Below are positions 1 to 64,000 of a DNA stretch of 64,000 nucleotides, piece by piece (positions within the stretch are counted from its first letter, which is position 1; each line of letters begins with the position of its first letter). A program made the translations under genes and the position numbers. The DNA is from a virus, in the IMG/VR virus record IMGVR_UViG_3300029310_000003; one strand, written 5' to 3'. The notes beneath the pieces are model-generated. The model was not told the DNA's origin. It worked only from the letters and a program-made list of their open reading frames with translations, and searched no databases.

Positions 1-395
1 TTCGAGTTCTGAGGCGCTGCCTGGGGTCGTTTCCCTTGTCCGTTGCTATGGCAACAAAACGGGTCAGACAAGCCGGAACCGCTGAACACGGCGGAGCCGT
101 GAACACTTTCCCCGCCCTGGCCTTGTGTTCCTGTATGCGCTGGCAATGGCTGGCGTGAGAGTGGCCGGAAGTTTGCCGGGCTGAGATGTGCCGCGCTTGC
201 ATAGGTGGGAGTAAATGAAACGGGAGTAAACTATACTTTAACCGTGGGCGTGTAAAACGTGTGCGCACATACGCGCACGGGCGCATACACGCGCGACGCG
301 CGCGCACGCACGCAATATTAATTGTATGTAGATACAGTTAAGCCGCCTCGACGTTTAGCCGGGGCGGCGTGGTGGATGTATGGCGGGGCGTTGCT

Positions 396-1112
396 TTAGG
401 CTTGGGCGCGGTAGCGGCTGCGGATGGAGTTGATGCGGCGTTGAACTGCTGATTTGCTCATGCCGAGCGCAGAGGCAATAGCGCGGACGGTGAGACCGAC
501 TGCAAGCGCCTGTATGATCTGTCGATCGGTGTTGTCGGCGGCTGTTGCCTCGATGGCGGCGCGGATGATGGCGGCATCTTCTGGGCTGCTGGCGGGGGCG
601 GCTGTGACGCTTGGGAGTGCGTCTAGTGCGGTTTGATCGGCTGTGTCTCCGTCCGCGTCGCTGGCTATGATTCGGCAGCAGTTGGAGGTGTGGCGATACT
701 CTGCGCGGGCTATGGTGTGTACGGCCTGCGTGCAGGCGGCGAAGAGAATGAATGCGAGCATGTGCGGTTCTTCGGCCTGCTCGTTGCGGGCCAGGGCCGG
801 AGCTACGCGGGGCCAGGCTTCGGCGGCGACGGTCTGCGCGTCGTCGGCTGTGCGCATCCATGCCGTGTCAGCGCTGCGGCCTGTAGCTTCGGCGCGGCCT
901 TTGACGGTCCACGCCATTCTCTGCAATGCGGTATACTGTTCCTCACCGCTCATATTCTCCCACTCACGGCGGACGCTCTGCGCGGCTCTGGCGGCCTCGT
1001 GGGCGGCTTTCAGGCATAATGCGAACTGGGCGCGGCTGCGCGTCTCTGGGAACTCTGCGACGGTGGCGCGGTAGAGGCTCCACGCCTTGCGCATGATCTG
1101 GCTTTTGTTCAT
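396..1112 (-). CDS. sigma-70 family (ECF-like) sigma factor-like protein with N-terminal extension
   Basis: 238-aa ORF. The C-terminal 'LTVRAIASALGMSKSAVQRRINSIRSRY' looks like a sigma region-4/LuxR-type HTH. 'AEAWPRV...HMLAFILFAACTQAVHTIARAEYRH' resembles region 2. The first ~90 aa are unassigned. Confidence 0.55.
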   Translation of the reverse strand: MNKSQIMRKAWSLYRATVAEFPETRSRAQFALCLKAAHEAARAAQSVRREWENMSGEEQYTALQRMAWTVKGRAEATGRSADTAWMRTADDAQTVAAEAWPRVAPALARNEQAEEPHMLAFILFAACTQAVHTIARAEYRHTSNCCRIIASDADGDTADQTALDALPSVTAAPASSPEDAAIIRAAIEATAADNTDRQIIQALAVGLTVRAIASALGMSKSAVQRRINSIRSRYRAQA

Positions 1113-1208
1113 GGTGACGGTCTCCTTTTTCGTTTCATTTGATGGGGGCGGGGCCGCTTTGGTGCCCGGTGCGGCTCTGCTAGGGTGTCCGGGGTGGGGG
1201 CTGTGCCC

Positions 1209-1385
1209 TCAGAAGCTCGGCTGTAGCTTGATCTCCCAACGGCCACAAATGTCGCCTGCGGCGTTTTTCTCGGCCTTTTTCAGGGCCTTTTCGATTGCTG
1301 CCGCTTTGTTGGGTGCGCTCACGGTAAATGCTTGGTGCTTGCCGCCATTATCCACGCAGCGGAATGCGAACTTGTAGCTGCTCAT
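1209..1385 (-). CDS. hypothetical small protein (58 aa)
   Basis: Internal ATG (MSSYKF...) of track ORF 1209..1574. It overlaps the upstream gene's stop by 4 nt (ATGA). Confidence 0.45.
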   Translation of the reverse strand: MSSYKFAFRCVDNGGKHQAFTVSAPNKAAAIEKALKKAEKNAAGDICGRWEIKLQPSF

Positions 1386-1612
1386 GCTCTCACCTCCCCG
1401 ACGGTGAATTCTCCGGCCCATGCCTGCAAGATGCTGCCGTGCTCCATGACGGCGGTGATCCAGCCGCTGACGTTCGCGGCCTTGCGGCAGCGGATGATCT
1501 GCCCGCGTCCGGCGTTGTAGTCGATTCGCAGGCCCTCGGCGGATGCGGCGCGGATCTCTTCGGGCGTGTGCCACTGCGGGCGGTCCGTGGGACTAATGTT
1601 GATCTTCTGCAT
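1382..1612 (-). CDS. hypothetical protein (76 aa)
   Basis: ORF track entry. Tightly packed and co-oriented with its neighbours. Confidence 0.5.
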   Translation of the reverse strand: MQKINISPTDRPQWHTPEEIRAASAEGLRIDYNAGRGQIIRCRKAANVSGWITAVMEHGSILQAWAGEFTVGEVRA

Positions 1613-1668
1613 GGTGTATGCTCCTTTCAGGTTGTCCCGGCGGCGTGTGCCGCCGGGGTGGTTAGTAT

Positions 1669-2427
1669 TCAGATGATGTACAGTGTGCCGTTGATCTCGG
1701 CGCTGATTGCTTCCTGCTGCATCTCGTCTTTGATCTGCTGGGCCAGTGTCAGAACGTCCGGCAGGCGTTCGCGGAGCTGGTCGGCGGTGCAGGCGGCGTA
1801 TACGATGGTCACGGCCTCACGGATCAGCCTGGCGGACTCGCTGAGCCAATAGCCAGCGCTTTGCTGGGCGGTTGCGCCGCCGAACCAACCGCAAAACTCG
1901 CGCGCGACGCGTTCGACCTGCGCGGCGTTGTCGGTGGCGTGGTTGATGTCCTGCGTGCCGGGTACGTAGAGCGCGACGCGCTGCGGGAGAGTCACGGCTC
2001 CGGCCTGCTGCATGATCTCGGTGGTGTCCTGCACTTCCTGCGCGGGTGCTTCCTGCTCCTGCGGCGCGGGCGGCGCGTACTTGCTCATAGCCTGCGCAAG
2101 CTGGTTGATGTGCGCGGGGTGGATTTCTGCGGGTTGGTAGATGCTCTTTGCTTCCAGCTCGTCACGGGTCGCGGCGGTCTCGATGGTGGCGGCCCACTCG
2201 CGGGAGCTGGGCCAGATTCTGCCGTCCCACTCGCCGACGGTGTTCACGATTTCAGCGATTGCTTCGCGGGCGGTATCGTATCCGATCTGCTCCACGATAG
2301 CGGCGACGGTCTCGGCGGGGGTCCGGTCGCTGGTTTCGCAGTAGATGTTTACCACGGTTTTGATGTTCGCGCGGGTGGTCTTGATCTGCTCGCGGCGGGC
2401 GGTGATCTCGGTTGCATTCATTTTCAT
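1669..2427 (-). CDS. hypothetical protein (252 aa)
   Basis: ORF track entry with non-biased composition. First gene of the minus-strand unit that diverges from the repeat-rich 2.43-2.73 kb spacer. Confidence 0.6.
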   Translation of the reverse strand: MKMNATEITARREQIKTTRANIKTVVNIYCETSDRTPAETVAAIVEQIGYDTAREAIAEIVNTVGEWDGRIWPSSREWAATIETAATRDELEAKSIYQPAEIHPAHINQLAQAMSKYAPPAPQEQEAPAQEVQDTTEIMQQAGAVTLPQRVALYVPGTQDINHATDNAAQVERVAREFCGWFGGATAQQSAGYWLSESARLIREAVTIVYAACTADQLRERLPDVLTLAQQIKDEMQQEAISAEINGTLYII

Positions 2428-2488
2428 ATTGGTTTCTCCTTTCCCTTGCGGGGCGTTCGTTGTTTCATTTGATGGCTTTATTATATAT

Positions 2489-2657
2489 ATGATTAATCAT
2501 ATTGTCAAAACAGCGTTTTAGTTATGATTAATCGTATTTTACTATATGATTAACCGCATTGTATCCTTGAATAGTTCGGGATTTCCATCTTTTCGTGGAT
2601 TTTTCGTGTTAATCATACATTTTGCGAAAAGTTCACCAAATGTTAATCGCATATTTT
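2489..2657. repeat. five direct copies of a ~16-nt motif RTG(A)TTAAYCRYATWTT (iteron/operator-like)
   Basis: Copies at 2489-2504, 2524-2540, 2546-2561, 2606-2623 and 2640-2657, in an AT-rich divergent intergenic region. Confidence 0.6.
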
Positions 2658-2672
2658 GTTCAATTCGACAGT

Positions 2673-2700
2673 GGTACATAAAGTCAAAACCCGGTAGAAT
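2673..2700 (+). promoter_or_regulatory. cassette promoter-like motif, variant copy (GGTACA-N16-TAGAAT)
   Basis: GGTACA 2673-2678, 16-nt spacer ending CCCGG, TAGAAT 2695-2700. The motif ends 35 nt before ATG 2736. Confidence 0.5.
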
Positions 2701-2735
2701 AAAAAATAAAATCACCCAGATCGGGGGCATACAAT

Positions 2736-3035
2736 ATGAGCATCAAAAACCCAAACAGTGCGAAGACGGACGCGGAGCGTCGCGCACAAAATAAGTGGGA
2801 GCAGGCAAACCGCGTGACGCTGGGCGTGCGCCTGAGCAAGGCAGACGGCGAAGCGTTCCGGGCGTGGTGCGCGGCGCGTGGTCAGACGGTCAACGCGGCG
2901 CTTTCGTCCTACGTCGCGGACTGTCTGCGGGGGTCCGCTTTCCCGGATCAGGCCGCGCCGGAAAATTCCCCAGCTTCGCAAAAAACCGGAGCCGCCGAAG
3001 CTCCGAAAATTCCGGCCGAAGATTCCGGGGACTGA
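2736..3035 (+). CDS. ribbon-helix-helix (CopG/Arc-like) DNA-binding protein
   Basis: 'VTLGVRLSKADGEAFRAWCAARGQTVNAALSSYVADCL' fits a beta-strand/helix/helix RHH pattern. The C-terminal tail is low complexity. Confidence 0.55.
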   Translation: MSIKNPNSAKTDAERRAQNKWEQANRVTLGVRLSKADGEAFRAWCAARGQTVNAALSSYVADCLRGSAFPDQAAPENSPASQKTGAAEAPKIPAEDSGD

Positions 3036-3107
3036 ACAGCCGCTTTCCAAAAACTCCGGGGCCTGACGGCCTGAACAGCGCTGCCGGAAAATCCGGGGAA
3101 AATACAG

Positions 3108-3142
3108 AACAGCGTCCGAGAAAAACTCGGGCGCTGTTTTTT
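3108..3142 (+). terminator. rho-independent terminator
   Basis: aacagcgtccgag/ctcgggcgctgtt stem followed by a T6 run. Confidence 0.65.
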
Positions 3143-3152
3143 GCGCTTGAGC

Positions 3153-3180
3153 GGGACAAAAGCAGAAAACGGAGCAGAGT
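3153..3180 (+). promoter_or_regulatory. cassette promoter-like motif (GGGACA-N16-CAGAGT)
   Basis: GGGACA 3153-3158, 16-nt spacer, CAGAGT 3175-3180. The motif ends 42 nt before ATG 3223. Confidence 0.5.
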
Positions 3181-3222
3181 ATAAATCAGAAACAAAATCA
3201 CACCGAACGGAGGAACTTCAAA

Positions 3223-3714
3223 ATGACGAATAAAGAGCTTGGCAGCGCGATCCGCGCGACACTGAAAACGGCAGGCTATGCACCGCGTGATATATCGGTC
3301 CGTGTCCGGGACTGCGGCTACAGCACGAGCGCGAGCGTGACGATCAAGAACCCGGAAATCCGCCGGGAAAGCGTGGAGCGCCTGCTTTCCAAATTTGAGA
3401 GCATCGACCGCGACTATGCGACGGGCGAAATTCTGGCAGGCGGCAACTGCTACTTATTCGTAGACTACGCGGACGGAATTTTCGACGTACCGGCGCAGGA
3501 GATGGCAACGACGGCAGCGGGCATTCTCCGGGAAAAACGGGAATGCATCCGCATTTTCGACGGTCTTTACCTCTGCAACATCCACGGGCGCACGGAGCTT
3601 CGCCAGCAGAACGGCAGCGGAAGCTTTTCACGTCAGATCGGCGGCTTTTCGCTTCTGAATGAGCTGTGCATTGCCATGTATAAGTATGCAAAATTCGGGA
3701 CCATAGCGCCCTGA
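3223..3714 (+). CDS. hypothetical protein (163 aa)
   Basis: GGAGG RBS 8 nt upstream. The cassette has its own promoter-like motif and its own terminator. Confidence 0.65.
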   Translation: MTNKELGSAIRATLKTAGYAPRDISVRVRDCGYSTSASVTIKNPEIRRESVERLLSKFESIDRDYATGEILAGGNCYLFVDYADGIFDVPAQEMATTAAGILREKRECIRIFDGLYLCNIHGRTELRQQNGSGSFSRQIGGFSLLNELCIAMYKYAKFGTIAP

Positions 3715-3789
3715 CGGTGCGGCATGCGAACCAAAAAAACCAGAAAAACCAAGGAAAACGCAGAATCCGGCAAAACCAGAAAAAGCAGA

Positions 3790-3817
3790 AAGCCGTCCCA
3801 TTCGGGGCGGCTTTTTT
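3790..3817 (+). terminator. rho-independent terminator
   Basis: aagccgtccc/ggggcggctt stem plus T6. Confidence 0.65.
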
Positions 3818-3905
3818 GCGTCCGGATGTACAAAAAACCACTTACACGGCCTGCTATGCTGGGATCATGGGGCCCCGCAAAAAATGAAAAAAGTCCGAAA
3901 TCGGC

Positions 3906-3933
3906 GGGACAAATCCGGATTTCCGTGCAGAAC
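3906..3933 (+). promoter_or_regulatory. cassette promoter-like motif (GGGACA-N16-CAGAAC)
   Basis: GGGACA 3906-3911, CAGAAC 3928-3933. The leader 'cagaacaaaaactgtaaa' is nearly identical to the copy at 12387. Confidence 0.55.
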
Positions 3934-3972
3934 AAAAACTGTAAAGAAATCACCCAAAAAGGAGACAAAACC

Positions 3973-4074
3973 ATGAAGCCTGAAACTTTCAAAACGATCA
4001 TTCGCGGATTTCTGCTGACCGTTCTTTTCATCGTGATCTTCAGCGCGGACGCGCTGATCGAGTACATTTTCTGA
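3973..4074 (+). CDS. small single-pass membrane peptide (33 aa)
   Basis: AAGGAG RBS. 'FLLTVLFIVIFSADALI' is a hydrophobic span. Below the 60-aa cut-off of the ORF track. Confidence 0.45.
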   Translation: MKPETFKTIIRGFLLTVLFIVIFSADALIEYIF

Positions 4075-4148
4075 GGGAGGAAAAAATCATGACCGTCTAT
4101 TCCTGGGAAATTTCCGAGCAGGAGATCGAATAAAAATCTGAAATTTCC

Positions 4149-4176
4149 GGGACAAATCCGAAAAACCCGGCAGAAC
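4149..4176 (+). promoter_or_regulatory. cassette promoter-like motif (GGGACA-N16-CAGAAC)
   Basis: GGGACA 4149-4154, CAGAAC 4171-4176. The motif ends 33 nt before ATG 4210. Confidence 0.55.
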
Positions 4177-4209
4177 AGTCCATAGAACAGAAACAGGAGG
4201 AACCCCCCA

Positions 4210-4854
4210 ATGAAAAATTTCGAGACCATCGCCAAAACCATTGAAAACCAGCTGAATTCCGGAAATTCCCGTATGACCATCTGTACGCAGAACGAATTCG
4301 GCGGCGTGTATTTTCTGCACGTCACCATGACGGGCGCAAAGATCGAGCCGTATGCGCAGTACAAGGAAAGTCTCCTGCTTCTGTTCAAGAAGCGCGGAGG
4401 CCGCACGGTGTACGGGATGCGCATCTACGGCGAGAAGCCCATCGCGATTTTCAGCGGCTGGCCGGAAACGACCTACGAGCAGCCGAAAAGCTTCTGGTGC
4501 TTTGATAAAAATCTGTTTTACGGCCTTGTGGACGGATTCCCGCAGGAGCTGAAGCTTGCGGAGGAATCGGAGCGCGTCCACCTCGCAGAAATTCAGGCGA
4601 AGGGCAAGGTCTACCGCGTCATCACGATGAACGAAGCCCGGCGCATGACCATCGCAGAATTCCAAACCGCCGACGAATTGAAAGCCGCCTTTGAATCCAC
4701 GGGAGAATTCCACAGCGTATCCTGCCGGGCCGAGCTGCAAGGCGCACCGAAGCTAAAGAATTTCTGCGGGCCGATGTACGACGGAACGGACGAAGCCGGA
4801 AATTCGGTCATCCGCTACGAATCGCGCGAGGTGTACGAAATTCTGAGCGCATAA
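4210..4854 (+). CDS. hypothetical protein (214 aa)
   Basis: AGGAGG RBS; ORF track entry. Confidence 0.65.
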   Translation: MKNFETIAKTIENQLNSGNSRMTICTQNEFGGVYFLHVTMTGAKIEPYAQYKESLLLLFKKRGGRTVYGMRIYGEKPIAIFSGWPETTYEQPKSFWCFDKNLFYGLVDGFPQELKLAEESERVHLAEIQAKGKVYRVITMNEARRMTIAEFQTADELKAAFESTGEFHSVSCRAELQGAPKLKNFCGPMYDGTDEAGNSVIRYESREVYEILSA

Positions 4855-4878
4855 AATTGAAAGAATTCACGGGAAAGC

Positions 4879-4906
4879 GGGACAAACCCCGCTTTTTCTG
4901 TAGAAC
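4879..4906 (+). promoter_or_regulatory. cassette promoter-like motif (GGGACA-N16-TAGAAC)
   Basis: GGGACA 4879-4884, TAGAAC 4901-4906. The motif ends 35 nt before ATG 4942. Confidence 0.55.
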
Positions 4907-4941
4907 AGAAACCAGAAAAACCAAACAAGGAGGCATTTCAA

Positions 4942-6141
4942 ATGTATTACATCATCAACCGCGAGACGGAAAAGCTCGAGCTTCACTTTTCCAAAGAGGA
5001 ATATCAGGCGCTTCCGGAAGCGGACAAGGCAAAAATCAAAAGCAACTTTCTGTTTTCCAAGCGAGGCGGCTGCTGGGTGAGCCGTGCGAAGCGTCCGAAT
5101 CTCTACTACGCCGAAAAAACGGCGAAGGAGCTGGGCGCGGAGGATCGCGGAAAGACCGGGGAGCTTCTGACCTTCGAGGAAAAAATGGCGCGACAGGCGG
5201 AGCGGGCCGCAGAGCGGGCCGACCGCATGGAGGCGCGTTCGGAGAACGCCAGAGAACGGGCGCAGGCGCTGCAAGCGCCCATCAACGCCATGCACGGAGA
5301 CATCGCGTTTTTCACGCAGCCGAACATCAACACGTCATCTGGCCGTGCCTTTACGCGGCAGCGGGAAAGAATGTTTGCAGCCTTCGACCGTGGCTTTGAG
5401 GAATTCAAAAAATCCGAGTACTACGCAGAGCGCGCAGAAATCGCCCGCAGAACAGCGGACCAGAAAAACGCCGGGGATAAAGCCTTCTGTGACCGCCGCG
5501 TAAAGGACGCAGAAAAGGCCATCAAAAAGCTTCGGGAAAATCTGGACCATTACCATGTCATGCTGGAATGCGACGCGATGGGAGAAGCCCAGACGCGCTG
5601 GGACGGTACAAAAATCGAGCGTTCGGAGATCGAGAACTGGATCGACGATACGGAGGACCGTCTGGAATCGGAAATTTCGAAGCTCTGTTATTATCAGTCG
5701 TGCATTGACGCATTGGGCGGCGTGCAGTTCAGCAAAGAGAACATCAAGCCGGGCTATGTCGTGAAGATCAAGCATTACAACGACTGCACCGTCCTGCGGA
5801 CAGGCCCGAAGAACTTCACCTATCGCACGCCGAGCGGCTTTGACCTGACAGCAGCCTACGCCGAAATTCTGGAGATCGTCAAGGCGGAGGAAGCGAAAAA
5901 ACCGGTACAGCCCTTCAAGCCCGGAGAAATTTTCACCGTTCGCAGACTTCCGGCAGGCGCATGGACTCCGGAGCAGTGGGAGATCGTCAAGGCGACCGCA
6001 ACGACCGTCACGCTGAAAAACCAGGCGACCGGTGAGATCATCCGCAGAACGCCGAAGATCCGCTCGACGTGTGGGGGCGACAAGTGGGTCCTTTCGCTCG
6101 ATGATTACAGTGAAACCGTTTACCGCAATATTGGAGAATAA
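4942..6141 (+). CDS. hypothetical protein with Arg/Glu-rich coiled-coil core (possibly DUF3560-like)
   Basis: AAGGAGG RBS. 'ARQAERAAERADRMEARSENARERAQAL...HGDIAFFTQP' resembles DUF3560 proteins of mobile elements. That assignment is from memory and has not been searched. Confidence 0.6.
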   Translation: MYYIINRETEKLELHFSKEEYQALPEADKAKIKSNFLFSKRGGCWVSRAKRPNLYYAEKTAKELGAEDRGKTGELLTFEEKMARQAERAAERADRMEARSENARERAQALQAPINAMHGDIAFFTQPNINTSSGRAFTRQRERMFAAFDRGFEEFKKSEYYAERAEIARRTADQKNAGDKAFCDRRVKDAEKAIKKLRENLDHYHVMLECDAMGEAQTRWDGTKIERSEIENWIDDTEDRLESEISKLCYYQSCIDALGGVQFSKENIKPGYVVKIKHYNDCTVLRTGPKNFTYRTPSGFDLTAAYAEILEIVKAEEAKKPVQPFKPGEIFTVRRLPAGAWTPEQWEIVKATATTVTLKNQATGEIIRRTPKIRSTCGGDKWVLSLDDYSETVYRNIGE

Positions 6142-6159
6142 AAAATACCTGCCGGGAAC

Positions 6160-6187
6160 GGGACAAAGCTCCCCTTCCCGGCAGAAT
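6160..6187 (+). promoter_or_regulatory. cassette promoter-like motif (GGGACA-N16-CAGAAT)
   Basis: GGGACA 6160-6165, CAGAAT 6182-6187; upstream of ATG 6239. Confidence 0.5.
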
Positions 6188-6238
6188 CCGAGCTGTGTGA
6201 AAAACCAAGAAAACCAAAACCATCGGGAGGTCATTTCC

Positions 6239-6430
6239 ATGAAAGTAAATGCCAACATCGGCGGAAAAATCTATCCGCGCAAGATTCACAAAACGACCGT
6301 CGAATATTCGGACGGGACGCGGCAGCGTTTCAATTGCATTTCGGTTTCGAGCCGGGAATACGTCGTGCAGACCTGCAACGGGATTCCGGTCAGCGTCTAT
6401 CCGCTGATCTCATTTCTTCTGCTTCCGTAA
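6239..6430 (+). CDS. hypothetical small protein (63 aa)
   Basis: Internal ATG of track ORF 6032..6430, preceded by a GGGAGG RBS. Confidence 0.45.
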   Translation: MKVNANIGGKIYPRKIHKTTVEYSDGTRQRFNCISVSSREYVVQTCNGIPVSVYPLISFLLLP

Positions 6431-6610
6431 AAAATTTCCACGGCATCTGGAAAACCGGAAAAGGCTGTGCTATGATGGAAAAACAGGGGCGGCAGGATTC
6501 CAACAATCGGAGCCGCCCGAATCACAGAACAGAACATTTTCGTGACCTCACGAAAATGCTGCAAAACCAAGAAAAATAATGAATTCCAAGAAAGGGTGGG
6601 AGGACAGAAC

Positions 6611-7360
6611 GTGGCGGAACTGACTTTGATCTTTTGTGTAGTTGTCGTTGTGATTATTTTCGCAATATGTTCCGGAGCCGATCAGGCGAAGGAAAAACTG
6701 GCCATCATGGAAGCAAGCAATCAGAAAATCGAAGCAAGCAAGAAGGAGCTTGTATCGGCAGGTTTTCAGATTGAAAAAGAGGCCAAGGAACCAAGCGGAA
6801 ATTTCTATCTCGCCATCGACCCGAAAAACAAGCGCTGGGTGCTGGTCATACCGAATCTGCCGCATCCATACGTCTATAAGTTCAAAGAATTGATCTCCTA
6901 TGAGCTGGTAGACGACGGAGAAACGACGTATTCGAGCAATACGGGAAAAGCACTCGTCGGCGGACTTCTCTTCGGAGCCGCAGGCGCGGTCGTTGGAGCA
7001 GCCGGCAAGAAAAAAGTAAAAACGACCTGCAAGGATATGCATATCGACTTGAATATAAACGTCATAAAAAGCCCCATGCAGGTCTTGCAGATCAACGACG
7101 CGGAAATCTCGCGGGATTCCGAGCTGTATAAGCAGAACCTGGCATTCGCAAAAAACGTCATGGCCATGCTTGCATACATCAAAGAAAACGCGGAGCTTTC
7201 GGAGCCGGAGAAACCCCATCCGGAGCAAAAGCAGCTCGAAAGCCAGCAGAGAACGGGCGATATCTACGCAGAGATTGAAAAGCTCCACACTCTGAAGGAA
7301 AAGGGCATCATCACCGAAGAGGAGTTCCAGAAAAAGAAGCGTTCCCTTCTCGGCATATAA
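6611..7360 (+). CDS. membrane protein with C-terminal SHOCT domain
   Basis: GTG start after a GGGTGGGAGGA RBS. N-terminal TM 'LTLIFCVVVVVIIFAI'. The C-terminal 'IEKLHTLKEKGIITEEEFQKKKRSLL' matches the SHOCT pattern. Confidence 0.7.
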   Translation: MAELTLIFCVVVVVIIFAICSGADQAKEKLAIMEASNQKIEASKKELVSAGFQIEKEAKEPSGNFYLAIDPKNKRWVLVIPNLPHPYVYKFKELISYELVDDGETTYSSNTGKALVGGLLFGAAGAVVGAAGKKKVKTTCKDMHIDLNINVIKSPMQVLQINDAEISRDSELYKQNLAFAKNVMAMLAYIKENAELSEPEKPHPEQKQLESQQRTGDIYAEIEKLHTLKEKGIITEEEFQKKKRSLLGI

Positions 7361-7363
7361 CAA

Positions 7364-7387
7364 AAGCCGCCCAACCGGGCGGCTTTC
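7364..7387 (+). terminator. hairpin aagccgccc-aacc-gggcggctt (copy 1 of a perfect 24-nt direct repeat)
   Basis: Lies directly after the stop of the SHOCT gene. The identical 24-mer recurs at 7728-7751. Confidence 0.5.
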
Positions 7388-7389
7388 CG

Positions 7390-7418
7390 TTGACAAGGCG
7401 AAATTTCGACGATAAAAT
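7390..7418 (+). promoter_or_regulatory. sigma-A-type promoter of toxin mRNA 1
   Basis: TTGACA 7390-7395, 17-nt spacer, TAAAAT 7413-7418. Confidence 0.55.
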
Positions 7419-7495
7419 AAAAAAGCCCCATTGGGGCGGGGCGCTGCCAAGGAGGCGGCAGGCGGTCGGCACTTCCTGAAAAGGAGGTGTTGCTT

Positions 7496-7582
7496 ATGGT
7501 GACATATTCCGATCTGATTCAGATTGGTATTTTGATCGTAGGCATTTGCTCTCTGGTTTTCCAGATAAGCAAAAAGAAATGA
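7496..7582 (+). CDS. 28-aa holin-like toxin peptide (type I toxin-like), copy 1
   Basis: MVTYSDLIQIGILIVGICSLVFQISKKK: one TM span plus a KKK tail, typical of the 'putative holin-like toxin' peptides of Firmicutes. The AGGAGG RBS sits inside an 8-bp hairpin (cacttcct-GAAA-aggaggtg, 7470-7489). Confidence 0.7.
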   Translation: MVTYSDLIQIGILIVGICSLVFQISKKK

Positions 7583-7665
7583 CCGTCCCAAGTTAGCCGC
7601 TCGGACGGTCATTCTTTGTAAAATGATCTTTAACTACGGCTGACTGCCTGCGGCAGCGCCCTTGT
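7570..7665 (-). ncRNA. candidate antisense (antitoxin) sRNA of TA-like module 1
   Basis: Minus-strand TTGACT (7693-7698) followed by TAATATAAT (about 7668-7676). The transcript would run convergently into the shared terminator. Its 5' segment gggcgctgccgcaggcagtcagcc is conserved in copy 2. Confidence 0.4.
7578..7613. terminator. bidirectional terminator hairpin shared by toxin mRNA 1 and its antisense RNA
   Basis: 11-bp stem aatgaccgtcc/ggacggtcatt. A T-run follows on the minus strand; the plus-strand T-run is weaker. Confidence 0.6.
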
Positions 7666-7727
7666 TTATTATATTAACAGCTTGCACAAAAAAGTCAAGC
7701 GAAAAGAGGAAAACAATAAACACTGAG

Positions 7728-7751
7728 AAGCCGCCCAACCGGGCGGCTTTC
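7728..7751 (+). repeat. copy 2 of the perfect 24-nt direct repeat aagccgcccaaccgggcggctttc
   Basis: Identical to 7364-7387. The two copies bracket TA-like module 1 with a 364-bp period. Confidence 0.8.
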
Positions 7752-8217
7752 GCCATCTATCAAGCCTCGCAGGATGCGAAAACCAGCGCAGCTTGAGATC
7801 GAGTCGAATGCGCGGATGCATCTGGCGTGCCGTAGGAAGCCATAGAAGCAGAGAACAAGGTGTTATGAGTATCCTATCATTATTTCATCAAGTTCGCGGC
7901 TTGTAGAGCCTCTGAGGGCGCGAGGCTTGCTGGGAAAACGCCACGAAAAAGGCAGCAAGTCGGAAAAACAAGAACAGTCTCGAAAATCTCACCCTGAACT
8001 CCACCGTAAAGGTGAGCAGACACGGCGAAGAAATCCTGCTGCAAAAAGCGACCATCGCAGGCCGAAAGCGTCCCGTTTGGGTATCGTGGTCTGACCGCAT
8101 CTACTACACCACCGCGCAGGTGAAAAACCGAGGATATAAGCTTCACACAGTCGCTTGAAATCCCGAAAAATCCTGCTATACTGAAATAAAACGGAAAAAG
8201 GAGGAAGCAAAACGCGA

Positions 8218-8445
8218 ATGTTTTATAAACCCGGCGAATACGAGATCAATGGCGGAGAATTTTTCTCCGCCAAAACCGGCGAACCTCTGAACAGCGGCGA
8301 TCTGGCGGGTCTGGTGGCTTACTGCGAACCGAACGACATCTCCCCTGTCGAAACCTACGGCAAAGAAGTTGTGTCCATGCACCGTGAAGTAGTGACCTTG
8401 GACGGCAAGAAGATTCTGTACAAAGGCGCTGTCGTGAGAATTTGA
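8218..8445 (+). CDS. hypothetical protein (75 aa)
   Basis: AAGGAGGA RBS. A TTGAAA-N16-TATACT promoter-like sequence lies at about 8155-8182. Confidence 0.5.
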   Translation: MFYKPGEYEINGGEFFSAKTGEPLNSGDLAGLVAYCEPNDISPVETYGKEVVSMHREVVTLDGKKILYKGAVVRI

Positions 8446-8479
8446 ATTTTGTAAACAGAAAGAGAACGGAGGAGAACAC

Positions 8480-9193
8480 ATGGCAATCATAAAATGCCCC
8501 GAGTGCGGGCACGACGTAAGCACCATGGCGACCGCCTGCCCAAACTGCGGCTATCCGATCAGCAGCATGAATCTGAAAGCGCCTGAACAGCCGGAACACA
8601 CAGAACTGATGGAAGAACCGAAACCGCAAAACGACGCATTGGACGAATTTGACATGATCGATAGCGAGCTGGAACAGCAGCAGAAAGAATCATCCGAAGA
8701 AAAAACGGGAGCCTCAAAAACTGCGCTTGCGTGGACAGCGGTAACGTGTATTATCTCCTTTGCTGTTATCGCATTTGTAATATCGATCGGTTCAAAATCA
8801 TCCAATTCTCATAGCAAAGCGAAATCAAACGATAATACATCGTCATCATATTCTTCAGGATCGTCGTATTCTTCCGGAACCAACGGATACGATTACGCCG
8901 AAGAATATAAAATTTTATATCTTGAACTGGAAGATCTGGAATTAAAATCAAGCGATTATAAAATGTACATGATTCTTTCCGGTGCGGTTAGGAACACCGG
9001 AACAAAAACGTGCTATTTTGTGAAGGTCAAGACAACATTCTATGACGAAAACGGAATATCGATTGATATTGGAGATACCTATGCCTGTGGTGCGGAAGGA
9101 ATAGCGCCGGGTGAAAGCTCGAAATTTGAGATTCGCGTTGATTATGACGAAAGGATTGAAACATCCAGAACAAAAATATACGATTGCGATTAA
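8480..9193 (+). CDS. zinc-ribbon / TM / FxLYD-like domain membrane protein
   Basis: N-terminal 'KCPECGHDV...CPNCGYPI' zinc ribbon, TM 'AWTAVTCIISFAVIAFVI', Ser-rich linker, and a C-terminal beta-rich domain '...VKTTFYDENG...GESSKFE'. Confidence 0.7.
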   Translation: MAIIKCPECGHDVSTMATACPNCGYPISSMNLKAPEQPEHTELMEEPKPQNDALDEFDMIDSELEQQQKESSEEKTGASKTALAWTAVTCIISFAVIAFVISIGSKSSNSHSKAKSNDNTSSSYSSGSSYSSGTNGYDYAEEYKILYLELEDLELKSSDYKMYMILSGAVRNTGTKTCYFVKVKTTFYDENGISIDIGDTYACGAEGIAPGESSKFEIRVDYDERIETSRTKIYDCD

Positions 9194-9260
9194 ACAGAAA
9201 ATCCGCCCATCTGGACGGCTTTTCTCATGCTTCCGAAATCACAAATTTTATGTACTTCGC

Positions 9261-9288
9261 GGGACAAATCACATATTTCGTGTAGATA
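9261..9288 (+). promoter_or_regulatory. cassette promoter-like motif (GGGACA-N16-TAGATA)
   Basis: GGGACA 9261-9266, TAGATA 9283-9288; upstream of ATG 9377. Confidence 0.4.
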
Positions 9289-9376
9289 AGAAAACAGAAA
9301 ATTTCTCCAATTCCGCGAAATAAGTATTGACAGTTATATAACTATTATGGTATAGTGATATCGAAAGGAGGGCAGC

Positions 9377-9535
9377 ATGGAACAGAACGATAAGGCATTG
9401 AGCATGAAGTTGCCGCAATCCCTGTATGATCGTCTGAAAGTGCAAGCGGACAGGATGAATATATCAGTCGCATCCGTTGTACGTATCGCTTGCACAGAGT
9501 ACCTTTCAAAAACAGAGGAAAGCAAAAATAAATAG
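9377..9535 (+). CDS. ribbon-helix-helix (CopG-like) protein, 52 aa
   Basis: GGAGGG RBS. 'LSMKLPQSLYDRLKVQADRMNISVASVVRIACTEYL' fits the RHH pattern. Below the ORF-track cut-off. Confidence 0.6.
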   Translation: MEQNDKALSMKLPQSLYDRLKVQADRMNISVASVVRIACTEYLSKTEESKNK

Positions 9536-9538
9536 AAT

Positions 9539-9580
9539 AAACGCTGCGTCCCTTCCGACCAAAGACTGAACGCAGCGTTT
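9539..9580 (+). terminator. hairpin aaacgctgcg/cgcagcgttt
   Basis: 10-bp stem directly after the stop codon; the T-run is short. Confidence 0.45.
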
Positions 9581-9713
9581 ACCGACAATCACGCAATTTC
9601 TCGCGCAATCTCTGTATATATTTATACAAGACACGCCGCGAAATTGCAAGTGTTACTTTTGCTTTTCGCGGAATTTTTGTACCCATTTTTAAGTGACAGG
9701 AGGAATTTTGAAC

Positions 9714-10487
9714 ATGAATTTACAGGTCATCAATGTCAGTGGAATTGACGGATATGAGAAAGACGGCGTGGTTTATCTCAAACTGGAAACCGTAGCGCGT
9801 GGTCTCGGCTTTGTAGATACAAGGGACGGCGTTGAGTATGTCAGATGGGCAAGAGTTGACAAATATCTTGCAGAACTGAATTTCGCCACTTGTGGCGAAA
9901 GACCGGAGTACATCCCCGAAAACGTATTCTACCGTCTGGCAATGAAAGCAAAGAACGAAGCGGCAGAAGCGTTTCAGGCGAAAATCGCAGATGAAGTGAT
10001 TCCGTCCATCCGTAAGACCGGCGGCTATCAGGCAAAACCCATGACCGCCGCGCAGATGTTTGCAATGCAGGCGCAGGTCAATTTGGAGCAGGAGCAGCGC
10101 CTTTCCGCTCTGGAATCCGGGCAGAAGCAGATCCACTCCGCCATGCAGAGCGCAATTTCGGCGCTTTCCATGCCGACCGTGAGCCGCGACCATTGGCAGG
10201 ACGCGACGCGCAGTAAGATCCGTCAGCTGTGCATGGAATTCTCGCTGAATTTCCAGACGGAAACCGGCTCGCTTTATCGGAAGCTGGAAGAAACGGCGGG
10301 CTGCAACCTCGATGTGCGATTGAAGCATCTCCGGGAGCGCATGAGAGCGGGCGGCGCAAAATACTCCGAATGTCAGGCCGCGAATAAATTGACGGTCGTC
10401 GCGCAGGACCAGCGCCTCCGGGAAATCTTCTCCGGCATCGTCCAGCGACGGAGCGCCCAGCTCATGGCATCCAAACTCTCCGCATGA
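9714..10487 (+). CDS. phage antirepressor, Bro-N-like N-terminus + ORF6C-like C-terminus
   Basis: ATG after an AGGAGG RBS. 'AFQAKIADEVIPSIRKTGGY' is the typical end of a Bro-N domain. The C-terminal coiled 'MQAQVNLEQEQRLSALE' is ORF6C-like. Confidence 0.75.
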   Translation: MNLQVINVSGIDGYEKDGVVYLKLETVARGLGFVDTRDGVEYVRWARVDKYLAELNFATCGERPEYIPENVFYRLAMKAKNEAAEAFQAKIADEVIPSIRKTGGYQAKPMTAAQMFAMQAQVNLEQEQRLSALESGQKQIHSAMQSAISALSMPTVSRDHWQDATRSKIRQLCMEFSLNFQTETGSLYRKLEETAGCNLDVRLKHLRERMRAGGAKYSECQAANKLTVVAQDQRLREIFSGIVQRRSAQLMASKLSA

Positions 10488-10581
10488 GAACGGAGAGATC
10501 GAAAAACCGCCGAAATTCCAACGAATCCAAATTTGGTTCGGTTGATTTCTTCATCCCTCCAGCGTTTCATTGTTGACATAA

Positions 10582-10606
10582 AAATGTACAAAAAACATTT
10601 GCCGCT
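10582..10606 (+). promoter_or_regulatory. operator-like palindrome AAATGT-N7-ACATTT + GCCGC (copy 1)
   Basis: AAATGTACAAAAAACATTTGCCGC lies 5 nt upstream of TGTTATGCT (extended -10, 10609-10617). A near-identical 25-mer is at 13484-13508. Confidence 0.55.
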
Positions 10607-10657
10607 TCTGTTATGCTGAAAGTAGAGAACACCAAGCGAAACAGAAAGGAGAAATTC

Positions 10658-11467
10658 ATGGAACTACAAAAAATCAACAACACAGACATCACCATCAAGG
10701 AATACAGCGGTCAGCGCGTAGTGACCTTCAAGGACATCGACGCAGTCCACGGCAGACCAGACGGAACGGCAAAGCGAAACTTCCGTTCTAACCGAGAGCA
10801 CTTTATCGAGGGCGAAGATTTCTTCATGCTTGACCAACCGGACGAAATTCGTTCCCTTGGTATTCAGCGTCCGCAGGGTGGCACACCGGATAGCGTAATT
10901 CTCATCACGGAATCCGGCTATCTCATGCTGGTAAAATCATTCACGGATGATTTGGCGTGGAAAGTCCAACGCGAACTCATTAAAGGATATTTCCGTGCGA
11001 AAGAAGCCGCGCAGCTCTCCCCTGCCGAGCAGCTGCTTGCGCAGGCACAATTTCTGGTCGAGCAGGAGCGCCGTCTTAAGGCTTTGGAAGCCAGCAGCGC
11101 CGAAACCTCGCAGAAAATGGATACCGTCCGGGATGCGCTGGGTACCATGGTCGCATCGTCCATAACGGCGGAGAACTGGCAATCGCAGCTGAACCGCAGC
11201 GTCCGTGCATTTTGTATGCAGACGGGATTCGACTTCCATAAAACCTTCCAGCAGCTCTACAAGGAGACCGAAACGACCGCAGGCGTAAAGCTGGACGTCC
11301 GCGTCAAGTTCGCCAAACAGCGTCTGCAAGCAAACGGCGCGACGCAGGCCGAGATCACCGCCGTTTCCAAACTCAGCATCATTGCCAAGGACAAAAAGCT
11401 TCGTGAGATCTTCGGGAATCTTTTCAACCGCATGGTCGCACGATATAAACTCAGCGGAGAAATTTGA
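10658..11467 (+). CDS. phage antirepressor, ORF6N (KilA-N-like) + ORF6C
   Basis: AAAGGAG RBS. 'IKEYSGQRVVTFKDIDAVHGRPDGTAKRNFRSNREHFIEGEDFF' fits the ORF6N pattern. 'LLAQAQFLVEQERRLKALE' is ORF6C-like. Confidence 0.75.
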   Translation: MELQKINNTDITIKEYSGQRVVTFKDIDAVHGRPDGTAKRNFRSNREHFIEGEDFFMLDQPDEIRSLGIQRPQGGTPDSVILITESGYLMLVKSFTDDLAWKVQRELIKGYFRAKEAAQLSPAEQLLAQAQFLVEQERRLKALEASSAETSQKMDTVRDALGTMVASSITAENWQSQLNRSVRAFCMQTGFDFHKTFQQLYKETETTAGVKLDVRVKFAKQRLQANGATQAEITAVSKLSIIAKDKKLREIFGNLFNRMVARYKLSGEI

Positions 11468-11501
11468 GGAAGCACACCAAGTGCCAGAAAGGAAAATCAC
11501 C

Positions 11502-11666
11502 ATGGAAAAAGAACTTATCAAAATGATCGAAAAAACCAAGAATCAGGAAGCATTTCTGAACTTCCTGAAATTCTGCCTCCCGCGCGTGGAATCGGGTCTG
11601 ACGGTCGAAGAGATCTGGAACGAATGGCAGATCATCCGGAGCCACAGCGAGGAGCCACGCGTATGA
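11502..11666 (+). CDS. hypothetical small protein (54 aa), paralog of 19043..19216
   Basis: Internal ATG with an AAAGGA RBS. Shares the pattern KNQ..F..F..FC..R......TVE.IWN.W with the minus-strand 57-aa protein. Confidence 0.5.
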   Translation: MEKELIKMIEKTKNQEAFLNFLKFCLPRVESGLTVEEIWNEWQIIRSHSEEPRV

Positions 11667-12085
11667 CCGCACAGAAGATGGACGCGCTGGACATTGAAAT
11701 TTACCAGCTGATGAAGGAACTGGGCATTCCGGCCAGCATGACGGGCTATGACTACCTCCGCAGCGCCATCCGCCGCAGCGCAGAAAACGGCTGTCCCAAA
11801 ATTTCGACCATGAGCGCGGACGGGATCTATCCGAGGATCGCCGAAGAATTCGGCGTCAGCTCAAACAGCGTGGAGCGTGCGATCCGGAAGTCCATCGGAG
11901 TCGGAGTCGAGCGCGCCGGGGGCAGCAAATTTTATAAGGTGTTCGGCTTGAGCATGGACGCGGACAAAGCCCGTCCGACGAATGCGCAGTTCATCCGGCA
12001 GGCGGCGTTGGAGGCTCTCTGCCGGGAATCTGAAAAAAATCTGAAAACAGCGGGACAAAAGCGTGAAACGTGGCAGATTGGATAA
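11663..12085 (+). CDS. Spo0A C-terminal (DNA-binding) domain protein lacking a receiver domain
   Basis: 'GIPASMTGYDYLRSAI', 'IYPRIAEEFGVSSNSVERAIRKSI' and 'ARPTNAQFI' parallel Spo0A 'GVPAHIKGYLYLREAI', '[24 protein letters not shown]' and 'KPTNSEFI'. The start overlaps the upstream stop. Confidence 0.75.
   Translation: MTAQKMDALDIEIYQLMKELGIPASMTGYDYLRSAIRRSAENGCPKISTMSADGIYPRIAEEFGVSSNSVERAIRKSIGVGVERAGGSKFYKVFGLSMDADKARPTNAQFIRQAALEALCRESEKNLKTAGQKRETWQIG
12052..12079 (+). promoter_or_regulatory. cassette promoter-like motif (GGGACA-N16-CAGATT)
   Basis: GGGACA 12052-12057, CAGATT 12074-12079. Lies in the 3' end of the preceding CDS, 47 nt before ATG 12127. Confidence 0.45.
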
Positions 12086-12126
12086 CTGGAAAGCAAAAAC
12101 CACAGAAAACCGAAAGGAGAAGAAAA

Positions 12127-12348
12127 ATGTGTGAAAGCAAAAATCTGGTCCCCCTCCCCATGACGGGGCCTGAGAATCTTTTTGAGAACGTCGTCAATCG
12201 ACACCACGACGAGGTGAAAGCGGAAGTCCGTGCGGAGGCGCGCCACAAGCGGGAAAAATTCATCACCCGCTGGCTGATCGCGGCGCTGCTTGCCGGAATG
12301 GCCGCGTCTGCCTACGCAGGCTTTCTGATCGGCGCATCCATCGTCTGA
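12127..12348 (+). CDS. C-terminally membrane-anchored small protein (73 aa)
   Basis: AAAGGAGAAG RBS. C-terminal TM 'WLIAALLAGMAASAYAGFLIGASIV'. Confidence 0.5.
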   Translation: MCESKNLVPLPMTGPENLFENVVNRHHDEVKAEVRAEARHKREKFITRWLIAALLAGMAASAYAGFLIGASIV

Positions 12349-12364
12349 AAAATTTCAAGAAACC

Positions 12365-12392
12365 GGGACAACCCCGAAAAACCCGGCAGAAC
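12365..12392 (+). promoter_or_regulatory. cassette promoter-like motif (GGGACA-N16-CAGAAC)
   Basis: GGGACA 12365-12370, CAGAAC 12387-12392; upstream of ATG 12440. Confidence 0.55.
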
Positions 12393-12439
12393 AAAAACTG
12401 TAAACACAAAAACAAAATCACAAATGGAGGTAATTCAAA

Positions 12440-13135
12440 ATGGCAAAGGAAAACAAGGATATCAAGCGGTACATCAAGCTCACGTTTATCGAGCCGGTAC
12501 TTGGCACATGGCCCAGCAATGAAAATGTCGCACGCGACTTCATCGCGTCCAAGTCCCCGGACGCGGCCACCATTGAAGAGGAGATCGCCGCCATCGGCGC
12601 AGAGAACTATTCCGACAAGGCGATGACGGTATTCCCGCGCGTCGATGGAAAGCCCGTTTTCTACGACTACCAGATCAAGGGCTTTTTCAAGGATACCTGT
12701 GGCGCACTCTCCCGCGCAAAGCACACAAAGTCCAGTGCCCTGAAGGCGTACAAAAAGGTGATCGACGGCATGATCTTTCCATTCCCGAGAACCATCGCCA
12801 TTCAGGTAAACGGCGAGATCGGCGAATGCCAGCGTCCACTTCGTGCGCAGACCGCGCAGGGCGAACGTGTGAGCCTAGCAAATTCCGAGGAAATTCCGGC
12901 GGGCAGCACGATCCGTTTCGGCGTCAAGCTCAACGATCCGGCGCACGAGGCTCTTTTGAAGGAATGGCTCGATAACGGCATCGACCGTGGCCTCGGCCAG
13001 TGGAGAAATTCTGGAAAGGGCCGATTCATCTATAAGATGCTGGACGAGGAAGGAAATAGCCTCGGAGGAACGGCAGAGGACTACGAAGCGCGGAAGTTGG
13101 AGGAAAGCTTCTTCCCGGAGGAAAAGGCGGTCTGA
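12440..13135 (+). CDS. hypothetical protein (231 aa) with C-terminal G-rich loop 'GLGQWRNSGKGRF'
   Basis: GGAGG RBS; ORF track entry. No confident family assignment. Confidence 0.65.
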   Translation: MAKENKDIKRYIKLTFIEPVLGTWPSNENVARDFIASKSPDAATIEEEIAAIGAENYSDKAMTVFPRVDGKPVFYDYQIKGFFKDTCGALSRAKHTKSSALKAYKKVIDGMIFPFPRTIAIQVNGEIGECQRPLRAQTAQGERVSLANSEEIPAGSTIRFGVKLNDPAHEALLKEWLDNGIDRGLGQWRNSGKGRFIYKMLDEEGNSLGGTAEDYEARKLEESFFPEEKAV

Positions 13136-13323
13136 TAGGCCCGCCGAACGGGGCAACGGAACTGCTTGGCCGGGCAATGCGCAGCAAGGGCATTGCGATG
13201 CGAAGATTAGGCAAGCAAAGGATTGGCAGCGAACAGAAGTGGGACGCAAAGCAGAGCAAAGGCAAAGCAAAGTACTGTGGCGCGGGGCAAAGGCAATGCT
13301 AGGACAAGCTGGGCAGAGCAAAG

Positions 13324-13363
13324 GCAGAGTTGCGCAGAGTCACGCAGAGTTGCGCAGAGTTGT
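13324..13363 (+). repeat. 4 tandem 10-bp repeats GCAGAGTYRY
   Basis: gcagagttgc|gcagagtcac|gcagagttgc|gcagagttgt. Embedded in a purine-rich about 350-nt tract (13140-13480) that also carries at least 6 GCAAAGG motifs. Confidence 0.8.
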
Positions 13364-13483
13364 GAACAGCAAAGGATACGCATGGCCGTGCGCGGATACG
13401 ATCAGCAAAGCAACGACAAAGCGGCGCATAGTAAGGCAAAGGCAAAAATCAAAAGACAGCAGAAACCATTCCGGAACGCATCC

Positions 13484-13508
13484 AAATGTGCAAAAAACAT
13501 TTGCGGCG
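13484..13508 (+). promoter_or_regulatory. operator-like palindrome AAATGT-N7-ACATTT + GCGGC (copy 2)
   Basis: AAATGTGCAAAAAACATTTGCGGC lies 5 nt upstream of TGGTACAAT (extended -10, 13511-13519), about 25 nt before the integrase ATG. Confidence 0.55.
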
Positions 13509-13542
13509 TTTGGTACAATAAAATCAGAAAGGACGGAAACAG

Positions 13543-14628
13543 ATGAGCTTCCCCAAAGCGTATGAAAAATTTCGGTCGGCCATGATCGCCTACGAAGATA
13601 ACCTCCGGGCGTTGGGACGTTCCGGAGTCACGATCAAAAATCAGGAACAGATCTTCAAAAATTTCTCCGGCTTCCTTCTGGAAAACAAATTGTGGGATCA
13701 TGAGGAGGGCTTTCCGGAGATCCTCGCATGGCGCGACCAGATGCGCCGGGACGGCAAAAAACCGTCCACCATCAAGCAGTATCTGACCGTCCTTTCTGCC
13801 ATGTACAATTTCGCCAGCTCCGAAGAACTCGGCGAAAACCGCTGGTACGACCGGAATCCCGTCGCAAAGCTCCTCATGCCGGATACGCGAAAGCTCGACA
13901 AGCGACCGTATGAGCAATTTTTGACCGACGAACAGGTCATGCTTCTCTGGCGAAATAACCCTCCCGCGAAAACCGTGGAAAGCCCGAAATTCTGGCCGCG
14001 AAATTACGCCATCGTCATTTTGCTTCTGACAACGGAGCTTCGCAACAGTGAGCTTCTGGCGCTGACGCCTGCGGATCTCGACTGGGAAAATTCCGAGCTG
14101 TACGTCGAGCACGGCAAGGGCGATAAATTCCGTCCGGTCGAATTCCCGCCGCTTGCGCAGACCGCCGTCCGGCTGTATCTTCGCAGCGGACTGCGTCCGG
14201 CGGCCGCAGGCGACCATGACCCGCTTTTTGGCACGGAGGCAACCAAGGAATTCAAGGGAACCAATCGGGGCGCAGAATGGCACGCAGGCACACGTCAGTG
14301 GCTTTCGGACGTCGTGAAGCGCCATGTAAAAACCGTGACCGGCGTGGATATGATCCGTTCGCACGATTTGCGGCACGTCGGCGCACGGCTCGATCTCAAC
14401 AGCGGCATGAGCTTTGAGGAGCTTCAGGCAAAACTCGGCCATGAATCCGTAGCGACCACGCAGATCTATTCCGGCAAGCTGACCAGCCGGAAAAACCGCC
14501 GTATGACGAAGATCGTGCAGGAGGAGAAGGAACGGCAGGCGCAGCGGAACGTCCTGCGTCTGGAAGAGTCGGGAGATGATTTTTTCGAACAGCTCCGGCT
14601 GAAACAGCCCCGGCCGGAGATCGCCTGA
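13543..14628 (+). CDS. int: tyrosine recombinase / phage integrase
   Basis: 361 aa. N-terminal SAM-like core-binding region. C-terminal 'HDLRHVGARL...LGHESVATTQIYSG' carries the HxxR...H...Y catalytic signature. Confidence 0.9.
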   Translation: MSFPKAYEKFRSAMIAYEDNLRALGRSGVTIKNQEQIFKNFSGFLLENKLWDHEEGFPEILAWRDQMRRDGKKPSTIKQYLTVLSAMYNFASSEELGENRWYDRNPVAKLLMPDTRKLDKRPYEQFLTDEQVMLLWRNNPPAKTVESPKFWPRNYAIVILLLTTELRNSELLALTPADLDWENSELYVEHGKGDKFRPVEFPPLAQTAVRLYLRSGLRPAAAGDHDPLFGTEATKEFKGTNRGAEWHAGTRQWLSDVVKRHVKTVTGVDMIRSHDLRHVGARLDLNSGMSFEELQAKLGHESVATTQIYSGKLTSRKNRRMTKIVQEEKERQAQRNVLRLEESGDDFFEQLRLKQPRPEIA

Positions 14629-14680
14629 ACAAACCAGAAAAACAGAAATGATCCGGGTTTCGTCGTAAGCCCGGAGGCAC

Positions 14681-14748
14681 GGCGGAGGCAGGTGCGTCGT
14701 GGGGATAACCCACACCCCGCGATTTCGGTTCAAATCCGGATTCCGCCG
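14681..14748 (+). other. tRNA-like fragment (good acceptor + T-arm, defective D/anticodon region); possible att core
   Basis: ggcggag...ttcgg-ttcaaat-ccgga-ttccgcc-g. Only 36 nt separate the acceptor 5' arm from the T-stem, and no canonical anticodon loop can be drawn. Confidence 0.3.
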
Positions 14749-14941
14749 CAATGCTGTGAGTTTGGGCATGGCTCACAGCTGGTCATAACTGACCTCCTTT
14801 CTGTGAAGAAAAGCGTCACCCATGTAAGCGAAGGCGCTCACCGGAACATTTCAGAGATTCCGGTGCTCCAGGCTGGGAAGCCTGGCCATGGGTTTTCGGG
14901 AAGAACGCTCCCGCACCGGAGTAAAACGGGGAGCCATTTAT

Positions 14942-15015
14942 GTGCGTGTAGTTTAATGGCAGAACATCAGACTTCCAATCTGATGGTGGGAGTTCGATTC
15001 TCCTCACGCACTCCA
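14942..15015 (+). tRNA. tRNA-Gly (anticodon UCC), CCA encoded
   Basis: Manual cloverleaf: acceptor gtgcgtg/cacgcac, D-stem gttt/gaac, anticodon stem tcaga/tctga with loop cTTCCaa, T-arm gggag-ttcgatt-ctcct, then tCCA. Confidence 0.85.
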
Positions 15016-15382
15016 CATGGGTATTGCGGCGGACTCAGGGAAAGTTTTGAGGTTCCAAAGGCTTGGTGAAACGATATATCCGGCCATCCGCTCAATCTGT
15101 AGGTAGTGCAAGTACGACAGATTGCGAATTTAATTAGCTGGCTCCGGCTTAATGTGTGAAAAAACGGATGCGACCGATGCACCGGCGCAGGGCTGAAAAG
15201 TTCCGTGGCTTACCCTCCCGGCCTTCCGACAGTCTGCTGTGAGGCGTAAAGGATGGAAGAAAAACCGGCGTGGCGACGCAGACCAACTTCTGCACGGAAG
15301 CGTCTAGGCGTCGAGTAACGGCGGCTCCGGAGCCGGGAGGCAGGCTGTAAAAACCAAGAAAAAAAGGCAAGGAGGAAAACAA

Positions 15383-15706
15383 ATGAGCTTGGAAATTCGC
15401 TATCTCACCAACGGCACGAAAAATGTCTACGTCGTCGCAGAGAAGGACGTGGCGCCGGTCGCGGTCCATTTCTACAGCGAACGGGACGAAATCCCCTATC
15501 AGATCCGTAACTACGCACCGAAAGGAAAGCCAATGTTTGTCGGGCCGGATTCGGCAAGAAACCTTTTTGCAATGAAAGCCCTGTATCCGGAGCTGATCCA
15601 CGAATTCTGCGACAAGCAGGAGTACGCCGGATCACCCTGCATCTTCGAGTCGTGCAGCCTCGCGGACTGGAAAACCTGCAAATACCGCTGTACCGCAAAA
15701 ATCTGA
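15383..15706 (+). CDS. hypothetical protein (107 aa)
   Basis: Strong AAGGAGGA RBS 7 nt upstream; unbiased composition. It sits between the two tRNAs. Confidence 0.6.
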   Translation: MSLEIRYLTNGTKNVYVVAEKDVAPVAVHFYSERDEIPYQIRNYAPKGKPMFVGPDSARNLFAMKALYPELIHEFCDKQEYAGSPCIFESCSLADWKTCKYRCTAKI

Positions 15707-16025
15707 ATGAAATCATGCGGCATTTGGCAAAGGGCAGTTACGAGCAGCTGTCCCAAGGCCGTTCGATTCGGTCACGCCGCACCATCGTAAAAATCGTGTG
15801 ACTAAGGTTTTCGTAGAACGCCGCGCATTTTCAAGATGCAAATCGTTCAGCTTGCCGGAGAAAGCCAACGCGTGGCAGATCCGGATGAAGTCACTTGAGA
15901 AGCCGAACTGACAAAACCGGCCGCACCGGAATCCGGTGTGAAGCGGAAACGGCAGGATGCCGCAAAGAACTGCCCGTTGGCCAGCGCGCATGGCCTCGCG
16001 TCCGGTACGTCAAGCCGGAAACGAC

Positions 16026-16101
16026 GGGCCGTTATCTCAAAGGCTAGAGCAACTCGCTCATAACGGGTAAAATCTCGGTTCGACTCCGGGACGGCCCACC
16101 A
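16026..16101 (+). tRNA. tRNA with CAU anticodon (elongator Met or Ile2), CCA encoded
   Basis: Acceptor gggccgt/acggccc, anticodon stem actcg/cgggt with loop ctCATaa, T-arm ctcgg-ttcgact-ccggg, then aCCA. Lacks the three G-C pairs of an initiator anticodon stem. Confidence 0.8.
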
Positions 16102-16129
16102 TGAAATTTTCGGGAAAGGAGGAAAAACC

Positions 16130-16402
16130 ATGAACAAGGAAGCACTTGCACAGGCCGTAGCCAATCGCACGAATATGCCGAAGGGCGCAGCGCTGGAATC
16201 CATCGACGCGGTTTTCGAAAGCATCCGTGAAGCGCTGATCTCGCACGAGACGGTGAACATTCCGGGCTTCGGAAAATTCGAAGCGCCGTATAAGGCGTCC
16301 AGAGTCGCAAGAAACCCGGCGACCGGCGGAACCATTTCGGTTCCTGCGCATCACGGCGTGAAATTCGCGCCCGCGAAGGCGCTGAAGGATGCCGTACATT
16401 AA
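16130..16402 (+). CDS. HU/IHF-family DNA-binding protein
   Basis: 90 aa. 'MNKEALAQAVA...ESIREALISHETVNIPGFGKFEAPYKASRVARNPATGGTISVPAHHGVKFAPAKALKDAV' is a canonical HU sequence. AAGGAGGA RBS. Confidence 0.9.
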   Translation: MNKEALAQAVANRTNMPKGAALESIDAVFESIREALISHETVNIPGFGKFEAPYKASRVARNPATGGTISVPAHHGVKFAPAKALKDAVH

Positions 16403-16471
16403 GGAACCTCTGAATAAATCCGGGCGAAAGCCCGGAGTACATAAACGCCAGAAAAATGAAAGGAGCAGCCC

Positions 16472-17017
16472 ATGGAACAGGAAATTCATCGCGGAGACGT
16501 ATTCTGGATCGCGGATGCACAAACGGCGGTCGGCTCCGAGTACACAAAAACCCGGCCGGCCGTGATCGTGTCCAACGAAGCAAATAACCGATACTCCGCA
16601 AATCTGGAGATCGTCTGGCTCACAACGGCCAATAAAAAGCCGCTTCCGACGCACGTCACGCTCTATTCCGCACCGCGCGTATCCGTCGCGCTTTGCGAGT
16701 GCGTCACAACGATCTCCAAGGAGCGTCTCCGGGAATATTATTGCACGCTCACGTCGGAGGAAATGGCGCATATCGACCGTGCCATCCGCATTTCGCTGGG
16801 GCTTCCGGAGCCTGCCGAAAAACCGGAAAAAACCGCATCGTCCGAAAAAACGCCGGATGATCTCCAGCTTTCCAACCTCCGCAGCGACTATCAGCTCCTG
16901 CTGAAAAAGCACGACGCTCTGCTTGCGCAGCAGGCCGTCTATGAGAAGATCTGCATGGCCTTCATTCCAAACTGGACGCCGCAGGCCAAAGCCGCAGAGA
17001 ACGGGAGCCGCGTATGA
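16472..17017 (+). CDS. MazF/PemK-family endoribonuclease toxin with ~65-aa C-terminal extension
   Basis: 'RGDVFWIADAQTAVGSEYTKTRPAVIVSNE...LEIVWLTTANKKPLPTHV...TISKERL' matches the PemK/MazF core. Residues from about 115 to 181 are an extra Pro/Glu-rich plus helical tail. Confidence 0.8.
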   Translation: MEQEIHRGDVFWIADAQTAVGSEYTKTRPAVIVSNEANNRYSANLEIVWLTTANKKPLPTHVTLYSAPRVSVALCECVTTISKERLREYYCTLTSEEMAHIDRAIRISLGLPEPAEKPEKTASSEKTPDDLQLSNLRSDYQLLLKKHDALLAQQAVYEKICMAFIPNWTPQAKAAENGSRV

Positions 17018-18123
17018 TCTACCTCGACCACGCAGCGACCTCTCCCCTTCTGGCCACCGCCCGCCGGGAATTTTACCGGGCCTCGCAATTCAGCTGGGGC
17101 AACCCAAATTCCGTCCATTCCTTCGGGATCGCAGCCGCGCGGGAGCTGGAAAGAGCGCAGAGGATCGTCGCCTATTGCCTTTCATGCAAGCCGGAACAGG
17201 TGATCTTCACCTCCTCCGCCACGGAAAGCTGCCGATTTGCCATGAACGCCATGATGTACGAATGCGGCAGCGTCCATATTTCCAGCTTTGAGCATAAGGC
17301 CGTTTCTGCCGGATGGGAAGACAGTTTCCGCTTTTTCGGGATCAACCGCAGCACCTCCGGCTTCGCACATATCCATACCGGCAACGAAACGGGCGAAATT
17401 TATGACCTCGCAAAAGCATTCGAGCCGTACACCGTCTGTTTTTCGGACTGCACGGCAGCCATGGGAAAAGCGCCCCTCGACTTCCGGCATGGAAAATGGT
17501 CGTACATCGCGGGCGGCGGACATAAATTCGGCGCACCCATCGGCATCGGCGTCCTGATCGCCAGAAAACCGGAGGTGATCCGAGAGCTTTTCCATCCGGC
17601 AACGCCCGCCGTTCCTCTGGCCGCAGCCCTCGCGCAGGCGCTTTTCTTCCGCACGGAGCATATCGCAGAATTTGCGGATACCGCCGGATACTTGCATGAC
17701 CGCCTGATCGATGGTATCATGGAGGAAATTCCAGACGCGCAGCTGAACGGCACGAAATATCGTGGAAACGAAAAAACACAGTCGCCCTATATCACGAGCA
17801 TTTCTTTCCCAAACATCGAAAATCATGCGCTTGTTCTGCGGATGTCCGCCGACGGCCTGATGGCGTCCTCCGGAGCCGCCTGTTCCAGCGGAGAAAACGA
17901 GCCGTCTCCGGTGCTTCTGGAATCCGGCTATCCCGCCGCCCGCGCAAGGAGCGCCGTCCGCTTTTCTCTGGACTATAAGCTCGACCCCTGCGCTTACGAA
18001 TTTTCGCACGATCTTGGCATCGACCGCCGCCGGGACGAAGCCATCATCGACCACGCCGTCAAAATCGTCGCGCAGAACGTCCGGGAGCTGAAAAAATTAT
18101 CTCCCGCGCGGGACAAAGCGTAA
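17014..18123 (+). CDS. class V aminotransferase / cysteine desulfurase (NifS/IscS-like)
   Basis: 'IYLDHAATSP', 'NPNSVHSFG', 'FTSSATES', 'HTGNETG', the PLP-Lys motif 'GGHKFGAPIGIGVL' and the catalytic Cys 'SSGAACSSG'. Its ATG overlaps the MazF stop (ATGA). Confidence 0.8.
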   Translation: MIYLDHAATSPLLATARREFYRASQFSWGNPNSVHSFGIAAARELERAQRIVAYCLSCKPEQVIFTSSATESCRFAMNAMMYECGSVHISSFEHKAVSAGWEDSFRFFGINRSTSGFAHIHTGNETGEIYDLAKAFEPYTVCFSDCTAAMGKAPLDFRHGKWSYIAGGGHKFGAPIGIGVLIARKPEVIRELFHPATPAVPLAAALAQALFFRTEHIAEFADTAGYLHDRLIDGIMEEIPDAQLNGTKYRGNEKTQSPYITSISFPNIENHALVLRMSADGLMASSGAACSSGENEPSPVLLESGYPAARARSAVRFSLDYKLDPCAYEFSHDLGIDRRRDEAIIDHAVKIVAQNVRELKKLSPARDKA

Positions 18124-18137
18124 AATACCCGTAGAAT
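18110..18137 (+). promoter_or_regulatory. cassette promoter-like motif (GGGACA-N16-TAGAAT)
   Basis: GGGACA 18110-18115, TAGAAT 18132-18137. The motif ends 43 nt before ATG 18181. Confidence 0.5.
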
Positions 18138-18180
18138 CCAAACCAAGCCCAACCGGGCAAAAAATAAAAGGAGAACAGAT

Positions 18181-18522
18181 ATGGATATTCAGGATATGGC
18201 CGCCGCAATGGCGCAGAAAAATGAAAACTTCCACGGAACGGTGCAGAACGAGGAAAAGGCGGAGATCTTCCACACCGTCCACGAGCACGCCGCCGCCGTC
18301 GCAAAAGCGCTCCGCACGCCGATGCACACCGAAGGCTTGGAGCTGCACGCGCAGTGCGCGTCCGTCTCCGTCGATTTTCCGCTTCCAACGGGAATTCTGA
18401 ACGAGAACATCCGCCGCAGGATCTCGGAAATGACCAAGCTCTGCGACATGGTGACGTATGCGGACGTGAACTGCCGTCTGCGCATGACCTTCACCGTCGC
18501 AAACGTCTGGAAGGAGGAATGA
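18181..18522 (+). CDS. hypothetical protein (113 aa)
   Basis: AAAGGAGAA RBS; ORF track entry. Confidence 0.55.
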   Translation: MDIQDMAAAMAQKNENFHGTVQNEEKAEIFHTVHEHAAAVAKALRTPMHTEGLELHAQCASVSVDFPLPTGILNENIRRRISEMTKLCDMVTYADVNCRLRMTFTVANVWKEE

Positions 18523-18526
18523 ATAT

Positions 18527-18721
18527 TTGGAAAAGCCAAAGCTCCGCACGAACGTCATAAGCCATGGATACACATTTCTCGTGACGTTTCACGGCCGAAA
18601 AAGCAAGGAGATTCGAGTGGAAGCAGAAAGCATCGACGCGGCAATTTTGAAGCTTCCCGCTGACCGTATGTGCGCCAGACTTCTCCGTGAAGATACATGG
18701 GAGGTCGCAGAAAATGAATAA
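18527..18721 (+). CDS. hypothetical protein (64 aa), TTG start
   Basis: TTG preceded by AAGGAGGA at about 10 nt; co-linear with its neighbours. Confidence 0.4.
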   Translation: MEKPKLRTNVISHGYTFLVTFHGRKSKEIRVEAESIDAAILKLPADRMCARLLREDTWEVAENE

Positions 18722-19004
18722 CGATCAGGAAATGAAGCAATTCGCCGACCGCTTGTGGGAATATTTTCTTCCGAAGGTCGAAGTGCTGACGCGCGCGAAC
18801 GTCTGGTATTTCCGCGCGCAGGTGACAAAGGCCGCAGAAAACGGGCGTATCACCGTCCAACGCCCCTTCGATAAAGAAATCGCCCTTCCCTATGTGACCA
18901 GCATGGCAGCCGCATCCATAGGCTCACAGGTCACGGTTTTCGTCCTCGGCAGCAGCCTCACGAACGCCGTCATCATCGGCGACGGCACGCTTTCCAATTT
19001 ATAA
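18714..19004 (+). CDS. hypothetical protein (96 aa), possibly OB-fold/spike-like
   Basis: ATG overlaps the upstream stop; GGGAGG RBS. 'GRITVQRPFDKEIALPYV...GSQVTVFVLGSSLTNAVIIGDG' is reminiscent of gpV-type small spike domains. This is a weak call. Confidence 0.5.
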   Translation: MNNDQEMKQFADRLWEYFLPKVEVLTRANVWYFRAQVTKAAENGRITVQRPFDKEIALPYVTSMAAASIGSQVTVFVLGSSLTNAVIIGDGTLSNL

Positions 19005-19034
19005 GAAAAAACCGGGAGGCGTAAAACCTCCCGG
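19004..19034 (-). terminator. rho-independent terminator of the convergent minus-strand unit
   Basis: ccgggagg/cctcccgg stem, with a T7 run on the minus strand. Confidence 0.6.
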
Positions 19035-19042
19035 AATCCCAT

Positions 19043-19216
19043 TCAGCTCTGGCTTTCGCACCATGCGTTCCAGATGTTCTCCACAGTCTCGCTTTCATCG
19101 TCCTTCAGGCGCTCCATGCAAAAAAGCATGAAGTCTGCAAATCGTTTTTGATTCTTCACCTGACGGGAAATTTCGAGCAACTCTTCCTGTTCAAACAAAA
19201 TCGTGCTGCAACTCAT
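19043..19216 (-). CDS. hypothetical small protein (57 aa), paralog of 11502..11666
   Basis: Internal ATG (MSCSTILF...) about 11 nt after GGAGG. Conserved KNQ/FC/TVENIWN.W pattern. Confidence 0.5.
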   Translation of the reverse strand: MSCSTILFEQEELLEISRQVKNQKRFADFMLFCMERLKDDESETVENIWNAWCESQS

Positions 19217-19233
19217 GTTTTTCATACCTCCAT

Positions 19234-19995
19234 TCACATCTGCGCATCCGAAATCAAACTGGCGGCTTTCCGGCGGATAATTGCTTCGAACGCCGGTCGA
19301 AGCTTCCGGTCTCGGGAAATGACCTGCAAAATCGAAACCTGTTTGCATTCCGTTTCCGTTGCGCCGTTTTTCCGCATTCGGTTGCGCAGACGTGTCTGGC
19401 GGCATTTTAAGTCAACGCCGGTTTCCGATTCCAACTCAGCGTAGCGGTCGCTGCGGAACTTTCTGTGATTTCCGCCGTACTGCTCCACAAGCGTGTTGAT
19501 CTGGTGATTCATCGCCGAAGTCCAATCGTCCGGGCTGACCGCCGGGGCGGAGAAAATGTCCAGCGTTTTCTGCATGGTCTGTTCCGTGCGTTCTGCGCGG
19601 TTTTCCAGAGCCTTGAGACGGCGTTCCTGCTCCACCATGAGCTGTGCTTGTGCAAGAAGCTGTTCCGCCGGAGACAACTGCGGATTTTTGATTTGCGCTT
19701 CCATACGGTTGAATGCGTCGATGTACTTGAGTTTCCATTCGAGCGCAGACTTTCCAGTGAAGCCCATGACCAGCAGTGAGAAACCATCACGATTCATGAG
19801 GTACGCGCGCTGCGGTCTGCCGTAGCTGTCCGGAATTTCGACCGAGAAAAACATCTGCTCAAAATTGAGCACATCTTTTCTGAGGTCATCAATGTCACGA
19901 AGAACATTCCGATGCTCTTTTTCGAAGTGTTCGGCGATATCCCGGCTGCTTGCGACGGGTTGACCGTTCTGGTTAATGGTGATTAAATCTTTCAT
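19234..19995 (-). CDS. phage regulatory protein Rha-like N-terminus + ORF6C C-terminus (antirepressor)
   Basis: 'VASSRDIAEHFEKEHRNVLRDIDDL...YLMNRDGFSLLVMGFTGKSALEWKLKYIDAFN' fits the Rha pattern. 'LLAQAQLMVEQERRLKALE' is nearly identical to the ORF6C of 10658..11467. Confidence 0.75.
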   Translation of the reverse strand: MKDLITINQNGQPVASSRDIAEHFEKEHRNVLRDIDDLRKDVLNFEQMFFSVEIPDSYGRPQRAYLMNRDGFSLLVMGFTGKSALEWKLKYIDAFNRMEAQIKNPQLSPAEQLLAQAQLMVEQERRLKALENRAERTEQTMQKTLDIFSAPAVSPDDWTSAMNHQINTLVEQYGGNHRKFRSDRYAELESETGVDLKCRQTRLRNRMRKNGATETECKQVSILQVISRDRKLRPAFEAIIRRKAASLISDAQM

Positions 19996-20114
19996 ATCAA
20001 AATCCTTTCTTGACGCGTCCGAAAGAACCTGATAGAATAAATTTATCAAAGTTTCTTTTGGACTTTGGTGGTTAGAGCCGTCCGTGATCTTTGCAGGAGC
20101 AACGGGCGGTTCTT

Positions 20115-20291
20115 TTATTTTTTGACCGTGGCTTTCACCATCTGAATTCCCAAACGAATCACATCGCTCTTTGTCTTACTGAGTTTTTCACAGCAATACT
20201 CCAAATCCGACATTGTATCTCGATCTGCCAAAAATTTCACCTGTGTATCTTTCGGGTTTTCAGATTTCGGTCTGCCTGTACGGGGCGACAT
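20115..20291 (-). CDS. ribbon-helix-helix transcriptional regulator (58 aa)
   Basis: ATG 6 nt after AGGTGA. 'GRPKSENPKDTQVKFLADRDTMSDLEYCCEKLSKTKSDVIRLGIQMV' fits the RHH pattern. Confidence 0.6.
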   Translation of the reverse strand: MSPRTGRPKSENPKDTQVKFLADRDTMSDLEYCCEKLSKTKSDVIRLGIQMVKATVKK

Positions 20292-20321
20292 TTGTATCAC
20301 CTACTTTCTATGTACATGTTT

Positions 20322-20350
20322 ATTATATTTATATGTACCTAAAAAGTCAA
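20322..20350 (-). promoter_or_regulatory. consensus sigma-A promoter (TTGACT-17-TATAAT) flanked by TGTAC(A/C) half-sites
   Basis: Minus-strand TTGACT 20345-20350 and TATAAT 20322-20327. TGTACA at 20311-20316 and TGTACC at 20333-20338 flank the -10. Confidence 0.6.
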
Positions 20351-20469
20351 CCCCATTTCAGAAAAAATTTTCAAATCAGCGGGACAAATCAAAAACCGGC
20401 GCTTTCGCACCGGCTTTCCATTCCCATTTCTATTGACATTTTCAAATAACCTGTTAATATAATAGACAA

Positions 20470-20557
20470 GGGCGCTGCCGCAGGCAGTCAGCCGAAGTGA
20501 ATCATCTCAAAAAAAGAAATGACCGTACCGGGCTGGGTAAGCGGTCATTTCTTTTTG
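20470..20557 (+). ncRNA. candidate antisense (antitoxin) sRNA of TA-like module 2
   Basis: TTGACA 20433-20438 and TATAAT 20458-20463 on the plus strand. Conserved 5' gggcgctgccgcaggcagtcagcc. Ends at hairpin 20518-20550 plus a T-run. Confidence 0.4.
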
Positions 20558-20631
20558 CAAATCTGAACGATCAGACCAGCAAAGCCGATGAGTACGAGCG
20601 AAAAGGTAAAAACCTCATTCCATGTAACCAT
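20545..20631 (-). CDS. 28-aa holin-like toxin peptide (type I toxin-like), copy 2
   Basis: MVTWNEVFTFSLVLIGFAGLIVQICKKK. Has the same SD-sequestering hairpin and a 5' UTR about 90% identical to copy 1, although the coding sequence is diverged. Confidence 0.7.
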   Translation of the reverse strand: MVTWNEVFTFSLVLIGFAGLIVQICKKK

Positions 20632-20708
20632 CCGCATCACCTCCTTTTCAGGAAGTGCCGACCGCCTGCCACCTCCGTGGCAGCGCCCCGCCCCATTGGG
20701 GCTTTTTC

Positions 20709-20737
20709 ATTCTAGCATCCATGTCAAAACGTGTCAA
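20709..20737 (-). promoter_or_regulatory. sigma-A-type promoter of toxin mRNA 2
   Basis: Minus-strand TTGACA 20732-20737, 17-nt spacer, TAGAAT 20709-20714. Confidence 0.55.
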
Positions 20738-20740
20738 TAT

Positions 20741-20771
20741 AAGAAAAAACCGGAGGACTTCCGTCCTCCGG
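20741..20771 (-). terminator. terminator of the lysis/late operon
   Basis: ccggaggac/gtcctccgg stem, with T-runs on both strands. Confidence 0.7.
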
Positions 20772-20783
20772 CTCTTTTTATCC

Positions 20784-22286
20784 CTACGTCCTTTTCACAT
20801 ACTGCTTGGAAACGTAGCCTTCCTTACCGCCTGCCGTCCGTACATAATACCAGTTCTCTGTCTGATATCCGTACCATGTGACGACCTCGCCGAATTTCAG
20901 CACCGTTTTGACCGCCGTCGAGATCCCGGCTCCCGCCCGGAGATTCAGCGCGCTTGCCGTTACCTTCAGCCGCACACCCTTCGCGGCGGACTTGTCCGTC
21001 TCCGCCCAGCTTTCGGTTTTCGCAGGCTTCGAGGGCTTGACCGGCCCTACGGACCTGCTGAGATAGTTCCCGCTTCCGCCCTTGAGCCAAATTCCGACGA
21101 ACCCGCGAAGCTTGTTCGCTCTGGCCCATGCCTTGGAGGGGATGGCGTATCCGCTGGAGCTTCCGCCGTCGAGATTGATGGCGAAATCGTAGCCCTCGGA
21201 AACGAACTTGTTCGCCACGACCTCCAGATTCACGGGATTCTGCGTCACGAGGATTCCGAGTACATCGCCCTTGAGGCCCATCGCCGTGCGGTAGCGGTTT
21301 CCCTCAAGCCCCTTGGGAACCGTGAAGGACTTTTCACCGCCGAGAACGAGCGCGGGGTAGCCCCCGACCGCATCGGGCGAGGAAACGGCGCTGTAGCCCT
21401 CCTGAATGGGCGTCCGGTAATTCGAGAAGCCGATAAACGGCTGCCACCCGCGATATTCCATCTCTCCATGATGCACCACGCCGGAAGCCGGCGTGTAATT
21501 GGAATAATTGAAAAGCTCCGCGTTTATGACGATATCCGGCGCACGCCCGTTCCATTTTGCGCGAACGGCCGCGCTTGTGAGATATTCGCCTCTTGCGCCA
21601 TCCATGCGGATGTGTTCCATCCGTTCGATGCAGGAAAACGGGACTTCGGCAAAAATTCCTCCCTGGAAGGAGCCGTACCGAACGCTTTTCAGCTCCGTCC
21701 GCTCCGGGATACCGGAAATTTTGGAGACTACGTCCCACTTGGGCCGTCCGATCCCGCCGATGGCCGCAGAATTCCGATAGTACCACTTCTTGAAAACGCC
21801 GCCTCCGTTCGGGATCACCGTGTTTTCTCCGGAGCCGGTGTTTCCTTCGATGGTGTAAATTTTCGCGCTGTCCACCTTATAGACAATTCCCGTGTGCGTC
21901 ATGTTTCCGGGAGAACCGAAGAAGATCTGATCTCCCTCCTGAACCTTGGAGACCGGAACGCTCTGGCCTGCATCCCGGAAATAATTGTAGGACATCGTGC
22001 ATCCGGCTCCGTAGAGGCCCTTCGGCTGGCACGTCATCTCCATTCCGGCGGAAAACCCGAACGCCGTGATAAAGCACCAGTCCACGAACATATCGCACCA
22101 TGCGTAGCCCTGCTTGGAGGCATTGTAGGTCCCCCATTTTGCATGATCCCGCGCATATTTCGTGTAATTGTTCCGTCCGGCGTTGGCCGTTTTGTCGTCG
22201 AGCTGGGCGTTCGTAGCCTTTTCGAGATAACCGACCTCGTTTTCGGCCACGGAAAGCAGCTTTCTGATTGCCTCGGAGACCGTCAT
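20784..22286 (-). CDS. endolysin: CHAP + phosphodiester-glycosidase (NAGPA/DUF2233-like) + SH3b
   Basis: CHAP Cys/His context ('GYAWCDMFVDW', 'HTGIVY'); middle 'INAELFN...AINLDGGSSSGY'; C-terminal 'LNLRAGAGISTAV...WYYVRTAGGKEGYVSKQYV' SH3-like. Confidence 0.85.
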   Translation of the reverse strand: MTVSEAIRKLLSVAENEVGYLEKATNAQLDDKTANAGRNNYTKYARDHAKWGTYNASKQGYAWCDMFVDWCFITAFGFSAGMEMTCQPKGLYGAGCTMSYNYFRDAGQSVPVSKVQEGDQIFFGSPGNMTHTGIVYKVDSAKIYTIEGNTGSGENTVIPNGGGVFKKWYYRNSAAIGGIGRPKWDVVSKISGIPERTELKSVRYGSFQGGIFAEVPFSCIERMEHIRMDGARGEYLTSAAVRAKWNGRAPDIVINAELFNYSNYTPASGVVHHGEMEYRGWQPFIGFSNYRTPIQEGYSAVSSPDAVGGYPALVLGGEKSFTVPKGLEGNRYRTAMGLKGDVLGILVTQNPVNLEVVANKFVSEGYDFAINLDGGSSSGYAIPSKAWARANKLRGFVGIWLKGGSGNYLSRSVGPVKPSKPAKTESWAETDKSAAKGVRLKVTASALNLRAGAGISTAVKTVLKFGEVVTWYGYQTENWYYVRTAGGKEGYVSKQYVKRT

Positions 22287-22591
22287 CCTTCCCCACCTCC
22301 GTAAAGCTCGTGGTGGAGCGTCAGCACCGCAGACTCGATCATTTTGTCCACGGTCGCATCGTCAAACCGAATGCCCTTCGAGGCCAGATATTGCAGAACA
22401 TACGCCTTTTTCTCCTGACCCTGATCGGATCTATAGAGCTGCTCTGCCGCCCGAACGGCGATCTCCACCACCGACTGCCACTTTTTCAGCTTTTCCGAAC
22501 CGATCTTCTCCTTCAGCCACGGAACGAGAAACGCCGAGACCAGCGCCGAAATCAGCGCAAGGAACGTTGTAATGATCTTTGTGTAATCCAT
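22283..22591 (-). CDS. holin, LL-H family-like
   Basis: N-terminal TM 'IITTFLALISALVSAFLVPWL' followed by a helical 'AVRAAEQLY...GQEKKAYVLQYL' tail. Directly upstream of the endolysin with a 4-nt overlap. Confidence 0.7.
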   Translation of the reverse strand: MDYTKIITTFLALISALVSAFLVPWLKEKIGSEKLKKWQSVVEIAVRAAEQLYRSDQGQEKKAYVLQYLASKGIRFDDATVDKMIESAVLTLHHELYGGGEG

Positions 22592-22604
22592 GATATTTCT
22601 CCCT

Positions 22605-22877
22605 TCAATCCTTCAAAACCGTTTCGAGAATTCTGCTCGTGCTTTCAATTCCGTACCGGTCCGCCAGCTTTTCCACGAATTTCAGCGCGTACTTGCTCCG
22701 GTTTTCATTTTTGGCCTTCCAGAAATAAAAGCCGGTCGCAGCACCGCACTCCGCGATCCACGCGCAGAGCACCGCCGCAGCGGAGCTTTTGTCCGACTCC
22801 GCCAGAAAAACGAAGATCAGCACCGCCAGCACGAAATACGAAAAAACGAGAATTTTCTTGCTCCATTCCATTCTCAT
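22605..22877 (-). CDS. two-TM membrane protein of the lysis cassette (90 aa)
   Basis: ATG overlaps the upstream stop (ATGA). TMs 'ILVFSYFVLAVLIFVFL' and 'AAVLCAWIAECGAATGFYFW'. Confidence 0.55.
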   Translation of the reverse strand: MRMEWSKKILVFSYFVLAVLIFVFLAESDKSSAAAVLCAWIAECGAATGFYFWKAKNENRSKYALKFVEKLADRYGIESTSRILETVLKD

Positions 22878-23179
22878 GACACCACTTCCCATTCGTCCAC
22901 TTCCCTCTTGATCTTGTCGATGAAGGAATTTCCGTGGAGCGCCTTGTATGCGTCGTACTCGTACTGGAAATTTTCCGACTCATACTGCCGAATTTTCTGT
23001 TTTTCCTTGTTTTTGTAGTAGGTGTGCAGCATATCGGCGCGAAGCTGACATTTCATCCCATCCTTGATGGCTTTTGAGCCAAGCACACGCTCCCGCAGCG
23101 GCCGGACGAGCGCGACCAGCAAAACGCCGATGGTCGTAATTCCTCCGCAGACCGATACCACGTCCTTGAAAACTTCCAT
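22874..23179 (-). CDS. single-TM membrane protein (101 aa)
   Basis: Internal ATG (MEVFKDVV...) 7 nt after GGAG. TM 'VCGGITTIGVLLVALV'. Confidence 0.5.
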   Translation of the reverse strand: MEVFKDVVSVCGGITTIGVLLVALVRPLRERVLGSKAIKDGMKCQLRADMLHTYYKNKEKQKIRQYESENFQYEYDAYKALHGNSFIDKIKREVDEWEVVS

Positions 23180-23307
23180 TCCATTTCTCCTATCGTCATT
23201 TTTTATAAAGCTTCCGGATTCCCGCAACAGGGGGAGGAATCCAGTTTCTCCCGAAAAAGTGCGCGCACGCGCGAATTCCAAAGACCGTATCTCTCCAAAA
23301 CCGCCCG

Positions 23308-23487
23308 TTACTGCGCATCCTTTTTCTCCTTTCTGTCCGCTGGAATTTTCCGAACCTCTGCGATCTCCGGATTGCTCTTCCGGAACTGCCGTCCCTCGCA
23401 GTAGAAGAATTTTCCGTCCTCGGAAAGCACCGGGATTTTTTCACCGCTCGCAAAAACCAGAACCTTTCCGTATTTCCTTGCGCTCAA
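23308..23487 (-). CDS. hypothetical small protein (59 aa), TTG start
   Basis: TTG 6 nt after GGGAGG. The track's longer start would overlap the upstream gene. Confidence 0.35.
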   Translation of the reverse strand: MSARKYGKVLVFASGEKIPVLSEDGKFFYCEGRQFRKSNPEIAEVRKIPADRKEKKDAQ

Positions 23488-23506
23488 AGCCGTACCTCCC
23501 TTCTGC

Positions 23507-24772
23507 CTATGCCGGCCAGTTTGTGACGGTCGCAATGGGAAAATCATTGACCGATACCGCCGAGATCGTCATGCTTCCGTTTCCGGTCAGAGGCCGGGAA
23601 TAGCCCTGAATGAGATGGCGCTCCACGGGCGCACCCGGCTTGTCCGTTCTGCATATCGAGCATAGGTTATTTTCAAAAATGTGCATGATCTGTGAGCACG
23701 AGATGGAGACCGCCTTCTGCAAAACCGCCGACCGCTTGAGCTTCCACACCGCCAGATCCTCGCACTGCTTTTTCGTGTAATACCCGGAGGCCGATTCCCG
23801 GAGCGTTTTCCGGCCGATTGCAAAAACGTTCGTGTCCGACGCCGGGTCAAGATTCTGCGCACGACCGGCCGCCTGCGGGTTTCCGTCCTCCTGTTCTCCC
23901 AGAATAATGTAATCGTTGTAGACATCGTTGTTTTTGACCGTGTACGTCGCGCCAAGCAGCGAAGCCTCATCCGTCGAAAACTGCCACAAAACGGGCTTGT
24001 TCACGTCCAGAATATCGTCCTGCGAAGGCTCGACACGCAGCGCACCGTTCGGGTCATACCCGACGAGAGCGCCGAGCATTTCCGAAAGTCCCAGAACCAC
24101 GTCCGCATAGCTCCCATCGTCGGAATCCACGCGGAACGTATACGGCGTGCTCGTCAGCAGGACTGTTCCGCCTCCGGGAAGCACCTGCGTTTTTCCGTTG
24201 TAATACTCCGTAAAAACCGGAGCCACCGGATCGACCTTGTATCCATTTCCACGGTCGAGCGCCAGAATCGCAGAAATTGGATTGAACACATAAGTCCCGA
24301 TGGGGACCTCATACGTCGCCTCGAGCTTTCCGAAAAGCGTCCCGTCCAGATACGCCCATTTGTCCACTAAGGGAAATTCCATCGTCCTCTGGCCGGGCTG
24401 CAAGGTCTCCACCGGCTCGGAAACGTAGAAAACGCCCTGCTGGATGTAAAAATCGGAGCCGTCCGAAAGCACCAGACCCTCGTCAATGGCGATCTGCTGA
24501 CCAAACCAGATGTTGTTGACGTTGTAGTCATACTCCGCGTCCAGATTCGACAGCAGAACGTTCGCCGTCCGTCTCTGGCCGTTCTGGAGATTTCCGGAGA
24601 TGGTCCCCTCCGCCAGAAAAGCGCCGCTTCTCCGATTGAGTGGATTGTTGTCCAGCGCAAAGGCCGTGGAGCCGTCCGGCTGCAAAAAGCGCAGCCGGCA
24701 CAGCTTCGTAAACGGCGTTCTAAGCTGCCGCAGATAATCGTTCATTTTTTCCGCGTAGGTCGTAAAAGCCAT
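23507..24772 (-). CDS. tail-tip/baseplate-associated structural protein (421 aa)
   Basis: Second gene downstream of the tape measure gene, last large gene before the lysis cassette. The call is positional. Confidence 0.55.
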   Translation of the reverse strand: MAFTTYAEKMNDYLRQLRTPFTKLCRLRFLQPDGSTAFALDNNPLNRRSGAFLAEGTISGNLQNGQRRTANVLLSNLDAEYDYNVNNIWFGQQIAIDEGLVLSDGSDFYIQQGVFYVSEPVETLQPGQRTMEFPLVDKWAYLDGTLFGKLEATYEVPIGTYVFNPISAILALDRGNGYKVDPVAPVFTEYYNGKTQVLPGGGTVLLTSTPYTFRVDSDDGSYADVVLGLSEMLGALVGYDPNGALRVEPSQDDILDVNKPVLWQFSTDEASLLGATYTVKNNDVYNDYIILGEQEDGNPQAAGRAQNLDPASDTNVFAIGRKTLRESASGYYTKKQCEDLAVWKLKRSAVLQKAVSISCSQIMHIFENNLCSICRTDKPGAPVERHLIQGYSRPLTGNGSMTISAVSVNDFPIATVTNWPA

Positions 24773-24785
24773 TTTTCAGCCTCCC

Positions 24786-27700
24786 TCAATACGGCCATGC
24801 ATCGTCCTGCTGTGTCAGCACGATCTGCACATTTTCCGCGCTTCCGACCTCCGCCCATGGAAGGCTGACGGTCTGGGCCTGACAAACGGCGTCGTCCATC
24901 GTCTCCATTGTGACCGGCCCGGAAATGCGGATCTTCATGAGTTCTCCCTTGCGGTTTTTGAGGAACAGCGTCCTCTGCGTCACGGAAAGCCCGTAGACGG
25001 CTTTTTTTAGCTCCGGGGTGTCGGAATACGTTCCTTCCGTGATCGTCCCGATGAGGCTTTGCAGCGTACCGCTCCGGTAATTCTGCGGAGCCGCCTGAAT
25101 CGTGGGATACGGCGTAAAGTTCTGCAAAACCTGCGGCGCGTTGTTGTTCGAGACCGCTCCGGAAACCAGATTTTTTCCGAACCGGAAAATTTCCTGCGCG
25201 TGATAAATTCCCTTCGCATCCTGTGTGCAGGAGAGAATGGTCCAATCCCAGAAACACGGCGTGATTTCGTTGGAAATGAGCGCCGAGGAGGAATATTTGT
25301 CTCCGCCGATGCCGTAGGCGTAGTAGGTGTAATTTTTTCCGGTCGCCGCACCGCAGTCAAACAGCACGTCTCCGTAGGCCGAATCCGTGTCCAGCACATG
25401 CTCCAGAACGGCGCTTCCTTCGGTCTTGCGGTAAATCGCGAAGGAGAAAATTTTCGTGTCTCCGACGCCGCCGCCGTTTGCCGAGCCGTCGAAGTCCGCA
25501 AAGAACCGCGATGCCAGATCGTTCGGGTGATAGCTCCCGTCTGTAAGGATCTTGTTGATGGTCTCCTCGGAAAGCTTCCCGTTCGAGACAAACAGATAGT
25601 CACAGCTCTGCACGCCGTCCAGCTCCAGCGCCGTGATGTACTCCCACGGGATCGGCACGGAAACCGAATCCGCCGCACCGCCGCCGCAGAAGAAAATGCT
25701 CGTCCCATCGCTCACAATGGAAAGGAAATTTCCGTCCGGGACCGGCTTTGTCTGCGTGATCGTGTCGTTCAGCTTGAATTTCAGCGTCCCTTCCGCACTT
25801 TCCGGTATCACAGCGCCGGTGTTTCCGTTGAACGGAAGCGCCAGAAATTCGCTGTTCCCGTAGCATACCGCGTTAAAAACCGCGCCGCCGGGTCCGTCCA
25901 CATAGGCCCACGAAATTCCGTCGCTCGAAAGCAGAACGCGCGGAGCGACGCACGTCGCCAGGAACCTCCCGTTTCCGAACGCCACGCGGTTGGCAGGGAC
26001 GGAGAAGCTGTTCTTTGTCCACGTGACTGCGTCCGCCGAATAGGCAAACGCACTGTTCCCGACCGCAACGAACTTCCCGTTTCCATAGCAGATATCCGTC
26101 ACTTGGAAGCCAAGCTCCGCCTTCGTCCAGCTGATACCGTCCGCCGAAGAAATGCAGTAGCCCCCGGCAACCGCCGCAAATTTTCCGCCTCCGTAGCAAA
26201 CGGAAAGTGCCAGCACGCCGGAGGGCGGCGTACCGCCCAGCGTCCACGTTTTTCCGTCCGTGGAAATGGCGCATTCGTAAAAACCGATGGCGAGGAATTT
26301 TCCGTTTCCGTAGCAAATGTCCTGCCATGCCGCCGTTTTCGGCAGATCGTAATATGCCCAGTTGACCCCGTCCGCAGAAAGCGCAGATTTGATTCCGCTG
26401 CTTCCCGCCTCAATCGCCACAAATTTTCCGTCTCCAAAGCAGATTCTTTGCCAGTGGTACGATGCGTCCAGACCGGAATTCGTCCACGTTTTCCCATCTG
26501 CCGAATACGCGCCCGTGCTGTTCCGAAGAACGGCGACGTATTTTCCGTTCCCGTAGCAGACATCATCCCAGTATCCAGAAGCCGGCATCGTCATCGTCTC
26601 ATAGAGCGTGTTCGATTCCGCCGTGACCGTAAGCGTGCAGTCCGAAAGTCCGCCGCTTTCCGTCACAACGGCCATTTTCTGTGCGCTGTCGGCGACCGCC
26701 GCAAAGCCTTCTCCGCCATAGCATACCGCGTTCCAGTTTGCAGCCATCGGCATCGTGTCCGCCGTCCATACCGCGCCGTCCTGCGATTTTGCGCAGACCG
26801 TCCCGCCGGAAGAAACGGCAAAAAACCGTCCGTCTCCGTAGGCGACCGCCGTCCAGTCCGCATCCTGCGGCATGTTCCGGCTGTACCACGTCACGCCGTC
26901 CGAGGAATACGCGCAGATCTTTCCGGTCTGTACTGCCACAAAAATGCCGTCTCCGCAGCATACCGCGTTCCAGCATCCGAATTCCGGCAGAGAGCAGCGC
27001 GTCCACGAAAGGCCGTCCGAGGAGATCGCCGCATCCGCGCTGGAATTTGCGACCGCCACGAACATCCCGGCTCCGTAGCAAACGGAATACCATGTACCGG
27101 GAAAACTGACCGCGCCGGAGCTTCCGGCGTTTACGAGCGTGACGTTTCCATCTCCGTCGTCGCTTGCATAGACCGCTCCGCCGTCCGCTTCCATCGTGAT
27201 CTCGCCGTTTCCGCCGTCGGTGCAGGTCCCGGAAAACTGCGTGATGTCGAGATTTCCGCTTCCGTCGTCCGTCACGCTCATGCCGGAGTTTCCGCCAGAG
27301 CCGCCCCAGTGGATGCCGTCCTCCGACCGTGCAAAATAATCATGCGCAGCGGCAACGAAATATCCGCCTCCGTAGCAGACCGAATTCCAGTAGGCCGATA
27401 CCGGCAGATTCGCCTTCGTCCATGTCTTTCCGTCCGCCGAATAGGCCGCAATGGCGCTGTCGCACGCAACGGCCACGAATTTGCCGCCGCCGTAGCAGAC
27501 GGAAAACCAGCCCGCACCCTCTGCGGGCGATTCCGCCGCCGTCCACGTCTCCCCTTCATCGGTCGAATAGGCCATCTCTCCGGAGGCCGCGACCGCCACA
27601 TACACCCCGTTTCCGTAGGCAATGCCGTCCCAGCAGGCCGCCGCCGGCAGCGTCTGAATTTCCGCCGAGGTGCGCATTTTTCCGGAGACCTTCAAAAGCG

Positions 27701-28622
27701 TGCCGTTTGCGTTCGGCATCCCGCGCCATACAATGTCCAGCGGCGCGTCCAGCCGCATGTCCGCGCTGTTGACCTTGTTCCAGACCGCCTTCGCGCCTGC
27801 GGGAAGATTCAGAAAGCTTCCGGACATCGTTGTGTTTCCGGTCAGTTTCGCCGGAATGTCCCGCGTCGCAGGGAAATTGAGCTTGACGCCGCTCACGCCG
27901 TTCACCGGACACGCGCGGAGCGTCCCAAGGAACGGCTGTGTCTGATACGATACTGAAAACGCCACAAAACCCGTGGAGGCCTCGATTCCATTCTGCGTCT
28001 GTACCGTGCAGCGCACGGCGTACCGCCTCCCGGAGAAAAATCCGTCGTAGTCGAACCGGAGCTGGGCCGTTCCGTAAATTCTCCCGGTGTCACGGAGAAT
28101 GTCATACTCCGTCCCGTCCACAAGCGCCAGCTCCCAGCGCACCCAGTTCAGATTGTCACCCTGTGCCTGCGTATACTCCGCAGAGAACGAGGCGCTCTTG
28201 GCCGCGACCGGGGACGGGATCGTCCCCATCGTGACCACCGGCGCAGCCCTTGTGATGAAAACGCTTGCGCTCGACTGCGTGACAAAGTCCGACGCGCTCC
28301 ACCACTGCGTAATGAGAATTTTGTATTCGTTTCCGTTTGTGATCTTGGCCGTCTGGAGCGCGGACGCGGAAATGGTGTAGCTGAAAAACTGCACATTTCC
28401 TGCGTAGTCCACGCCGTAGAACGGGCATCCCGTGCTGATCTTGCCCGTCGAATAGACCTGATCGGAGGTCGAATTGTTCTTGCAGATGACGATCTGATAG
28501 CTCACCATCGCAGAATTTCCGTTGACCTGCCAGCTCACGGTGAGATCCTTCGAGGCGTCCACAACGCCGTTTCCAAGTCCTCCCGTCATGCTCGGATAAA
28601 TATTGGTCGGCTGATAAAGCAT
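24786..28622 (-). CDS. large tail protein with 14 BNR/Asp-box beta-propeller blades (putative receptor-binding protein)
   Basis: ATG 6 nt after GGGAGGA. 14 repeats of 'W..VCYG.GKFVAV...S.DG..W'. Immediately downstream of the tape measure gene. Confidence 0.75.
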   Translation of the reverse strand: MLYQPTNIYPSMTGGLGNGVVDASKDLTVSWQVNGNSAMVSYQIVICKNNSTSDQVYSTGKISTGCPFYGVDYAGNVQFFSYTISASALQTAKITNGNEYKILITQWWSASDFVTQSSASVFITRAAPVVTMGTIPSPVAAKSASFSAEYTQAQGDNLNWVRWELALVDGTEYDILRDTGRIYGTAQLRFDYDGFFSGRRYAVRCTVQTQNGIEASTGFVAFSVSYQTQPFLGTLRACPVNGVSGVKLNFPATRDIPAKLTGNTTMSGSFLNLPAGAKAVWNKVNSADMRLDAPLDIVWRGMPNANGTLLKVSGKMRTSAEIQTLPAAACWDGIAYGNGVYVAVAASGEMAYSTDEGETWTAAESPAEGAGWFSVCYGGGKFVAVACDSAIAAYSADGKTWTKANLPVSAYWNSVCYGGGYFVAAAHDYFARSEDGIHWGGSGGNSGMSVTDDGSGNLDITQFSGTCTDGGNGEITMEADGGAVYASDDGDGNVTLVNAGSSGAVSFPGTWYSVCYGAGMFVAVANSSADAAISSDGLSWTRCSLPEFGCWNAVCCGDGIFVAVQTGKICAYSSDGVTWYSRNMPQDADWTAVAYGDGRFFAVSSGGTVCAKSQDGAVWTADTMPMAANWNAVCYGGEGFAAVADSAQKMAVVTESGGLSDCTLTVTAESNTLYETMTMPASGYWDDVCYGNGKYVAVLRNSTGAYSADGKTWTNSGLDASYHWQRICFGDGKFVAIEAGSSGIKSALSADGVNWAYYDLPKTAAWQDICYGNGKFLAIGFYECAISTDGKTWTLGGTPPSGVLALSVCYGGGKFAAVAGGYCISSADGISWTKAELGFQVTDICYGNGKFVAVGNSAFAYSADAVTWTKNSFSVPANRVAFGNGRFLATCVAPRVLLSSDGISWAYVDGPGGAVFNAVCYGNSEFLALPFNGNTGAVIPESAEGTLKFKLNDTITQTKPVPDGNFLSIVSDGTSIFFCGGGAADSVSVPIPWEYITALELDGVQSCDYLFVSNGKLSEETINKILTDGSYHPNDLASRFFADFDGSANGGGVGDTKIFSFAIYRKTEGSAVLEHVLDTDSAYGDVLFDCGAATGKNYTYYAYGIGGDKYSSSALISNEITPCFWDWTILSCTQDAKGIYHAQEIFRFGKNLVSGAVSNNNAPQVLQNFTPYPTIQAAPQNYRSGTLQSLIGTITEGTYSDTPELKKAVYGLSVTQRTLFLKNRKGELMKIRISGPVTMETMDDAVCQAQTVSLPWAEVGSAENVQIVLTQQDDAWPY

Positions 28623-28638
28623 CGCGTTTCCTCCCGCC

Positions 28639-31600
28639 TCACATATTTTTCTGGATCGCCAGCGTCGCCGCAGACCGCGCGAAATCCGCCACACTCATGC
28701 CTCGTGCGCGTCCCTCGGAGATCGTCACCCCTCCGAAGCTGTAAAAGCTGCATCCGTTCTGCTGTGTACCGACGTGGTGATCGTCATACGTCGAGCCTGC
28801 GAAAACGTTGGAATTCCGCAGATCTCCGCAGAGCGCCGCGCGCATCCGGTCCATCCCGCGCTCAAACCGCGCGTCCGCCTGCGGGACCAGAAGCATATTC
28901 TGGATGGCCCTTGTGATGTCCGGCGGCAGCACCATTTCCGGCTCCGCCGTAGCCTTGATCCCGCCGATCCCTTCGAGGATTCCGCCCCGGTCGTATACCG
29001 TGTAGACCTTTCCGTCCTTCTTCGTGATGGAGGTCGTCCCGTCGTAGTTTTTCAGCCACGACGTGCCGTCTCCGCCGGTCATTCTGGCTCCCGCCGCCTC
29101 GTAATTGAGGAAATCCAGACCCTTCTTGGAGCTGATGGTGTACCGGGAGCCGTCCTGCGCGTAGGCGTAGACCGTCCCGCTGTATTTCAGTCCGCTTCCG
29201 GAGCCGCCGGAGCCGCCGGAGCCTCCGGAGGAATCCCCACCCGGCGGCGCGTCGTACTGTCCGCCGTAATTGTAGGTGGTCTGATTTTTGTCCACCAGCT
29301 GAGACTGATACGTTCCGTCCGGATTGACGCCGATAATTTCATAAGTGCCGCCGCCTGTGACCACGCGGTCGCCCACGGAAAGCCCGGAGGGCGCTTTTCC
29401 GTCCGCGCCGACCTTCACGATGCGGTTTGCCGTTTCGTTCACCGCATCGGAGAGCTTCGACACGTCCACGCCGAACTGCCGGAAAATGTCCGCGTTTTCG
29501 AGAATGATCTTTTTCAGCTCCGGCGTCGCATTTTTCCAGATGTCCTGCAGGATCTCCCCGATCCCGCGCGTCTTGGCCTTGAGCGAATCGAGGAAATTGT
29601 TGTACTGCCGTTCCAGCGCGTCATACTGCGCGTTGATGGCGTCCTTCCGCGCCTCAATTTCCGCCACAGCCGCGTTGTACGCCAGATCGTCCTGAAAATC
29701 CTTGAGGTCCTTTTCAGCCTTTTCCAGAGAATCCTTCGCAGACTTGACGTTTCCCTCGTCCGCGACCCATTCCCACTGTCCCGTCGAAGCGTTCCACTGC
29801 CGGACCGTCCGCTCGTTCTGAGCGTTCGCAAGGTCCGCCTGTGCCTTCTGAACTGCGAGAATTTTTTCCTCCAGCGTCAGCTGGTCGTCCTTTGTCTCCT
29901 TCTGCCGTTTGAGCGCGTCGAGCTGCGCGTCCAGCGCGGCCAGCTCCGCATCCCTCGCATCCTGCTGGGAGCTGAGAGAATCCTGCATCGCATCCTTCAG
30001 CTCCGAAAGCAGGTCGTCCATGCTCTTCGTCTGCTCTTTGATCTTTTTCTGCCAGTCGTACCATTCCGAGGAAAGGTCGTTGATGTCGGCCTGACTGGCT
30101 CCGATGGAGCGCATATAATCCGCCTGTGCGGAAAGCGCGTCCTGAATTTCGCGCATTTTGGCCTTCTGCGCGTCCTCGCTGGCTCCCTGCTTTTCCAGCA
30201 GCGTCAGCTCGGATTTCAGCAGCGTCACGCGTTCCTTGTGCGCTGTCAGCGTCGCATCCGACGAGCTTCCGCCACCACCGGAGCCGGAACCCTTGGAACC
30301 GGAGCTGCCGGACTTGTTCCACGAACTTTCGCTGTAATCAAAGGAATCGTAAATCCCCTGAAGAAGCTTCTGTTCGCCCTCTTCATAGCTTCCTACCTGT
30401 CCGGTTTGAATCCATCCCTTGATGGTCCTGTCCGCGTCGGAGGATTTGATCCCGCTGATCGATGCAATGGAAGCCGCCGTTGCACCCGCCGCGCGTCCAA
30501 GCGCAACGACCTGCGCGATCTGCGCGGAAAGGTCAAGTCCCGTCTCGTTGAGCTTGATGATCTCCAGCGCCAGATCGTAAAGCGCTTTTCCGGAGTATCC
30601 GGCATTTTCCGCAACATCGAGCAGGGAAGAAACGAATTTCGCTGCCGCCTCGTCCGCGCTGGACGAAGCGCCGATCTGCTGCTGTGTCGCGTCCACATCC
30701 TCGAGGATCGCACTTGCCACCGCCTTGAGCGATTCTTCCGTGATCCGAAGCTGTCCGTCCTCGTCGGTCAGCATCTCCACATATTTATCACTCAGCCCGA
30801 TCAGGCTCTGCAGCGTGGAGGCGGAGATATTTCCGTTGATGCGGTATTCACCGAGCGCCGCCGATACCGCCGCAAGGTCGCTTTGCTGTGTTTTCAGCGC
30901 CTTGCCGTATTCCTGAATTTTCGAGACCTTTTCAGAAGTTTTCTGATTGTTCTCATCTGTGAGCTGATTGTTCTCCTCCAGCAGCTCATTTTCGCGCCCG
31001 TAACTGTCCAGAGTCCCGTCGCGCACCGCCTGAAGCTTGTTTTCCAGCTCCGTCTGATTCGCAATGGCTGTGTTATAATCCTCGACTGCCGACTTGACGC
31101 CGTTTATGAGCTTTTCATTGCTGGAATACTGGTTTTCGCCGAAAATTTTCGTTGCGTCCTGTTTTCCTGCATCGATTAGTTCCTTGCGGGCTTCCAGATT
31201 TTTCTGATAGTCCTTGATAACGGCTTCTGCACTGTCCAGTTCCAGCGCACCTGCCATCTGCGAACCGTAGGTGTCCTCCGCTGCGGCAATGAGCGCCTTT
31301 TCCGCCGCGATCGTCGCAGCCTTTGCGTCGTAAAGAGCCGCCTCGAGGGCCGATTCCGTAGAGGCCCGAATTGCCTCGTCCAGACTTCCGTATTTTGCCG
31401 TCAGATCGTCTACGCTTTCCTTTTCGTATCCGAGTTTTTTCAGCAGCCGGTCCGTCGCGTCCTCGAAGTCCTTTTTGGAGCCGGCACCGGTCTCATAGGA
31501 GCTTTTCAGATCGGAATAGGTCTGGTAGAGAGACTGAATTTCCTCGGCCTCCCGAGCCGCAGCCTTTCCGGCTTCCAGCGCTTTTTGCCGTGCTTCCTCC

Positions 31601-33546
31601 TGTGCGCTTTTTATTTTGTTGACCGCAAAAATGAGAATCCCAATTGCGGCTGTAACAGCGCCGATGGCCAGCTGCGTCGCAGAAAGGGAGATATTCAGCG
31701 ACTGCATGACCGCGCTGAACGACGATGCACTCACGCCCGCCGTCTTAAAGATCGTCACAAGTCCAGAAACGGCGCTTCCGATTTTTACAAACGTCGCAAC
31801 GACGCTGTTCCATTTCGCGGCAAGCAGGAAACCGCTGACGATCAGGAGCACATTTCCAAGATTGTCAAACCCGTCGATCAGCCACGTCAGCGCGTCCACA
31901 AGCCCCTTGATCCAGCTCGTGTCGATGGTTTTCGCAATAAATTCCGTCCATGTGTTTTTCAGCTGATTTGTCTTGGCTTCCCAGCTCGTCAGCATAATGC
32001 CGACTTCCTTATCCGCGCTTCCTGCCGCCGAAGCCACCTTATCGAGCATTTCGGCGTACATGTCGTAATTTTTAATGAGCGCGTCGAGCTGGTTCGTTCG
32101 AAGCTTGCCTCCAAGCTTTGTCTCGATCTCGGCCAGCTGTGCCTGCGTCAGAACGCCGTCCTTATACGCCTCTGCCAGCGCCGCAACGGCCTTCATCGGA
32201 TCGACGATCTTTCCCGCCGCATCCGCAGCCTTCATCGCGTCCTCCGCATAGATCCAGAGAACGTCGTTCAGCCCCTCGATCTCCTCCTTTGTCCACGTCA
32301 CGCCGTCCTCGATCTCGGTCTCGGTATCGCCGATGATGTTGAGGATCAGCGCGCGGAGCGCCGTCGCCGCCTTCGAGCCGGATTCCTGCGTGACCGCCGT
32401 GATCGTGCCGAGCGCCGCCATTGTCTCATCAATGGACATATTCGCCATCGACGCCACATTCGCAACGATTGGGAAGCCTTCGGCCAGCTTCTGAATGGAG
32501 GTCGCGTATTTATTTTCAATTTCGTTGGCCCTGTCGAGAACGCCGGAAAGCTCCTCGACATTGCCCTTCATCTTATAGGCCGCGTCCGCAGAAAGCAGGA
32601 ACTGATTCGCGGTCGCGGAGTTCACATCGCCGACGAGCTGCGTCTTGGTCGCCAGCTCCGCCATGTCCTCCGACATTTCTTTGTAACCGGCCTTCGCAAA
32701 CGTTCCCACGGATTCCAGATAATCCGCCACAGCCACGCCATACTGCGACGCGACCTCGTATGCGTGTTCGCTGAGACTGGCCATTTCCGCGTCGGTGTTG
32801 TTCGTCACCTTCTGGATCGCAACCAGCTCCGTGTCCACTTCCTTCATCGTCGCCAGCGCTTCCTTGAAGGAACGAATAACCGTGGCCACCGTTGCATTGA
32901 ACACCTGCCACGCAGCGACCTTTTTCAGGATGTTTCCAAGACTGTCTCCAAGGACGTTTGTTGATTTTTGCAGCTTTTCGGTGTCTGCCTTGGTCTGTGA
33001 AAATTCTGAACGCAGGCCAGCCAGCCCAGATTTCGCATCCTCCACGCTGTTCATCAACGTGTAGAATCCGCTGCTTCCGTCCTTCACGCCGTTTGCCAGC
33101 GCGTCCAGCTCCGTTCTGGCCTGTGCGACTCTTTCGGAAAGCCCGTCAAACGTACCTTTCGGATATTTCGCAGACGCGGCCGCTATGGAGTTTGCAAGAT
33201 CCGCATACTGCTTTTGGAGCGCCGGAATGCTGTTTTTTGCGTTCGTGAACCGCTGCTGCTCCGCCTTGTATGCGCGCTGTGACGCCTTTTCCGCCGCAGC
33301 CGCCGCTTTTCCCGCAGCTTTCTCCGTCTGTTCATAGTGCTGCGTAAACTTCCCGCGCAGACTATCTACGTTCTGCACCATCGTCTGCACAGAACGATTG
33401 AATTGGTTGATCGCCTCCATTCCGGAAGAATCCACCGTGACCTTGATTTTCTGCTCCTTCAAGCTGTTTACGTCCTTGATGAGCGTATCGAGCTGTGTCC
33501 GAACGACCTCTACTTGAAGCTGGACCTTATCCACATTTCCGGCCAT
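28639..33546 (-). CDS. tail tape measure protein
   Basis: 1635 aa, coiled-coil rich. Core 'IQKLAEGFPIVANVASMANMSIDETMAALGTITAVTQESGSKAATALRALILNI' is typical of TP901-type TMPs, with TM-like segments in the middle. Confidence 0.9.
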   Translation of the reverse strand: MAGNVDKVQLQVEVVRTQLDTLIKDVNSLKEQKIKVTVDSSGMEAINQFNRSVQTMVQNVDSLRGKFTQHYEQTEKAAGKAAAAAEKASQRAYKAEQQRFTNAKNSIPALQKQYADLANSIAAASAKYPKGTFDGLSERVAQARTELDALANGVKDGSSGFYTLMNSVEDAKSGLAGLRSEFSQTKADTEKLQKSTNVLGDSLGNILKKVAAWQVFNATVATVIRSFKEALATMKEVDTELVAIQKVTNNTDAEMASLSEHAYEVASQYGVAVADYLESVGTFAKAGYKEMSEDMAELATKTQLVGDVNSATANQFLLSADAAYKMKGNVEELSGVLDRANEIENKYATSIQKLAEGFPIVANVASMANMSIDETMAALGTITAVTQESGSKAATALRALILNIIGDTETEIEDGVTWTKEEIEGLNDVLWIYAEDAMKAADAAGKIVDPMKAVAALAEAYKDGVLTQAQLAEIETKLGGKLRTNQLDALIKNYDMYAEMLDKVASAAGSADKEVGIMLTSWEAKTNQLKNTWTEFIAKTIDTSWIKGLVDALTWLIDGFDNLGNVLLIVSGFLLAAKWNSVVATFVKIGSAVSGLVTIFKTAGVSASSFSAVMQSLNISLSATQLAIGAVTAAIGILIFAVNKIKSAQEEARQKALEAGKAAAREAEEIQSLYQTYSDLKSSYETGAGSKKDFEDATDRLLKKLGYEKESVDDLTAKYGSLDEAIRASTESALEAALYDAKAATIAAEKALIAAAEDTYGSQMAGALELDSAEAVIKDYQKNLEARKELIDAGKQDATKIFGENQYSSNEKLINGVKSAVEDYNTAIANQTELENKLQAVRDGTLDSYGRENELLEENNQLTDENNQKTSEKVSKIQEYGKALKTQQSDLAAVSAALGEYRINGNISASTLQSLIGLSDKYVEMLTDEDGQLRITEESLKAVASAILEDVDATQQQIGASSSADEAAAKFVSSLLDVAENAGYSGKALYDLALEIIKLNETGLDLSAQIAQVVALGRAAGATAASIASISGIKSSDADRTIKGWIQTGQVGSYEEGEQKLLQGIYDSFDYSESSWNKSGSSGSKGSGSGGGGSSSDATLTAHKERVTLLKSELTLLEKQGASEDAQKAKMREIQDALSAQADYMRSIGASQADINDLSSEWYDWQKKIKEQTKSMDDLLSELKDAMQDSLSSQQDARDAELAALDAQLDALKRQKETKDDQLTLEEKILAVQKAQADLANAQNERTVRQWNASTGQWEWVADEGNVKSAKDSLEKAEKDLKDFQDDLAYNAAVAEIEARKDAINAQYDALERQYNNFLDSLKAKTRGIGEILQDIWKNATPELKKIILENADIFRQFGVDVSKLSDAVNETANRIVKVGADGKAPSGLSVGDRVVTGGGTYEIIGVNPDGTYQSQLVDKNQTTYNYGGQYDAPPGGDSSGGSGGSGGSGSGLKYSGTVYAYAQDGSRYTISSKKGLDFLNYEAAGARMTGGDGTSWLKNYDGTTSITKKDGKVYTVYDRGGILEGIGGIKATAEPEMVLPPDITRAIQNMLLVPQADARFERGMDRMRAALCGDLRNSNVFAGSTYDDHHVGTQQNGCSFYSFGGVTISEGRARGMSVADFARSAATLAIQKNM

Positions 33547-33560
33547 GTTTCATCCTCCCG

Positions 33561-34100
33561 TCATTTGACATCGAAGCCTGCGGCTTTCAGCCCGGCTTGC
33601 AGCGCACCTTCAAACCATCCGGATTCCACAACGATTTCCTGCGCTCTTTTATGGAACGGTCTCGGCCTCTGCCCATCCCACGGAAACCGGTAGCCCTCAC
33701 CGCTTTCCACGACCGGCGCGACCAGCCTTCCGGTTTTTTCGTCTCGGCTCATGTCCTGAACCTCGAGGGTCCTTGTCTGCGGGTCATAGGTCGCCTCCAT
33801 GTTGTCCGGACTCTGATCCTGCAAACCGCCGTCCATCGGTCCGCGCCGGATATACATGTGCGGATCGTAAGCGTCGTAGACCTCCGTCTCGACCGCCTCC
33901 GCCAGCGATACCCGGACCGCCGAAGCCACATCGTTTTCCATCGCGTACTGAATGGCTCTGTCCAGCTCCGCACTGAACTGCGCCGCAAAATCCTCGATCG
34001 CCATAAGCTCCTCCGAATTTCCCAAAACGCGCCAATCCGGCATTTCCTGCCGTCCTCGCGCGTTTCCCGGAAGGGATTTCTCCCCTCCGGGATTTTTCAA
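33561..34100 (-). CDS. hypothetical tail-module protein (start uncertain)
   Basis: The only ORF between the Ig-domain protein and the TMP. Alternative starts are MPDWRV and MAIEDF. May be a tail-assembly chaperone by position. Confidence 0.45.
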   Translation of the reverse strand: MKNPGGEKSLPGNARGRQEMPDWRVLGNSEELMAIEDFAAQFSAELDRAIQYAMENDVASAVRVSLAEAVETEVYDAYDPHMYIRRGPMDGGLQDQSPDNMEATYDPQTRTLEVQDMSRDEKTGRLVAPVVESGEGYRFPWDGQRPRPFHKRAQEIVVESGWFEGALQAGLKAAGFDVK

Positions 34101-34105
34101 ATGCC

Positions 34106-35230
34106 TTACGCCGTCACGGAAACGTCGCAGGTGTCCTTGAACGTGGACTCGCCTGCGGTGTAGCTCACCTCGACGGTGAAATCACCTGCGGTCGCGCCTG
34201 CGGTAATGAGACCGCCCGCTGCAACGGTCGTTCCGGTCGGAGCGCCGGTCGCGCTGTAGGTGAAAACGGCCGGGTCGCCCTTGACCAGCTCGCCGTTTTT
34301 CATCACGATGCGCGGCTGCATCTGATAGGTGCTGGACTTCGCCACGGAAATGCTGCCGATGGAGGCAACAATGCCCTCCACATCGTCCGCAGAGCTGTCG
34401 CACGGCTGATAGATGTAGTAGCAGAGATCGGAACCGGCTCCGCTGCAATCGTCGCAGCCGTCGGAAATGACGTCCGGGTCATACTGCACGGCCTGACCGG
34501 AAAGCGACGTGGTGTCGTTGTTGGTCTGATCGCCGGTCAGTCCGCCGTTTGCGCCGAACTTCAGAGAAGGAACGATCACGAACAGCGTGCCGACGCGCGT
34601 ACCCTCGTTCTGAGCCGAACCCGCGTCGTTGCAGAAAACGGCCAGCGTCGCAGTGAAGTGAACGACCATCGGGTCCATTGCCGTGGTCATGGTGGCGATC
34701 TGGGCGCCCGCCTTGTTCACGAAATAGAACACCTTGTACTTCTTGCCGTTTTCGGCCGTGAAACCGGAGATCGCGCCGGTGTCGGGATTGAGCGCATACG
34801 CAACACCGCCCGTTGCAACCTCGGAGGGCGCACCGACCTCCTGCACATAGCAGAAAATCTTCGAGAAGCCCTTCTGCGCGACCGGCGTACCCTCTGCCTT
34901 GTTGATGGAAAGCGAGGTTCCCGTTGCAGTCACGGTCGTGCAGGTCATGACGGTCGCGTTGTAGCTGAGAACTGCGCCCTGCTGGGCTGCCTTTGCCCAC
35001 ATGGAGAAATCGGCGGCGTTGAATTCCACGGTGATACCGGCGTTCGACGGAATCATGGCCGCAATGGCGTTTCCGAGGCCCGCGCGAATTTCGCCGTTAT
35101 CGACGTTCGGGGTCACGTTGCCGGTCTGGAACTTGTTCGACCAGTACCGGATATTACCCGTTACCTTGTCGGTACACATGGCCTCGCCGATTCCCTTCAC
35201 ATAAAGTCTTTTGTCAGTAAAACGAATCAT
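34106..35230 (-). CDS. putative major tail protein with C-terminal Ig-like (Big_2-type) domain
   Basis: ATG 8 nt after AAGGAG. Position upstream of the TMP. C-terminal 'FTYSATGAPTGTTVAAGGLITAGATAGDFTVEVSY...DVSVTA'. Confidence 0.55.
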   Translation of the reverse strand: MIRFTDKRLYVKGIGEAMCTDKVTGNIRYWSNKFQTGNVTPNVDNGEIRAGLGNAIAAMIPSNAGITVEFNAADFSMWAKAAQQGAVLSYNATVMTCTTVTATGTSLSINKAEGTPVAQKGFSKIFCYVQEVGAPSEVATGGVAYALNPDTGAISGFTAENGKKYKVFYFVNKAGAQIATMTTAMDPMVVHFTATLAVFCNDAGSAQNEGTRVGTLFVIVPSLKFGANGGLTGDQTNNDTTSLSGQAVQYDPDVISDGCDDCSGAGSDLCYYIYQPCDSSADDVEGIVASIGSISVAKSSTYQMQPRIVMKNGELVKGDPAVFTYSATGAPTGTTVAAGGLITAGATAGDFTVEVSYTAGESTFKDTCDVSVTA

Positions 35231-35265
35231 TCTTTTCACTCCTTATCGTCTTTTTGAGATTTTTG

Positions 35266-36105
35266 TCATGTCGTCTTGTTTCCTGCGTTCTGGTATGCCC
35301 GCATACCGCCGCCTCCGGCGAAGCTTTCCAGCGAGATCACGCCGCCGCTCGACTCCCGAATACGGTCGAAAAGCGGGCTTGGATACGGATTCCCGTCCTT
35401 CCATTTGGCTCCCTGCGCTTCGGCAGCGCCGCAAAGCAGGTATCCAAGCATCCTTTGCAGCGCCTCCCTTTGCCGCAGAAAGCGCAGGATTGGCCATTCG
35501 TCCATGTCCTCCTCGGGAACGCCGGAAACGAGAGAAATACTTGCCTTTACGGATTCGAGAGAAAAATCCAGCTCCGGCGCGTTCAGCTCCGCAAGGTCGC
35601 GTTCTGCCTGCACAAGCTCCGGATTGGCATTTTCCGAAACCATTTCAATGCCGTTCTGAGCCGCGAGAATGGGCCGAATTCTCTGAAACTGTGCAGGAGT
35701 TACGCTTTTTTCTCCGTCCTCCGTCCGGAAAACGATCCTTTCGAGCCTTTTCGGGTCGTCCGCGTTCGGAACGATCTGCACAAGCTGCATCCTCTGCTCC
35801 ATTTCCATTCCGTCTCCGATCCGGAGCGCCAGCAGGAGCGCAAGCACGCACTTGAAGATCATCCCTTCGCTTTTTTCGCCATGTTCCGCCGCGTCCAATT
35901 CCATCCGATAGAATGCCTGCAGGATCGGCTTGGAGATCAGTGTCACAGGGAGGCACTGCTGCATGAAGTCGATCACCGGCCGCACAATCGAAAATTCCTC
36001 GAACTCGCGTACACGGATCGGATATAAGGTCAGTCCTTCGGCCTCCACAGGCTCATACCTCCGGATTTTTCTGACCATGCCTTGAGAAAGGTTGTTATAA
36101 TGCAT
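35266..36105 (-). CDS. hypothetical structural-module protein (279 aa)
   Basis: Internal ATG (MHYNNLSQ) after GAAAGGGAAAC. The longer track start would read through the terminator element. Confidence 0.6.
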   Translation of the reverse strand: MHYNNLSQGMVRKIRRYEPVEAEGLTLYPIRVREFEEFSIVRPVIDFMQQCLPVTLISKPILQAFYRMELDAAEHGEKSEGMIFKCVLALLLALRIGDGMEMEQRMQLVQIVPNADDPKRLERIVFRTEDGEKSVTPAQFQRIRPILAAQNGIEMVSENANPELVQAERDLAELNAPELDFSLESVKASISLVSGVPEEDMDEWPILRFLRQREALQRMLGYLLCGAAEAQGAKWKDGNPYPSPLFDRIRESSGGVISLESFAGGGGMRAYQNAGNKTT

Positions 36106-36126
36106 TGTTTCCCTTTCCTTCTGCCA

Positions 36127-36209
36127 AAACAAAAAGAGCCGCTGCATATGGAAAATCCATACGCATCAGCTCTATCCAGCCCTTTTGCGGCACTATCCTG
36201 CCGCAAGCA
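36127..36209 (-). promoter_or_regulatory. conserved intergenic RNA element copy A (GGAUAG-loop hairpin + GGCUGGAUAG + intrinsic terminator)
   Basis: Minus sense: ttgcggca-GGATAG-tgccgcaa, aagggctGGATAG, then a long imperfect stem agagc...gctct followed by TTTTTGTTTT. Homologous to 50393-50470. Confidence 0.6.
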
Positions 36210-36214
36210 AATTA

Positions 36215-36910
36215 TCAGATTGTGCCGCTGTCCGGCGCATCCTCGTGCGAATCGCACCATTCCAAGCTCAGATGCGGCATTCTCAGCACATGCACGCCGT
36301 AGTCAAAGCCGCCCTTGCTTCCGTTGTCCGGATGCGCGTAGCGGTTGAAATCGAAAACGCCAACACCCGTCATGTTCACACCATGCAGTGCCTCAATGAT
36401 GCACTGCTCGATGTCGTAGCTTCTCGCGTAAGCGTCCGTCCTCGTTGTGTTTTCCATATTGACGTTTACGAGAATTTCGAACTGCAATCCCAAAACCGTG
36501 TGAAGGCTGTCCTTCGCAATGGTCCTCCCGAGATACAGCTTCAAAAGGACGCCCGCTTCTGTGTCGCTCTGACCCCATACTCTTTGGGGGAAAACGCGGT
36601 ATCCCTTCGGATGTCTTGCTTTCTCCTCCGCCGTGTTGAGAACGGGATGCTCTCCGTCAAAGAGCATCGAGAGCTTTTCCTCCGCCGTCGGCAGCGGATT
36701 TTCCAGAGGCCTTGCGCCGTCGTACCAGAGATATTTCGCCAGCCGTACCCTTGCACGCTCGTTGTCGTCCTTCGGGAGGTATCCCGGCAGCGGCAGATCG
36801 AGCAGATACCGAAGCACCTTCATTGGGATCTCTTCGGTCCCGCGCAGCCGGTTGTATCCCGGAAAAACGCGGCTGTAAGGATACGTCGGGGAATCGACCG
36901 ATACCGTCAT
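36215..36910 (-). CDS. hypothetical structural-module protein (231 aa)
   Basis: ORF track entry; 4-nt overlap with the upstream gene. Confidence 0.6.
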   Translation of the reverse strand: MTVSVDSPTYPYSRVFPGYNRLRGTEEIPMKVLRYLLDLPLPGYLPKDDNERARVRLAKYLWYDGARPLENPLPTAEEKLSMLFDGEHPVLNTAEEKARHPKGYRVFPQRVWGQSDTEAGVLLKLYLGRTIAKDSLHTVLGLQFEILVNVNMENTTRTDAYARSYDIEQCIIEALHGVNMTGVGVFDFNRYAHPDNGSKGGFDYGVHVLRMPHLSLEWCDSHEDAPDSGTI

Positions 36911-37530
36911 TTTTTCAGCACCGCCTTCTCGCGTTCTTTCTTATAGGCTTCCATTTCCTTCTGCACGTTTTCCAGCTCCTTCTGCAATCCCTGCATGACC
37001 TCCGGCGTCGTCTGGAGCTGCATTGCCATGAGAATGCGGCTGACCGGCTCGTTCATGACCATGAGCTTTCCGGAAATTTCCGCGTTCAGCATTTTTTCGG
37101 TCGTCCGCCAATCCGCCAGAATGTCGAATGCGCGGTCGCGCACCTCACCGTATTCGGATTTCAGCCGCTCGAGCTGGTTAAAAATGTGGCTTCCGGCATA
37201 AAGGTCATACGCCTCCTGCGTCATGAGCCACGGGCAGACCTCTCGCTTTATGGGCTTTCCGTCCGCATCCTCGGAGGCTTCCGTTTCCGTCTCAAACTCC
37301 ATCCCGAGATACATTTTCACAAATCCGCCCATGAGCATCCGGAGCTTAAACTCCGTGTTTTCCTTGTACATCGGCGGCATCGGCAAACTGTCCGGTCCGC
37401 CCGAAAGCTTCAGATTCAGCCGGTCGAAGCAGAAATTCGCCGCCTCCTGCGCATAGTGCGTCTTGAGCGCCACCGGCACATAATCTTTCGCCTTCAAAAG
37501 CTGTTCCGCCGTGATTGTGATTTTTTCCAT
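36907..37530 (-). CDS. hypothetical structural-module protein (207 aa)
   Basis: Internal ATG (MEKITITAEQ) after a GAGAGGAG RBS. Confidence 0.6.
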   Translation of the reverse strand: MEKITITAEQLLKAKDYVPVALKTHYAQEAANFCFDRLNLKLSGGPDSLPMPPMYKENTEFKLRMLMGGFVKMYLGMEFETETEASEDADGKPIKREVCPWLMTQEAYDLYAGSHIFNQLERLKSEYGEVRDRAFDILADWRTTEKMLNAEISGKLMVMNEPVSRILMAMQLQTTPEVMQGLQKELENVQKEMEAYKKEREKAVLKK

Positions 37531-37734
37531 GCTTTTCAAACTCCTCTCAGATCTTCCATGGTTTTCTCCGCACCGCACAGTCCGCCGAAGCGCACCGGCG
37601 CGCCCATGCGGTGCTTTCCCTACGATTTTTCTCTGTGGGCATTTTTCAGGATCTCGCATTCACACGCGCCGTCCGAAACCTCCCACATCTTTGTCCTCTT
37701 GCACAGGTACTGATGTGCGCACCAGTCCCGCCGA

Positions 37735-37908
37735 TTATCCTTTCCGCTCAGAAGATCGCAGTGCAGGCTTGCATCCGCATTCTTCCGGAACGCATGCTGG
37801 CATTTTCCCATACGCCATCAACCTTTCTTCCGCCTCAATCTCGCACTCCGGACAGACCATCCTGCCCTCCGGCACGGCCCGTCCACAGCATATGCAAGTA
37901 TCCATCAT
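37735..37908 (-). CDS. small zinc-ribbon protein (57 aa)
   Basis: ATG 6 nt after GAGGAG. 'CICCGRAVPEGRMVCPECE' is a CxxC...CxxC motif. Confidence 0.4.
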   Translation of the reverse strand: MMDTCICCGRAVPEGRMVCPECEIEAEERLMAYGKMPACVPEECGCKPALRSSERKG

Positions 37909-37918
37909 TCCGGACTCC

Positions 37919-39643
37919 TCACGCATTCGCGCTTCCATACACGCTATCGTTTGCATCGGTAACGCGCACGGTCTCAATCTGGCGCAGGCCGCAGACAGAA
38001 ATGATCTGTCGAATTTTATCGATCATGGATTCCGCCACGCATTTGTGCGCATTCCCGGTGATATGCACATCGTCAATAAAGAACTTGCTGCGTAAATCTG
38101 TATCGTCGTAATTGAGGAACCACTTGTCGAACAGATCCAGAACCCAGCATCGCGTATGCATCTGGCAGAGGATCTTCAACGCGATCAGATAATCTACCAT
38201 CTTGACCGTGCTGGTTTTCCAGTTCTGATTTTTGAACGGCAGCAGCCACATAATCTGCGCGTGTGGGAACGTATCCTCCAGCAGCGTCAGCGTCTTTTCG
38301 ACCGCACCGTAGAAGTTCGTATCCTCTGTCAGATCGGTCGCAACGCCCAGCGCCGCCTGATCCCAGTGATCGTTCGTTCCAAGCTCGACGACCACAATAT
38401 CGACCGCATTCGCCCACATTTTGAGAGACAGATTCGTTTTGTACTCCGCAAGCTTTTGCGCCAGCCCGGAATAGCCCGACATCGCCGCGTCGTATGCTGT
38501 ATCGGTATTCTTCTTCCCATTCCAATCGTAGCTTCCGCTGCCTGTCGTGGCCGACACACCGCTTTGACACAGCGCCATAGTCTCTGCCCGCAGATTCATG
38601 GGCACATATTTGCGGAATGCATTCTGCAATCCAGCGTTGGATGCTGCATAAGTGATGGAGTCGCCTATGAACTGGATGCTCAGCGTGCGGTCGCGCGGAA
38701 CGTCTCTGGACATGGCCGCATACGCGCGTTCATTTTCTGCGGTTGCCGTTTTGGATGCGAAAATCTGCTGCAAATATCCTCTATCTCTTGCGTAGCCGTT
38801 TCCAAGATCCTTTTTGTAAACGCCCCAGCTCTCCCCATTTGTCTCCCCGATATCACTCATTCCCGCCAGAACTTCTGCCACGAAGTAATTGTTGATGCGC
38901 TTGCCGGCATCCGGCTTAACGCTTGCCCGGAGTAGATACCAGTCCTGTTTTACCGTGAAATAATCGGGAACACCGGCCAGCGTTTGACCAGTGATTGCAG
39001 GCTCAATGTAGCCGTCACTGACTGCTTTCTGCATGATCGTGTTAATGATACCCAACGAGAATTGGCCATAGAGTCTGTCCCTTCCTGCCGCAAGATTCGC
39101 GGCCACATCCGGAAGCGCCGAATAAGATCGATACCAACCAAAATTGCTGACATCAGGATCTGTCACAAATTCATTCGTATTTACCGGATACGGAATTCCC
39201 AGTAGGCAGTATGTTTTCCCGACCTCGAACTTTACCGCGTAAACTGCGCAGTCGGCGTCCTCCTGTGTGTTTGCGGCAATCGTTTTGTATCCGTCCAAAA
39301 ACAGCTCCCACGGAATGTCTCTGCGTTCCATGCTGTAGCCCGCCAGTTTCTGTGCGGAAATACTGCCATCCTGTACGGTCGTGGTTGCCTCCGGATGCTC
39401 CGTCAGCCATGTGTCTACTGCCGAGGAGACCTGCGCGTCCGTCGGGCCGGATTCCGGCATTTCCACCGCCTCCCACGCTGTCGGCTTTCCGACCGCATCA
39501 ACCGCCTTGATTTTTGGGATTTTCCCAGCCACCGCGCCGGTAATGCCGAGCGATTCATCCGACCCGCCGCCTCCGCTCGCTGGAATCTCATAGGTATCCG
39601 GAAGCCCCGGAAATTTGATCGATTTGAGGTCTTTTGTCGCCAT
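37919..39643 (-). CDS. tail fibre/spike protein with SGNH (GDSL-like) esterase domain
   Basis: 'FIGDSITYA' (block I), 'VVVELGTNDHW' (block III) and 'FFIDDVHIT' (block V DxxH). The N-terminal Gly-rich attachment region is shared in style with fibre proteins. Confidence 0.8.
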   Translation of the reverse strand: MATKDLKSIKFPGLPDTYEIPASGGGGSDESLGITGAVAGKIPKIKAVDAVGKPTAWEAVEMPESGPTDAQVSSAVDTWLTEHPEATTTVQDGSISAQKLAGYSMERRDIPWELFLDGYKTIAANTQEDADCAVYAVKFEVGKTYCLLGIPYPVNTNEFVTDPDVSNFGWYRSYSALPDVAANLAAGRDRLYGQFSLGIINTIMQKAVSDGYIEPAITGQTLAGVPDYFTVKQDWYLLRASVKPDAGKRINNYFVAEVLAGMSDIGETNGESWGVYKKDLGNGYARDRGYLQQIFASKTATAENERAYAAMSRDVPRDRTLSIQFIGDSITYAASNAGLQNAFRKYVPMNLRAETMALCQSGVSATTGSGSYDWNGKKNTDTAYDAAMSGYSGLAQKLAEYKTNLSLKMWANAVDIVVVELGTNDHWDQAALGVATDLTEDTNFYGAVEKTLTLLEDTFPHAQIMWLLPFKNQNWKTSTVKMVDYLIALKILCQMHTRCWVLDLFDKWFLNYDDTDLRSKFFIDDVHITGNAHKCVAESMIDKIRQIISVCGLRQIETVRVTDANDSVYGSANA

Positions 39644-39658
39644 CTTCGTTCTCCTTCC

Positions 39659-41392
39659 TTATGCTGTTTCCGTGGGGGTGCCGATCTTCTTCCCATCCAC
39701 AAACACGTTCCCATTATCGTCCACCGTAAGCTTGTGCAGTCCGTTCGGAGATGCAAGCAGCAGATGCGGAGCCACCGTATACGGTGCAAGCACATATTTC
39801 TGGTAGTCTTTCGTTTGTGCTGGAACAGTCTTGTACGTGAGCGTCAAATTGGTCAGCGCTCTTGTGGTCGTCAGCGTATAAGCATCCGTGCATGCATTGT
39901 ATGCAAGATTCACCTGCCAATAATTTCCGCCACCGGAAAAATTGACAGTTTCCGCCCCGCCCCACACTATCGTAACAGGCGTAGCCGGCGTGTAATCGTC
40001 AAATCCCAGCGTGATTTCTGCGCCGATCGGAATATCAAGCCCAGATGCCACAAACGGCGTATCGGGTGATACATTGCCGCACGCAACCGTTTTTTCGTCG
40101 CCATCGGTCAGTTCCCCAAGAAATTGTATGGACGTTCTATCTGGGTGACTATGGTCGCTTCTCGCCACACGGTCACTGTCTCCCTGTTTGCCAGTCAAAG
40201 TAGACGGCATTGGTTTGTCATAGGAGAATTCAATAGAGCCATCGATTTTCTCCCATATATGTCCACTCTTCCATCGGAAACGTGCAAGGCTCATAAGGGT
40301 ACTGCCACTTAGGGAAATATCGTTCACCTCATAGAAGCTCACAGACATATCATCCACATATTTCCCATATCCGTCCACCAGTCCGACGTTGTTCGATTCG
40401 CCAAATGCAGAGGCCACTGCCGCAACGAGCTTTCCGTTGTCTATCGCGGCCTTGATATCTGCATATTCGGCATAAGTTCCGTCAAGTTTTTTGGAAAAAT
40501 ACGTTTGGGTCTTTTGATCGAATTCAAACTTGATCCAGTAAACATCCTTTACGTTCTCAAGCTCAAGGAATTTTTCCGGGATTTTAACAACCTGTCGAAT
40601 TGCAGCCTCGAACACTGCGCTCTGCCCCGTGTAAGTTCCGGCTGTCTGCGCGACCCATTGGGACTCCTGATAGTAGCAAAGCACATAATTCGTAGCTGTG
40701 CCGCCTACAATGTCCTCAACAGGAACAGTCGCAAAGTATATAAGGCCCTTATAATAGCCAACCGTACAGTCGATGCTTTCCGTCCCAACCTTGACCGTGA
40801 CAACATCCCCGAGCGTCGGCACATAGTCCATTTGAATGTTTGCTGATTCCGGAAGTATCCCATTGTATATCTCGGTTGCGACTGGATCAGACATATACGC
40901 GCCCGGACGATTCTTCACGAAATCCGCCGCCTGCGCATCGTTCTGGCTCCAGTCCGCCTGAACGCTTCCGCCGCTCATCTGAACGCCGGCCGCGCCAACG
41001 ACCACGGAAACATTTCCCGCGTCGTTTCCGACCTCAATGATGCTCCGCGAAAGCAGCTTTCCATCCGTGATCTTCGCCCCGCCCAGAATTCCGCGATTGA
41101 CGGCCGGCAGTACGGAAACCGGCGCGCCGTTTCCGCCGAAAACGCTTCCGTCCTGAAAAAGCACCCGCGCCTGTATCGGCAGCATTCCCTTCATTCCGAA
41201 GGTCTGCGCCTGACTGAGCGGAAACAGCCATTTCCCGTCCGCGTAGGTGATATCGTCGGGATACTGCCTTGAGAGATTTCCAATGCTGAGAACGAGCGCC
41301 GTCACCATCTCCGGCGTAATCAGCGTCCCGTCGAGCGTGCGCAGTGTGAACGGCTTCTGATAGCTGTCTCCCTGCATGATCGAAATTCCCAT
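39659..41392 (-). CDS. tail fibre protein
   Basis: 'QADWSQNDAQAADFVKNRP' is a motif common in phage fibre proteins. 577 aa, beta-rich. Confidence 0.65.
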   Translation of the reverse strand: MGISIMQGDSYQKPFTLRTLDGTLITPEMVTALVLSIGNLSRQYPDDITYADGKWLFPLSQAQTFGMKGMLPIQARVLFQDGSVFGGNGAPVSVLPAVNRGILGGAKITDGKLLSRSIIEVGNDAGNVSVVVGAAGVQMSGGSVQADWSQNDAQAADFVKNRPGAYMSDPVATEIYNGILPESANIQMDYVPTLGDVVTVKVGTESIDCTVGYYKGLIYFATVPVEDIVGGTATNYVLCYYQESQWVAQTAGTYTGQSAVFEAAIRQVVKIPEKFLELENVKDVYWIKFEFDQKTQTYFSKKLDGTYAEYADIKAAIDNGKLVAAVASAFGESNNVGLVDGYGKYVDDMSVSFYEVNDISLSGSTLMSLARFRWKSGHIWEKIDGSIEFSYDKPMPSTLTGKQGDSDRVARSDHSHPDRTSIQFLGELTDGDEKTVACGNVSPDTPFVASGLDIPIGAEITLGFDDYTPATPVTIVWGGAETVNFSGGGNYWQVNLAYNACTDAYTLTTTRALTNLTLTYKTVPAQTKDYQKYVLAPYTVAPHLLLASPNGLHKLTVDDNGNVFVDGKKIGTPTETA

Positions 41393-41394
41393 CC

Positions 41395-42714
41395 TCAGAT
41401 TCCCTCCAATCCGATCCTCGCCTCCGCGAAAATTTCACCGTTTGCCGCCGTGATCTTAAGTGCCTGTGCGCTGGCATGCCAGCAGGTAACGGAAATTTTG
41501 TTTCCGTCGATTTTCGCCGTATAGGCCGATTCCTCCGCGCCGGAGCATGTGAACGTGATTGCTTCGTCCGTCTCTGCCCCATTTTCAAATACCGCCGCTT
41601 CCAGCGTCAGCGTCTCATACGCCCGGAGCAAATCCGGAACGTTCCCAAGGAACGCAATTTCCTTTTCTCCGTCCGCCGGAACGACCGTGATCTCCATTGT
41701 CTGAAAAACCTCTCTGTTCTGTACCAGTCTGCACCGCAGCATGCAGTTTCCATCCTTAACGGCAGATACAACCCCGTCCGGGCTGACCTCTGCCACACTT
41801 TCATCCGAGCTTTCCCATTCGTAGAAGATCGGATGCTCCATGGAGTTTTCGACCGTCTCCCCCATCCGGAGGCTTTCCGCCGCAAAACTCTGCGTCCGAC
41901 CCGTCTTGATAACGGGGTTTCCCTTGATACGAATTTCCCACGAAAACGTCTTTCCGCCGGCAACGTGCCGCTTCATGTCGTCGATCTCCGGATTTACAGG
42001 CTCATACCGCGCCGTAAATTCCATCAGCCGTACCGAATCATAGTCTCCTGTGAATTCCTGCGACCAGTCACCGAAGCCCGTGATCCGATACGCGCCGGAG
42101 CCGAGAATGATCCGGCTGTTCGTGTTGAGCTGCCGCGTTTCCGCGTTGCACTGGCACACGATGTTCACATAGCCCTTCGTAATCAGCGCATATTCCTGCA
42201 TATCGCTTTCGTTCGCGGTCAGAATGGCTTTTTCCGCGCAGATTGGCTCCGAAAGCAGATTTCCGTACCAATCCAGATGATTCCAGACCGTCCGGCATCT
42301 CTGGATAATTCCTCCGCCAATGTCGTTTGAAATGTTCGTGGGATTCACAACGAGCCATGTGCTTCCCATCGTCTCGATCTTCGACCCCTCCGGCACATAT
42401 TCAATGCGTTGGTCCGCAAAAAGCACGATTTTGTAATCGTCCTGCTTTCGGAGCGTCGAAGCGGAATCCGGCGCAATGTCCGCTATGCGAATCCGCGTTT
42501 CCGTCCAGCACTCGCGGTCGTTCGGATCAAGTCCCTGCACACGCGCTTTCACGAAATTGGACGCATACTTGGAAATTTTCTCCGTAAACCGCGCAGAAGG
42601 ATTTGAAAGGTACTGCTTCTCCCGGTTTCTGTACTGCGCCGGTGTGTTTTTCACGGAGCCGGAAATTCTGCCGCCCGCACAAAGCCCGCTTGCAATGTTT
42701 TTTTCAATGGACAC
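41395..42714 (-). CDS. structural protein with C-terminal Ig-like (Big_2-type) domains
   Basis: GTG start chosen to avoid overlapping the upstream gene. 'WESSDESVAEVSPDGVVSAVKDGNCMLRC' is Big_2-like. Confidence 0.6.
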   Translation of the reverse strand: MSIEKNIASGLCAGGRISGSVKNTPAQYRNREKQYLSNPSARFTEKISKYASNFVKARVQGLDPNDRECWTETRIRIADIAPDSASTLRKQDDYKIVLFADQRIEYVPEGSKIETMGSTWLVVNPTNISNDIGGGIIQRCRTVWNHLDWYGNLLSEPICAEKAILTANESDMQEYALITKGYVNIVCQCNAETRQLNTNSRIILGSGAYRITGFGDWSQEFTGDYDSVRLMEFTARYEPVNPEIDDMKRHVAGGKTFSWEIRIKGNPVIKTGRTQSFAAESLRMGETVENSMEHPIFYEWESSDESVAEVSPDGVVSAVKDGNCMLRCRLVQNREVFQTMEITVVPADGEKEIAFLGNVPDLLRAYETLTLEAAVFENGAETDEAITFTCSGAEESAYTAKIDGNKISVTCWHASAQALKITAANGEIFAEARIGLEGI

Positions 42715-42734
42715 TCTCCCGGCCCCCTTTTCTG

Positions 42735-43511
42735 TTAAGTTCCGTAAATGCAGACGTTGTAGTCCGCATACGGGAAAGCATTCGGTACGGCTACCTGCAC
42801 CCGTATATTTCCGCTCACAAGCGAAACGCCGACGGCCGTCGGAAGAAGCGCGGAAATTCCACTGCCCGTGGTTTTGACCATCGCTCCGTTTGTTGCGTTC
42901 GCATCCTTGAAATATGCCGCCGAATAGATCTGCTTGTCCGACAGCAGCGCATAGCTGATCGACGCGCATACATACACGGCGAGAATGTCCGAGATTCCGG
43001 CCGTGTTGGAAATGTCCAGATAATTCTTCGCATCTCCGGCTACCGTCGCTGTGATTTTCTTGACCGTCTGTCCGCTCGGAGGATTGATAAGCACCTGACT
43101 CAGGCCCGTGTAGCCGCTGTCCGGCGTCACCGTCTGCTGCACCGTTCCGGCCGTGACCGTCTTGCTCTGCAATTTGACGCCGCCGACAACGACCTGAGAA
43201 AGCCCGTTATAGCCCGCGTCCGGCTTGACGGTCTGCTGGCTTGCGGACGGGATCACGACCTTTCCCTGAAGCTTGATCGCGCCAACCGTCACCTTGCTCA
43301 GTCCCGTAAAGCCGCTGTCCGGCGTAAAGATCTGCTGGCTCGTGGACGGCGTAACGGATTTTTCCTGAAGCTTCACCTGCGCCACGGAAACCTGATCGAG
43401 TCCCGTATAGCCAGCGTCCGGCTTCACCACGACCGGCGCGGTCGTGGACGCGCTCACGCTCTTGCTCTGCATTTTCACAACGCCGCCTCTGCGGCTGAAT
43501 TCGCAAGCCAT
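42735..43511 (-). CDS. fibre-like protein with 4 tandem 33-aa repeats
   Basis: GGGAGGA RBS. Repeats 'KLQ.K.V.PS.SQQ.V.PD.GY.GLSQV.V' at aa 13-145. Confidence 0.65.
   Translation of the reverse strand: MACEFSRRGGVVKMQSKSVSASTTAPVVVKPDAGYTGLDQVSVAQVKLQEKSVTPSTSQQIFTPDSGFTGLSKVTVGAIKLQGKVVIPSASQQTVKPDAGYNGLSQVVVGGVKLQSKTVTAGTVQQTVTPDSGYTGLSQVLINPPSGQTVKKITATVAGDAKNYLDISNTAGISDILAVYVCASISYALLSDKQIYSAAYFKDANATNGAMVKTTGSGISALLPTAVGVSLVSGNIRVQVAVPNAFPYADYNVCIYGT
43077..43475 (-). repeat. 4 x ~99-bp in-frame tandem repeats
   Basis: Derived from the 33-34-aa periodicity in CDS 42735..43511. Confidence 0.75.
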
Positions 43512-43531
43512 ATTCTGTCCTCCCTGAAAAT

Positions 43532-44245
43532 TCAGAGCATCGTGAATACCCGCCGCAGCGGATTGACTCTCTGCATATATGCGCAGCTCTGCTCATATGC
43601 CCGCAGCTCCGAATAAAAGAGCTGTAAATTTTCCTTGAACCGAGCCGTGGATTCCTTCATCGTCGTGTTTTCGTTCGGTGGATTGAAATTCTTGTCGTGG
43701 ATTTTCGGCTGGATGTTCAGCCATTCGCGGTTGAACCGGTTGTCCCACACGACCGATACCGCCAACCCCAGAAGCCGTTTCTGCCGCATCGTCAGCTCAT
43801 GTGAAAACCGACCGTCCGTGTAAAAATCCAGCCTGTATTCGGTCCCGGCGTTGTCCTGCCTTGGGAACGTCACGTTTCCCGTCTCCTTGTCGTATGTAAA
43901 ATCCGTATACGGGAAAAATACCGCCTCGTCCATCCCGGCGCTTCCAACCATCACGCAGGAGCACAGCTCGTACCCGATCTTTCCGGTCGCAACGACCGTT
44001 TCCTGCGTCGTGCTGGTCTGGTCGCTGACCCATTCCGCGTCATCGTACTGTGCTTTTTCAAGGCCCTCCGCCAGATAAAGCGCAAGCTCCGGCGGCTGCG
44101 TAAGCATTGGGATAGCCATTTCCATCCATGCGCTCATACGCCGGAAAAAAAGCGCCGCATCCTGTTGAAGATCCTCCGTCATCCGTTCGTCCGAGATCAG
44201 GACCATTGCGTGCTTTGTAATGATCTCGCTCCAGCTCGTACCCAT
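43532..44245 (-). CDS. hypothetical structural-module protein (237 aa)
   Basis: ATG (MGTSWSE) overlapping the upstream stop by 1 nt (TGATG); the track lists a TTG three codons earlier. Confidence 0.55.
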   Translation of the reverse strand: MGTSWSEIITKHAMVLISDERMTEDLQQDAALFFRRMSAWMEMAIPMLTQPPELALYLAEGLEKAQYDDAEWVSDQTSTTQETVVATGKIGYELCSCVMVGSAGMDEAVFFPYTDFTYDKETGNVTFPRQDNAGTEYRLDFYTDGRFSHELTMRQKRLLGLAVSVVWDNRFNREWLNIQPKIHDKNFNPPNENTTMKESTARFKENLQLFYSELRAYEQSCAYMQRVNPLRRVFTML

Positions 44246-44394
44246 CAGTCCCAATCCTCCTTTTCGTAGGAATCCACGTTCCGGATCTTCTGCATATCCT
44301 CCCGGATACAGTCTGCGGCGGTCTCATCCTCGATCAGAGCCAGAAGAGATTCAATGATGCCGCAAAGCGCCTCGATTTTTTCCTGGCTGTCCAT
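44245..44394 (-). CDS. hypothetical acidic small protein (49 aa)
   Basis: ORF MDSQEKIEALCGIIESLL...EDWD fills the gap between two genes; below the track cut-off. Confidence 0.4.
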   Translation of the reverse strand: MDSQEKIEALCGIIESLLALIEDETAADCIREDMQKIRNVDSYEKEDWD

Positions 44395-44416
44395 GAAACC
44401 GCCGCCTTTCCTCTAT

Positions 44417-45469
44417 TTAAGCCGTGACCGTAACGGTGCATTCCGCCGTTCCGGCCAGATGATTTTTATCTTCTTCCTGCTGGATCTCCAAAACGCACTC
44501 CCCAGCTGCGATTGCCGTTACTGTGATCTTATTGCTTTCGGCTCCAACCGAAAGTTCTACCACGTCCGGCGTCCGCGCTTCGATGTCGATCTTTCCGTCG
44601 GAATTCGTGCTGATCGTGATCGTGTCGCTTCCGCTGACGGACATTTCGATGGCTTCCGGCGATACGCTGAGACCGGCCGCCGCTTTCGCAATGGTCCACG
44701 GCGCAATGATCGTCCCCGCATAATTTCCGATTCCGTCGATGCGCAGAGAATAATTTCCTGCGTCTGTTCCCTTGTCACCGCTGACCGTGTAATCCGTGTT
44801 TTCCGTCAGTTTGACGTCGCCGAGCGTCACGCTCGTCACGGCCTTTTCCTGCTCGTTTCCGGTGTAGGTCAGCGCCGCGCCCAATACGACCGCCGCGCTT
44901 TCAATGCTTGTCCGCACCGTGAGCGCATTTTCAAGGTTATAGAAAAAACCGGTCGTCACGCCGTTTGCCGTCAGAAAATATCCGCCGATGCAAAGCTCAT
45001 ATTTGCCGCCGGCCGCCGCCGGGACCTCAAAGCCACCGCGCGTCAGCTTCGCGCCGGAGACCGACGTGATCTGCGCCACGGCGTGGGTCTTGTTTTGCAT
45101 CGCCCAGCGAATATGCACGTTCGTCAGCGTTGCCGCCGCGCTGAAAACCACATATTCCACGGGTCCCCGATACCGCACGGCATAGCCGGAGCCGCCATTA
45201 CTGAGCGTGATATTTCCGCTTCCATCGTCGGTCGCGCTCATACCGGCAGACTTTGCCGTGAGCTGTGTCTCCCGGTTGAGCTTCGCGGTAAATTCCGCCG
45301 CCGACTGCATCTCGATCTCCAGAATTTCCGCCTCGGAGCCGCGCCAGTCGAGCGCCGGGAAGGCGTTTTTGATAGCCTCCCGCAGCTCCGGCAGGATGTT
45401 GATGTTGGCCGCGTATGCGGACGCAGGCACAAAGGAAAATTCGCTGTATACAGGACTGCTCATATTCAA
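44417..45469 (-). CDS. Ig-like repeat surface protein (head or neck decoration?)
   Basis: 'TYTGNEQEKAVTSVTLGDVKLTENTDYTVSGDKGTDAGNYSLRIDGIGNYAGTI' (MBG/Ig-like) and a C-terminal Big_2-like '...ITVTAIAAGECVLEI'. Confidence 0.6.
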   Translation of the reverse strand: MNMSSPVYSEFSFVPASAYAANINILPELREAIKNAFPALDWRGSEAEILEIEMQSAAEFTAKLNRETQLTAKSAGMSATDDGSGNITLSNGGSGYAVRYRGPVEYVVFSAAATLTNVHIRWAMQNKTHAVAQITSVSGAKLTRGGFEVPAAAGGKYELCIGGYFLTANGVTTGFFYNLENALTVRTSIESAAVVLGAALTYTGNEQEKAVTSVTLGDVKLTENTDYTVSGDKGTDAGNYSLRIDGIGNYAGTIIAPWTIAKAAAGLSVSPEAIEMSVSGSDTITISTNSDGKIDIEARTPDVVELSVGAESNKITVTAIAAGECVLEIQQEEDKNHLAGTAECTVTVTA

Positions 45470-45503
45470 TACCTCATTCCCGCGCCCACATGCGGCGCTT
45501 TTC

Positions 45504-46412
45504 TCAGAGCGCTTCGCGCTCGTTCATTCTCTCGATGATATGGACAAAATCGCCTCTCGGCTTTTCTGCCGTCTTGCTCATTTCGTTGAGCTGCACGACG
45601 ATCTCCCGCGTCACATGCGTATCACCGTTTTCATACGCCTCCATATATCCCTGTGCGACCATTTTCTTGTGGCCGTCGCAGAGCCTTGGATAGATCTCCA
45701 GCATTTCTTCGCCGAATTCCACGATTCTTGTAAAGACCTTACGGTCGAGGATCTCCCCCTCCCGGTAATTGACGCCCAGCGCCTCGCGTTCGTCCTCATT
45801 GAGTCCGGACACCACGATCAGCCAGCGCCTTGCCATGAATACGCGGTTGACCTCCGTCAGCACGCGCGAAAGATCGCGCTTCGGCACATAGAAGCTTCCC
45901 GTCTTTCCGACGATCTGTCCGTAAATACCGCCCTCTCCAAAGAAAACGATGTTGTCGTCCGCGACCGGAGCCATCCACAGGAAATGCACCATTTCCGTGT
46001 CATTGGAAACCTGAATCACCTGCGGAGTCTGCTGTGCGGGAACGCTTGCCATCGCGCGCGCGACCGCATCCGCGATCATCTTCTGCACATCCGACTTCTT
46101 GAACGTCTCTTCCTTCGGGGCTTCTGCCTTTTCCTCCACAACGGATTCCCTAGGAACTTCCACTTCCTGTCCCTTCAGCTCCGGTTCCAGCTCCGTCAGC
46201 GGTGTCTGTTCACCGTCGTAGCCGGCACCCTTGACATCGTCCGCCATCACCGTCAGCACATTTTCTTCCCCGATCTGCGCCTTTTCAGCGGTGTTTTCCG
46301 TCGCGATTTCTTCCGGGACGTTGAAGAAAACGTCCTTTTCTTCCGAAGCTTCCGCTTCCGGATTTTTTCTCGGTCTGCCGGGCTTTCTGCCCGCGTTCTT
46401 GTTCTCAGCCAT
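45504..46412 (-). CDS. hypothetical protein (302 aa) with acidic disordered N-terminus
   Basis: ATG 8 nt after AAAGGAG; directly downstream of the capsid gene. Confidence 0.6.
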   Translation of the reverse strand: MAENKNAGRKPGRPRKNPEAEASEEKDVFFNVPEEIATENTAEKAQIGEENVLTVMADDVKGAGYDGEQTPLTELEPELKGQEVEVPRESVVEEKAEAPKEETFKKSDVQKMIADAVARAMASVPAQQTPQVIQVSNDTEMVHFLWMAPVADDNIVFFGEGGIYGQIVGKTGSFYVPKRDLSRVLTEVNRVFMARRWLIVVSGLNEDEREALGVNYREGEILDRKVFTRIVEFGEEMLEIYPRLCDGHKKMVAQGYMEAYENGDTHVTREIVVQLNEMSKTAEKPRGDFVHIIERMNEREAL

Positions 46413-46575
46413 TTTCAAAAACTCCTTTCAGATCTATGGCGTTTTTCGTGTCGGCCCCCGCCGGAATTGAACCGGCGTCTGTGCGCCAGCGGAGCCATAT
46501 GGCGCTGGGAGGGAGGAGGTTTACCCTCCCAGCGTTTGACGCACGCGGGCCTGCCCGTGACCCGCGCGGCCTTGC

Positions 46576-47805
46576 TTAGACAGTAACGTGTCCGACCTTG
46601 TTCGAGAAAACGGCGACCATATCCAGCGCAATGGTCAGATTGATGCCGATCTCGAAATCTGCCGTGCGCGTCGGGTCCATCTCAATGGTGATGGGCGTCT
46701 CGGCGTTGTAAGCGATGGTCATGGGCTTTCTGCCGGAGGAAGAGAGCATCCATACATCGTTTGCAGACAGGAGCGTGGTCGGTGCGCTGTTGATGTTGAC
46801 GGGGCTTACCGCGTCACGCAGCGGCATCAGGCGAACGCCAAGGAATTCGCCGAGCATACCGTTGCTGTTGTACTGCTGACCCAGCAGCATCGCCAGCGCG
46901 GAATCCATGCTTGCGTTGGTGGAGCCGGTGGCCTGCGTCGGCAGGACCTTTGCCAGCGCAACGGGAGAACCGGCCGCGATGATGTTTCGAACGCCGGTGT
47001 TGTTGAGCGCGGCCAGCTTGTTTGCCAGCGAGATCCAGTTCTGGTTGGTGAACGTCTGGTTGAGGTTGCTCGGAATGAGCGTGGTGTCGGCTGCCGCAAG
47101 GGTCATCGCCTGATTCCACATGCCCATGGTCTTTGCATACATGCCCGCAACGAGATTCGCAAAGAACTGACCGAAGTCCTGATTGTTGCCGACCAGCTGA
47201 TACCACTTGGCCGTAATCATTGCGGTCTTGGGCTGCGGGTTGAGCGTGTAGTCCTTCGTGTAGAAGCGGTTGCGCGGCACGCTTCTGGAGGCGCCCCAGC
47301 TGGAATCCTGGAAAATGGGGATGTCATTGGAGCCGACAGAGATCATAGCCGTCTCGCCAAAGCCGACCTCCAGCGTGTCCGCGAAGAAATCCACGGCCTC
47401 GGAGTAGACGTTGGCAATGATGGGAATGACGATCTCCTGATAGATGCCCTGAAGCACTCTGTAGAACGCAGCGTTTCCGTAGAAGCGCATACCGTTGCGC
47501 TTGAGTTCCTCAAAGCTTGCCGGAGGCGTTTCGCCGGTCTGTGCGCAGGCGACCTTCGCGGCATACATCAGGTGTTCTCTCTGGAACTTTTCATTCAGCT
47601 CCTTGTAGCCCTTGCCACTCAGCATGTGCTGAATGTTGGCAGTCTGCATACCGTTTGCCGCCAGAATGGCGGATTTGCCGTTTGCGGCGTGCTCATAGAA
47701 AAGCACACGGCCCTTGGAAACGATGTCACCGCGTTCTGCTTCATTGCCGGAAGCATTCACGCGGAAAACAGCGGTAGGGATGCTGTTCAGATTGATTTTC
47801 GGCAT
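46576..47805 (-). CDS. putative major capsid protein
   Basis: 409 aa. Positioned after the scaffold-like and decoration-like genes. Followed by a 157-nt hairpin-dense spacer, typical of highly expressed capsid genes. No family was searched. Confidence 0.65.
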   Translation of the reverse strand: MPKINLNSIPTAVFRVNASGNEAERGDIVSKGRVLFYEHAANGKSAILAANGMQTANIQHMLSGKGYKELNEKFQREHLMYAAKVACAQTGETPPASFEELKRNGMRFYGNAAFYRVLQGIYQEIVIPIIANVYSEAVDFFADTLEVGFGETAMISVGSNDIPIFQDSSWGASRSVPRNRFYTKDYTLNPQPKTAMITAKWYQLVGNNQDFGQFFANLVAGMYAKTMGMWNQAMTLAAADTTLIPSNLNQTFTNQNWISLANKLAALNNTGVRNIIAAGSPVALAKVLPTQATGSTNASMDSALAMLLGQQYNSNGMLGEFLGVRLMPLRDAVSPVNINSAPTTLLSANDVWMLSSSGRKPMTIAYNAETPITIEMDPTRTADFEIGINLTIALDMVAVFSNKVGHVTV

Positions 47806-47822
47806 TTTCTCTCACTCCTTCC

Positions 47823-48407
47823 TTATGCGTAGACGCGGCAAGCCTGCACGTCGATGTAGTCAAAGCTCTCCGTCGTACCCTCGGTGAATTTTCCGGTCTG
47901 CGGAAGCACCTTGAAGTACAGTGCGCCGTTCGCTGTCGGAGCGGCAGCGGCGGGCTTGAGCTGACCGGCGTCGATGGTCAGGAACGTGTTGGCTCCAACG
48001 GCGGCATTCACATTGCCGATACCGAAGCGGTATGCGTGATCGCCGTCGAAAACGATCTTCGTGAACGTGCCGTCGCGGCCTGCCGGAATGCCGAGGCCGA
48101 GCGTCTCCGTGCCGACGGCATAGCGCTGGCCGTTTTTGCCCGCAAGCAGCGAGACTTCGTAGGTATTCGCGGCATAAACGACATCGCCTGCCTTCGTGGC
48201 GGAAGTGGCGTCCACCATGATCCATGCGTTTTCATTCTTGATGTTCGGGAAGCCTGCGCACGGCAGCTGCGTGGTGCGCACGACCAGACGGCCCGCGTCG
48301 CAGTCCGCGTCCGCGCTGGACGCCTGATATCTGCCGGTCACATTGATGAGGTCATCGCGGAAATCGTTCGTCACGCGCGGCTCAAATGCGGTTTTTGCAG
48401 TAAACAT
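47823..48407 (-). CDS. putative head decoration/accessory protein (positional)
   Basis: 194 aa, beta-rich, lying between the scaffold-like gene and the capsid gene. Confidence 0.4.
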   Translation of the reverse strand: MFTAKTAFEPRVTNDFRDDLINVTGRYQASSADADCDAGRLVVRTTQLPCAGFPNIKNENAWIMVDATSATKAGDVVYAANTYEVSLLAGKNGQRYAVGTETLGLGIPAGRDGTFTKIVFDGDHAYRFGIGNVNAAVGANTFLTIDAGQLKPAAAAPTANGALYFKVLPQTGKFTEGTTESFDYIDVQACRVYA

Positions 48408-48424
48408 TCTTTTTCACTCCTCTC

Positions 48425-49840
48425 TTATTCCTCGGAAGCGGCTTCGACGCCCCACTTGTCCAGCAGGCCGGCAATGGAGCCGTCGTCCTTTTCGCTGTTC
48501 TTTCCGAGCTTGTCCCATACATAGGTGGTTTTCTTCTTCGCGGCGGCTTCGGCATCCATCTTCTCGACGGCCTCTCCGCATACGGCATAAACGGCCTTTG
48601 CGACCTCTGCCTCGCCGGTCCAGTTCTTGTCTTTGTCGCAGCTGTTGGTGTAAAGTCCCGCCTCAATGTCGGTCAGAATGCCGGAAATTTCGCTGTCCGC
48701 GACCTTCTGCTCCCGGTTGAGGTTAAACCTCCGCAGCGTTTCTTCCGCCTTCGCCTTCGCGGCGTTCAGACGGCGCTTGCTTTCAAACTCCTGCATTGCC
48801 GCGACCTGCGCGTTCGCGCTGTTCAGCTGCTGAGTCAGCGCTTCCACGTTTTTCTCCGCCGCGTTCAGTTTTGTGTTCGTTTCTCCGCAGATCACATCCA
48901 CAAAATCCGCCGCGTCCGTGGTCAGCTGTTCTTCGCCAAACTGCGCGACTGCATTGATGGAAAGCGTCTGGAAGCGTTCCGGCACGATGGTCTCGGCGGC
49001 GTTTTCCAGAATGTAGGACTTATACGCGCCGTCCTTCGTCATCAGGCAGACATAGATCTTTCCGTCCTTTTCACCTGCCGCCAGAACCTTATAACCGTCG
49101 AAGCGCGCGGAAAGCTCCTTGAGCTGTCTCTTGCTGTAAGGTTTCAATGTTTTCACTCCTTCGTGTTGTAAATTCCCGTTTTCGGGTCCGTTTTCTCCGT
49201 CCGGGGCCTTCTGTAAAGATGCCGCCTTGAGCTTCAATGTCTTAAACTCTTCTCCCAGCGCGGCAAGCCGAGCGATGTTGGCCCCCGGAATTGCCGGAGC
49301 AACGCCCGCACCCAGAATCGTGACGCCAAGTCCCCGCCAGACCTCCTCAATCTCAATGTCTCCGTCCATGCGGTTTTCCTCGATCAGAGTTTCCACGGAT
49401 ACGTCCATGCGCCCTGTTCGCACGATCTCATCCACGGCCTCCTTTGCGTAGAAAGCGAAAAGCTTTCCCCTTGCCACAATCCAGGTCTGACCATCCCTCT
49501 TCTTGAGGGAAAAATCACGTTCATCATCCGACAGCGTTCCGACAATGCGTTCCGCCGTCCCATCCATGTAGGAATAGTATTTTTCGCCCGTTCTCGGGTC
49601 CGTCCGGAGCTGGCTGTTGTGTCCGTCTCCGACCTTTCCCAGAACGTAGGCGATCAAAATCGGCTGCCCTACAAACGTCTTGTAGAACTTTTCCAGATTC
49701 CGATAATCCCATTTGTTCCGATTCACGCCCTCGCGCATCAGCCACAGCTCCACGCCGAATTCGTAGGGATTCAGCCTTTGCAGTACGCGAAGCTGTCCCG
49801 TCGCAAGCGCGTTGGTGTTTTTTGTCAGCGGCATTTTCAC
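48425..49840 (-). CDS. putative prohead protease/scaffolding fusion protein
   Basis: The C-terminal half is an Ala/Glu/Lys coiled coil ('NAAEKNVEALTQQLNSANAQVAAMQEFESKRRLNAAKAKAEE'). The N-terminal ~200 aa are globular. Position is after the portal gene. Confidence 0.5.
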   Translation of the reverse strand: MKMPLTKNTNALATGQLRVLQRLNPYEFGVELWLMREGVNRNKWDYRNLEKFYKTFVGQPILIAYVLGKVGDGHNSQLRTDPRTGEKYYSYMDGTAERIVGTLSDDERDFSLKKRDGQTWIVARGKLFAFYAKEAVDEIVRTGRMDVSVETLIEENRMDGDIEIEEVWRGLGVTILGAGVAPAIPGANIARLAALGEEFKTLKLKAASLQKAPDGENGPENGNLQHEGVKTLKPYSKRQLKELSARFDGYKVLAAGEKDGKIYVCLMTKDGAYKSYILENAAETIVPERFQTLSINAVAQFGEEQLTTDAADFVDVICGETNTKLNAAEKNVEALTQQLNSANAQVAAMQEFESKRRLNAAKAKAEETLRRFNLNREQKVADSEISGILTDIEAGLYTNSCDKDKNWTGEAEVAKAVYAVCGEAVEKMDAEAAAKKKTTYVWDKLGKNSEKDDGSIAGLLDKWGVEAASEE

Positions 49841-50370
49841 TCACCGTCCTGTCTGTAAAGTCCCTCGATCCATCCTTCGAAGCTGGTCGCGCTCATTTCG
49901 TGCTCGGAATACATCTGCCACGCATACAGGAGCTTTTCGTAGCTCTGACTGTTCTCCATCTGCAAATTTTCAAACCCGCGTCCGAGCGGATACATCCCGT
50001 TTCCGTCGCAAACCTCCACGCATTTCCGGAGCGCATCTTCGATCCTTTGCAGCATTTCAATGGCCGCTTCAAAGACCTCGTCGAGGTTTTCCGGCCGGTC
50101 CGCGTATTCTGCGGTCGCCGGGTAGATCTGTAAGATGTGCCTCTGGTGGAGCAGATCACCCACCCCGTCAAAGCGCTGCGGCTGCAAATGCGCCAGCCTG
50201 TGCAGAACGTCCGCCGTTTTCGGCATCCCCAGCTCGATCAAGACCAGCTCCTTGAGTGTGTCCAGCCCTCTTGCCGCATCCTGATAGGCGCCTGTCACAT
50301 CCCGCGCTGCATCGCGCACGGCCGCAAGTGCGCCGTTTTCAAAATCAAACCGTTCTTTCAGCCGAGCCAT
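49837..50370 (-). CDS. hypothetical helical protein (177 aa)
   Basis: Internal ATG (MARLKERF) after a GGGAGAAGAG RBS. Confidence 0.55.
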   Translation of the reverse strand: MARLKERFDFENGALAAVRDAARDVTGAYQDAARGLDTLKELVLIELGMPKTADVLHRLAHLQPQRFDGVGDLLHQRHILQIYPATAEYADRPENLDEVFEAAIEMLQRIEDALRKCVEVCDGNGMYPLGRGFENLQMENSQSYEKLLYAWQMYSEHEMSATSFEGWIEGLYRQDGE

Positions 50371-50392
50371 GTTCTCTTCTCCCTTCCGCAAA

Positions 50393-50470
50393 AAACAAAA
50401 AGAGCCAACGGCACGTTTCCGTGTCGTTGACTCTATCCAGCCCCTTTGCGGTACTATCCTACCGCAAGCA
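50393..50470 (-). promoter_or_regulatory. conserved intergenic RNA element copy B (GGAUAG-loop hairpin + GGCUGGAUAG + intrinsic terminator)
   Basis: Minus sense: ttgcggta-GGATAG-taccgcaa (a C-G to U-A compensatory change relative to copy A), aggggctGGATAG, stem agagtcaacgacacg-GAAA-cgtgccgttggctct, then TTTTTGTTTTTT. Confidence 0.6.
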
Positions 50471-50483
50471 CTCTATTTTCTTT

Positions 50484-50636
50484 TCAGCTCCGCGCGATTT
50501 CCTTCTTCTCGATTACCCTCGCGCTGATCTCCACCACGCGGATCAGATCTTTCGTCCGCTGAATTTCAACGTTTTTCCAGTCGTTCAGCGCCTTGTTAAT
50601 CGCCGGAAGATCTTTTTCCGTCAGAAATTCAATCAT
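50484..50636 (-). CDS. hypothetical small protein (50 aa)
   Basis: GGAGG RBS. MIEFLTEKDLPAINKALNDWKNVEIQRTKDLIRVVEISARVIEKKEIARS. Overlaps the portal stop by 8 nt. Confidence 0.4.
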   Translation of the reverse strand: MIEFLTEKDLPAINKALNDWKNVEIQRTKDLIRVVEISARVIEKKEIARS

Positions 50637-52380
50637 TCGTACCTCCGTACTGGTCGATCATCGTCTCGCTTCCGTCCGCCGTCACGGTTCCGTCGCCCTT
50701 CGGCCGTCCGGGAGACTGCGGCGGCAGTCCCGAGGAATCCTGCTTCATGTTGTATGCCGTCACCAGCGGCAGCCGCTTGTCGAGGATACCGCTGTTGTAG
50801 ACCGCATCCGACAAACACAGATCGTCCAGCATCGACCGGTCAAGCAGCGCGTTATAAAGAATGGTGTCCGGCAGAATTCCGTGTTCCATCCCATTCATGC
50901 ACCGTTCGAGCGTTTTTTCATCCTCCGCAATATCTCCAAACATGACGAATTTCCAGTCGTATTTGAGGTTGAGCTTTTTGATAATGGCATTCATCATCCG
51001 CTCAAAATCGCGGTAGACCGTCTGCATGAACTTACTTTCGATCTGAAGCGAGATCTGTGCCGTTCCTGCCTTCGGATCGTCTCCCAGTGGAATGATCGCG
51101 CCCATACCCGCCTGACTCATCGTGTCGCTGTAGCCCTGCTTCACAATATCCATTGCCGACGGAGCTTCCGACAGGCTTTCCAGTTTCATATTTTCAAACG
51201 GAGCCGCATACAGGCCGATTCCGCTTGTACTGTTCATCTGCAGCATGTCGTACCAGATTGCTTCAAACAGAAGCCGTCCGGCGTTACTGAGTTTGTATTG
51301 ATCCTCAGATGACGCTGCTTTGTCGTCCCGATAGGGAATTTCTCCGTGCAGGAGGCTCACAAGCGGATTCTGGATCAATTCCAGCTGGATCTGTTCCATC
51401 TGCGCCAGCTGGATCATGTTCAGGAAGAGTCCCGCGAACGGCGAGATTGCCGTCCGGCTCACATCGTCCGCTTCAAACGGGAAAACCGAATCGACCGGCA
51501 GATAGACCCAGTAATACCATCGTCCGTTCTGATAATAGACGTCCGGTGTCCCCGGTATATCGCCCATCGCCTGAATCCGCTGGAATTTTTGCATGTCAAT
51601 GCGCGTTTTCTGCGCAAAAACAACGCTTGTTCCCGTTCCTTCCGGCTTCTGCACCACGCTTCCAAAGTCGTACAGATACGGCAGAAACAGCTCTCCGAAC
51701 TGTTCCGGCACGCATCCCGGCTGCAGGAAGTACATCATGTTGAAGGCGACCGTATATTTGGAAACGTTATTATATCCCGTGATCTTCGTCCAGTCGCTGG
51801 GCAGCTGCTGCATGAATGCGTAGTTCACCTTGTTGTGGCTCTTGTCCACGCTGTAGCGCGGGTAGTAGAAAACCTTGCCTTCTACCCCGACCTGCCCGAC
51901 GATCTGGTGCGCGTTTTCCTTGGGCTTGAATTCCTCCCGGAGCTTTTCCGTCAGCTTCCATTCCCGCAGGAAATCGTCCTTTTTCGTATCCTCTCCGGAT
52001 ACCATTCTCGGCATCACATAGCTGTGATAGGTCAGCAGATTCTGGTACGTTTTCCGGATGTGAAACAGTGGATATGCCGTGTATTCCAGAATGTGCGATA
52101 CCTGCCGGAGCGGCTGCTCGCTGTCATACGGAGCCGTGAGCATCTCGCCGACCTTGTCTTTCGTGAAATTGACCGGCAGAGAGGATATCTGCTTGACGCG
52201 GCGATTTTGAATGTAGGGATTTGCCATCCCGTAGCGGCCGGCATTGATCCCGGCAAATGCCGTCGAGATCGCGCTCATCGGCATCCCCTGATTTTCTGCC
52301 GCCATCGTCCGGAGCTTTTCAAAGATCTGCGGGAATGCGGCGTATTGGAGCTTATTCAGTTCACTTGTCTCTATCGCCAT
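50629..52380 (-). CDS. putative portal protein
   Basis: 583 aa, between the terminase large subunit and the scaffold-like gene. Start MAIETS lies 8 nt after GGAGGA. Confidence 0.65.
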   Translation of the reverse strand: MAIETSELNKLQYAAFPQIFEKLRTMAAENQGMPMSAISTAFAGINAGRYGMANPYIQNRRVKQISSLPVNFTKDKVGEMLTAPYDSEQPLRQVSHILEYTAYPLFHIRKTYQNLLTYHSYVMPRMVSGEDTKKDDFLREWKLTEKLREEFKPKENAHQIVGQVGVEGKVFYYPRYSVDKSHNKVNYAFMQQLPSDWTKITGYNNVSKYTVAFNMMYFLQPGCVPEQFGELFLPYLYDFGSVVQKPEGTGTSVVFAQKTRIDMQKFQRIQAMGDIPGTPDVYYQNGRWYYWVYLPVDSVFPFEADDVSRTAISPFAGLFLNMIQLAQMEQIQLELIQNPLVSLLHGEIPYRDDKAASSEDQYKLSNAGRLLFEAIWYDMLQMNSTSGIGLYAAPFENMKLESLSEAPSAMDIVKQGYSDTMSQAGMGAIIPLGDDPKAGTAQISLQIESKFMQTVYRDFERMMNAIIKKLNLKYDWKFVMFGDIAEDEKTLERCMNGMEHGILPDTILYNALLDRSMLDDLCLSDAVYNSGILDKRLPLVTAYNMKQDSSGLPPQSPGRPKGDGTVTADGSETMIDQYGGTND

Positions 52381-52732
52381 TTTCCGCATCCTCCGCCGTT
52401 CCGGCCTGCTTTCTGCGTTCTTCTGCCAGCGCGCTTGACAGCTCGTCGATCATCCGGCTCAGATTCTCCATTGTTTTCGGCTTTTCCTTTTCCAGCCGTT
52501 CCCGCAGAAGCGCCGTCGCGCAGCTCATGATCCAGTCTTCGTCTGCCTTCGTCAGCCGCTTCACGTTTTCTCCGTCGATCTCCATGCCGCCCTCTGGCCG
52601 AGCACCCGCCGTATAGATCAGGATGTATCCCGGCGCGATCCTGCTGAACCGTTCGCGCATCGCCGTTTCCACAGCCTCCTGTGTCACGCGCAGCGCATAT
52701 AGCCGGTATACCTTCGTCTGATCTTCTGTCAT
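52361..52732 (-). CDS. hypothetical protein (123 aa)
   Basis: ORF track entry, between TerL and the portal gene. Confidence 0.5.
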   Translation of the reverse strand: MTEDQTKVYRLYALRVTQEAVETAMRERFSRIAPGYILIYTAGARPEGGMEIDGENVKRLTKADEDWIMSCATALLRERLEKEKPKTMENLSRMIDELSSALAEERRKQAGTAEDAENGDRDK

Positions 52733-52733
52733 C

Positions 52734-54479
52734 TCAAAAAATCCTTCCTCCGCGTCTCTGCGTCACAAGGCGTCCCGCACCCTGCGCAGGGCCTGCGTTC
52801 CGGACGCTTTCGCGTCCCTGATACCTCTTGAGCATTTCGTCCCAATCGCTTTTCTTCCGGATCTCACTCAAAGCCAGCTCTTTTTCCAGTTTCTGCGCCA
52901 GCCGCAGTCCGTATTTGATAGCCGACCAGCTGTCTCGCTGGATCGCCCGTGAAATACGCTTTTCGCTGAAACCCGCGCCCGACGGCACGGCTTTCAGGTT
53001 CTGGATTTGGCCCGAAAGCTCCCGCGTTTTCTGATATGGCCTCGCGATCTGATAATCCAGATTGTCATCCTTGATCTTGTGAAGCCGCTTGTACGCCTCC
53101 ACGCCCTCGCGCGTGTTCATCGTCAGCAGCTGTACATTGTGGTTGTCAAACTGCGTCTGCGCATACCGGATCATTTCCACATCCGGGTCTGTCACGCCGC
53201 TTCCGCCCGCCTTGATGGGATAAATGACCGGCAGCGCCCCGTCCAGCTCCAGCGCCGTATATTCCGTGTGGTCGAGGATACAGAGCGGCGGAAGCCCATC
53301 TCCGAGATCCTTCATGAGGTCCTCAATGACCGCCTTGCCGTACTGCCATCCGTCTATCGCAATGTAGGTCGTGTTTCCGCCGTCAAAGCAGAACCGATAC
53401 CACACGTCCTTCAGCTTTCTGGCTTGCTTCATGGCGTTATCCGGAGGCGGCCAATCGTCCAGCCATACAAGCTGCTTCAAAAACCGATCCCTTTTCAGGA
53501 AATCCATCTGCTTCGTGAGCTTCCATACGCCGACGGCGCATTTCGCGTTCTTTTTCGCGTCCTCATAGGAAACGTCATAGCATACGATGTAGGTCACATC
53601 CTGCGGTTCCGTTTTGCACCCCGGATATTTGCAGCAGTGCTGCCGTTCCATCGAAAGCAGGCAGCAGCTCTCCGAAAGGCTTTCATCCGCAATGATCGGA
53701 TATTCGTCCGCGCCGGTGTACCGGCTTTCCATCTCGCGCATCCAGCGCTCCGGCGTCAGCTTCGACTTCAGCTTCTGCGCCCACGAATATGGCCGCATCT
53801 GCTGCAAAACTACGCATTCCCAGCTCATGTCGTATGCAAACGCGCTTTCTCCGCGATACATTTCCTTCAATGTGTCGCATCGGACGGGAAAGGACGGATG
53901 CTGTTTTCTTCCCGCGCTCGTAATGGAGTGGTTTTTATATGCAACGAAATTTTCATCTGGCTTTCCATCTACGTTGTGCCGCAGACGGACCGCCGGAAGA
54001 ACGATCGTCGAATACTCGGTAAAATCAAACGGAGGATTTTCTTCCTGTGCAAATTCCTCCGCCGTCACGTCGTGGATGTTGTCTCCACGGAAGGCAGAAA
54101 TATAAAATGCGCTTCCAAGGTCCGTTTCTATCTTGAAATCGTCCTTGCTCTCAGCCGTCACGCGCCATCCCTTTGCCAATGCCGGATAATCGTGTGCGAT
54201 CTGCTTGAACTGCTTGCTTCCAATCAGCGCCATCTGCTTGTAGCTTGGGCCGTAATAGGCGCTTTGCGTCCCCGGCCAAACCAATCCGTTCAGCATGGCA
54301 TACTTGAATTTTGTGCTCGTTTTCGTGATGCCGCGCGTTCCCGTGAATGCCACATCCGCGTTTCTCGCGTAGGCACGCATCATCAGCCGCTGCATGATTT
54401 CTTCGTTTGCGTAGTCCGCAAACTCATCCCGAAACAGGTCGCAGCCCTTGTCTGGATACCAGCGGATCACCCAGATCAA
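52734..54479 (-). CDS. terminase large subunit
   Basis: 581 aa. 'AFTGTRGITKTS' is Walker-A-like. Size and position fit. No in-frame ATG exists, so the start is TTG after GGTGGG. Confidence 0.75.
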   Translation of the reverse strand: MIWVIRWYPDKGCDLFRDEFADYANEEIMQRLMMRAYARNADVAFTGTRGITKTSTKFKYAMLNGLVWPGTQSAYYGPSYKQMALIGSKQFKQIAHDYPALAKGWRVTAESKDDFKIETDLGSAFYISAFRGDNIHDVTAEEFAQEENPPFDFTEYSTIVLPAVRLRHNVDGKPDENFVAYKNHSITSAGRKQHPSFPVRCDTLKEMYRGESAFAYDMSWECVVLQQMRPYSWAQKLKSKLTPERWMREMESRYTGADEYPIIADESLSESCCLLSMERQHCCKYPGCKTEPQDVTYIVCYDVSYEDAKKNAKCAVGVWKLTKQMDFLKRDRFLKQLVWLDDWPPPDNAMKQARKLKDVWYRFCFDGGNTTYIAIDGWQYGKAVIEDLMKDLGDGLPPLCILDHTEYTALELDGALPVIYPIKAGGSGVTDPDVEMIRYAQTQFDNHNVQLLTMNTREGVEAYKRLHKIKDDNLDYQIARPYQKTRELSGQIQNLKAVPSGAGFSEKRISRAIQRDSWSAIKYGLRLAQKLEKELALSEIRKKSDWDEMLKRYQGRESVRNAGPAQGAGRLVTQRRGGRIF

Positions 54480-54615
54480 AAACGCCCACCATTCTGATTC
54501 AAACGAGGTGTAATCCCGCTGTTCGACCTCGCGCTTCTGAATCCATCCGACACCCTATTCAACTAGCCGGCAGACCACACTTTTCCGTATCGTCTCGCCA
54601 ACTCTCATCACCGTC

Positions 54616-55560
54616 CTATTTCTTCGCGCCGTCTTTCAGCGGCGGCATTCTGATGAGGCCCAATTTGTCGTAAGCCTCTTTTTCGTCCTCGTTCGGCTCC
54701 GAAGCGAATTCTCCCAGTTCGTCGTGAATGCGCATCTCGTCCGGCAGTGCGGAAAGCTCCGGCATTCCGTCGTTCTGGCGCATCCGATTCTCATTGATTA
54801 GGATCATCTGGTCAACTGCGTCCGCCGTATAGGGATATCTCGGCTTTCGGCCAAAGAAATATTCAAACATCTCGTCTGGGCTGCACTGCTTTCCGTTTTT
54901 CAGCAGTCCGGCCTTTTCCAGTCTGTCCGTGATCTCGTCCAGCCGTATCACGTCCGCCGGCCGAACGTCCTTCTTGCGCAGATTTTCGCTTGCAAGGTTT
55001 TCCTGTATCATGGTGGACAGCTTCTTTGCCGCGTCGAATTTTCCGGACGCCGTCATGTCGTTCATCTGCTTCATCCAGCGCGCCACATTGCGAAGGATCA
55101 GCTGCTGCTTTGCGCTGACCGCATTCTCTCCGCCAAAATCCGAAACGAGGACTTCATAAATTCTGTCGAATTCTGCGTAATCCTCGCTGGAATAGTCGTT
55201 TCCCCAATCCTTCCGCTGCCTTACCGTTCCGGCCTTTGCCGTCTGGGCGTTTCTCTCTGCGGAAACGGCCTTGGTGAACTCGCCATCTTTCAGACCTTCT
55301 CCGAAGATCTTCGTGATGTCCGTCAGCCCGTCCAGAAAGCCATAGGGTTCTCTGGACTTGTTCACATCGAGCTTTTTGATGTGCAGATTATCGAGATACG
55401 AAAGCCACCTGTCGCGCCCGTCGTCGCGCGGCACGCAGTCGCGCGCGAACGGAACATCGTATTTGATGCAGCAGTAAAAAATTGCAAGGCTTTCGGAGGT
55501 TTTTCTGGCAAGCTGCGTGAAATATTCCTGCTGTTCCAGCTCACTGACCGACTCGCTCAT
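54616..55560 (-). CDS. putative terminase small subunit / packaging protein (positional)
   Basis: ATG (MSESVSEL) 4 nt after GGGAGGA. First gene after the late promoter and leader terminator. Confidence 0.4.
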   Translation of the reverse strand: MSESVSELEQQEYFTQLARKTSESLAIFYCCIKYDVPFARDCVPRDDGRDRWLSYLDNLHIKKLDVNKSREPYGFLDGLTDITKIFGEGLKDGEFTKAVSAERNAQTAKAGTVRQRKDWGNDYSSEDYAEFDRIYEVLVSDFGGENAVSAKQQLILRNVARWMKQMNDMTASGKFDAAKKLSTMIQENLASENLRKKDVRPADVIRLDEITDRLEKAGLLKNGKQCSPDEMFEYFFGRKPRYPYTADAVDQMILINENRMRQNDGMPELSALPDEMRIHDELGEFASEPNEDEKEAYDKLGLIRMPPLKDGAKK

Positions 55561-55573
55561 GCTTCCTCCCGTC

Positions 55574-55628
55574 CAACAAAAAAAGCCGCTTCGTTCGTCT
55601 CCAATCATGGAAACAGTCCCGAAGCGGC
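55574..55628 (-). terminator. intrinsic terminator in the leader of the packaging/structural operon
   Basis: Minus sense gccgcttcg-(26 nt)-cgaagcggc followed by TTTTTTTG, 6 nt upstream of the RBS of 54616..55560. Confidence 0.6.
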
Positions 55629-55654
55629 ACGTCATTTCTATATTCTTTTACCTG

Positions 55655-55683
55655 ATTATACCACACTTTCCCGCAAAAAGCAA
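55655..55683 (-). promoter_or_regulatory. near-consensus sigma-A promoter (TTGCTT-17-TGTGGTATAAT)
   Basis: Minus-strand TTGCTT 55678-55683, 17-nt spacer, TATAAT 55655-55660. Confidence 0.65.
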
Positions 55684-55773
55684 GAATAAATTGTGCAGTT
55701 CCTTTTTTCTTCTGATTTTTTGCCTCTTTTTACTTCTGAATGTCCGCCGTCCAAGTCCAAATCTTGGGGGAAT

Positions 55774-56133
55774 TCACTTGTTATATGTCCCCAGTACGCC
55801 GCGCTCTGCCCGGTCATCGGCGCGTTTCGCCATCCACATCAAGGCTTCCTCAATGTGCGTGATCGCGCAGGCATTTTCGCGCGTAGCGAATTCTCCCTTG
55901 TTGAACGCCGTCAGCCTATCACGCACGATTTCCAAAAGATCAGCGTCCAAAACACCACGCCGCGCGTTTGGGTCATTTCGTGCGCCTTTCTGAAACTCGA
56001 TTTGCGCTACCACCTTCGTCCCTCCTGCATCCATGACTGTGTAACTGTGGTATCCGCCACCGGGACCTTTTTCGGCGCTGCGGTAGATTGTGTTCAGGTT
56101 ATTGCGCTTTTGAATCGTCGATAGCTTTTCCAT
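55774..56133 (-). CDS. conserved phage protein of unknown function (119 aa)
   Basis: 'IEFQKGARNDPNARRGVLDADLLEIVRDRLTAFNKGEFATRENACAITHIEEALMWM' resembles a widespread phage family (FQ.G...G....LL.I..DRL..F..G.F..REN). I cannot name the family. Confidence 0.6.
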   Translation of the reverse strand: MEKLSTIQKRNNLNTIYRSAEKGPGGGYHSYTVMDAGGTKVVAQIEFQKGARNDPNARRGVLDADLLEIVRDRLTAFNKGEFATRENACAITHIEEALMWMAKRADDRAERGVLGTYNK

Positions 56134-56479
56134 ATCGTTCCTCCCATTTATCCAAAGGTTCTTTCAGAATTTCTACCGATGCAAGTTCACCGTTTACAAA
56201 CTCGCATCCGCAGTAGCTGGTTGAAATTACGATTTCAGTAATATCGGGCCGTATGCTTTTCAGTAGTCCAACGGGTTTGCCGTTAGCCGTCACAAACGGT
56301 GCGTTCTCTGGACGATAATCCCTGATTGGGGCTTCCGGCGCGGCTTTCAGTTTGCTCCTGAATCGAAGCAATTCATCGACATCTTCCGTGTCCGGTAGCT
56401 CGCCATCTTCTTTCCGCATTGAATCAAGAGCTTCATCAATGCTTGCGATCAGTTTGGTTGCGTTTACGTATCTATCCAT
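56099..56479 (-). CDS. hypothetical protein (126 aa)
   Basis: ORF track entry in the co-linear early gene string. Confidence 0.5.
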   Translation of the reverse strand: MDRYVNATKLIASIDEALDSMRKEDGELPDTEDVDELLRFRSKLKAAPEAPIRDYRPENAPFVTANGKPVGLLKSIRPDITEIVISTSYCGCEFVNGELASVEILKEPLDKWEERYGKAIDDSKAQ

Positions 56480-56877
56480 GTATTGTCAATCTCCTTCCCG
56501 TCGAATACCGCAACAAGTGAAATGGGGCCGACTTCAATTTTCTCAATTTGTAGCTTGTCAGTAACATTATCGGTTACAACAAACCTGCCGTCTTTATTTG
56601 GATCAATCGCGTTGTCATCATCCAGCATCGCAGTTACGTCAATTTTTGCTTTGTATAATCGCCCTGGTAGCCCCTGTTTGAAGCAGACACGTCCGAGTGT
56701 GTCGCTGAATGTATTGACACCGTATCGGCATTTCACTGTGAATGTCTGCCTATTTTCCGTCCGCTTGTAGTTTGACGCAATGCCCACGATGTATGGTCCA
56801 ATGCTTTCCACTGTAAAGCTGAAGTTTTCTTCTGGGGGAAATCCAGAATATAATAGGATTGCTTCGTGCAATGTCAT
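56464..56877 (-). CDS. hypothetical protein (137 aa)
   Basis: ORF track entry in the co-linear early gene string. Confidence 0.5.
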   Translation of the reverse strand: MTLHEAILLYSGFPPEENFSFTVESIGPYIVGIASNYKRTENRQTFTVKCRYGVNTFSDTLGRVCFKQGLPGRLYKAKIDVTAMLDDDNAIDPNKDGRFVVTDNVTDKLQIEKIEVGPISLVAVFDGKEIDNTWIDT

Positions 56878-56906
56878 TCAAATTCAATCCTTTCTTCCGC
56901 TTTACG

Positions 56907-57161
56907 TTAAAAATCCATCCGGTATCCGCAGTGCGGACATTTTTTCTTCAAAAGTGCCCACCTCAAAATGTCCGTATCCTCTTCATGTCCGCGCACCGTA
57001 GGCGCGTCGTGATAGCAATTCGAGCAGACAATATCAACGATGGAATTCCCATGCGCAGCCCAGAGATACTCGTCTCCGCCGTATACGTCATACGCGCGAT
57101 GTATTTTCCAGAAAGCATGACGGCGTGCCTTCTTTTTCTTACGCTTCGTCAGTCTTGACAT
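56907..57161 (-). CDS. hypothetical Cys-rich protein (84 aa)
   Basis: Start MSRLTKRKKKK chosen. C-terminal 'CSNCYH...CPHCGY' is zinc-ribbon-like. Confidence 0.4.
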   Translation of the reverse strand: MSRLTKRKKKKARRHAFWKIHRAYDVYGGDEYLWAAHGNSIVDIVCSNCYHDAPTVRGHEEDTDILRWALLKKKCPHCGYRMDF

Positions 57162-57342
57162 CTTCAACTGCATCCCTCGGGCTAAAATCCCGGCATTTCT
57201 GATACGCAAGCACCTTGTAAAACCACTCCATGTCGGAATAGGTCTTGCCCTTGTCTCTCAGGCATCTGTACGGATATAAATAGCCATCCCTGTACTCCCG
57301 ATACTTGCATAGCTCACAGGTCGCTTGTAATTTGCCCTCCAT
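57139..57342 (-). CDS. hypothetical protein (67 aa)
   Basis: GGGAGGA RBS; ORF track entry. Confidence 0.5.
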   Translation of the reverse strand: MEGKLQATCELCKYREYRDGYLYPYRCLRDKGKTYSDMEWFYKVLAYQKCRDFSPRDAVEDVKTDEA

Positions 57343-57353
57343 TTTTGTCCTCC

Positions 57354-57443
57354 CTAGACTAAGCGCAGCATCAGCGCCAGCGGCAGGAAGATCACCAGGA
57401 ACAGCGTCACCGCCGCGACGGCCTTCTGCGTTTTCTTATTCAT
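57354..57443 (-). CDS. 29-aa membrane peptide
   Basis: MNKKTQKAVAAVTLFLVIFLPLALMLRLV. The ATG is embedded in the upstream stop region. Below the track cut-off. Confidence 0.35.
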   Translation of the reverse strand: MNKKTQKAVAAVTLFLVIFLPLALMLRLV

Positions 57444-57660
57444 CGTCGCTTCCTCCGTACTTCTCTTCGTACTCCTCCTGTGAAATGACCTGAATGTCCT
57501 CCGCTGTGTATCCAGCTTCCTCAATGCAGAGAAGCCGCAGCACTTCGTCCTTATTGATGCACCTTGCCATCAGCTCATAGGGGAGTTCTTCCTTTGCCTC
57601 AAACGTCATCTGCACGCCGAATTCTCCGCGAATGCTGAAATAAAGCTTGTTTTCTACCAT
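57436..57660 (-). CDS. hypothetical protein (74 aa)
   Basis: ORF track entry. Confidence 0.5.
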   Translation of the reverse strand: MVENKLYFSIRGEFGVQMTFEAKEELPYELMARCINKDEVLRLLCIEEAGYTAEDIQVISQEEYEEKYGGSDDE

Positions 57661-57662
57661 TT

Positions 57663-57959
57663 TTACCTCCCAATCTTCAAGACATCGTGCGATTCAATTT
57701 CCGCCTCAATGCTGAAAACGTCGCTGTGCGGGTCGGCCTCTTCATCCTCGCAGACCAAAAGCGTCTGCTCCGCTGTCCCGACGTTCTCTCTTTCGATGTA
57801 CCATATGCCGAGATTTTCCTTTCCGTATCCGATGAGAATGACCGTTCCATCCGTAAACCGGAAGCGAATCTCTTTGTCATAGCAGTCGATCTCATGGTCT
57901 CCGTGTTCGCTGTGCTCTACCACGACCAGATCATCGCTGTACCCGTATATTGTCACCAT
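57663..57959 (-). CDS. hypothetical protein (98 aa)
   Basis: ORF track entry. Confidence 0.55.
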   Translation of the reverse strand: MVTIYGYSDDLVVVEHSEHGDHEIDCYDKEIRFRFTDGTVILIGYGKENLGIWYIERENVGTAEQTLLVCEDEEADPHSDVFSIEAEIESHDVLKIGR

Positions 57960-58394
57960 TTACCGTCTCTCCGTGTTCAGATAATTGATGATCTCATTGA
58001 TTTTGAGCGCAATCGTCGCGTTATCCGGAATGTCCTGAACCAGAATCCCCATCACGCCACGTTTGATGGTCTTTGTACCGTCCGCATTGTATGTCACCTC
58101 ATATCCGTTGACCTTGTCTTTTTTCATAAGTTCAAACGGCTCAATAGGCTTTTTCCCCATGCACTCTTTGAGAAACGGGTTTTCATACGTGCCAACGCGT
58201 TTGAACTGCTTCCAAAGCGCAGATTCGTCGCCTTTAAAGAATCCTCTGTTTCCTGGCATTTTCTCCGGATACAAAATATTCCAGTCAAAGGCAAATCGCT
58301 TGCCGTTTTCATTTTCCGCCGGTCTTCCAACCGTGTTGACTACGCCGACAATTCCACGCAGATCTTCTATATAATCACCGGTTTTAATGTTCAT
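57960..58394 (-). CDS. hypothetical protein (144 aa)
   Basis: ORF track entry. Confidence 0.55.
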   Translation of the reverse strand: MNIKTGDYIEDLRGIVGVVNTVGRPAENENGKRFAFDWNILYPEKMPGNRGFFKGDESALWKQFKRVGTYENPFLKECMGKKPIEPFELMKKDKVNGYEVTYNADGTKTIKRGVMGILVQDIPDNATIALKINEIINYLNTERR

Positions 58395-58632
58395 TTCGTC
58401 TCTCCCTCACATAAAGATTCGGCTCCTGCAATTTCATTTCTACCGTCTTTCCGCACCGCTCACAGACGACCTCGATCTCTGCATAGCCGGAGCGGAACGT
58501 CAGCAGCCTCCCCTTGTGCTTGACCCGGAGCGTGTCGCCTGCCTCAAACGCACCGAGAATATGCCCGTTCGGACAGCAGATGGTGCAGTTCACGTTCAGC
58601 ACGTCCGCCGGTGCTTTCACATAGTTCGTCAT
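58384..58632 (-). CDS. zinc-ribbon protein (82 aa)
   Basis: ATG after a GGGGGAG RBS. 'CTICCPNGH...VCERCGK'. Confidence 0.5.
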   Translation of the reverse strand: MTNYVKAPADVLNVNCTICCPNGHILGAFEAGDTLRVKHKGRLLTFRSGYAEIEVVCERCGKTVEMKLQEPNLYVRERRNEH

Positions 58633-59177
58633 TTCAGCTCCCCCACATACTGCCAGCTTTGCGGCGCACGCTTCAAAGGGCGCTTCCACTCGCAGTCATA
58701 ACCGTATTCTCCGTTCACGTCTGCCACCTGATCATACGGGCAGCTTCCACACCGTTCCTTTTCACAATACAACTCAGGCGGAAACCAGAACTCGTTCAGT
58801 TCTTTCGGTTGATTGTAGATTTTCAGGTCGGAGATATGCCATCCGTATAACATATTTGCGCCGTTTGCATACGTCCGAATTTCATCGGCAGTCAGGCAAG
58901 TGTGCCGGACATCATCTTCGTTTAGCCAAAAGCGGCTATTTGCGAAAATATCTGTTACGCGGTCGCAGACAAACTCCCCGACGACCGTTCCACCAACTTC
59001 TATCTTTACCCATTTCCCATTGATGATATGGGGAACGATTCCTTTTGTCCGGTAGATATAGCACCTAAACGGCGTTTCCAGCTTTGGCCGCGTCTTGCGC
59101 ACCTCAATCGTCTTTTCGCCGTCAGCAATTTTCTCGCACCATTTCGGCCGGATGCTGATAAGAACTGCCCTGCTCAT
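58629..59177 (-). CDS. ASCH (PUA-like) domain protein
   Basis: 'AVLISIRPKWCEKIADGEKTIEVRKTRP' is the typical ASCH N-terminus. Confidence 0.7.
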   Translation of the reverse strand: MSRAVLISIRPKWCEKIADGEKTIEVRKTRPKLETPFRCYIYRTKGIVPHIINGKWVKIEVGGTVVGEFVCDRVTDIFANSRFWLNEDDVRHTCLTADEIRTYANGANMLYGWHISDLKIYNQPKELNEFWFPPELYCEKERCGSCPYDQVADVNGEYGYDCEWKRPLKRAPQSWQYVGELK

Positions 59178-59362
59178 ACCGCCGCCCCCTTCTGCGCGGC
59201 CTCTACCTGCATTTTCAGCCGGTCAGCCCTTTGCAGATGCTTTTCCGCCCGCGCAATGATCCGTGAGACCGTAGACCGATTCACGTTGTATTTCAGCGCG
59301 ATCTGTCCCATCGTTTTCCCGGACATATAAAGCGTGTAATACAGCTCCTGTTTTTCCGTCAT
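59174..59362 (-). CDS. small sigma-70 region-4-like HTH protein (62 aa)
   Basis: 'LYMSGKTMGQIALKYNVNRSTVSRIIARAEKHL'. Confidence 0.55.
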   Translation of the reverse strand: MTEKQELYYTLYMSGKTMGQIALKYNVNRSTVSRIIARAEKHLQRADRLKMQVEAAQKGAAV

Positions 59363-59363
59363 G

Positions 59364-59711
59364 CTATACCTCCATGCATTCGTTCCATCGGACGTTCACC
59401 CTGTGTCCGTTCACCGTCACCACATATCCCGGCCGTTCGCTGCGGTACTGATACTTTTCCGACGAATAGACCGCGCCGACCGCCGGCTGAAACTCGGCAA
59501 ATACCGGCAGCAGCGCTGTGATCCGGATCATGATCCCGTCCCATTTTCTCGCCTTCAGGCGTTCCGGCTTTGCCGAGTCCCGTGCCTGTTCCTGCTTTTT
59601 CATGTAAGCGTGGTAGCACTCCGGCCCGCAGAAAATATGCCGGTATCCGTTCTTAAGCCGCCGCGTAATGCTTTCTCCGCAGTTCGGGCAGTTCTGCGTC
59701 ACATTAGGCAT
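59364..59711 (-). CDS. zinc-ribbon protein (115 aa)
   Basis: AAAGGAGA RBS. 'CPNCGESI...FCGPECYHAY'. Confidence 0.5.
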   Translation of the reverse strand: MPNVTQNCPNCGESITRRLKNGYRHIFCGPECYHAYMKKQEQARDSAKPERLKARKWDGIMIRITALLPVFAEFQPAVGAVYSSEKYQYRSERPGYVVTVNGHRVNVRWNECMEV

Positions 59712-60324
59712 TTTCACGTCTCCTTTGCCTGTAAAAGAGTTTATTGTACGCCTCATAGCGTTTGTCGATGTGCGTCGAGCTGATAAGCCCGCCCGATTTC
59801 TCCATCAGCACATCAAAGTAGTTCTTGCCCTTCCCGCACGGATGCATTTCCGGACATCCCCCGCGATATACGCAGTTCGGACAAAGCACATCCGCAATTT
59901 CCGGCTCGATCTCATGCAACGCCGCCTTAAAGTCCTCGGCATACTGTCGCGTCTCTGGCGAGGACTGGCGGCACAAGCGCTTGCGCATGGTGTCAATGAG
60001 CGACTGCGCATTTGCTTCGCCTGTGAAGTCAACAGGTGCGTCCTGTGGCAGTTTGTCTCGCGGTATCCCCGTCCGGTCTGAACGCTGGCTTTTGATGTAC
60101 TTCTCAAATTTGTGGCGGCTCCAATGCGTCGCCACCCAACTCTTGATGCCGTGCCATGTCCATTTTACGGAGATATCCCGGATCGGGCTGTGCTCCGCAA
60201 TGAGAATTTTCCTTTTGAAATCCACGCTCGGCTCATGGTCGAGCGGCGGCTTGCCAACCGTTGACCGGCAGTCGGAAGCGACTTCCATCCAGTCTCCCTT
60301 GATCTTCAAAATTTCCGTTTTCAT
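59704..60324 (-). CDS. ThyX-like (FAD-dependent thymidylate synthase fold) protein, degenerate motif
   Basis: 'IAEHSPIRD' and 'HWSRHKFEKYIKSQRSDR' resemble the ThyX RHR(x7)S signature, but with RHK in place of RHR. Confidence 0.5.
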   Translation of the reverse strand: MKTEILKIKGDWMEVASDCRSTVGKPPLDHEPSVDFKRKILIAEHSPIRDISVKWTWHGIKSWVATHWSRHKFEKYIKSQRSDRTGIPRDKLPQDAPVDFTGEANAQSLIDTMRKRLCRQSSPETRQYAEDFKAALHEIEPEIADVLCPNCVYRGGCPEMHPCGKGKNYFDVLMEKSGGLISSTHIDKRYEAYNKLFYRQRRRENA

Positions 60325-60596
60325 GATTTCTCCCGTTCTTTCAGAAAATCCTTCAGCCGTTCGCATTCATCCATGCAGCTTCTTGCATATGGATTTCCCC
60401 ACCCCGTCACGCAATCGTCGCACGGTGTCGGCGTTCCCATCAGTGATTCTTTCAGCCGTGCGTTTTCATTTGAAAGCTTTTCAATCAAATCAATCGTATC
60501 ATTGAAAAGCCTCTGCTTGCAGTGGACGAACGGCCTGTATCGGCATACCCCGCACCCGTTCTTTTCGTTCTCATCACAGTATCGAAGTGCTTCCAC
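60321..60596 (-). CDS. hypothetical Cys-rich protein (91 aa)
   Basis: ORF track entry. Confidence 0.5.
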   Translation of the reverse strand: MEALRYCDENEKNGCGVCRYRPFVHCKQRLFNDTIDLIEKLSNENARLKESLMGTPTPCDDCVTGWGNPYARSCMDECERLKDFLKEREKS

Positions 60597-60614
60597 GACC
60601 TTTTCTTTTTTCCA

Positions 60615-61148
60615 TTAACGTCTCCCAATTTTCAGATATTGATTTTCGTTGTGCGTGTACTCCGGGAAAAACAGAAGCAATCTCGCCGTCAATATCGCCG
60701 TCTTGGTCAGCTCCCGGTCCAGGAAAAACCATCCTCTCCAGCAAAGAGAAGCGTATACGCTCTTCTCAACAAGCGCCGCGTTCTCCCTTGCGCAGTTTTT
60801 GGGGTTCCCGTCCAGCCATACAAGATTTCCGTCTTTCCCTGGAAAATACTTTTCCTTGAAATATTTGTTTGCGGCAACATAACCGTTCTCCGTTTTCACC
60901 CTCGCCGGCTTTTTCCCATTCCATATGACCGTTCCAACGGGGTTTTTCGGTCTTAAAAGTTCTCTGCGTACATTGTGCGTTCCCTTGCGAATACCAAGCT
61001 TATGCACTCTTTTCTGCAAATTGCGAAAATCTGTCGGATGCTCCGGAAACCTCGCCACAAACAGCTCTGTCAGATCATAATAAGTCCGTGCAGTTTGTGT
61101 GTGTTCCCGAAGAAAAGCGTCCTGCTCCGCAGTAAACCTAACCGCCAT
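60615..61148 (-). CDS. HNH-endonuclease-like protein (degenerate) with Myb/SANT-like N-terminus
   Basis: 'NGYVAANKYFKEKYFPGKDGNLVWLDGNPKNCARENAALV' parallels HNH_3 'H.DGN..NN...NL', but the first His is replaced. Confidence 0.45.
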   Translation of the reverse strand: MAVRFTAEQDAFLREHTQTARTYYDLTELFVARFPEHPTDFRNLQKRVHKLGIRKGTHNVRRELLRPKNPVGTVIWNGKKPARVKTENGYVAANKYFKEKYFPGKDGNLVWLDGNPKNCARENAALVEKSVYASLCWRGWFFLDRELTKTAILTARLLLFFPEYTHNENQYLKIGRR

Positions 61149-61344
61149 TCAGTTCTCCTACAACGCTATTGATGCGCTTTCCGTCCGCTTTTGTGTATTT
61201 GTCGGCACGCATAACAACGTCGGCATTGTTTATCATCTGCTTTGCAATGCTTGCAATCGCTCTCGCGTGTTCCACGTCCGCCGTACCATTCACCATCGCA
61301 GATATCTGTTCCCCAAGAACATTTTGCAGCTCAAGTAATGTCAT
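61138..61344 (-). CDS. hypothetical protein (68 aa)
   Basis: ATG after a GGAGGTGA RBS. Confidence 0.45.
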   Translation of the reverse strand: MTLLELQNVLGEQISAMVNGTADVEHARAIASIAKQMINNADVVMRADKYTKADGKRINSVVGELNGG

Positions 61345-61374
61345 TTTTTCACCTCCATCAGACAATGTTTCACC

Positions 61375-61707
61375 CTAAAACACCCCCATTTTCTTCTTGT
61401 AGTTGTATATCGACGACCGGCTGATCCGAAGCTCCTCGCAGATCTTTTTCTGCGGCACCTTCAGCCGGAGCATTTCCTTCAGCCGCTCCACGTCGATCTT
61501 TTCTTCGACACTCGGACGGCCTTTCTTTTCGTGCGTACCGCCGCCCAGACAGTTACAGCACTCCGTATCTGCGTATGGGCAGCGTTGGAGGCAGAAATTG
61601 ATTTCCTCCTGCGTGTCGTATGTGCGTTTTTCAATGGGATCGTCCCTGTATACGCTGTTCCATGGAAGTGCCGCCAAAATCAGCACATTTTCACGTCCGG
61701 ATCTCAT
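61375..61707 (-). CDS. HTH DNA-binding protein with Cys-rich N-terminal region
   Basis: C-terminal 'QKKICEELRISRSSIYNYKKK' is a Hin/resolvase-type HTH. Start lies 7 nt after GGGAGG. Confidence 0.55.
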   Translation of the reverse strand: MRSGRENVLILAALPWNSVYRDDPIEKRTYDTQEEINFCLQRCPYADTECCNCLGGGTHEKKGRPSVEEKIDVERLKEMLRLKVPQKKICEELRISRSSIYNYKKKMGVF

Positions 61708-61723
61708 ATTTCTGCCTCCCGTT

Positions 61724-62107
61724 TCATTCGTATAATTCTGTGATCGTGATCTCTGTTCGCGGCTCGTCCTTGTCATATAAGACCCGGCTCCCGTCATGTG
61801 CCGCCGCAATGGAGCTGTTGTCGTCCGCCAGGACTCCGGCCAATACCAGAATGTCCATTGTCGCCTCGATCAGATTGCAGAGGTCAACCCGCCTGTGCGT
61901 CGGCATGTAATATACGCACTTCACGTTGACCGACACATCGACCGGCTTTGCAGGCTTTCGGATCTGCCACAGGCACGCCTGCTCATACTCCTTGTACTGC
62001 TTCGACGGAATGACCATTCTTTTCCCGGTTTTCTTGTTAAAGATGATCTGGCTGTGATTTTTCTTTGTCCTCGGCGGCATTTTTATCATGATTCTGATTT
62101 CGTCCAT
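61724..62107 (-). CDS. rusA: RusA-family Holliday junction resolvase
   Basis: 'PPRTKKNH...IPSKQYKEYE...VDLCNLIEATMDILVLAGVLADDN' matches the RusA pattern. Confidence 0.8.
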   Translation of the reverse strand: MDEIRIMIKMPPRTKKNHSQIIFNKKTGKRMVIPSKQYKEYEQACLWQIRKPAKPVDVSVNVKCVYYMPTHRRVDLCNLIEATMDILVLAGVLADDNSSIAAAHDGSRVLYDKDEPRTEITITELYE

Positions 62108-62116
62108 CGAAGCACC

Positions 62117-62689
62117 TCAAATCGTCAGCTCATAATCATCGCCAGCGGCTGAATCCCCTTCTCCGTTCTCCTGCGGTTCCTCACCCTGCATGTTCTGGCA
62201 AAGCTCCCAGAACGCATCCACAAATCCCGTGTTAAAGGCCCGCATGAATTCGCTCCGGTCGTGGATATAGCCCTTCGACATCGCGTTTGCAAACGCCGTC
62301 CAGAGGCAGTCCACCATTTCCTCCCGATAACTGTCGCTCTGAATGGCGATCTGCTCGATCCGAAGCTCCGTCCATGTTTTGTTCTCGCCCGCGCCGTTCT
62401 GATAGTCCTTGCTGGACCACTTACCGGCGATCAGAACGTGGTCGCCCTTTCTTACGCGCTGTGCGATATTCGTCTGCGGGCTTTCTCCGACGGAAATGAT
62501 GTTCATGAAGCGCTTGTCCTCGTATGCCACGCCGAATGTGACCTTTGGCATCGGAGGCCGCGTGTCGGAGCCTTTTGTGTACTCGACCTTTGCGTCCCGC
62601 GTGACCTTTCCCCAGATCACCATGGTTTCGCAGGTTTTTCTTTTTGGGTCCTTGGGGTCTGCAATGATCGCGCTGTTGATCGGCCTCAT
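62117..62689 (-). CDS. SSB-like OB-fold protein with acidic C-terminal tail
   Basis: Lies between RecT and RusA. OB-like 'VIWGKVTRDAKVEY...KGDHVLIAGKWSSKDY'. The acidic end is 'GDSAAGDDYELTI'. Confidence 0.5.
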   Translation of the reverse strand: MRPINSAIIADPKDPKRKTCETMVIWGKVTRDAKVEYTKGSDTRPPMPKVTFGVAYEDKRFMNIISVGESPQTNIAQRVRKGDHVLIAGKWSSKDYQNGAGENKTWTELRIEQIAIQSDSYREEMVDCLWTAFANAMSKGYIHDRSEFMRAFNTGFVDAFWELCQNMQGEEPQENGEGDSAAGDDYELTI

Positions 62690-63723
62690 CCTTCACCACC
62701 GCCGAAAAAGCCGTCGTCCATGGATTCCATATCGATCTTTTTGGGCTTACTTGCGGCTGCTGCTCTCGGCTGCTTTTTCACTGCTTCCTGAACTTTTTCC
62801 GGCTTGGCATCTTTCCGGCGCGTCAGTTCCTCTTCCACCGCCGCAGTTTCAAAGAACTCTTCTTCCTGCACCGCCTCGATGGCTGGAGTGTTCTCCGTTG
62901 TGCCAGTCACCTCTCCGGTAGCCTTGTCCACGTTTATGATTGGAATGTCCGGAATTACACCATCTTCGGAGTCGCTTTCCATTGCATAGCGGATTTCATT
63001 GGAAAGCGGCGCATAACCGGAGTTCAGGAGGCTGCGGAGAACGGTTTTACGGCACATCTTGTCTTGCCCATACCCAACGTCGTTCCAAGGTGAGGATTTC
63101 CGCATCTTTTCTTCCTCTTCTTTTGTCATTTCCCCAGAAGTGAACTTTTTGAACTTTTCAAGATCAAACGCTTGTGAATACCGATCTGCATGGAACAGGA
63201 GCTTGTTCATCGACCAAAATTCCGGTCGGAACATTCCATCTTTCAATTCGAAATAGGCATAGTACCCGATTACTTGTGCTGCTTCACGCTCTTCATCCGT
63301 AGAGTAAACGTTGAAGTCAAATTTTGGCTTTCCAGTGCGCGAATCGCGTCCCATGTACTCGCCTTCTCGGATATCAAGGCAATCTATATCGTGGTACTGC
63401 TTAGTCGCAAGAGCCAGCGCAATATAGCCTTTATACGAAATGATAAAATTACACATCCGCCCGAAGGGAACCAAATGGTAGTGAATGTTGAGTATCAGGC
63501 CCATTCCTTCTCCGCGCAGTGCAGCTGCTACGACGCTTCCGGGATCACATGCCTTTAACTGGTCAGAAGAATTCACCGCTTGAATCAGCGTCGATGTAAA
63601 TCTCGCCACAACTTTGGGGTCTTTCAAAGATTTTCGGATAAGCTCCTGCATCGCGTTCGACGTGATGGCGCTTGAGAACGTCTGCTTCGGCGCACTGGGC
63701 GTCAGTCTGTTTGCTGCATTCAT
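62686..63723 (-). CDS. recT: RecT-family single-strand annealing recombinase
   Basis: 'LKACDPGSVVAAALRGEGMGL...HLVPFG...ISYKGYIAL...SPW...MCRKTVLRSLL' is the typical RecT pattern. Confidence 0.85.
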   Translation of the reverse strand: MNAANRLTPSAPKQTFSSAITSNAMQELIRKSLKDPKVVARFTSTLIQAVNSSDQLKACDPGSVVAAALRGEGMGLILNIHYHLVPFGRMCNFIISYKGYIALALATKQYHDIDCLDIREGEYMGRDSRTGKPKFDFNVYSTDEEREAAQVIGYYAYFELKDGMFRPEFWSMNKLLFHADRYSQAFDLEKFKKFTSGEMTKEEEEKMRKSSPWNDVGYGQDKMCRKTVLRSLLNSGYAPLSNEIRYAMESDSEDGVIPDIPIINVDKATGEVTGTTENTPAIEAVQEEEFFETAAVEEELTRRKDAKPEKVQEAVKKQPRAAAASKPKKIDMESMDDGFFGGGEG

Positions 63724-63741
63724 CGTTCAGTTCCTCCCTTT

Positions 63742-64000
63742 TCAATCTCCAAATTTCGGCACGCGGCAGAAGCGAATCCCGTTGGCGTTCAGCCAATCCC
63801 GCAGTGCGATCATCTGTGTTCTCGTCACATAGCACCGGAAATCCAGCACCTGTTCAGTTTCCTGCGGTTCTTCCATGCGCAACGGCTCCGGAGCATTTTC
63901 CGCGTTCAGGAGCTTTTCCGCACGCTCTGCCGCCTCTGTTTCTGCTTTCTTCTGCGCCATGCGCTCCGCACGTTCCCGTTCCGCCTTTTCCTGCGCTTCC
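63742..64000 (-). CDS. hypothetical protein, probably 5'-truncated by the window edge
   Basis: The frame stays open upstream of ATG 63960 through to the window end. Confidence 0.4.
   Translation of the reverse strand, partial: EAQEKAERERAERMAQKKAETEAAERAEKLLNAENAPEPLRMEEPQETEQVLDFRCYVTRTQMIALRDWLNANGIRFCRVPKFGD

Follow-up and report, generated by a model that had tools for sequence, protein, structure and literature searches.

The late operon of this virus carries two copies of an intergenic sequence of about 80 nt, which raises the question of whether the repeat is a functional RNA and, if so, what it does ahead of the genes that follow. In the window, by which we mean the whole 64-kb stretch of DNA that was analysed, both copies lie on the minus strand, copy A at 36126-36206 and copy B at 50390-50467, confirming the initial annotation. 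Each copy begins with an 8-bp hairpin (P1) with the loop GGAUAG, also as previously claimed, followed by a 3-nt linker. The next part had been described as a conserved single strand repeating the hexamer. It is instead a second, covarying hairpin (P2) of 4 bp, in which the repeated GGAUAG can form the hexaloop in both copies. The 3' strand of P2 and the last two bases of its loop are at the same time the 5' base of a strong intrinsic terminator, and P2 and the terminator are mutually exclusive. This competition is the key mechanistic feature of the element and was absent from the initial annotation. The terminator stems had been reported as completely different; this holds for their upper parts, but a basal AGAG...CUCU is common to both and, together with the U-tract (U5GU4 in A and U5GU6 in B, as reported), is all that they share.

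The RBS of the next gene follows the terminator directly, as had been noticed, beginning 1-5 nt past the U-tract at both sites, and no space for a promoter is left between the U-tract of copy A and the RBS of the 279-aa ORF. The late operon is co-directional: the head genes come after site B, and the genes for tail, tape measure and lysis come after site A. The strong minus-strand terminators of this 32-kb operon are those at sites A and B and one promoter-proximal leader terminator. Coordinates of all features are presented in Table 1.

Table 1. The two elements and neighbouring genes in the 64-kb window, with predicted folding energies.
Feature	Position (strand)	Sequence or description	Energy (kcal/mol)
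Copy A, P1	36185-36206 (-)	UUGCGGCA-GGAUAG-UGCCGCAA; 8-bp stem	-12.8
Copy A, linker	36182-36184 (-)	AAG	
Copy A, P2 (proposed antiterminator)	36168-36181 (-)	GGCU-GGAUAG-AGCU; pairing backed by covariation in relatives	-3.2 (alone)
Copy A, intrinsic terminator stem-loop	36135-36173 (-)	5' base AGAGCU overlaps P2	-24.5
Copy A, U-tract	36126-36135 (-)	U5GU4; first U doubles as final stem base	
Copy A, downstream RBS	36111-36121 (-)	GAAGGAAAGGG	
279-aa ORF after copy A	ATG 36105-36103 (-); RBS + ORF 35266-36121	starts tail segment	
Genes after 279-aa ORF		virion structural protein, 179-aa ORF, tape measure protein (28639-33546)	
Copy B, P1	50446-50467 (-)	UUGCGGUA-GGAUAG-UACCGCAA	-10.8
Copy B, linker	50443-50445 (-)	AGG	
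Copy B, P2	50429-50442 (-)	GGCU-GGAUAG-AGUC; pairing backed by covariation in relatives	-2.2
Copy B, intrinsic terminator stem-loop	50401-50434 (-)	5' base AGAGUC overlaps P2	-20.9
Copy B, U-tract	50390-50401 (-)	U5GU6	
Copy B, downstream RBS and 178-aa ORF	49837-50387 (-); ATG 50370-50368	GGAAGGGAG; starts head segment	
Gene after 178-aa ORF		471-aa protein, phrog_3313	
50-aa ORF	50484-50636 (-)	directly upstream of copy B, after GGAGG RBS; candidate trans-acting factor	
Portal protein gene	50629-52389 (-)	phrog_2739, 3e-32; synteny anchor	

That the element is a structured, functional RNA and not a chance repeat is supported by several features of the sequence. In the 64 kb there are exactly two matches to the 22-nt P1 pattern, against 0.00 expected (100 shuffles), and exact GGGCUGGAUAGAG is confined to the two sites in the window. 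Both ~100-nt elements are predicted to fold much more stably than shuffled versions of themselves (z = -5.5 and -5.0). A covariance model built from relatives recovered only copies A and B in the window, at 48.7 (36168-36206) and 42.3 bits (50429-50467), with the third-best score at 13.9 bits; the phage genome measures 84 kb, and searching its other ~20 kb with this model revealed no further copies.

The compensatory change in P1, from C-G in copy A to U-A in copy B, is real. However, one such pair between two copies is thin evidence alone and the real support comes from relatives, where further copies and covariation were looked for and both were found. Both syntenic sites keep their geometry in relatives ranging from 99% down to ~42% portal identity: 8 bp with a hexaloop, a 3-nt linker, 4 bp with a loop of 5-6 nt, an overlapping terminator and an RBS. 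Pairing holds in 98.0% of cells in a set of 26 distinct sequences (slid controls, 30-48%) and in 98.3% in a set of 42 distinct model-aligned sequences, and in each set 11 of the 12 pairs show changes on both sides; the way in which the sequences were selected or aligned favours pairing. In P2, three of the four pairs covary. In one relative (L203) the P2 strands change from AGCC/GGCU to AACC/GGUU while the terminator 3' strand stays, as a G-U wobble. Since throughout a wide family of phages the structure at both syntenic sites is kept despite sequence change, the earlier suggestion of a functional RNA conserved in structure rather than sequence is upheld.

The hexaloops are purine-rich with a near-invariant G6 (family consensus R-A-R-N-R-G) and vary by clade, examples being GGAUAG, AAAGAG, AAUUGG, AAGCGG and GAGCAG. 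Loop position 4 is U in 17 of 29 P1 and 15 of 24 P2 hairpins, and G in 5 of 29 and 7 of 24, respectively. Within a genome the loops are mostly alike between P1 and P2 and between both copies, which, together with the near-invariant G6, is the pattern expected if a protein partner is shared. Scans with the RNA pattern revealed about 12 further lineages, most of them with the overlap of P2 and terminator. The terminator is not universal, since four of the pattern-found lineages have both hairpins without a U-run nearby.

The motif had not been recognised as a described one, but its architecture is that of the gut-2 RNA motif (Rfam RF02990; Weinberg et al. 2017, NAR 45:10811, PMC5737381) and its logic that of ANTAR dual-hexaloop targets (PMC3369931). 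The two window copies are divergent relatives of gut-2, an orphan family. Common to the window copies and gut-2 are a P1 of 8 bp and a P2 of 4 bp, each capped by a hexaloop, and a 3-nt purine linker between them; gut metagenomes are the source of both. In relatives, the site-B elements match the gut-2 model over its full length at 33.3, 27.5 and 24.3 bits, all below the gathering score of 39.8, whereas copies A and B of the window gave no match to it even at E <= 10. The loops of gut-2 are AAUUGG/AAUuGG as against GGAUAG in the window. The gut-2 model has 48 positions and stops 6 nt past P2, thereby omitting the terminator, the phage late-operon setting and the partner ORF.

This partner ORF, represented in the window by the 50-aa ORF upstream of copy B, belongs to a conserved family with a ~45-aa domain that accompanies gut-2-like RNAs and matches no known family. 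Of 12 independent lineages, all found by RNA pattern alone, 10 have the domain in the ORF just upstream of the element. In a search of 40,796 open frames, the domain HMM gave E-values of 2.6e-19, 1e-14, 1.2e-5 and 2.3e-5 for these upstream ORFs; the five matches ranked after them (E 0.01-0.4) are likewise ORFs upstream of an element, and one more was found at 4.4. In one lineage (L315) domain and element lie beside HNH-like and terminase-small-like genes, as read from sequence, and not beside the portal gene. Among 88 portal-anchored loci, 71 have domain and element, 14 neither, three the domain only and none the element only, although these counts by themselves do not prove a functional link because adjacent features are co-inherited. 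In the two short stretches of the L169/L267 contig (~16 kb of 64 kb), the small ORF and site B are missing and a site-A-like element is kept. The association of the RNA with the ~45-aa protein is a new finding. By sequence, the protein has no match in Pfam or PDB and no recognisable RNA-binding family or fold. AlphaFold models it as a helix and a beta-hairpin (pLDDT 85), for which Foldseek returned no match at E < 0.7, and the window version is not notably basic. Although these features count against it, the protein is the leading candidate for a factor that would bring about read-through.

On balance we lean towards the reading that the elements are factor-dependent antiterminators which gate the intrinsic terminators of the late operon. 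Among the roles offered in the initial annotation, whose interpretation is overall partly supported, a recognition site for an antiterminator or RNA-binding protein is the best anatomical fit, while a processing site found no specific support. Since the terminators are predicted to be far more stable than P2 (Table 1), P2 cannot win unaided, and the default fold of P1 with the terminator would halt RNA polymerase ahead of the next gene block. A trans-acting RNA-binding factor would read the purine-rich hexaloop of P1 (GGAUAG in the window phage) and then, as the weak 4-bp P2 emerges, capture its loop, which has the same sequence. With P2 held closed the bottom 6 pairs of the terminator would be lost. 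Forcing P2 closed in folding of both copies leaves an upper hairpin 5-7 nt from the U-tract, a distance at which termination would be expected to fail. The downstream genes, without a promoter of their own, would then be transcribed after read-through, a dependence suggested by the position of their RBS immediately behind the U-tract. The 50-aa protein would be made from the first late segment and would open site B and then site A. If true, the elements would form a feed-forward timer or a safety gate for the late operon. The major capsid genes are among those behind a terminator, a surprising place for genes whose products are required in the largest quantities, and this counts against such a gate.

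The terminators could instead be unregulated and partly leaky, setting transcript ratios or insulating the lysis and structural genes, with P1 stabilising or processing the transcript and P2 idle. Terminators within operons and protective hairpins are frequent in phages, the terminators here are strong with good U-tracts, and P2 alone is thermodynamically negligible. We nevertheless regard this as unlikely in view of the covariation of the two P2 strands, the fixed 3-nt linker, the likeness of the P1 and P2 loops with their near-invariant G6, and the recurrence of the two-hairpin unit with different terminators or, in four lineages, with none. It is also improbable that the element is a small RNA acting in trans, for example as sponge or partner of the small protein. 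Such an RNA would be transcribed from a promoter of its own or released as the 3' end of the preceding mRNA, and the terminator would be its 3' end. An sRNA typically consists of hairpins with a terminator behind them, Rfam lists gut-2 as 'Gene; sRNA' (function unknown), and upstream of copy A are a weak promoter-like TTGACT-16-GAGAAT (36306-36279) and, by eye, a GATAAT 4 nt ahead of P1; terminated transcripts would accumulate with such a 3' end anyway. Yet neither a promoter scan nor inspection by eye gave a convincing promoter upstream of copy B, the RBS of an essential gene directly follows the U-tract with no other promoter, and an sRNA does not need the conserved overlap of P2 and terminator. 

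Translation-coupled attenuation, where the ribosome finishing the small ORF selects P1, P2 or terminator in the manner of a leader peptide, would suit the stop codon 16 nt ahead of P1 at copy B and the lineages L315, L317 and L329, in which the small-ORF frame enters or crosses the hairpins. However, the distance from stop codon to P1 spans about -125 to +40 nt across the lineages, site A has no small ORF upstream, and the peptide is conserved as a predicted folded domain, making this mechanism very unlikely. A tandem-hairpin metabolite riboswitch in the style of guanidine-II (mini-ykkC) would likewise have a pair of small hairpins, similar to each other also in their loops, in front of an expression platform, but is hardly credible when loops differ from clade to clade, unlike a ligand pocket, and the controlled genes are virion genes. 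A further alternative is that the elements are true ANTAR targets, whose hexaloops would be bound by a host regulator of the EutV, NasR or AmiR type, tying late genes to a host signal. The RNAs of EutV/eut, NasR/nasF and AmiR/amiE have the same tandem hexaloop hairpins, with the second taken from the terminator 5' base and too weak without protein (PMC3369931, PMC8934654), and the eut operon contains several terminators, each with a dual-hexaloop element, matching the several sites per operon seen here. Some loops of relatives, such as AAAGAG and AAAGGG, fit the A1/G4 signature, and the phage-encoded alternative factor is no more than a candidate. We still consider ANTAR control distinctly improbable, because all four window loops have G1 and U4 and U predominates at position 4 across the family, while G4 is the base-specific contact of EutV (PMC8934654). 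The linker is fixed at 3 nt as against 5-12 nt in eut, where induction was impaired once the eutP linker had been shortened to 3 nt (PMC3369931), and P1 has 8 bp and is not a mini-hairpin. No ANTAR domain or protein is encoded by the phage; the element is accompanied by an unrelated ~45-aa protein, unlike in ANTAR systems, and a host factor leaves its tight link to this phage ORF unexplained.

The proposed antiterminator mechanism also resembles that of BglG, LicT and SacY, in which a protein stabilises a hairpin overlapping the 5' half of a terminator. Their target, the RAT, is a single imperfect hairpin of ~29 nt that contains internal loops and is recognised by a CAT-PRD protein; both this RNA shape and this protein are absent here. 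In lambdoid phages, nut sites follow closely behind early promoters, exert a processive effect on distant terminators and do not overlap a terminator. The elements described here differ from N/nut (boxA-boxB) in having two hairpins with 6-nt loops at late-operon sites that overlap terminators, and inspection by eye revealed no boxA-like CGCUCUUA upstream of either copy. Both are nonetheless phage systems with two copies per genome and a purine-rich hairpin loop, and in N/nut, as in the mechanism proposed here, a small phage protein reads the loop of a hairpin and leads to read-through of a terminator.

Both copies of the repeated RNA element, A and B, lie on the minus strand within a long co-directional block of phage genes, and the order of their parts is the same. 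Two exact occurrences of the 22-mer of the first hairpin (P1) are present in the 64 kb, where none is expected by chance, and both elements fold well above their shuffled versions (z about -5). The C-G pair of P1 in copy A is a U-A pair in copy B, as the initial annotation had noted. It had taken the second GGAUAG as single-stranded; the flanking GGCU and AGCU or AGUC allow a 4-bp hairpin (P2) in both copies. Among the 13 GGATAG hexamers of the window, only the four in copies A and B are enclosed by a stem of at least 4 bp. The terminator stems had been described as different in the two copies, and their upper parts are indeed unrelated, with the bases (AGAG...CUCU) and the U-tracts common to both. 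Coordinates of these and of the other features of the phage are presented in the table.

Features of the window discussed in the text, with coordinates on the whole stretch
Feature	Position	Strand	Details
Copy A, P1	36206-36185	minus	UUGCGGCA-GGAUAG-UGCCGCAA
Copy A, P2	36181-36168	minus	GGCU-GGAUAG-AGCU, preceded by linker AAG
Copy A, terminator	36173-36135	minus	bulged 17-pair stem-loop, then U5GU4
Copy A, RBS and start	ATG at 36105	minus	RBS GAAGGAAAGGG, 4-nt gap after U-tract
Copy B, P1	50467-50446	minus	followed by linker AGG
Copy B, P2	50442-50429	minus	GGCU-GGAUAG-AGUC
Copy B, terminator	50434-50401	minus	then U5GU6
Copy B, RBS and start	ATG at 50370	minus	RBS GGAAGGGAG
Late promoter	55686-55655	minus	sigma-70-like, extended -10 (TTCTTG..17..TGtGGTATAAT)
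Leader terminator	55628-55585	minus	hairpin + U7, -26.3 kcal/mol; within about 25 nt after the promoter
First late gene	ATG at 55560	minus	RBS; after the leader terminator
Portal	50629-52389	minus	followed by the 50-aa ORF, then element B
50-aa ORF	50484-50636	minus	candidate trans-acting factor
Tape measure	28639-33546		after element A
119-aa ORF	55774-56133	minus	just upstream of the late promoter; PF24729 (1.8e-5, below cutoff), phrog_2428
62-aa ORF	59174-59362	minus	weak sigma-70 region 4 / YlxM-like HTH matches (E about 1e-3)
Long plus-strand ORFs	44354-47832	plus	394, 459 and 414 aa, antisense to minus-strand structural genes
PHROG match in that region	46576-47805	minus	phrog_4088
Accessory-region genes	11624-12085, 16472-17017, 17014-18123	plus	Spo0A C-terminal domain (1e-22), PemK/MazF-type toxin (1e-21), class-V aminotransferase-like gene
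tRNA genes (accessory region)	14942-15012, 16026-16098	plus	71.5 and 50.8 bits

Each copy has a G+C-rich stem-loop abutting a U-run, as predicted for an intrinsic terminator. Since the 3' strand of P2 together with the last two bases of its loop forms the bottom of the terminator stem, P2 and the terminator are mutually exclusive. P2 alone has an energy of -3.2 kcal/mol in copy A and -2.2 kcal/mol in copy B, against -24.5 and -20.9 kcal/mol for the respective terminators. When P2 is forced, the leftover hairpin ends 5-7 nt from the U-run. Intrinsic termination requires the stem to abut the U-tract, so that the default state of the element would be "stop", and a factor keeping P2 closed would give "go". 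A kissing interaction or pseudoknot between the two loops was ruled out because the loops are identical rather than complementary, and so was a bidirectional terminator, as a plus-strand T-run after the P1 complement is present at B only and is unconserved.

The window represents most of an 84,197-bp temperate phage which is very common in human-gut assemblies, its portal being found in more than 100 near-identical clusters. Outside the window, the genome carries replication genes and the main lysogeny module, with a serine recombinase and CI/Cro-like regulators; a Phage_integrase-domain ORF is present among the window ORFs. MAG bins of the portal relatives mostly bear Oscillospiraceae, Ruminococcus, Acutalibacteraceae and Christensenellaceae labels, and the gene with the predicted Spo0A C-terminal domain also points to a Clostridia host. 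The accessory region harbouring this gene further contains several anti-repressor, Rha and Bro genes.

The late operon would start from the sigma-70-like promoter, whose proximal leader terminator is reminiscent of lambda PR'-tR'. This terminator was ruled out as a third copy of the element, as the two-hairpin unit is absent from it; together with elements A and B it makes up the strong minus-strand terminators of the late block. A 314-aa, a 581-aa and a 123-aa gene precede the portal, in this order. Element B is followed by a 178-aa gene, a 471-aa gene and further structural genes; a 231-aa gene then leads up to element A, after which come a 279-aa gene, the gene of a 377-aa virion structural protein, that of the tape measure and others. 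The distance from the U-tract to the next RBS is too short for a promoter in both copies. The long plus-strand ORFs lying opposite some of the structural genes are probably shadow ORFs cast by the G+C-rich coding strand; with a single minus-strand PHROG match there, the strand assignment in that region is provisional. Upstream of the late promoter, the 119-aa ORF matches the Acb2/Tad1 hairpin domain and may encode an anti-CBASS or anti-Thoeris nucleotide sponge, and the 62-aa ORF may encode a small late-transcription regulator, as far as their profile matches go.

For comparison with relatives, 160 loci were fetched from viral contigs using the portal and the 231-aa protein as anchors. At site B the plan is kept in clades with 98, 87, 86, 83, 80, 79, 77 and 57% portal identity to the window: an 8-bp stem and a hexaloop make up P1, three nucleotides link it to P2 (4 bp, loop of 5-6 nt), and the terminator that overlaps P2 leads to a U-run and an RBS. 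Even a Christensenellaceae-labelled contig with 42% identity (L288) has UUUUCCGA-AAGUGG-UCGGAAAA GAA AGCC-AAAUGG-GGCU plus a terminator. Site A is conserved in the 65-99% clades, and in the 55% clades a second copy lies about 1.2 kb farther along. The two-hairpin unit is present in every relative with a terminator at the syntenic place.

Stem sequences vary freely in these relatives while pairing is maintained. As the MAFFT alignment of all elements placed the 57% clade one column off, covariation was assessed in a clean subset and in a model-fitted alignment. The clean alignment (26 sequences) has 98.0% of its cells paired, compared to 30-48% in partner-slid controls, and the model-aligned set (42 distinct sequences) has 98.3%, with both-side changes in 11 of the 12 pairs in either set; the parser and the covariance model are each biased toward paired candidates. 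In P2, three of the four pairs covary, the forms being GGCU/AGCC, AGCC/GGCU, AACC/GGUU, GACU/AGUC and CGCC/GGCG. The covariance model recovered clades absent from its seed and found exactly two copies in this phage genome. Further copies at the syntenic sites, and covariation, for which the initial annotation had proposed to search, are present in relatives, and the original observation as a whole is borne out and extended.

Over the distinct types collected, the loops follow the consensus R-A-R-N-R-G. The final G6 is nearly invariant (28 of 29 P1 loops and all 24 P2 loops), and position 4 is U in 17/29 P1 and 15/24 P2 loops and G in 5/29 and 7/24, respectively. Within an element the loops of P1 and P2 are mostly similar, and between the two copies of a genome they mostly agree, as in the window phage, which has GGAUAG in all four loops, and in the 87% clade, with AAAGAG and GAAGAG at both sites. 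The 86% clade is an exception to this agreement between copies, having GAGCAG at B and AAUUGG at A.

Two further features were seen around site B in relatives. A near-match to RF03075 (DUF3800-VIII RNA), containing the conserved string GCGCGGGGUAUUGAGGUAG, lies between the small ORF and the two-hairpin unit in several of them, so that two orphan Rfam motifs adjoin in one intergenic region. It scores 38.0, 31.8 and 33.4 bits against a threshold of 40.2 in the loci L141 (5926-5992), L149 and L150 (both 5990-6056), and is absent from the window, the window phage having lost this piece. In one locus of the 87% clade (L126, about 5990-6500), extra DNA directly follows the shortened U-run of the site-B terminator and would part the terminator from the downstream RBS; judging from its ORF, which starts VERSYRFRISPNIKQLTQIQRTFGCCRFIYNHYL, the insert resembles a TnpB/IS605-type element.

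The 50-aa ORF upstream of site B has a GGAGG RBS and is conserved in all relatives having site B. Among 88 portal-anchored loci, 71 have both this domain and the element, 14 have neither, three (with variant RNAs) have the domain only and none has the element only. For a synteny-independent test, viral and metagenome contigs were scanned with RNA patterns only. A first, loose DNA pattern gave mostly chance matches in viral contigs, the real ones being near-identical phages only. P1 pairing was bimodal in the 101 metagenome matches, 39 having 7 or 8 of the 8 pairs and the others 0-6, and the paired group was therefore taken as real. About 12 separate lineages make it up, one of them (L324) a canonical AAUUGG/AAUUGG gut-2. 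Most lineages found by RNA pattern show the P2/terminator overlap and, after it, an RBS and a start codon; four are without a nearby U-run. The same domain of about 45 aa, with the rough pattern ..(D/E)(L/V)I..(I/V)..(I/A)L..G(N/K)(D/T)(V/A)EIK..K.G..(I/V).., occurs in the ORF just upstream in 10 of the 12 lineages, the other two being on short contigs. When a family HMM was scored against 40,796 open frames, four upstream ORFs had E-values from 2.6e-19 to 2.3e-5; upstream ORFs also took the five ranks that follow in the whole set (E 0.01-0.4), and one more had 4.4. By reading of the sequences, the neighbours in one lineage appear to be HNH-like and terminase-small-like genes and not the portal.

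The 170 clusters of the small-protein family are all hypothetical, none with a Pfam domain. In an AlphaFold model (from a 28-sequence alignment; mean pLDDT 85) a helix (residues 7-18) is combined with a beta-hairpin (22-27 and 32-37). Foldseek gave no match to this model in the PDB; a profile search of PDB sequences gave weak, unrelated matches only. A likeness to TRAP (MtrB) noticed by eye was dropped, as that profile search gave no TRAP. In four metagenome loci (L310, L322, L375 and L394) the domain forms the C-terminal part of a 211-233-aa protein with the group motif ..SICESFxxGxD(I/V)EL(K/R)KQK..V DII... The two-hairpin RNA has a U-run in L394 and none nearby in the other three, which suggests a different expression platform in these.

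The reading best supported by these data, to which we incline with some reserve, is that the element is a factor-dependent antiterminator gating blocks of the late operon: the default RNA fold would mean stop, and a candidate factor keeping P2 closed would mean go. The likeliest factor is the small protein encoded upstream, judging from its co-occurrence with the RNA. Its stop codon lies about -125 to +40 nt from P1 among the lineages, a variable distance that speaks for action in trans and against a mechanism based on ribosome position. One relative (L169/L267, IMGVR_UViG_3300030040_000082) has a site-A-like element and, in a genome seen in part, neither the small ORF nor site B. A main rival is that a host factor acts on the elements. 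The elements might also be unregulated terminators, a main rival that would account for the strong hairpins and U-runs, and beside which the covariation of P2 has to be set. The third main rival, an sRNA role, agrees with the Rfam typing of gut-2 (RF02990) as sRNA and has to be weighed with the terminator overlap and the RBS that follows.

With factor-dependent antitermination as the preferred reading, a wider proposal, which we put forward tentatively and hold to be rather doubtful, is that the gut-2-type RNA and the upstream protein of about 45 aa form a self-contained, previously unrecognised phage antitermination module. Here a small protein unrelated to ANTAR, N, Q and CAT-PRD proteins would read the R-A-R-N-R-G hexaloops and clamp the antiterminator hairpin shut, gating successive late-operon blocks, and the window phage, with its uniform GGAUAG loops, would be a specificity variant. 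If true, the module would be a new class of RNA-binding antiterminator, the 50-aa family would be nominated as a new RNA-binding regulator, and gut-2, so far listed only as sRNA, would gain a concrete function. The compact part (about 40 nt of RNA and a 50-aa protein) could be used as an orthogonal transcription switch, with the loop variants GGAUAG, AAAGAG and AAUUGG as natural specificity alleles. Should the switch idea be wrong, there would still be a well-conserved, covarying RNA occupying fixed positions in a phage that is very common in the human gut.

The closest known RNA is gut-2, one of 224 candidate RNAs in a 2017 survey (PMC5737381), whose main text does not discuss it. The window copies match exactly the plan of its consensus structure line, P1(8)-hexaloop-3 nt-P2(4)-hexaloop. 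At the gathering threshold, Rfam gave two tRNAs only and no gut-2 in the whole window, and gut-2 gave no match at E <= 10 in 250 nt around each copy. Site-B elements of relatives match RF02990 full-length with 33.3 (L141), 27.5 (L288) and 24.3 bits (L150), below the gathering score of 39.8 bits and with local E-values of 1e-5 to 2e-3; the element of a further locus, L232, gave no match to this model. The gut-2 loop consensus is AAUUGG in P1 and AAUuGG in P2, with which GGAUAG agrees at A3, U4 and G6 only. At one syntenic site a graded series leads from the window (98-99%) through the 87, 79, 77 and 57% clades to L288 (42%), and the model trained on the closer clades picks up the 57% clade and also L288, which themselves match gut-2, so that window copies and gut-2-recognised sequences are evolutionarily continuous. 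The relatives' full-length matches and the identical structure line indicate that the window copies are divergent, sub-threshold relatives of this known orphan motif. With a design in common and Rfam matches, albeit below threshold, the element is not categorically new; what appears unreported in the accessible part of the literature is its role in a phage late operon, the use of the terminator overlap as an expression platform and, most of all, the partner protein.

Among other systems, CsrA, suggested by the GGA in the loops, was rejected because relatives have loops without it (AAAGAG, AAUUGG), and a resemblance of P2 to a PyrR-binding loop (CCAGAGAGG in the locus L203) was dropped, as the relatives searched had no Rfam PyrR match. 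Lambdoid nut sites combine boxA with a boxB hairpin shortly after an early promoter and act on distant terminators, whereas the window sites are located far inside the late operon, with structural genes on either side, and each overlaps a terminator of its own; no boxA-like element was seen by eye upstream of them.

In its logic the element resembles ANTAR targets, in which two hairpins stand in tandem, each with a stem of at least 3 bp and a hexanucleotide loop (PMC3369931). The window element likewise has two tandem hairpins with hexaloops, P2 overlaps an intrinsic terminator on its 5' side, and several sites occur inside one operon (PMC3369931). However, the A1/G4 loop signature is absent, all four window loops having G1 and U4, and G4 is the loop base read specifically by EutV (PMC8934654). 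With 3 nt in the window and nearly all relatives, the linker falls outside the working eut range of 5-12 nt, and a 3-nt linker impaired induction there (PMC3369931). No ANTAR-domain (PF03861) protein was found among the window ORFs, nor any such domain in precomputed Pfam matches of the other ~20 kb; the host, known only by Oscillospirales-type MAG labels, may encode one. On this comparison, the element is ANTAR-like in its predicted working logic yet probably not an ANTAR target. If the preferred reading is true, two hexaloops set against a terminator in the ANTAR style would gate the head and tail genes of abundant temperate gut phages, whose host group would be Oscillospirales-type Clostridia, and a different protein partner seems to have accompanied the origin, or divergence, of this design.
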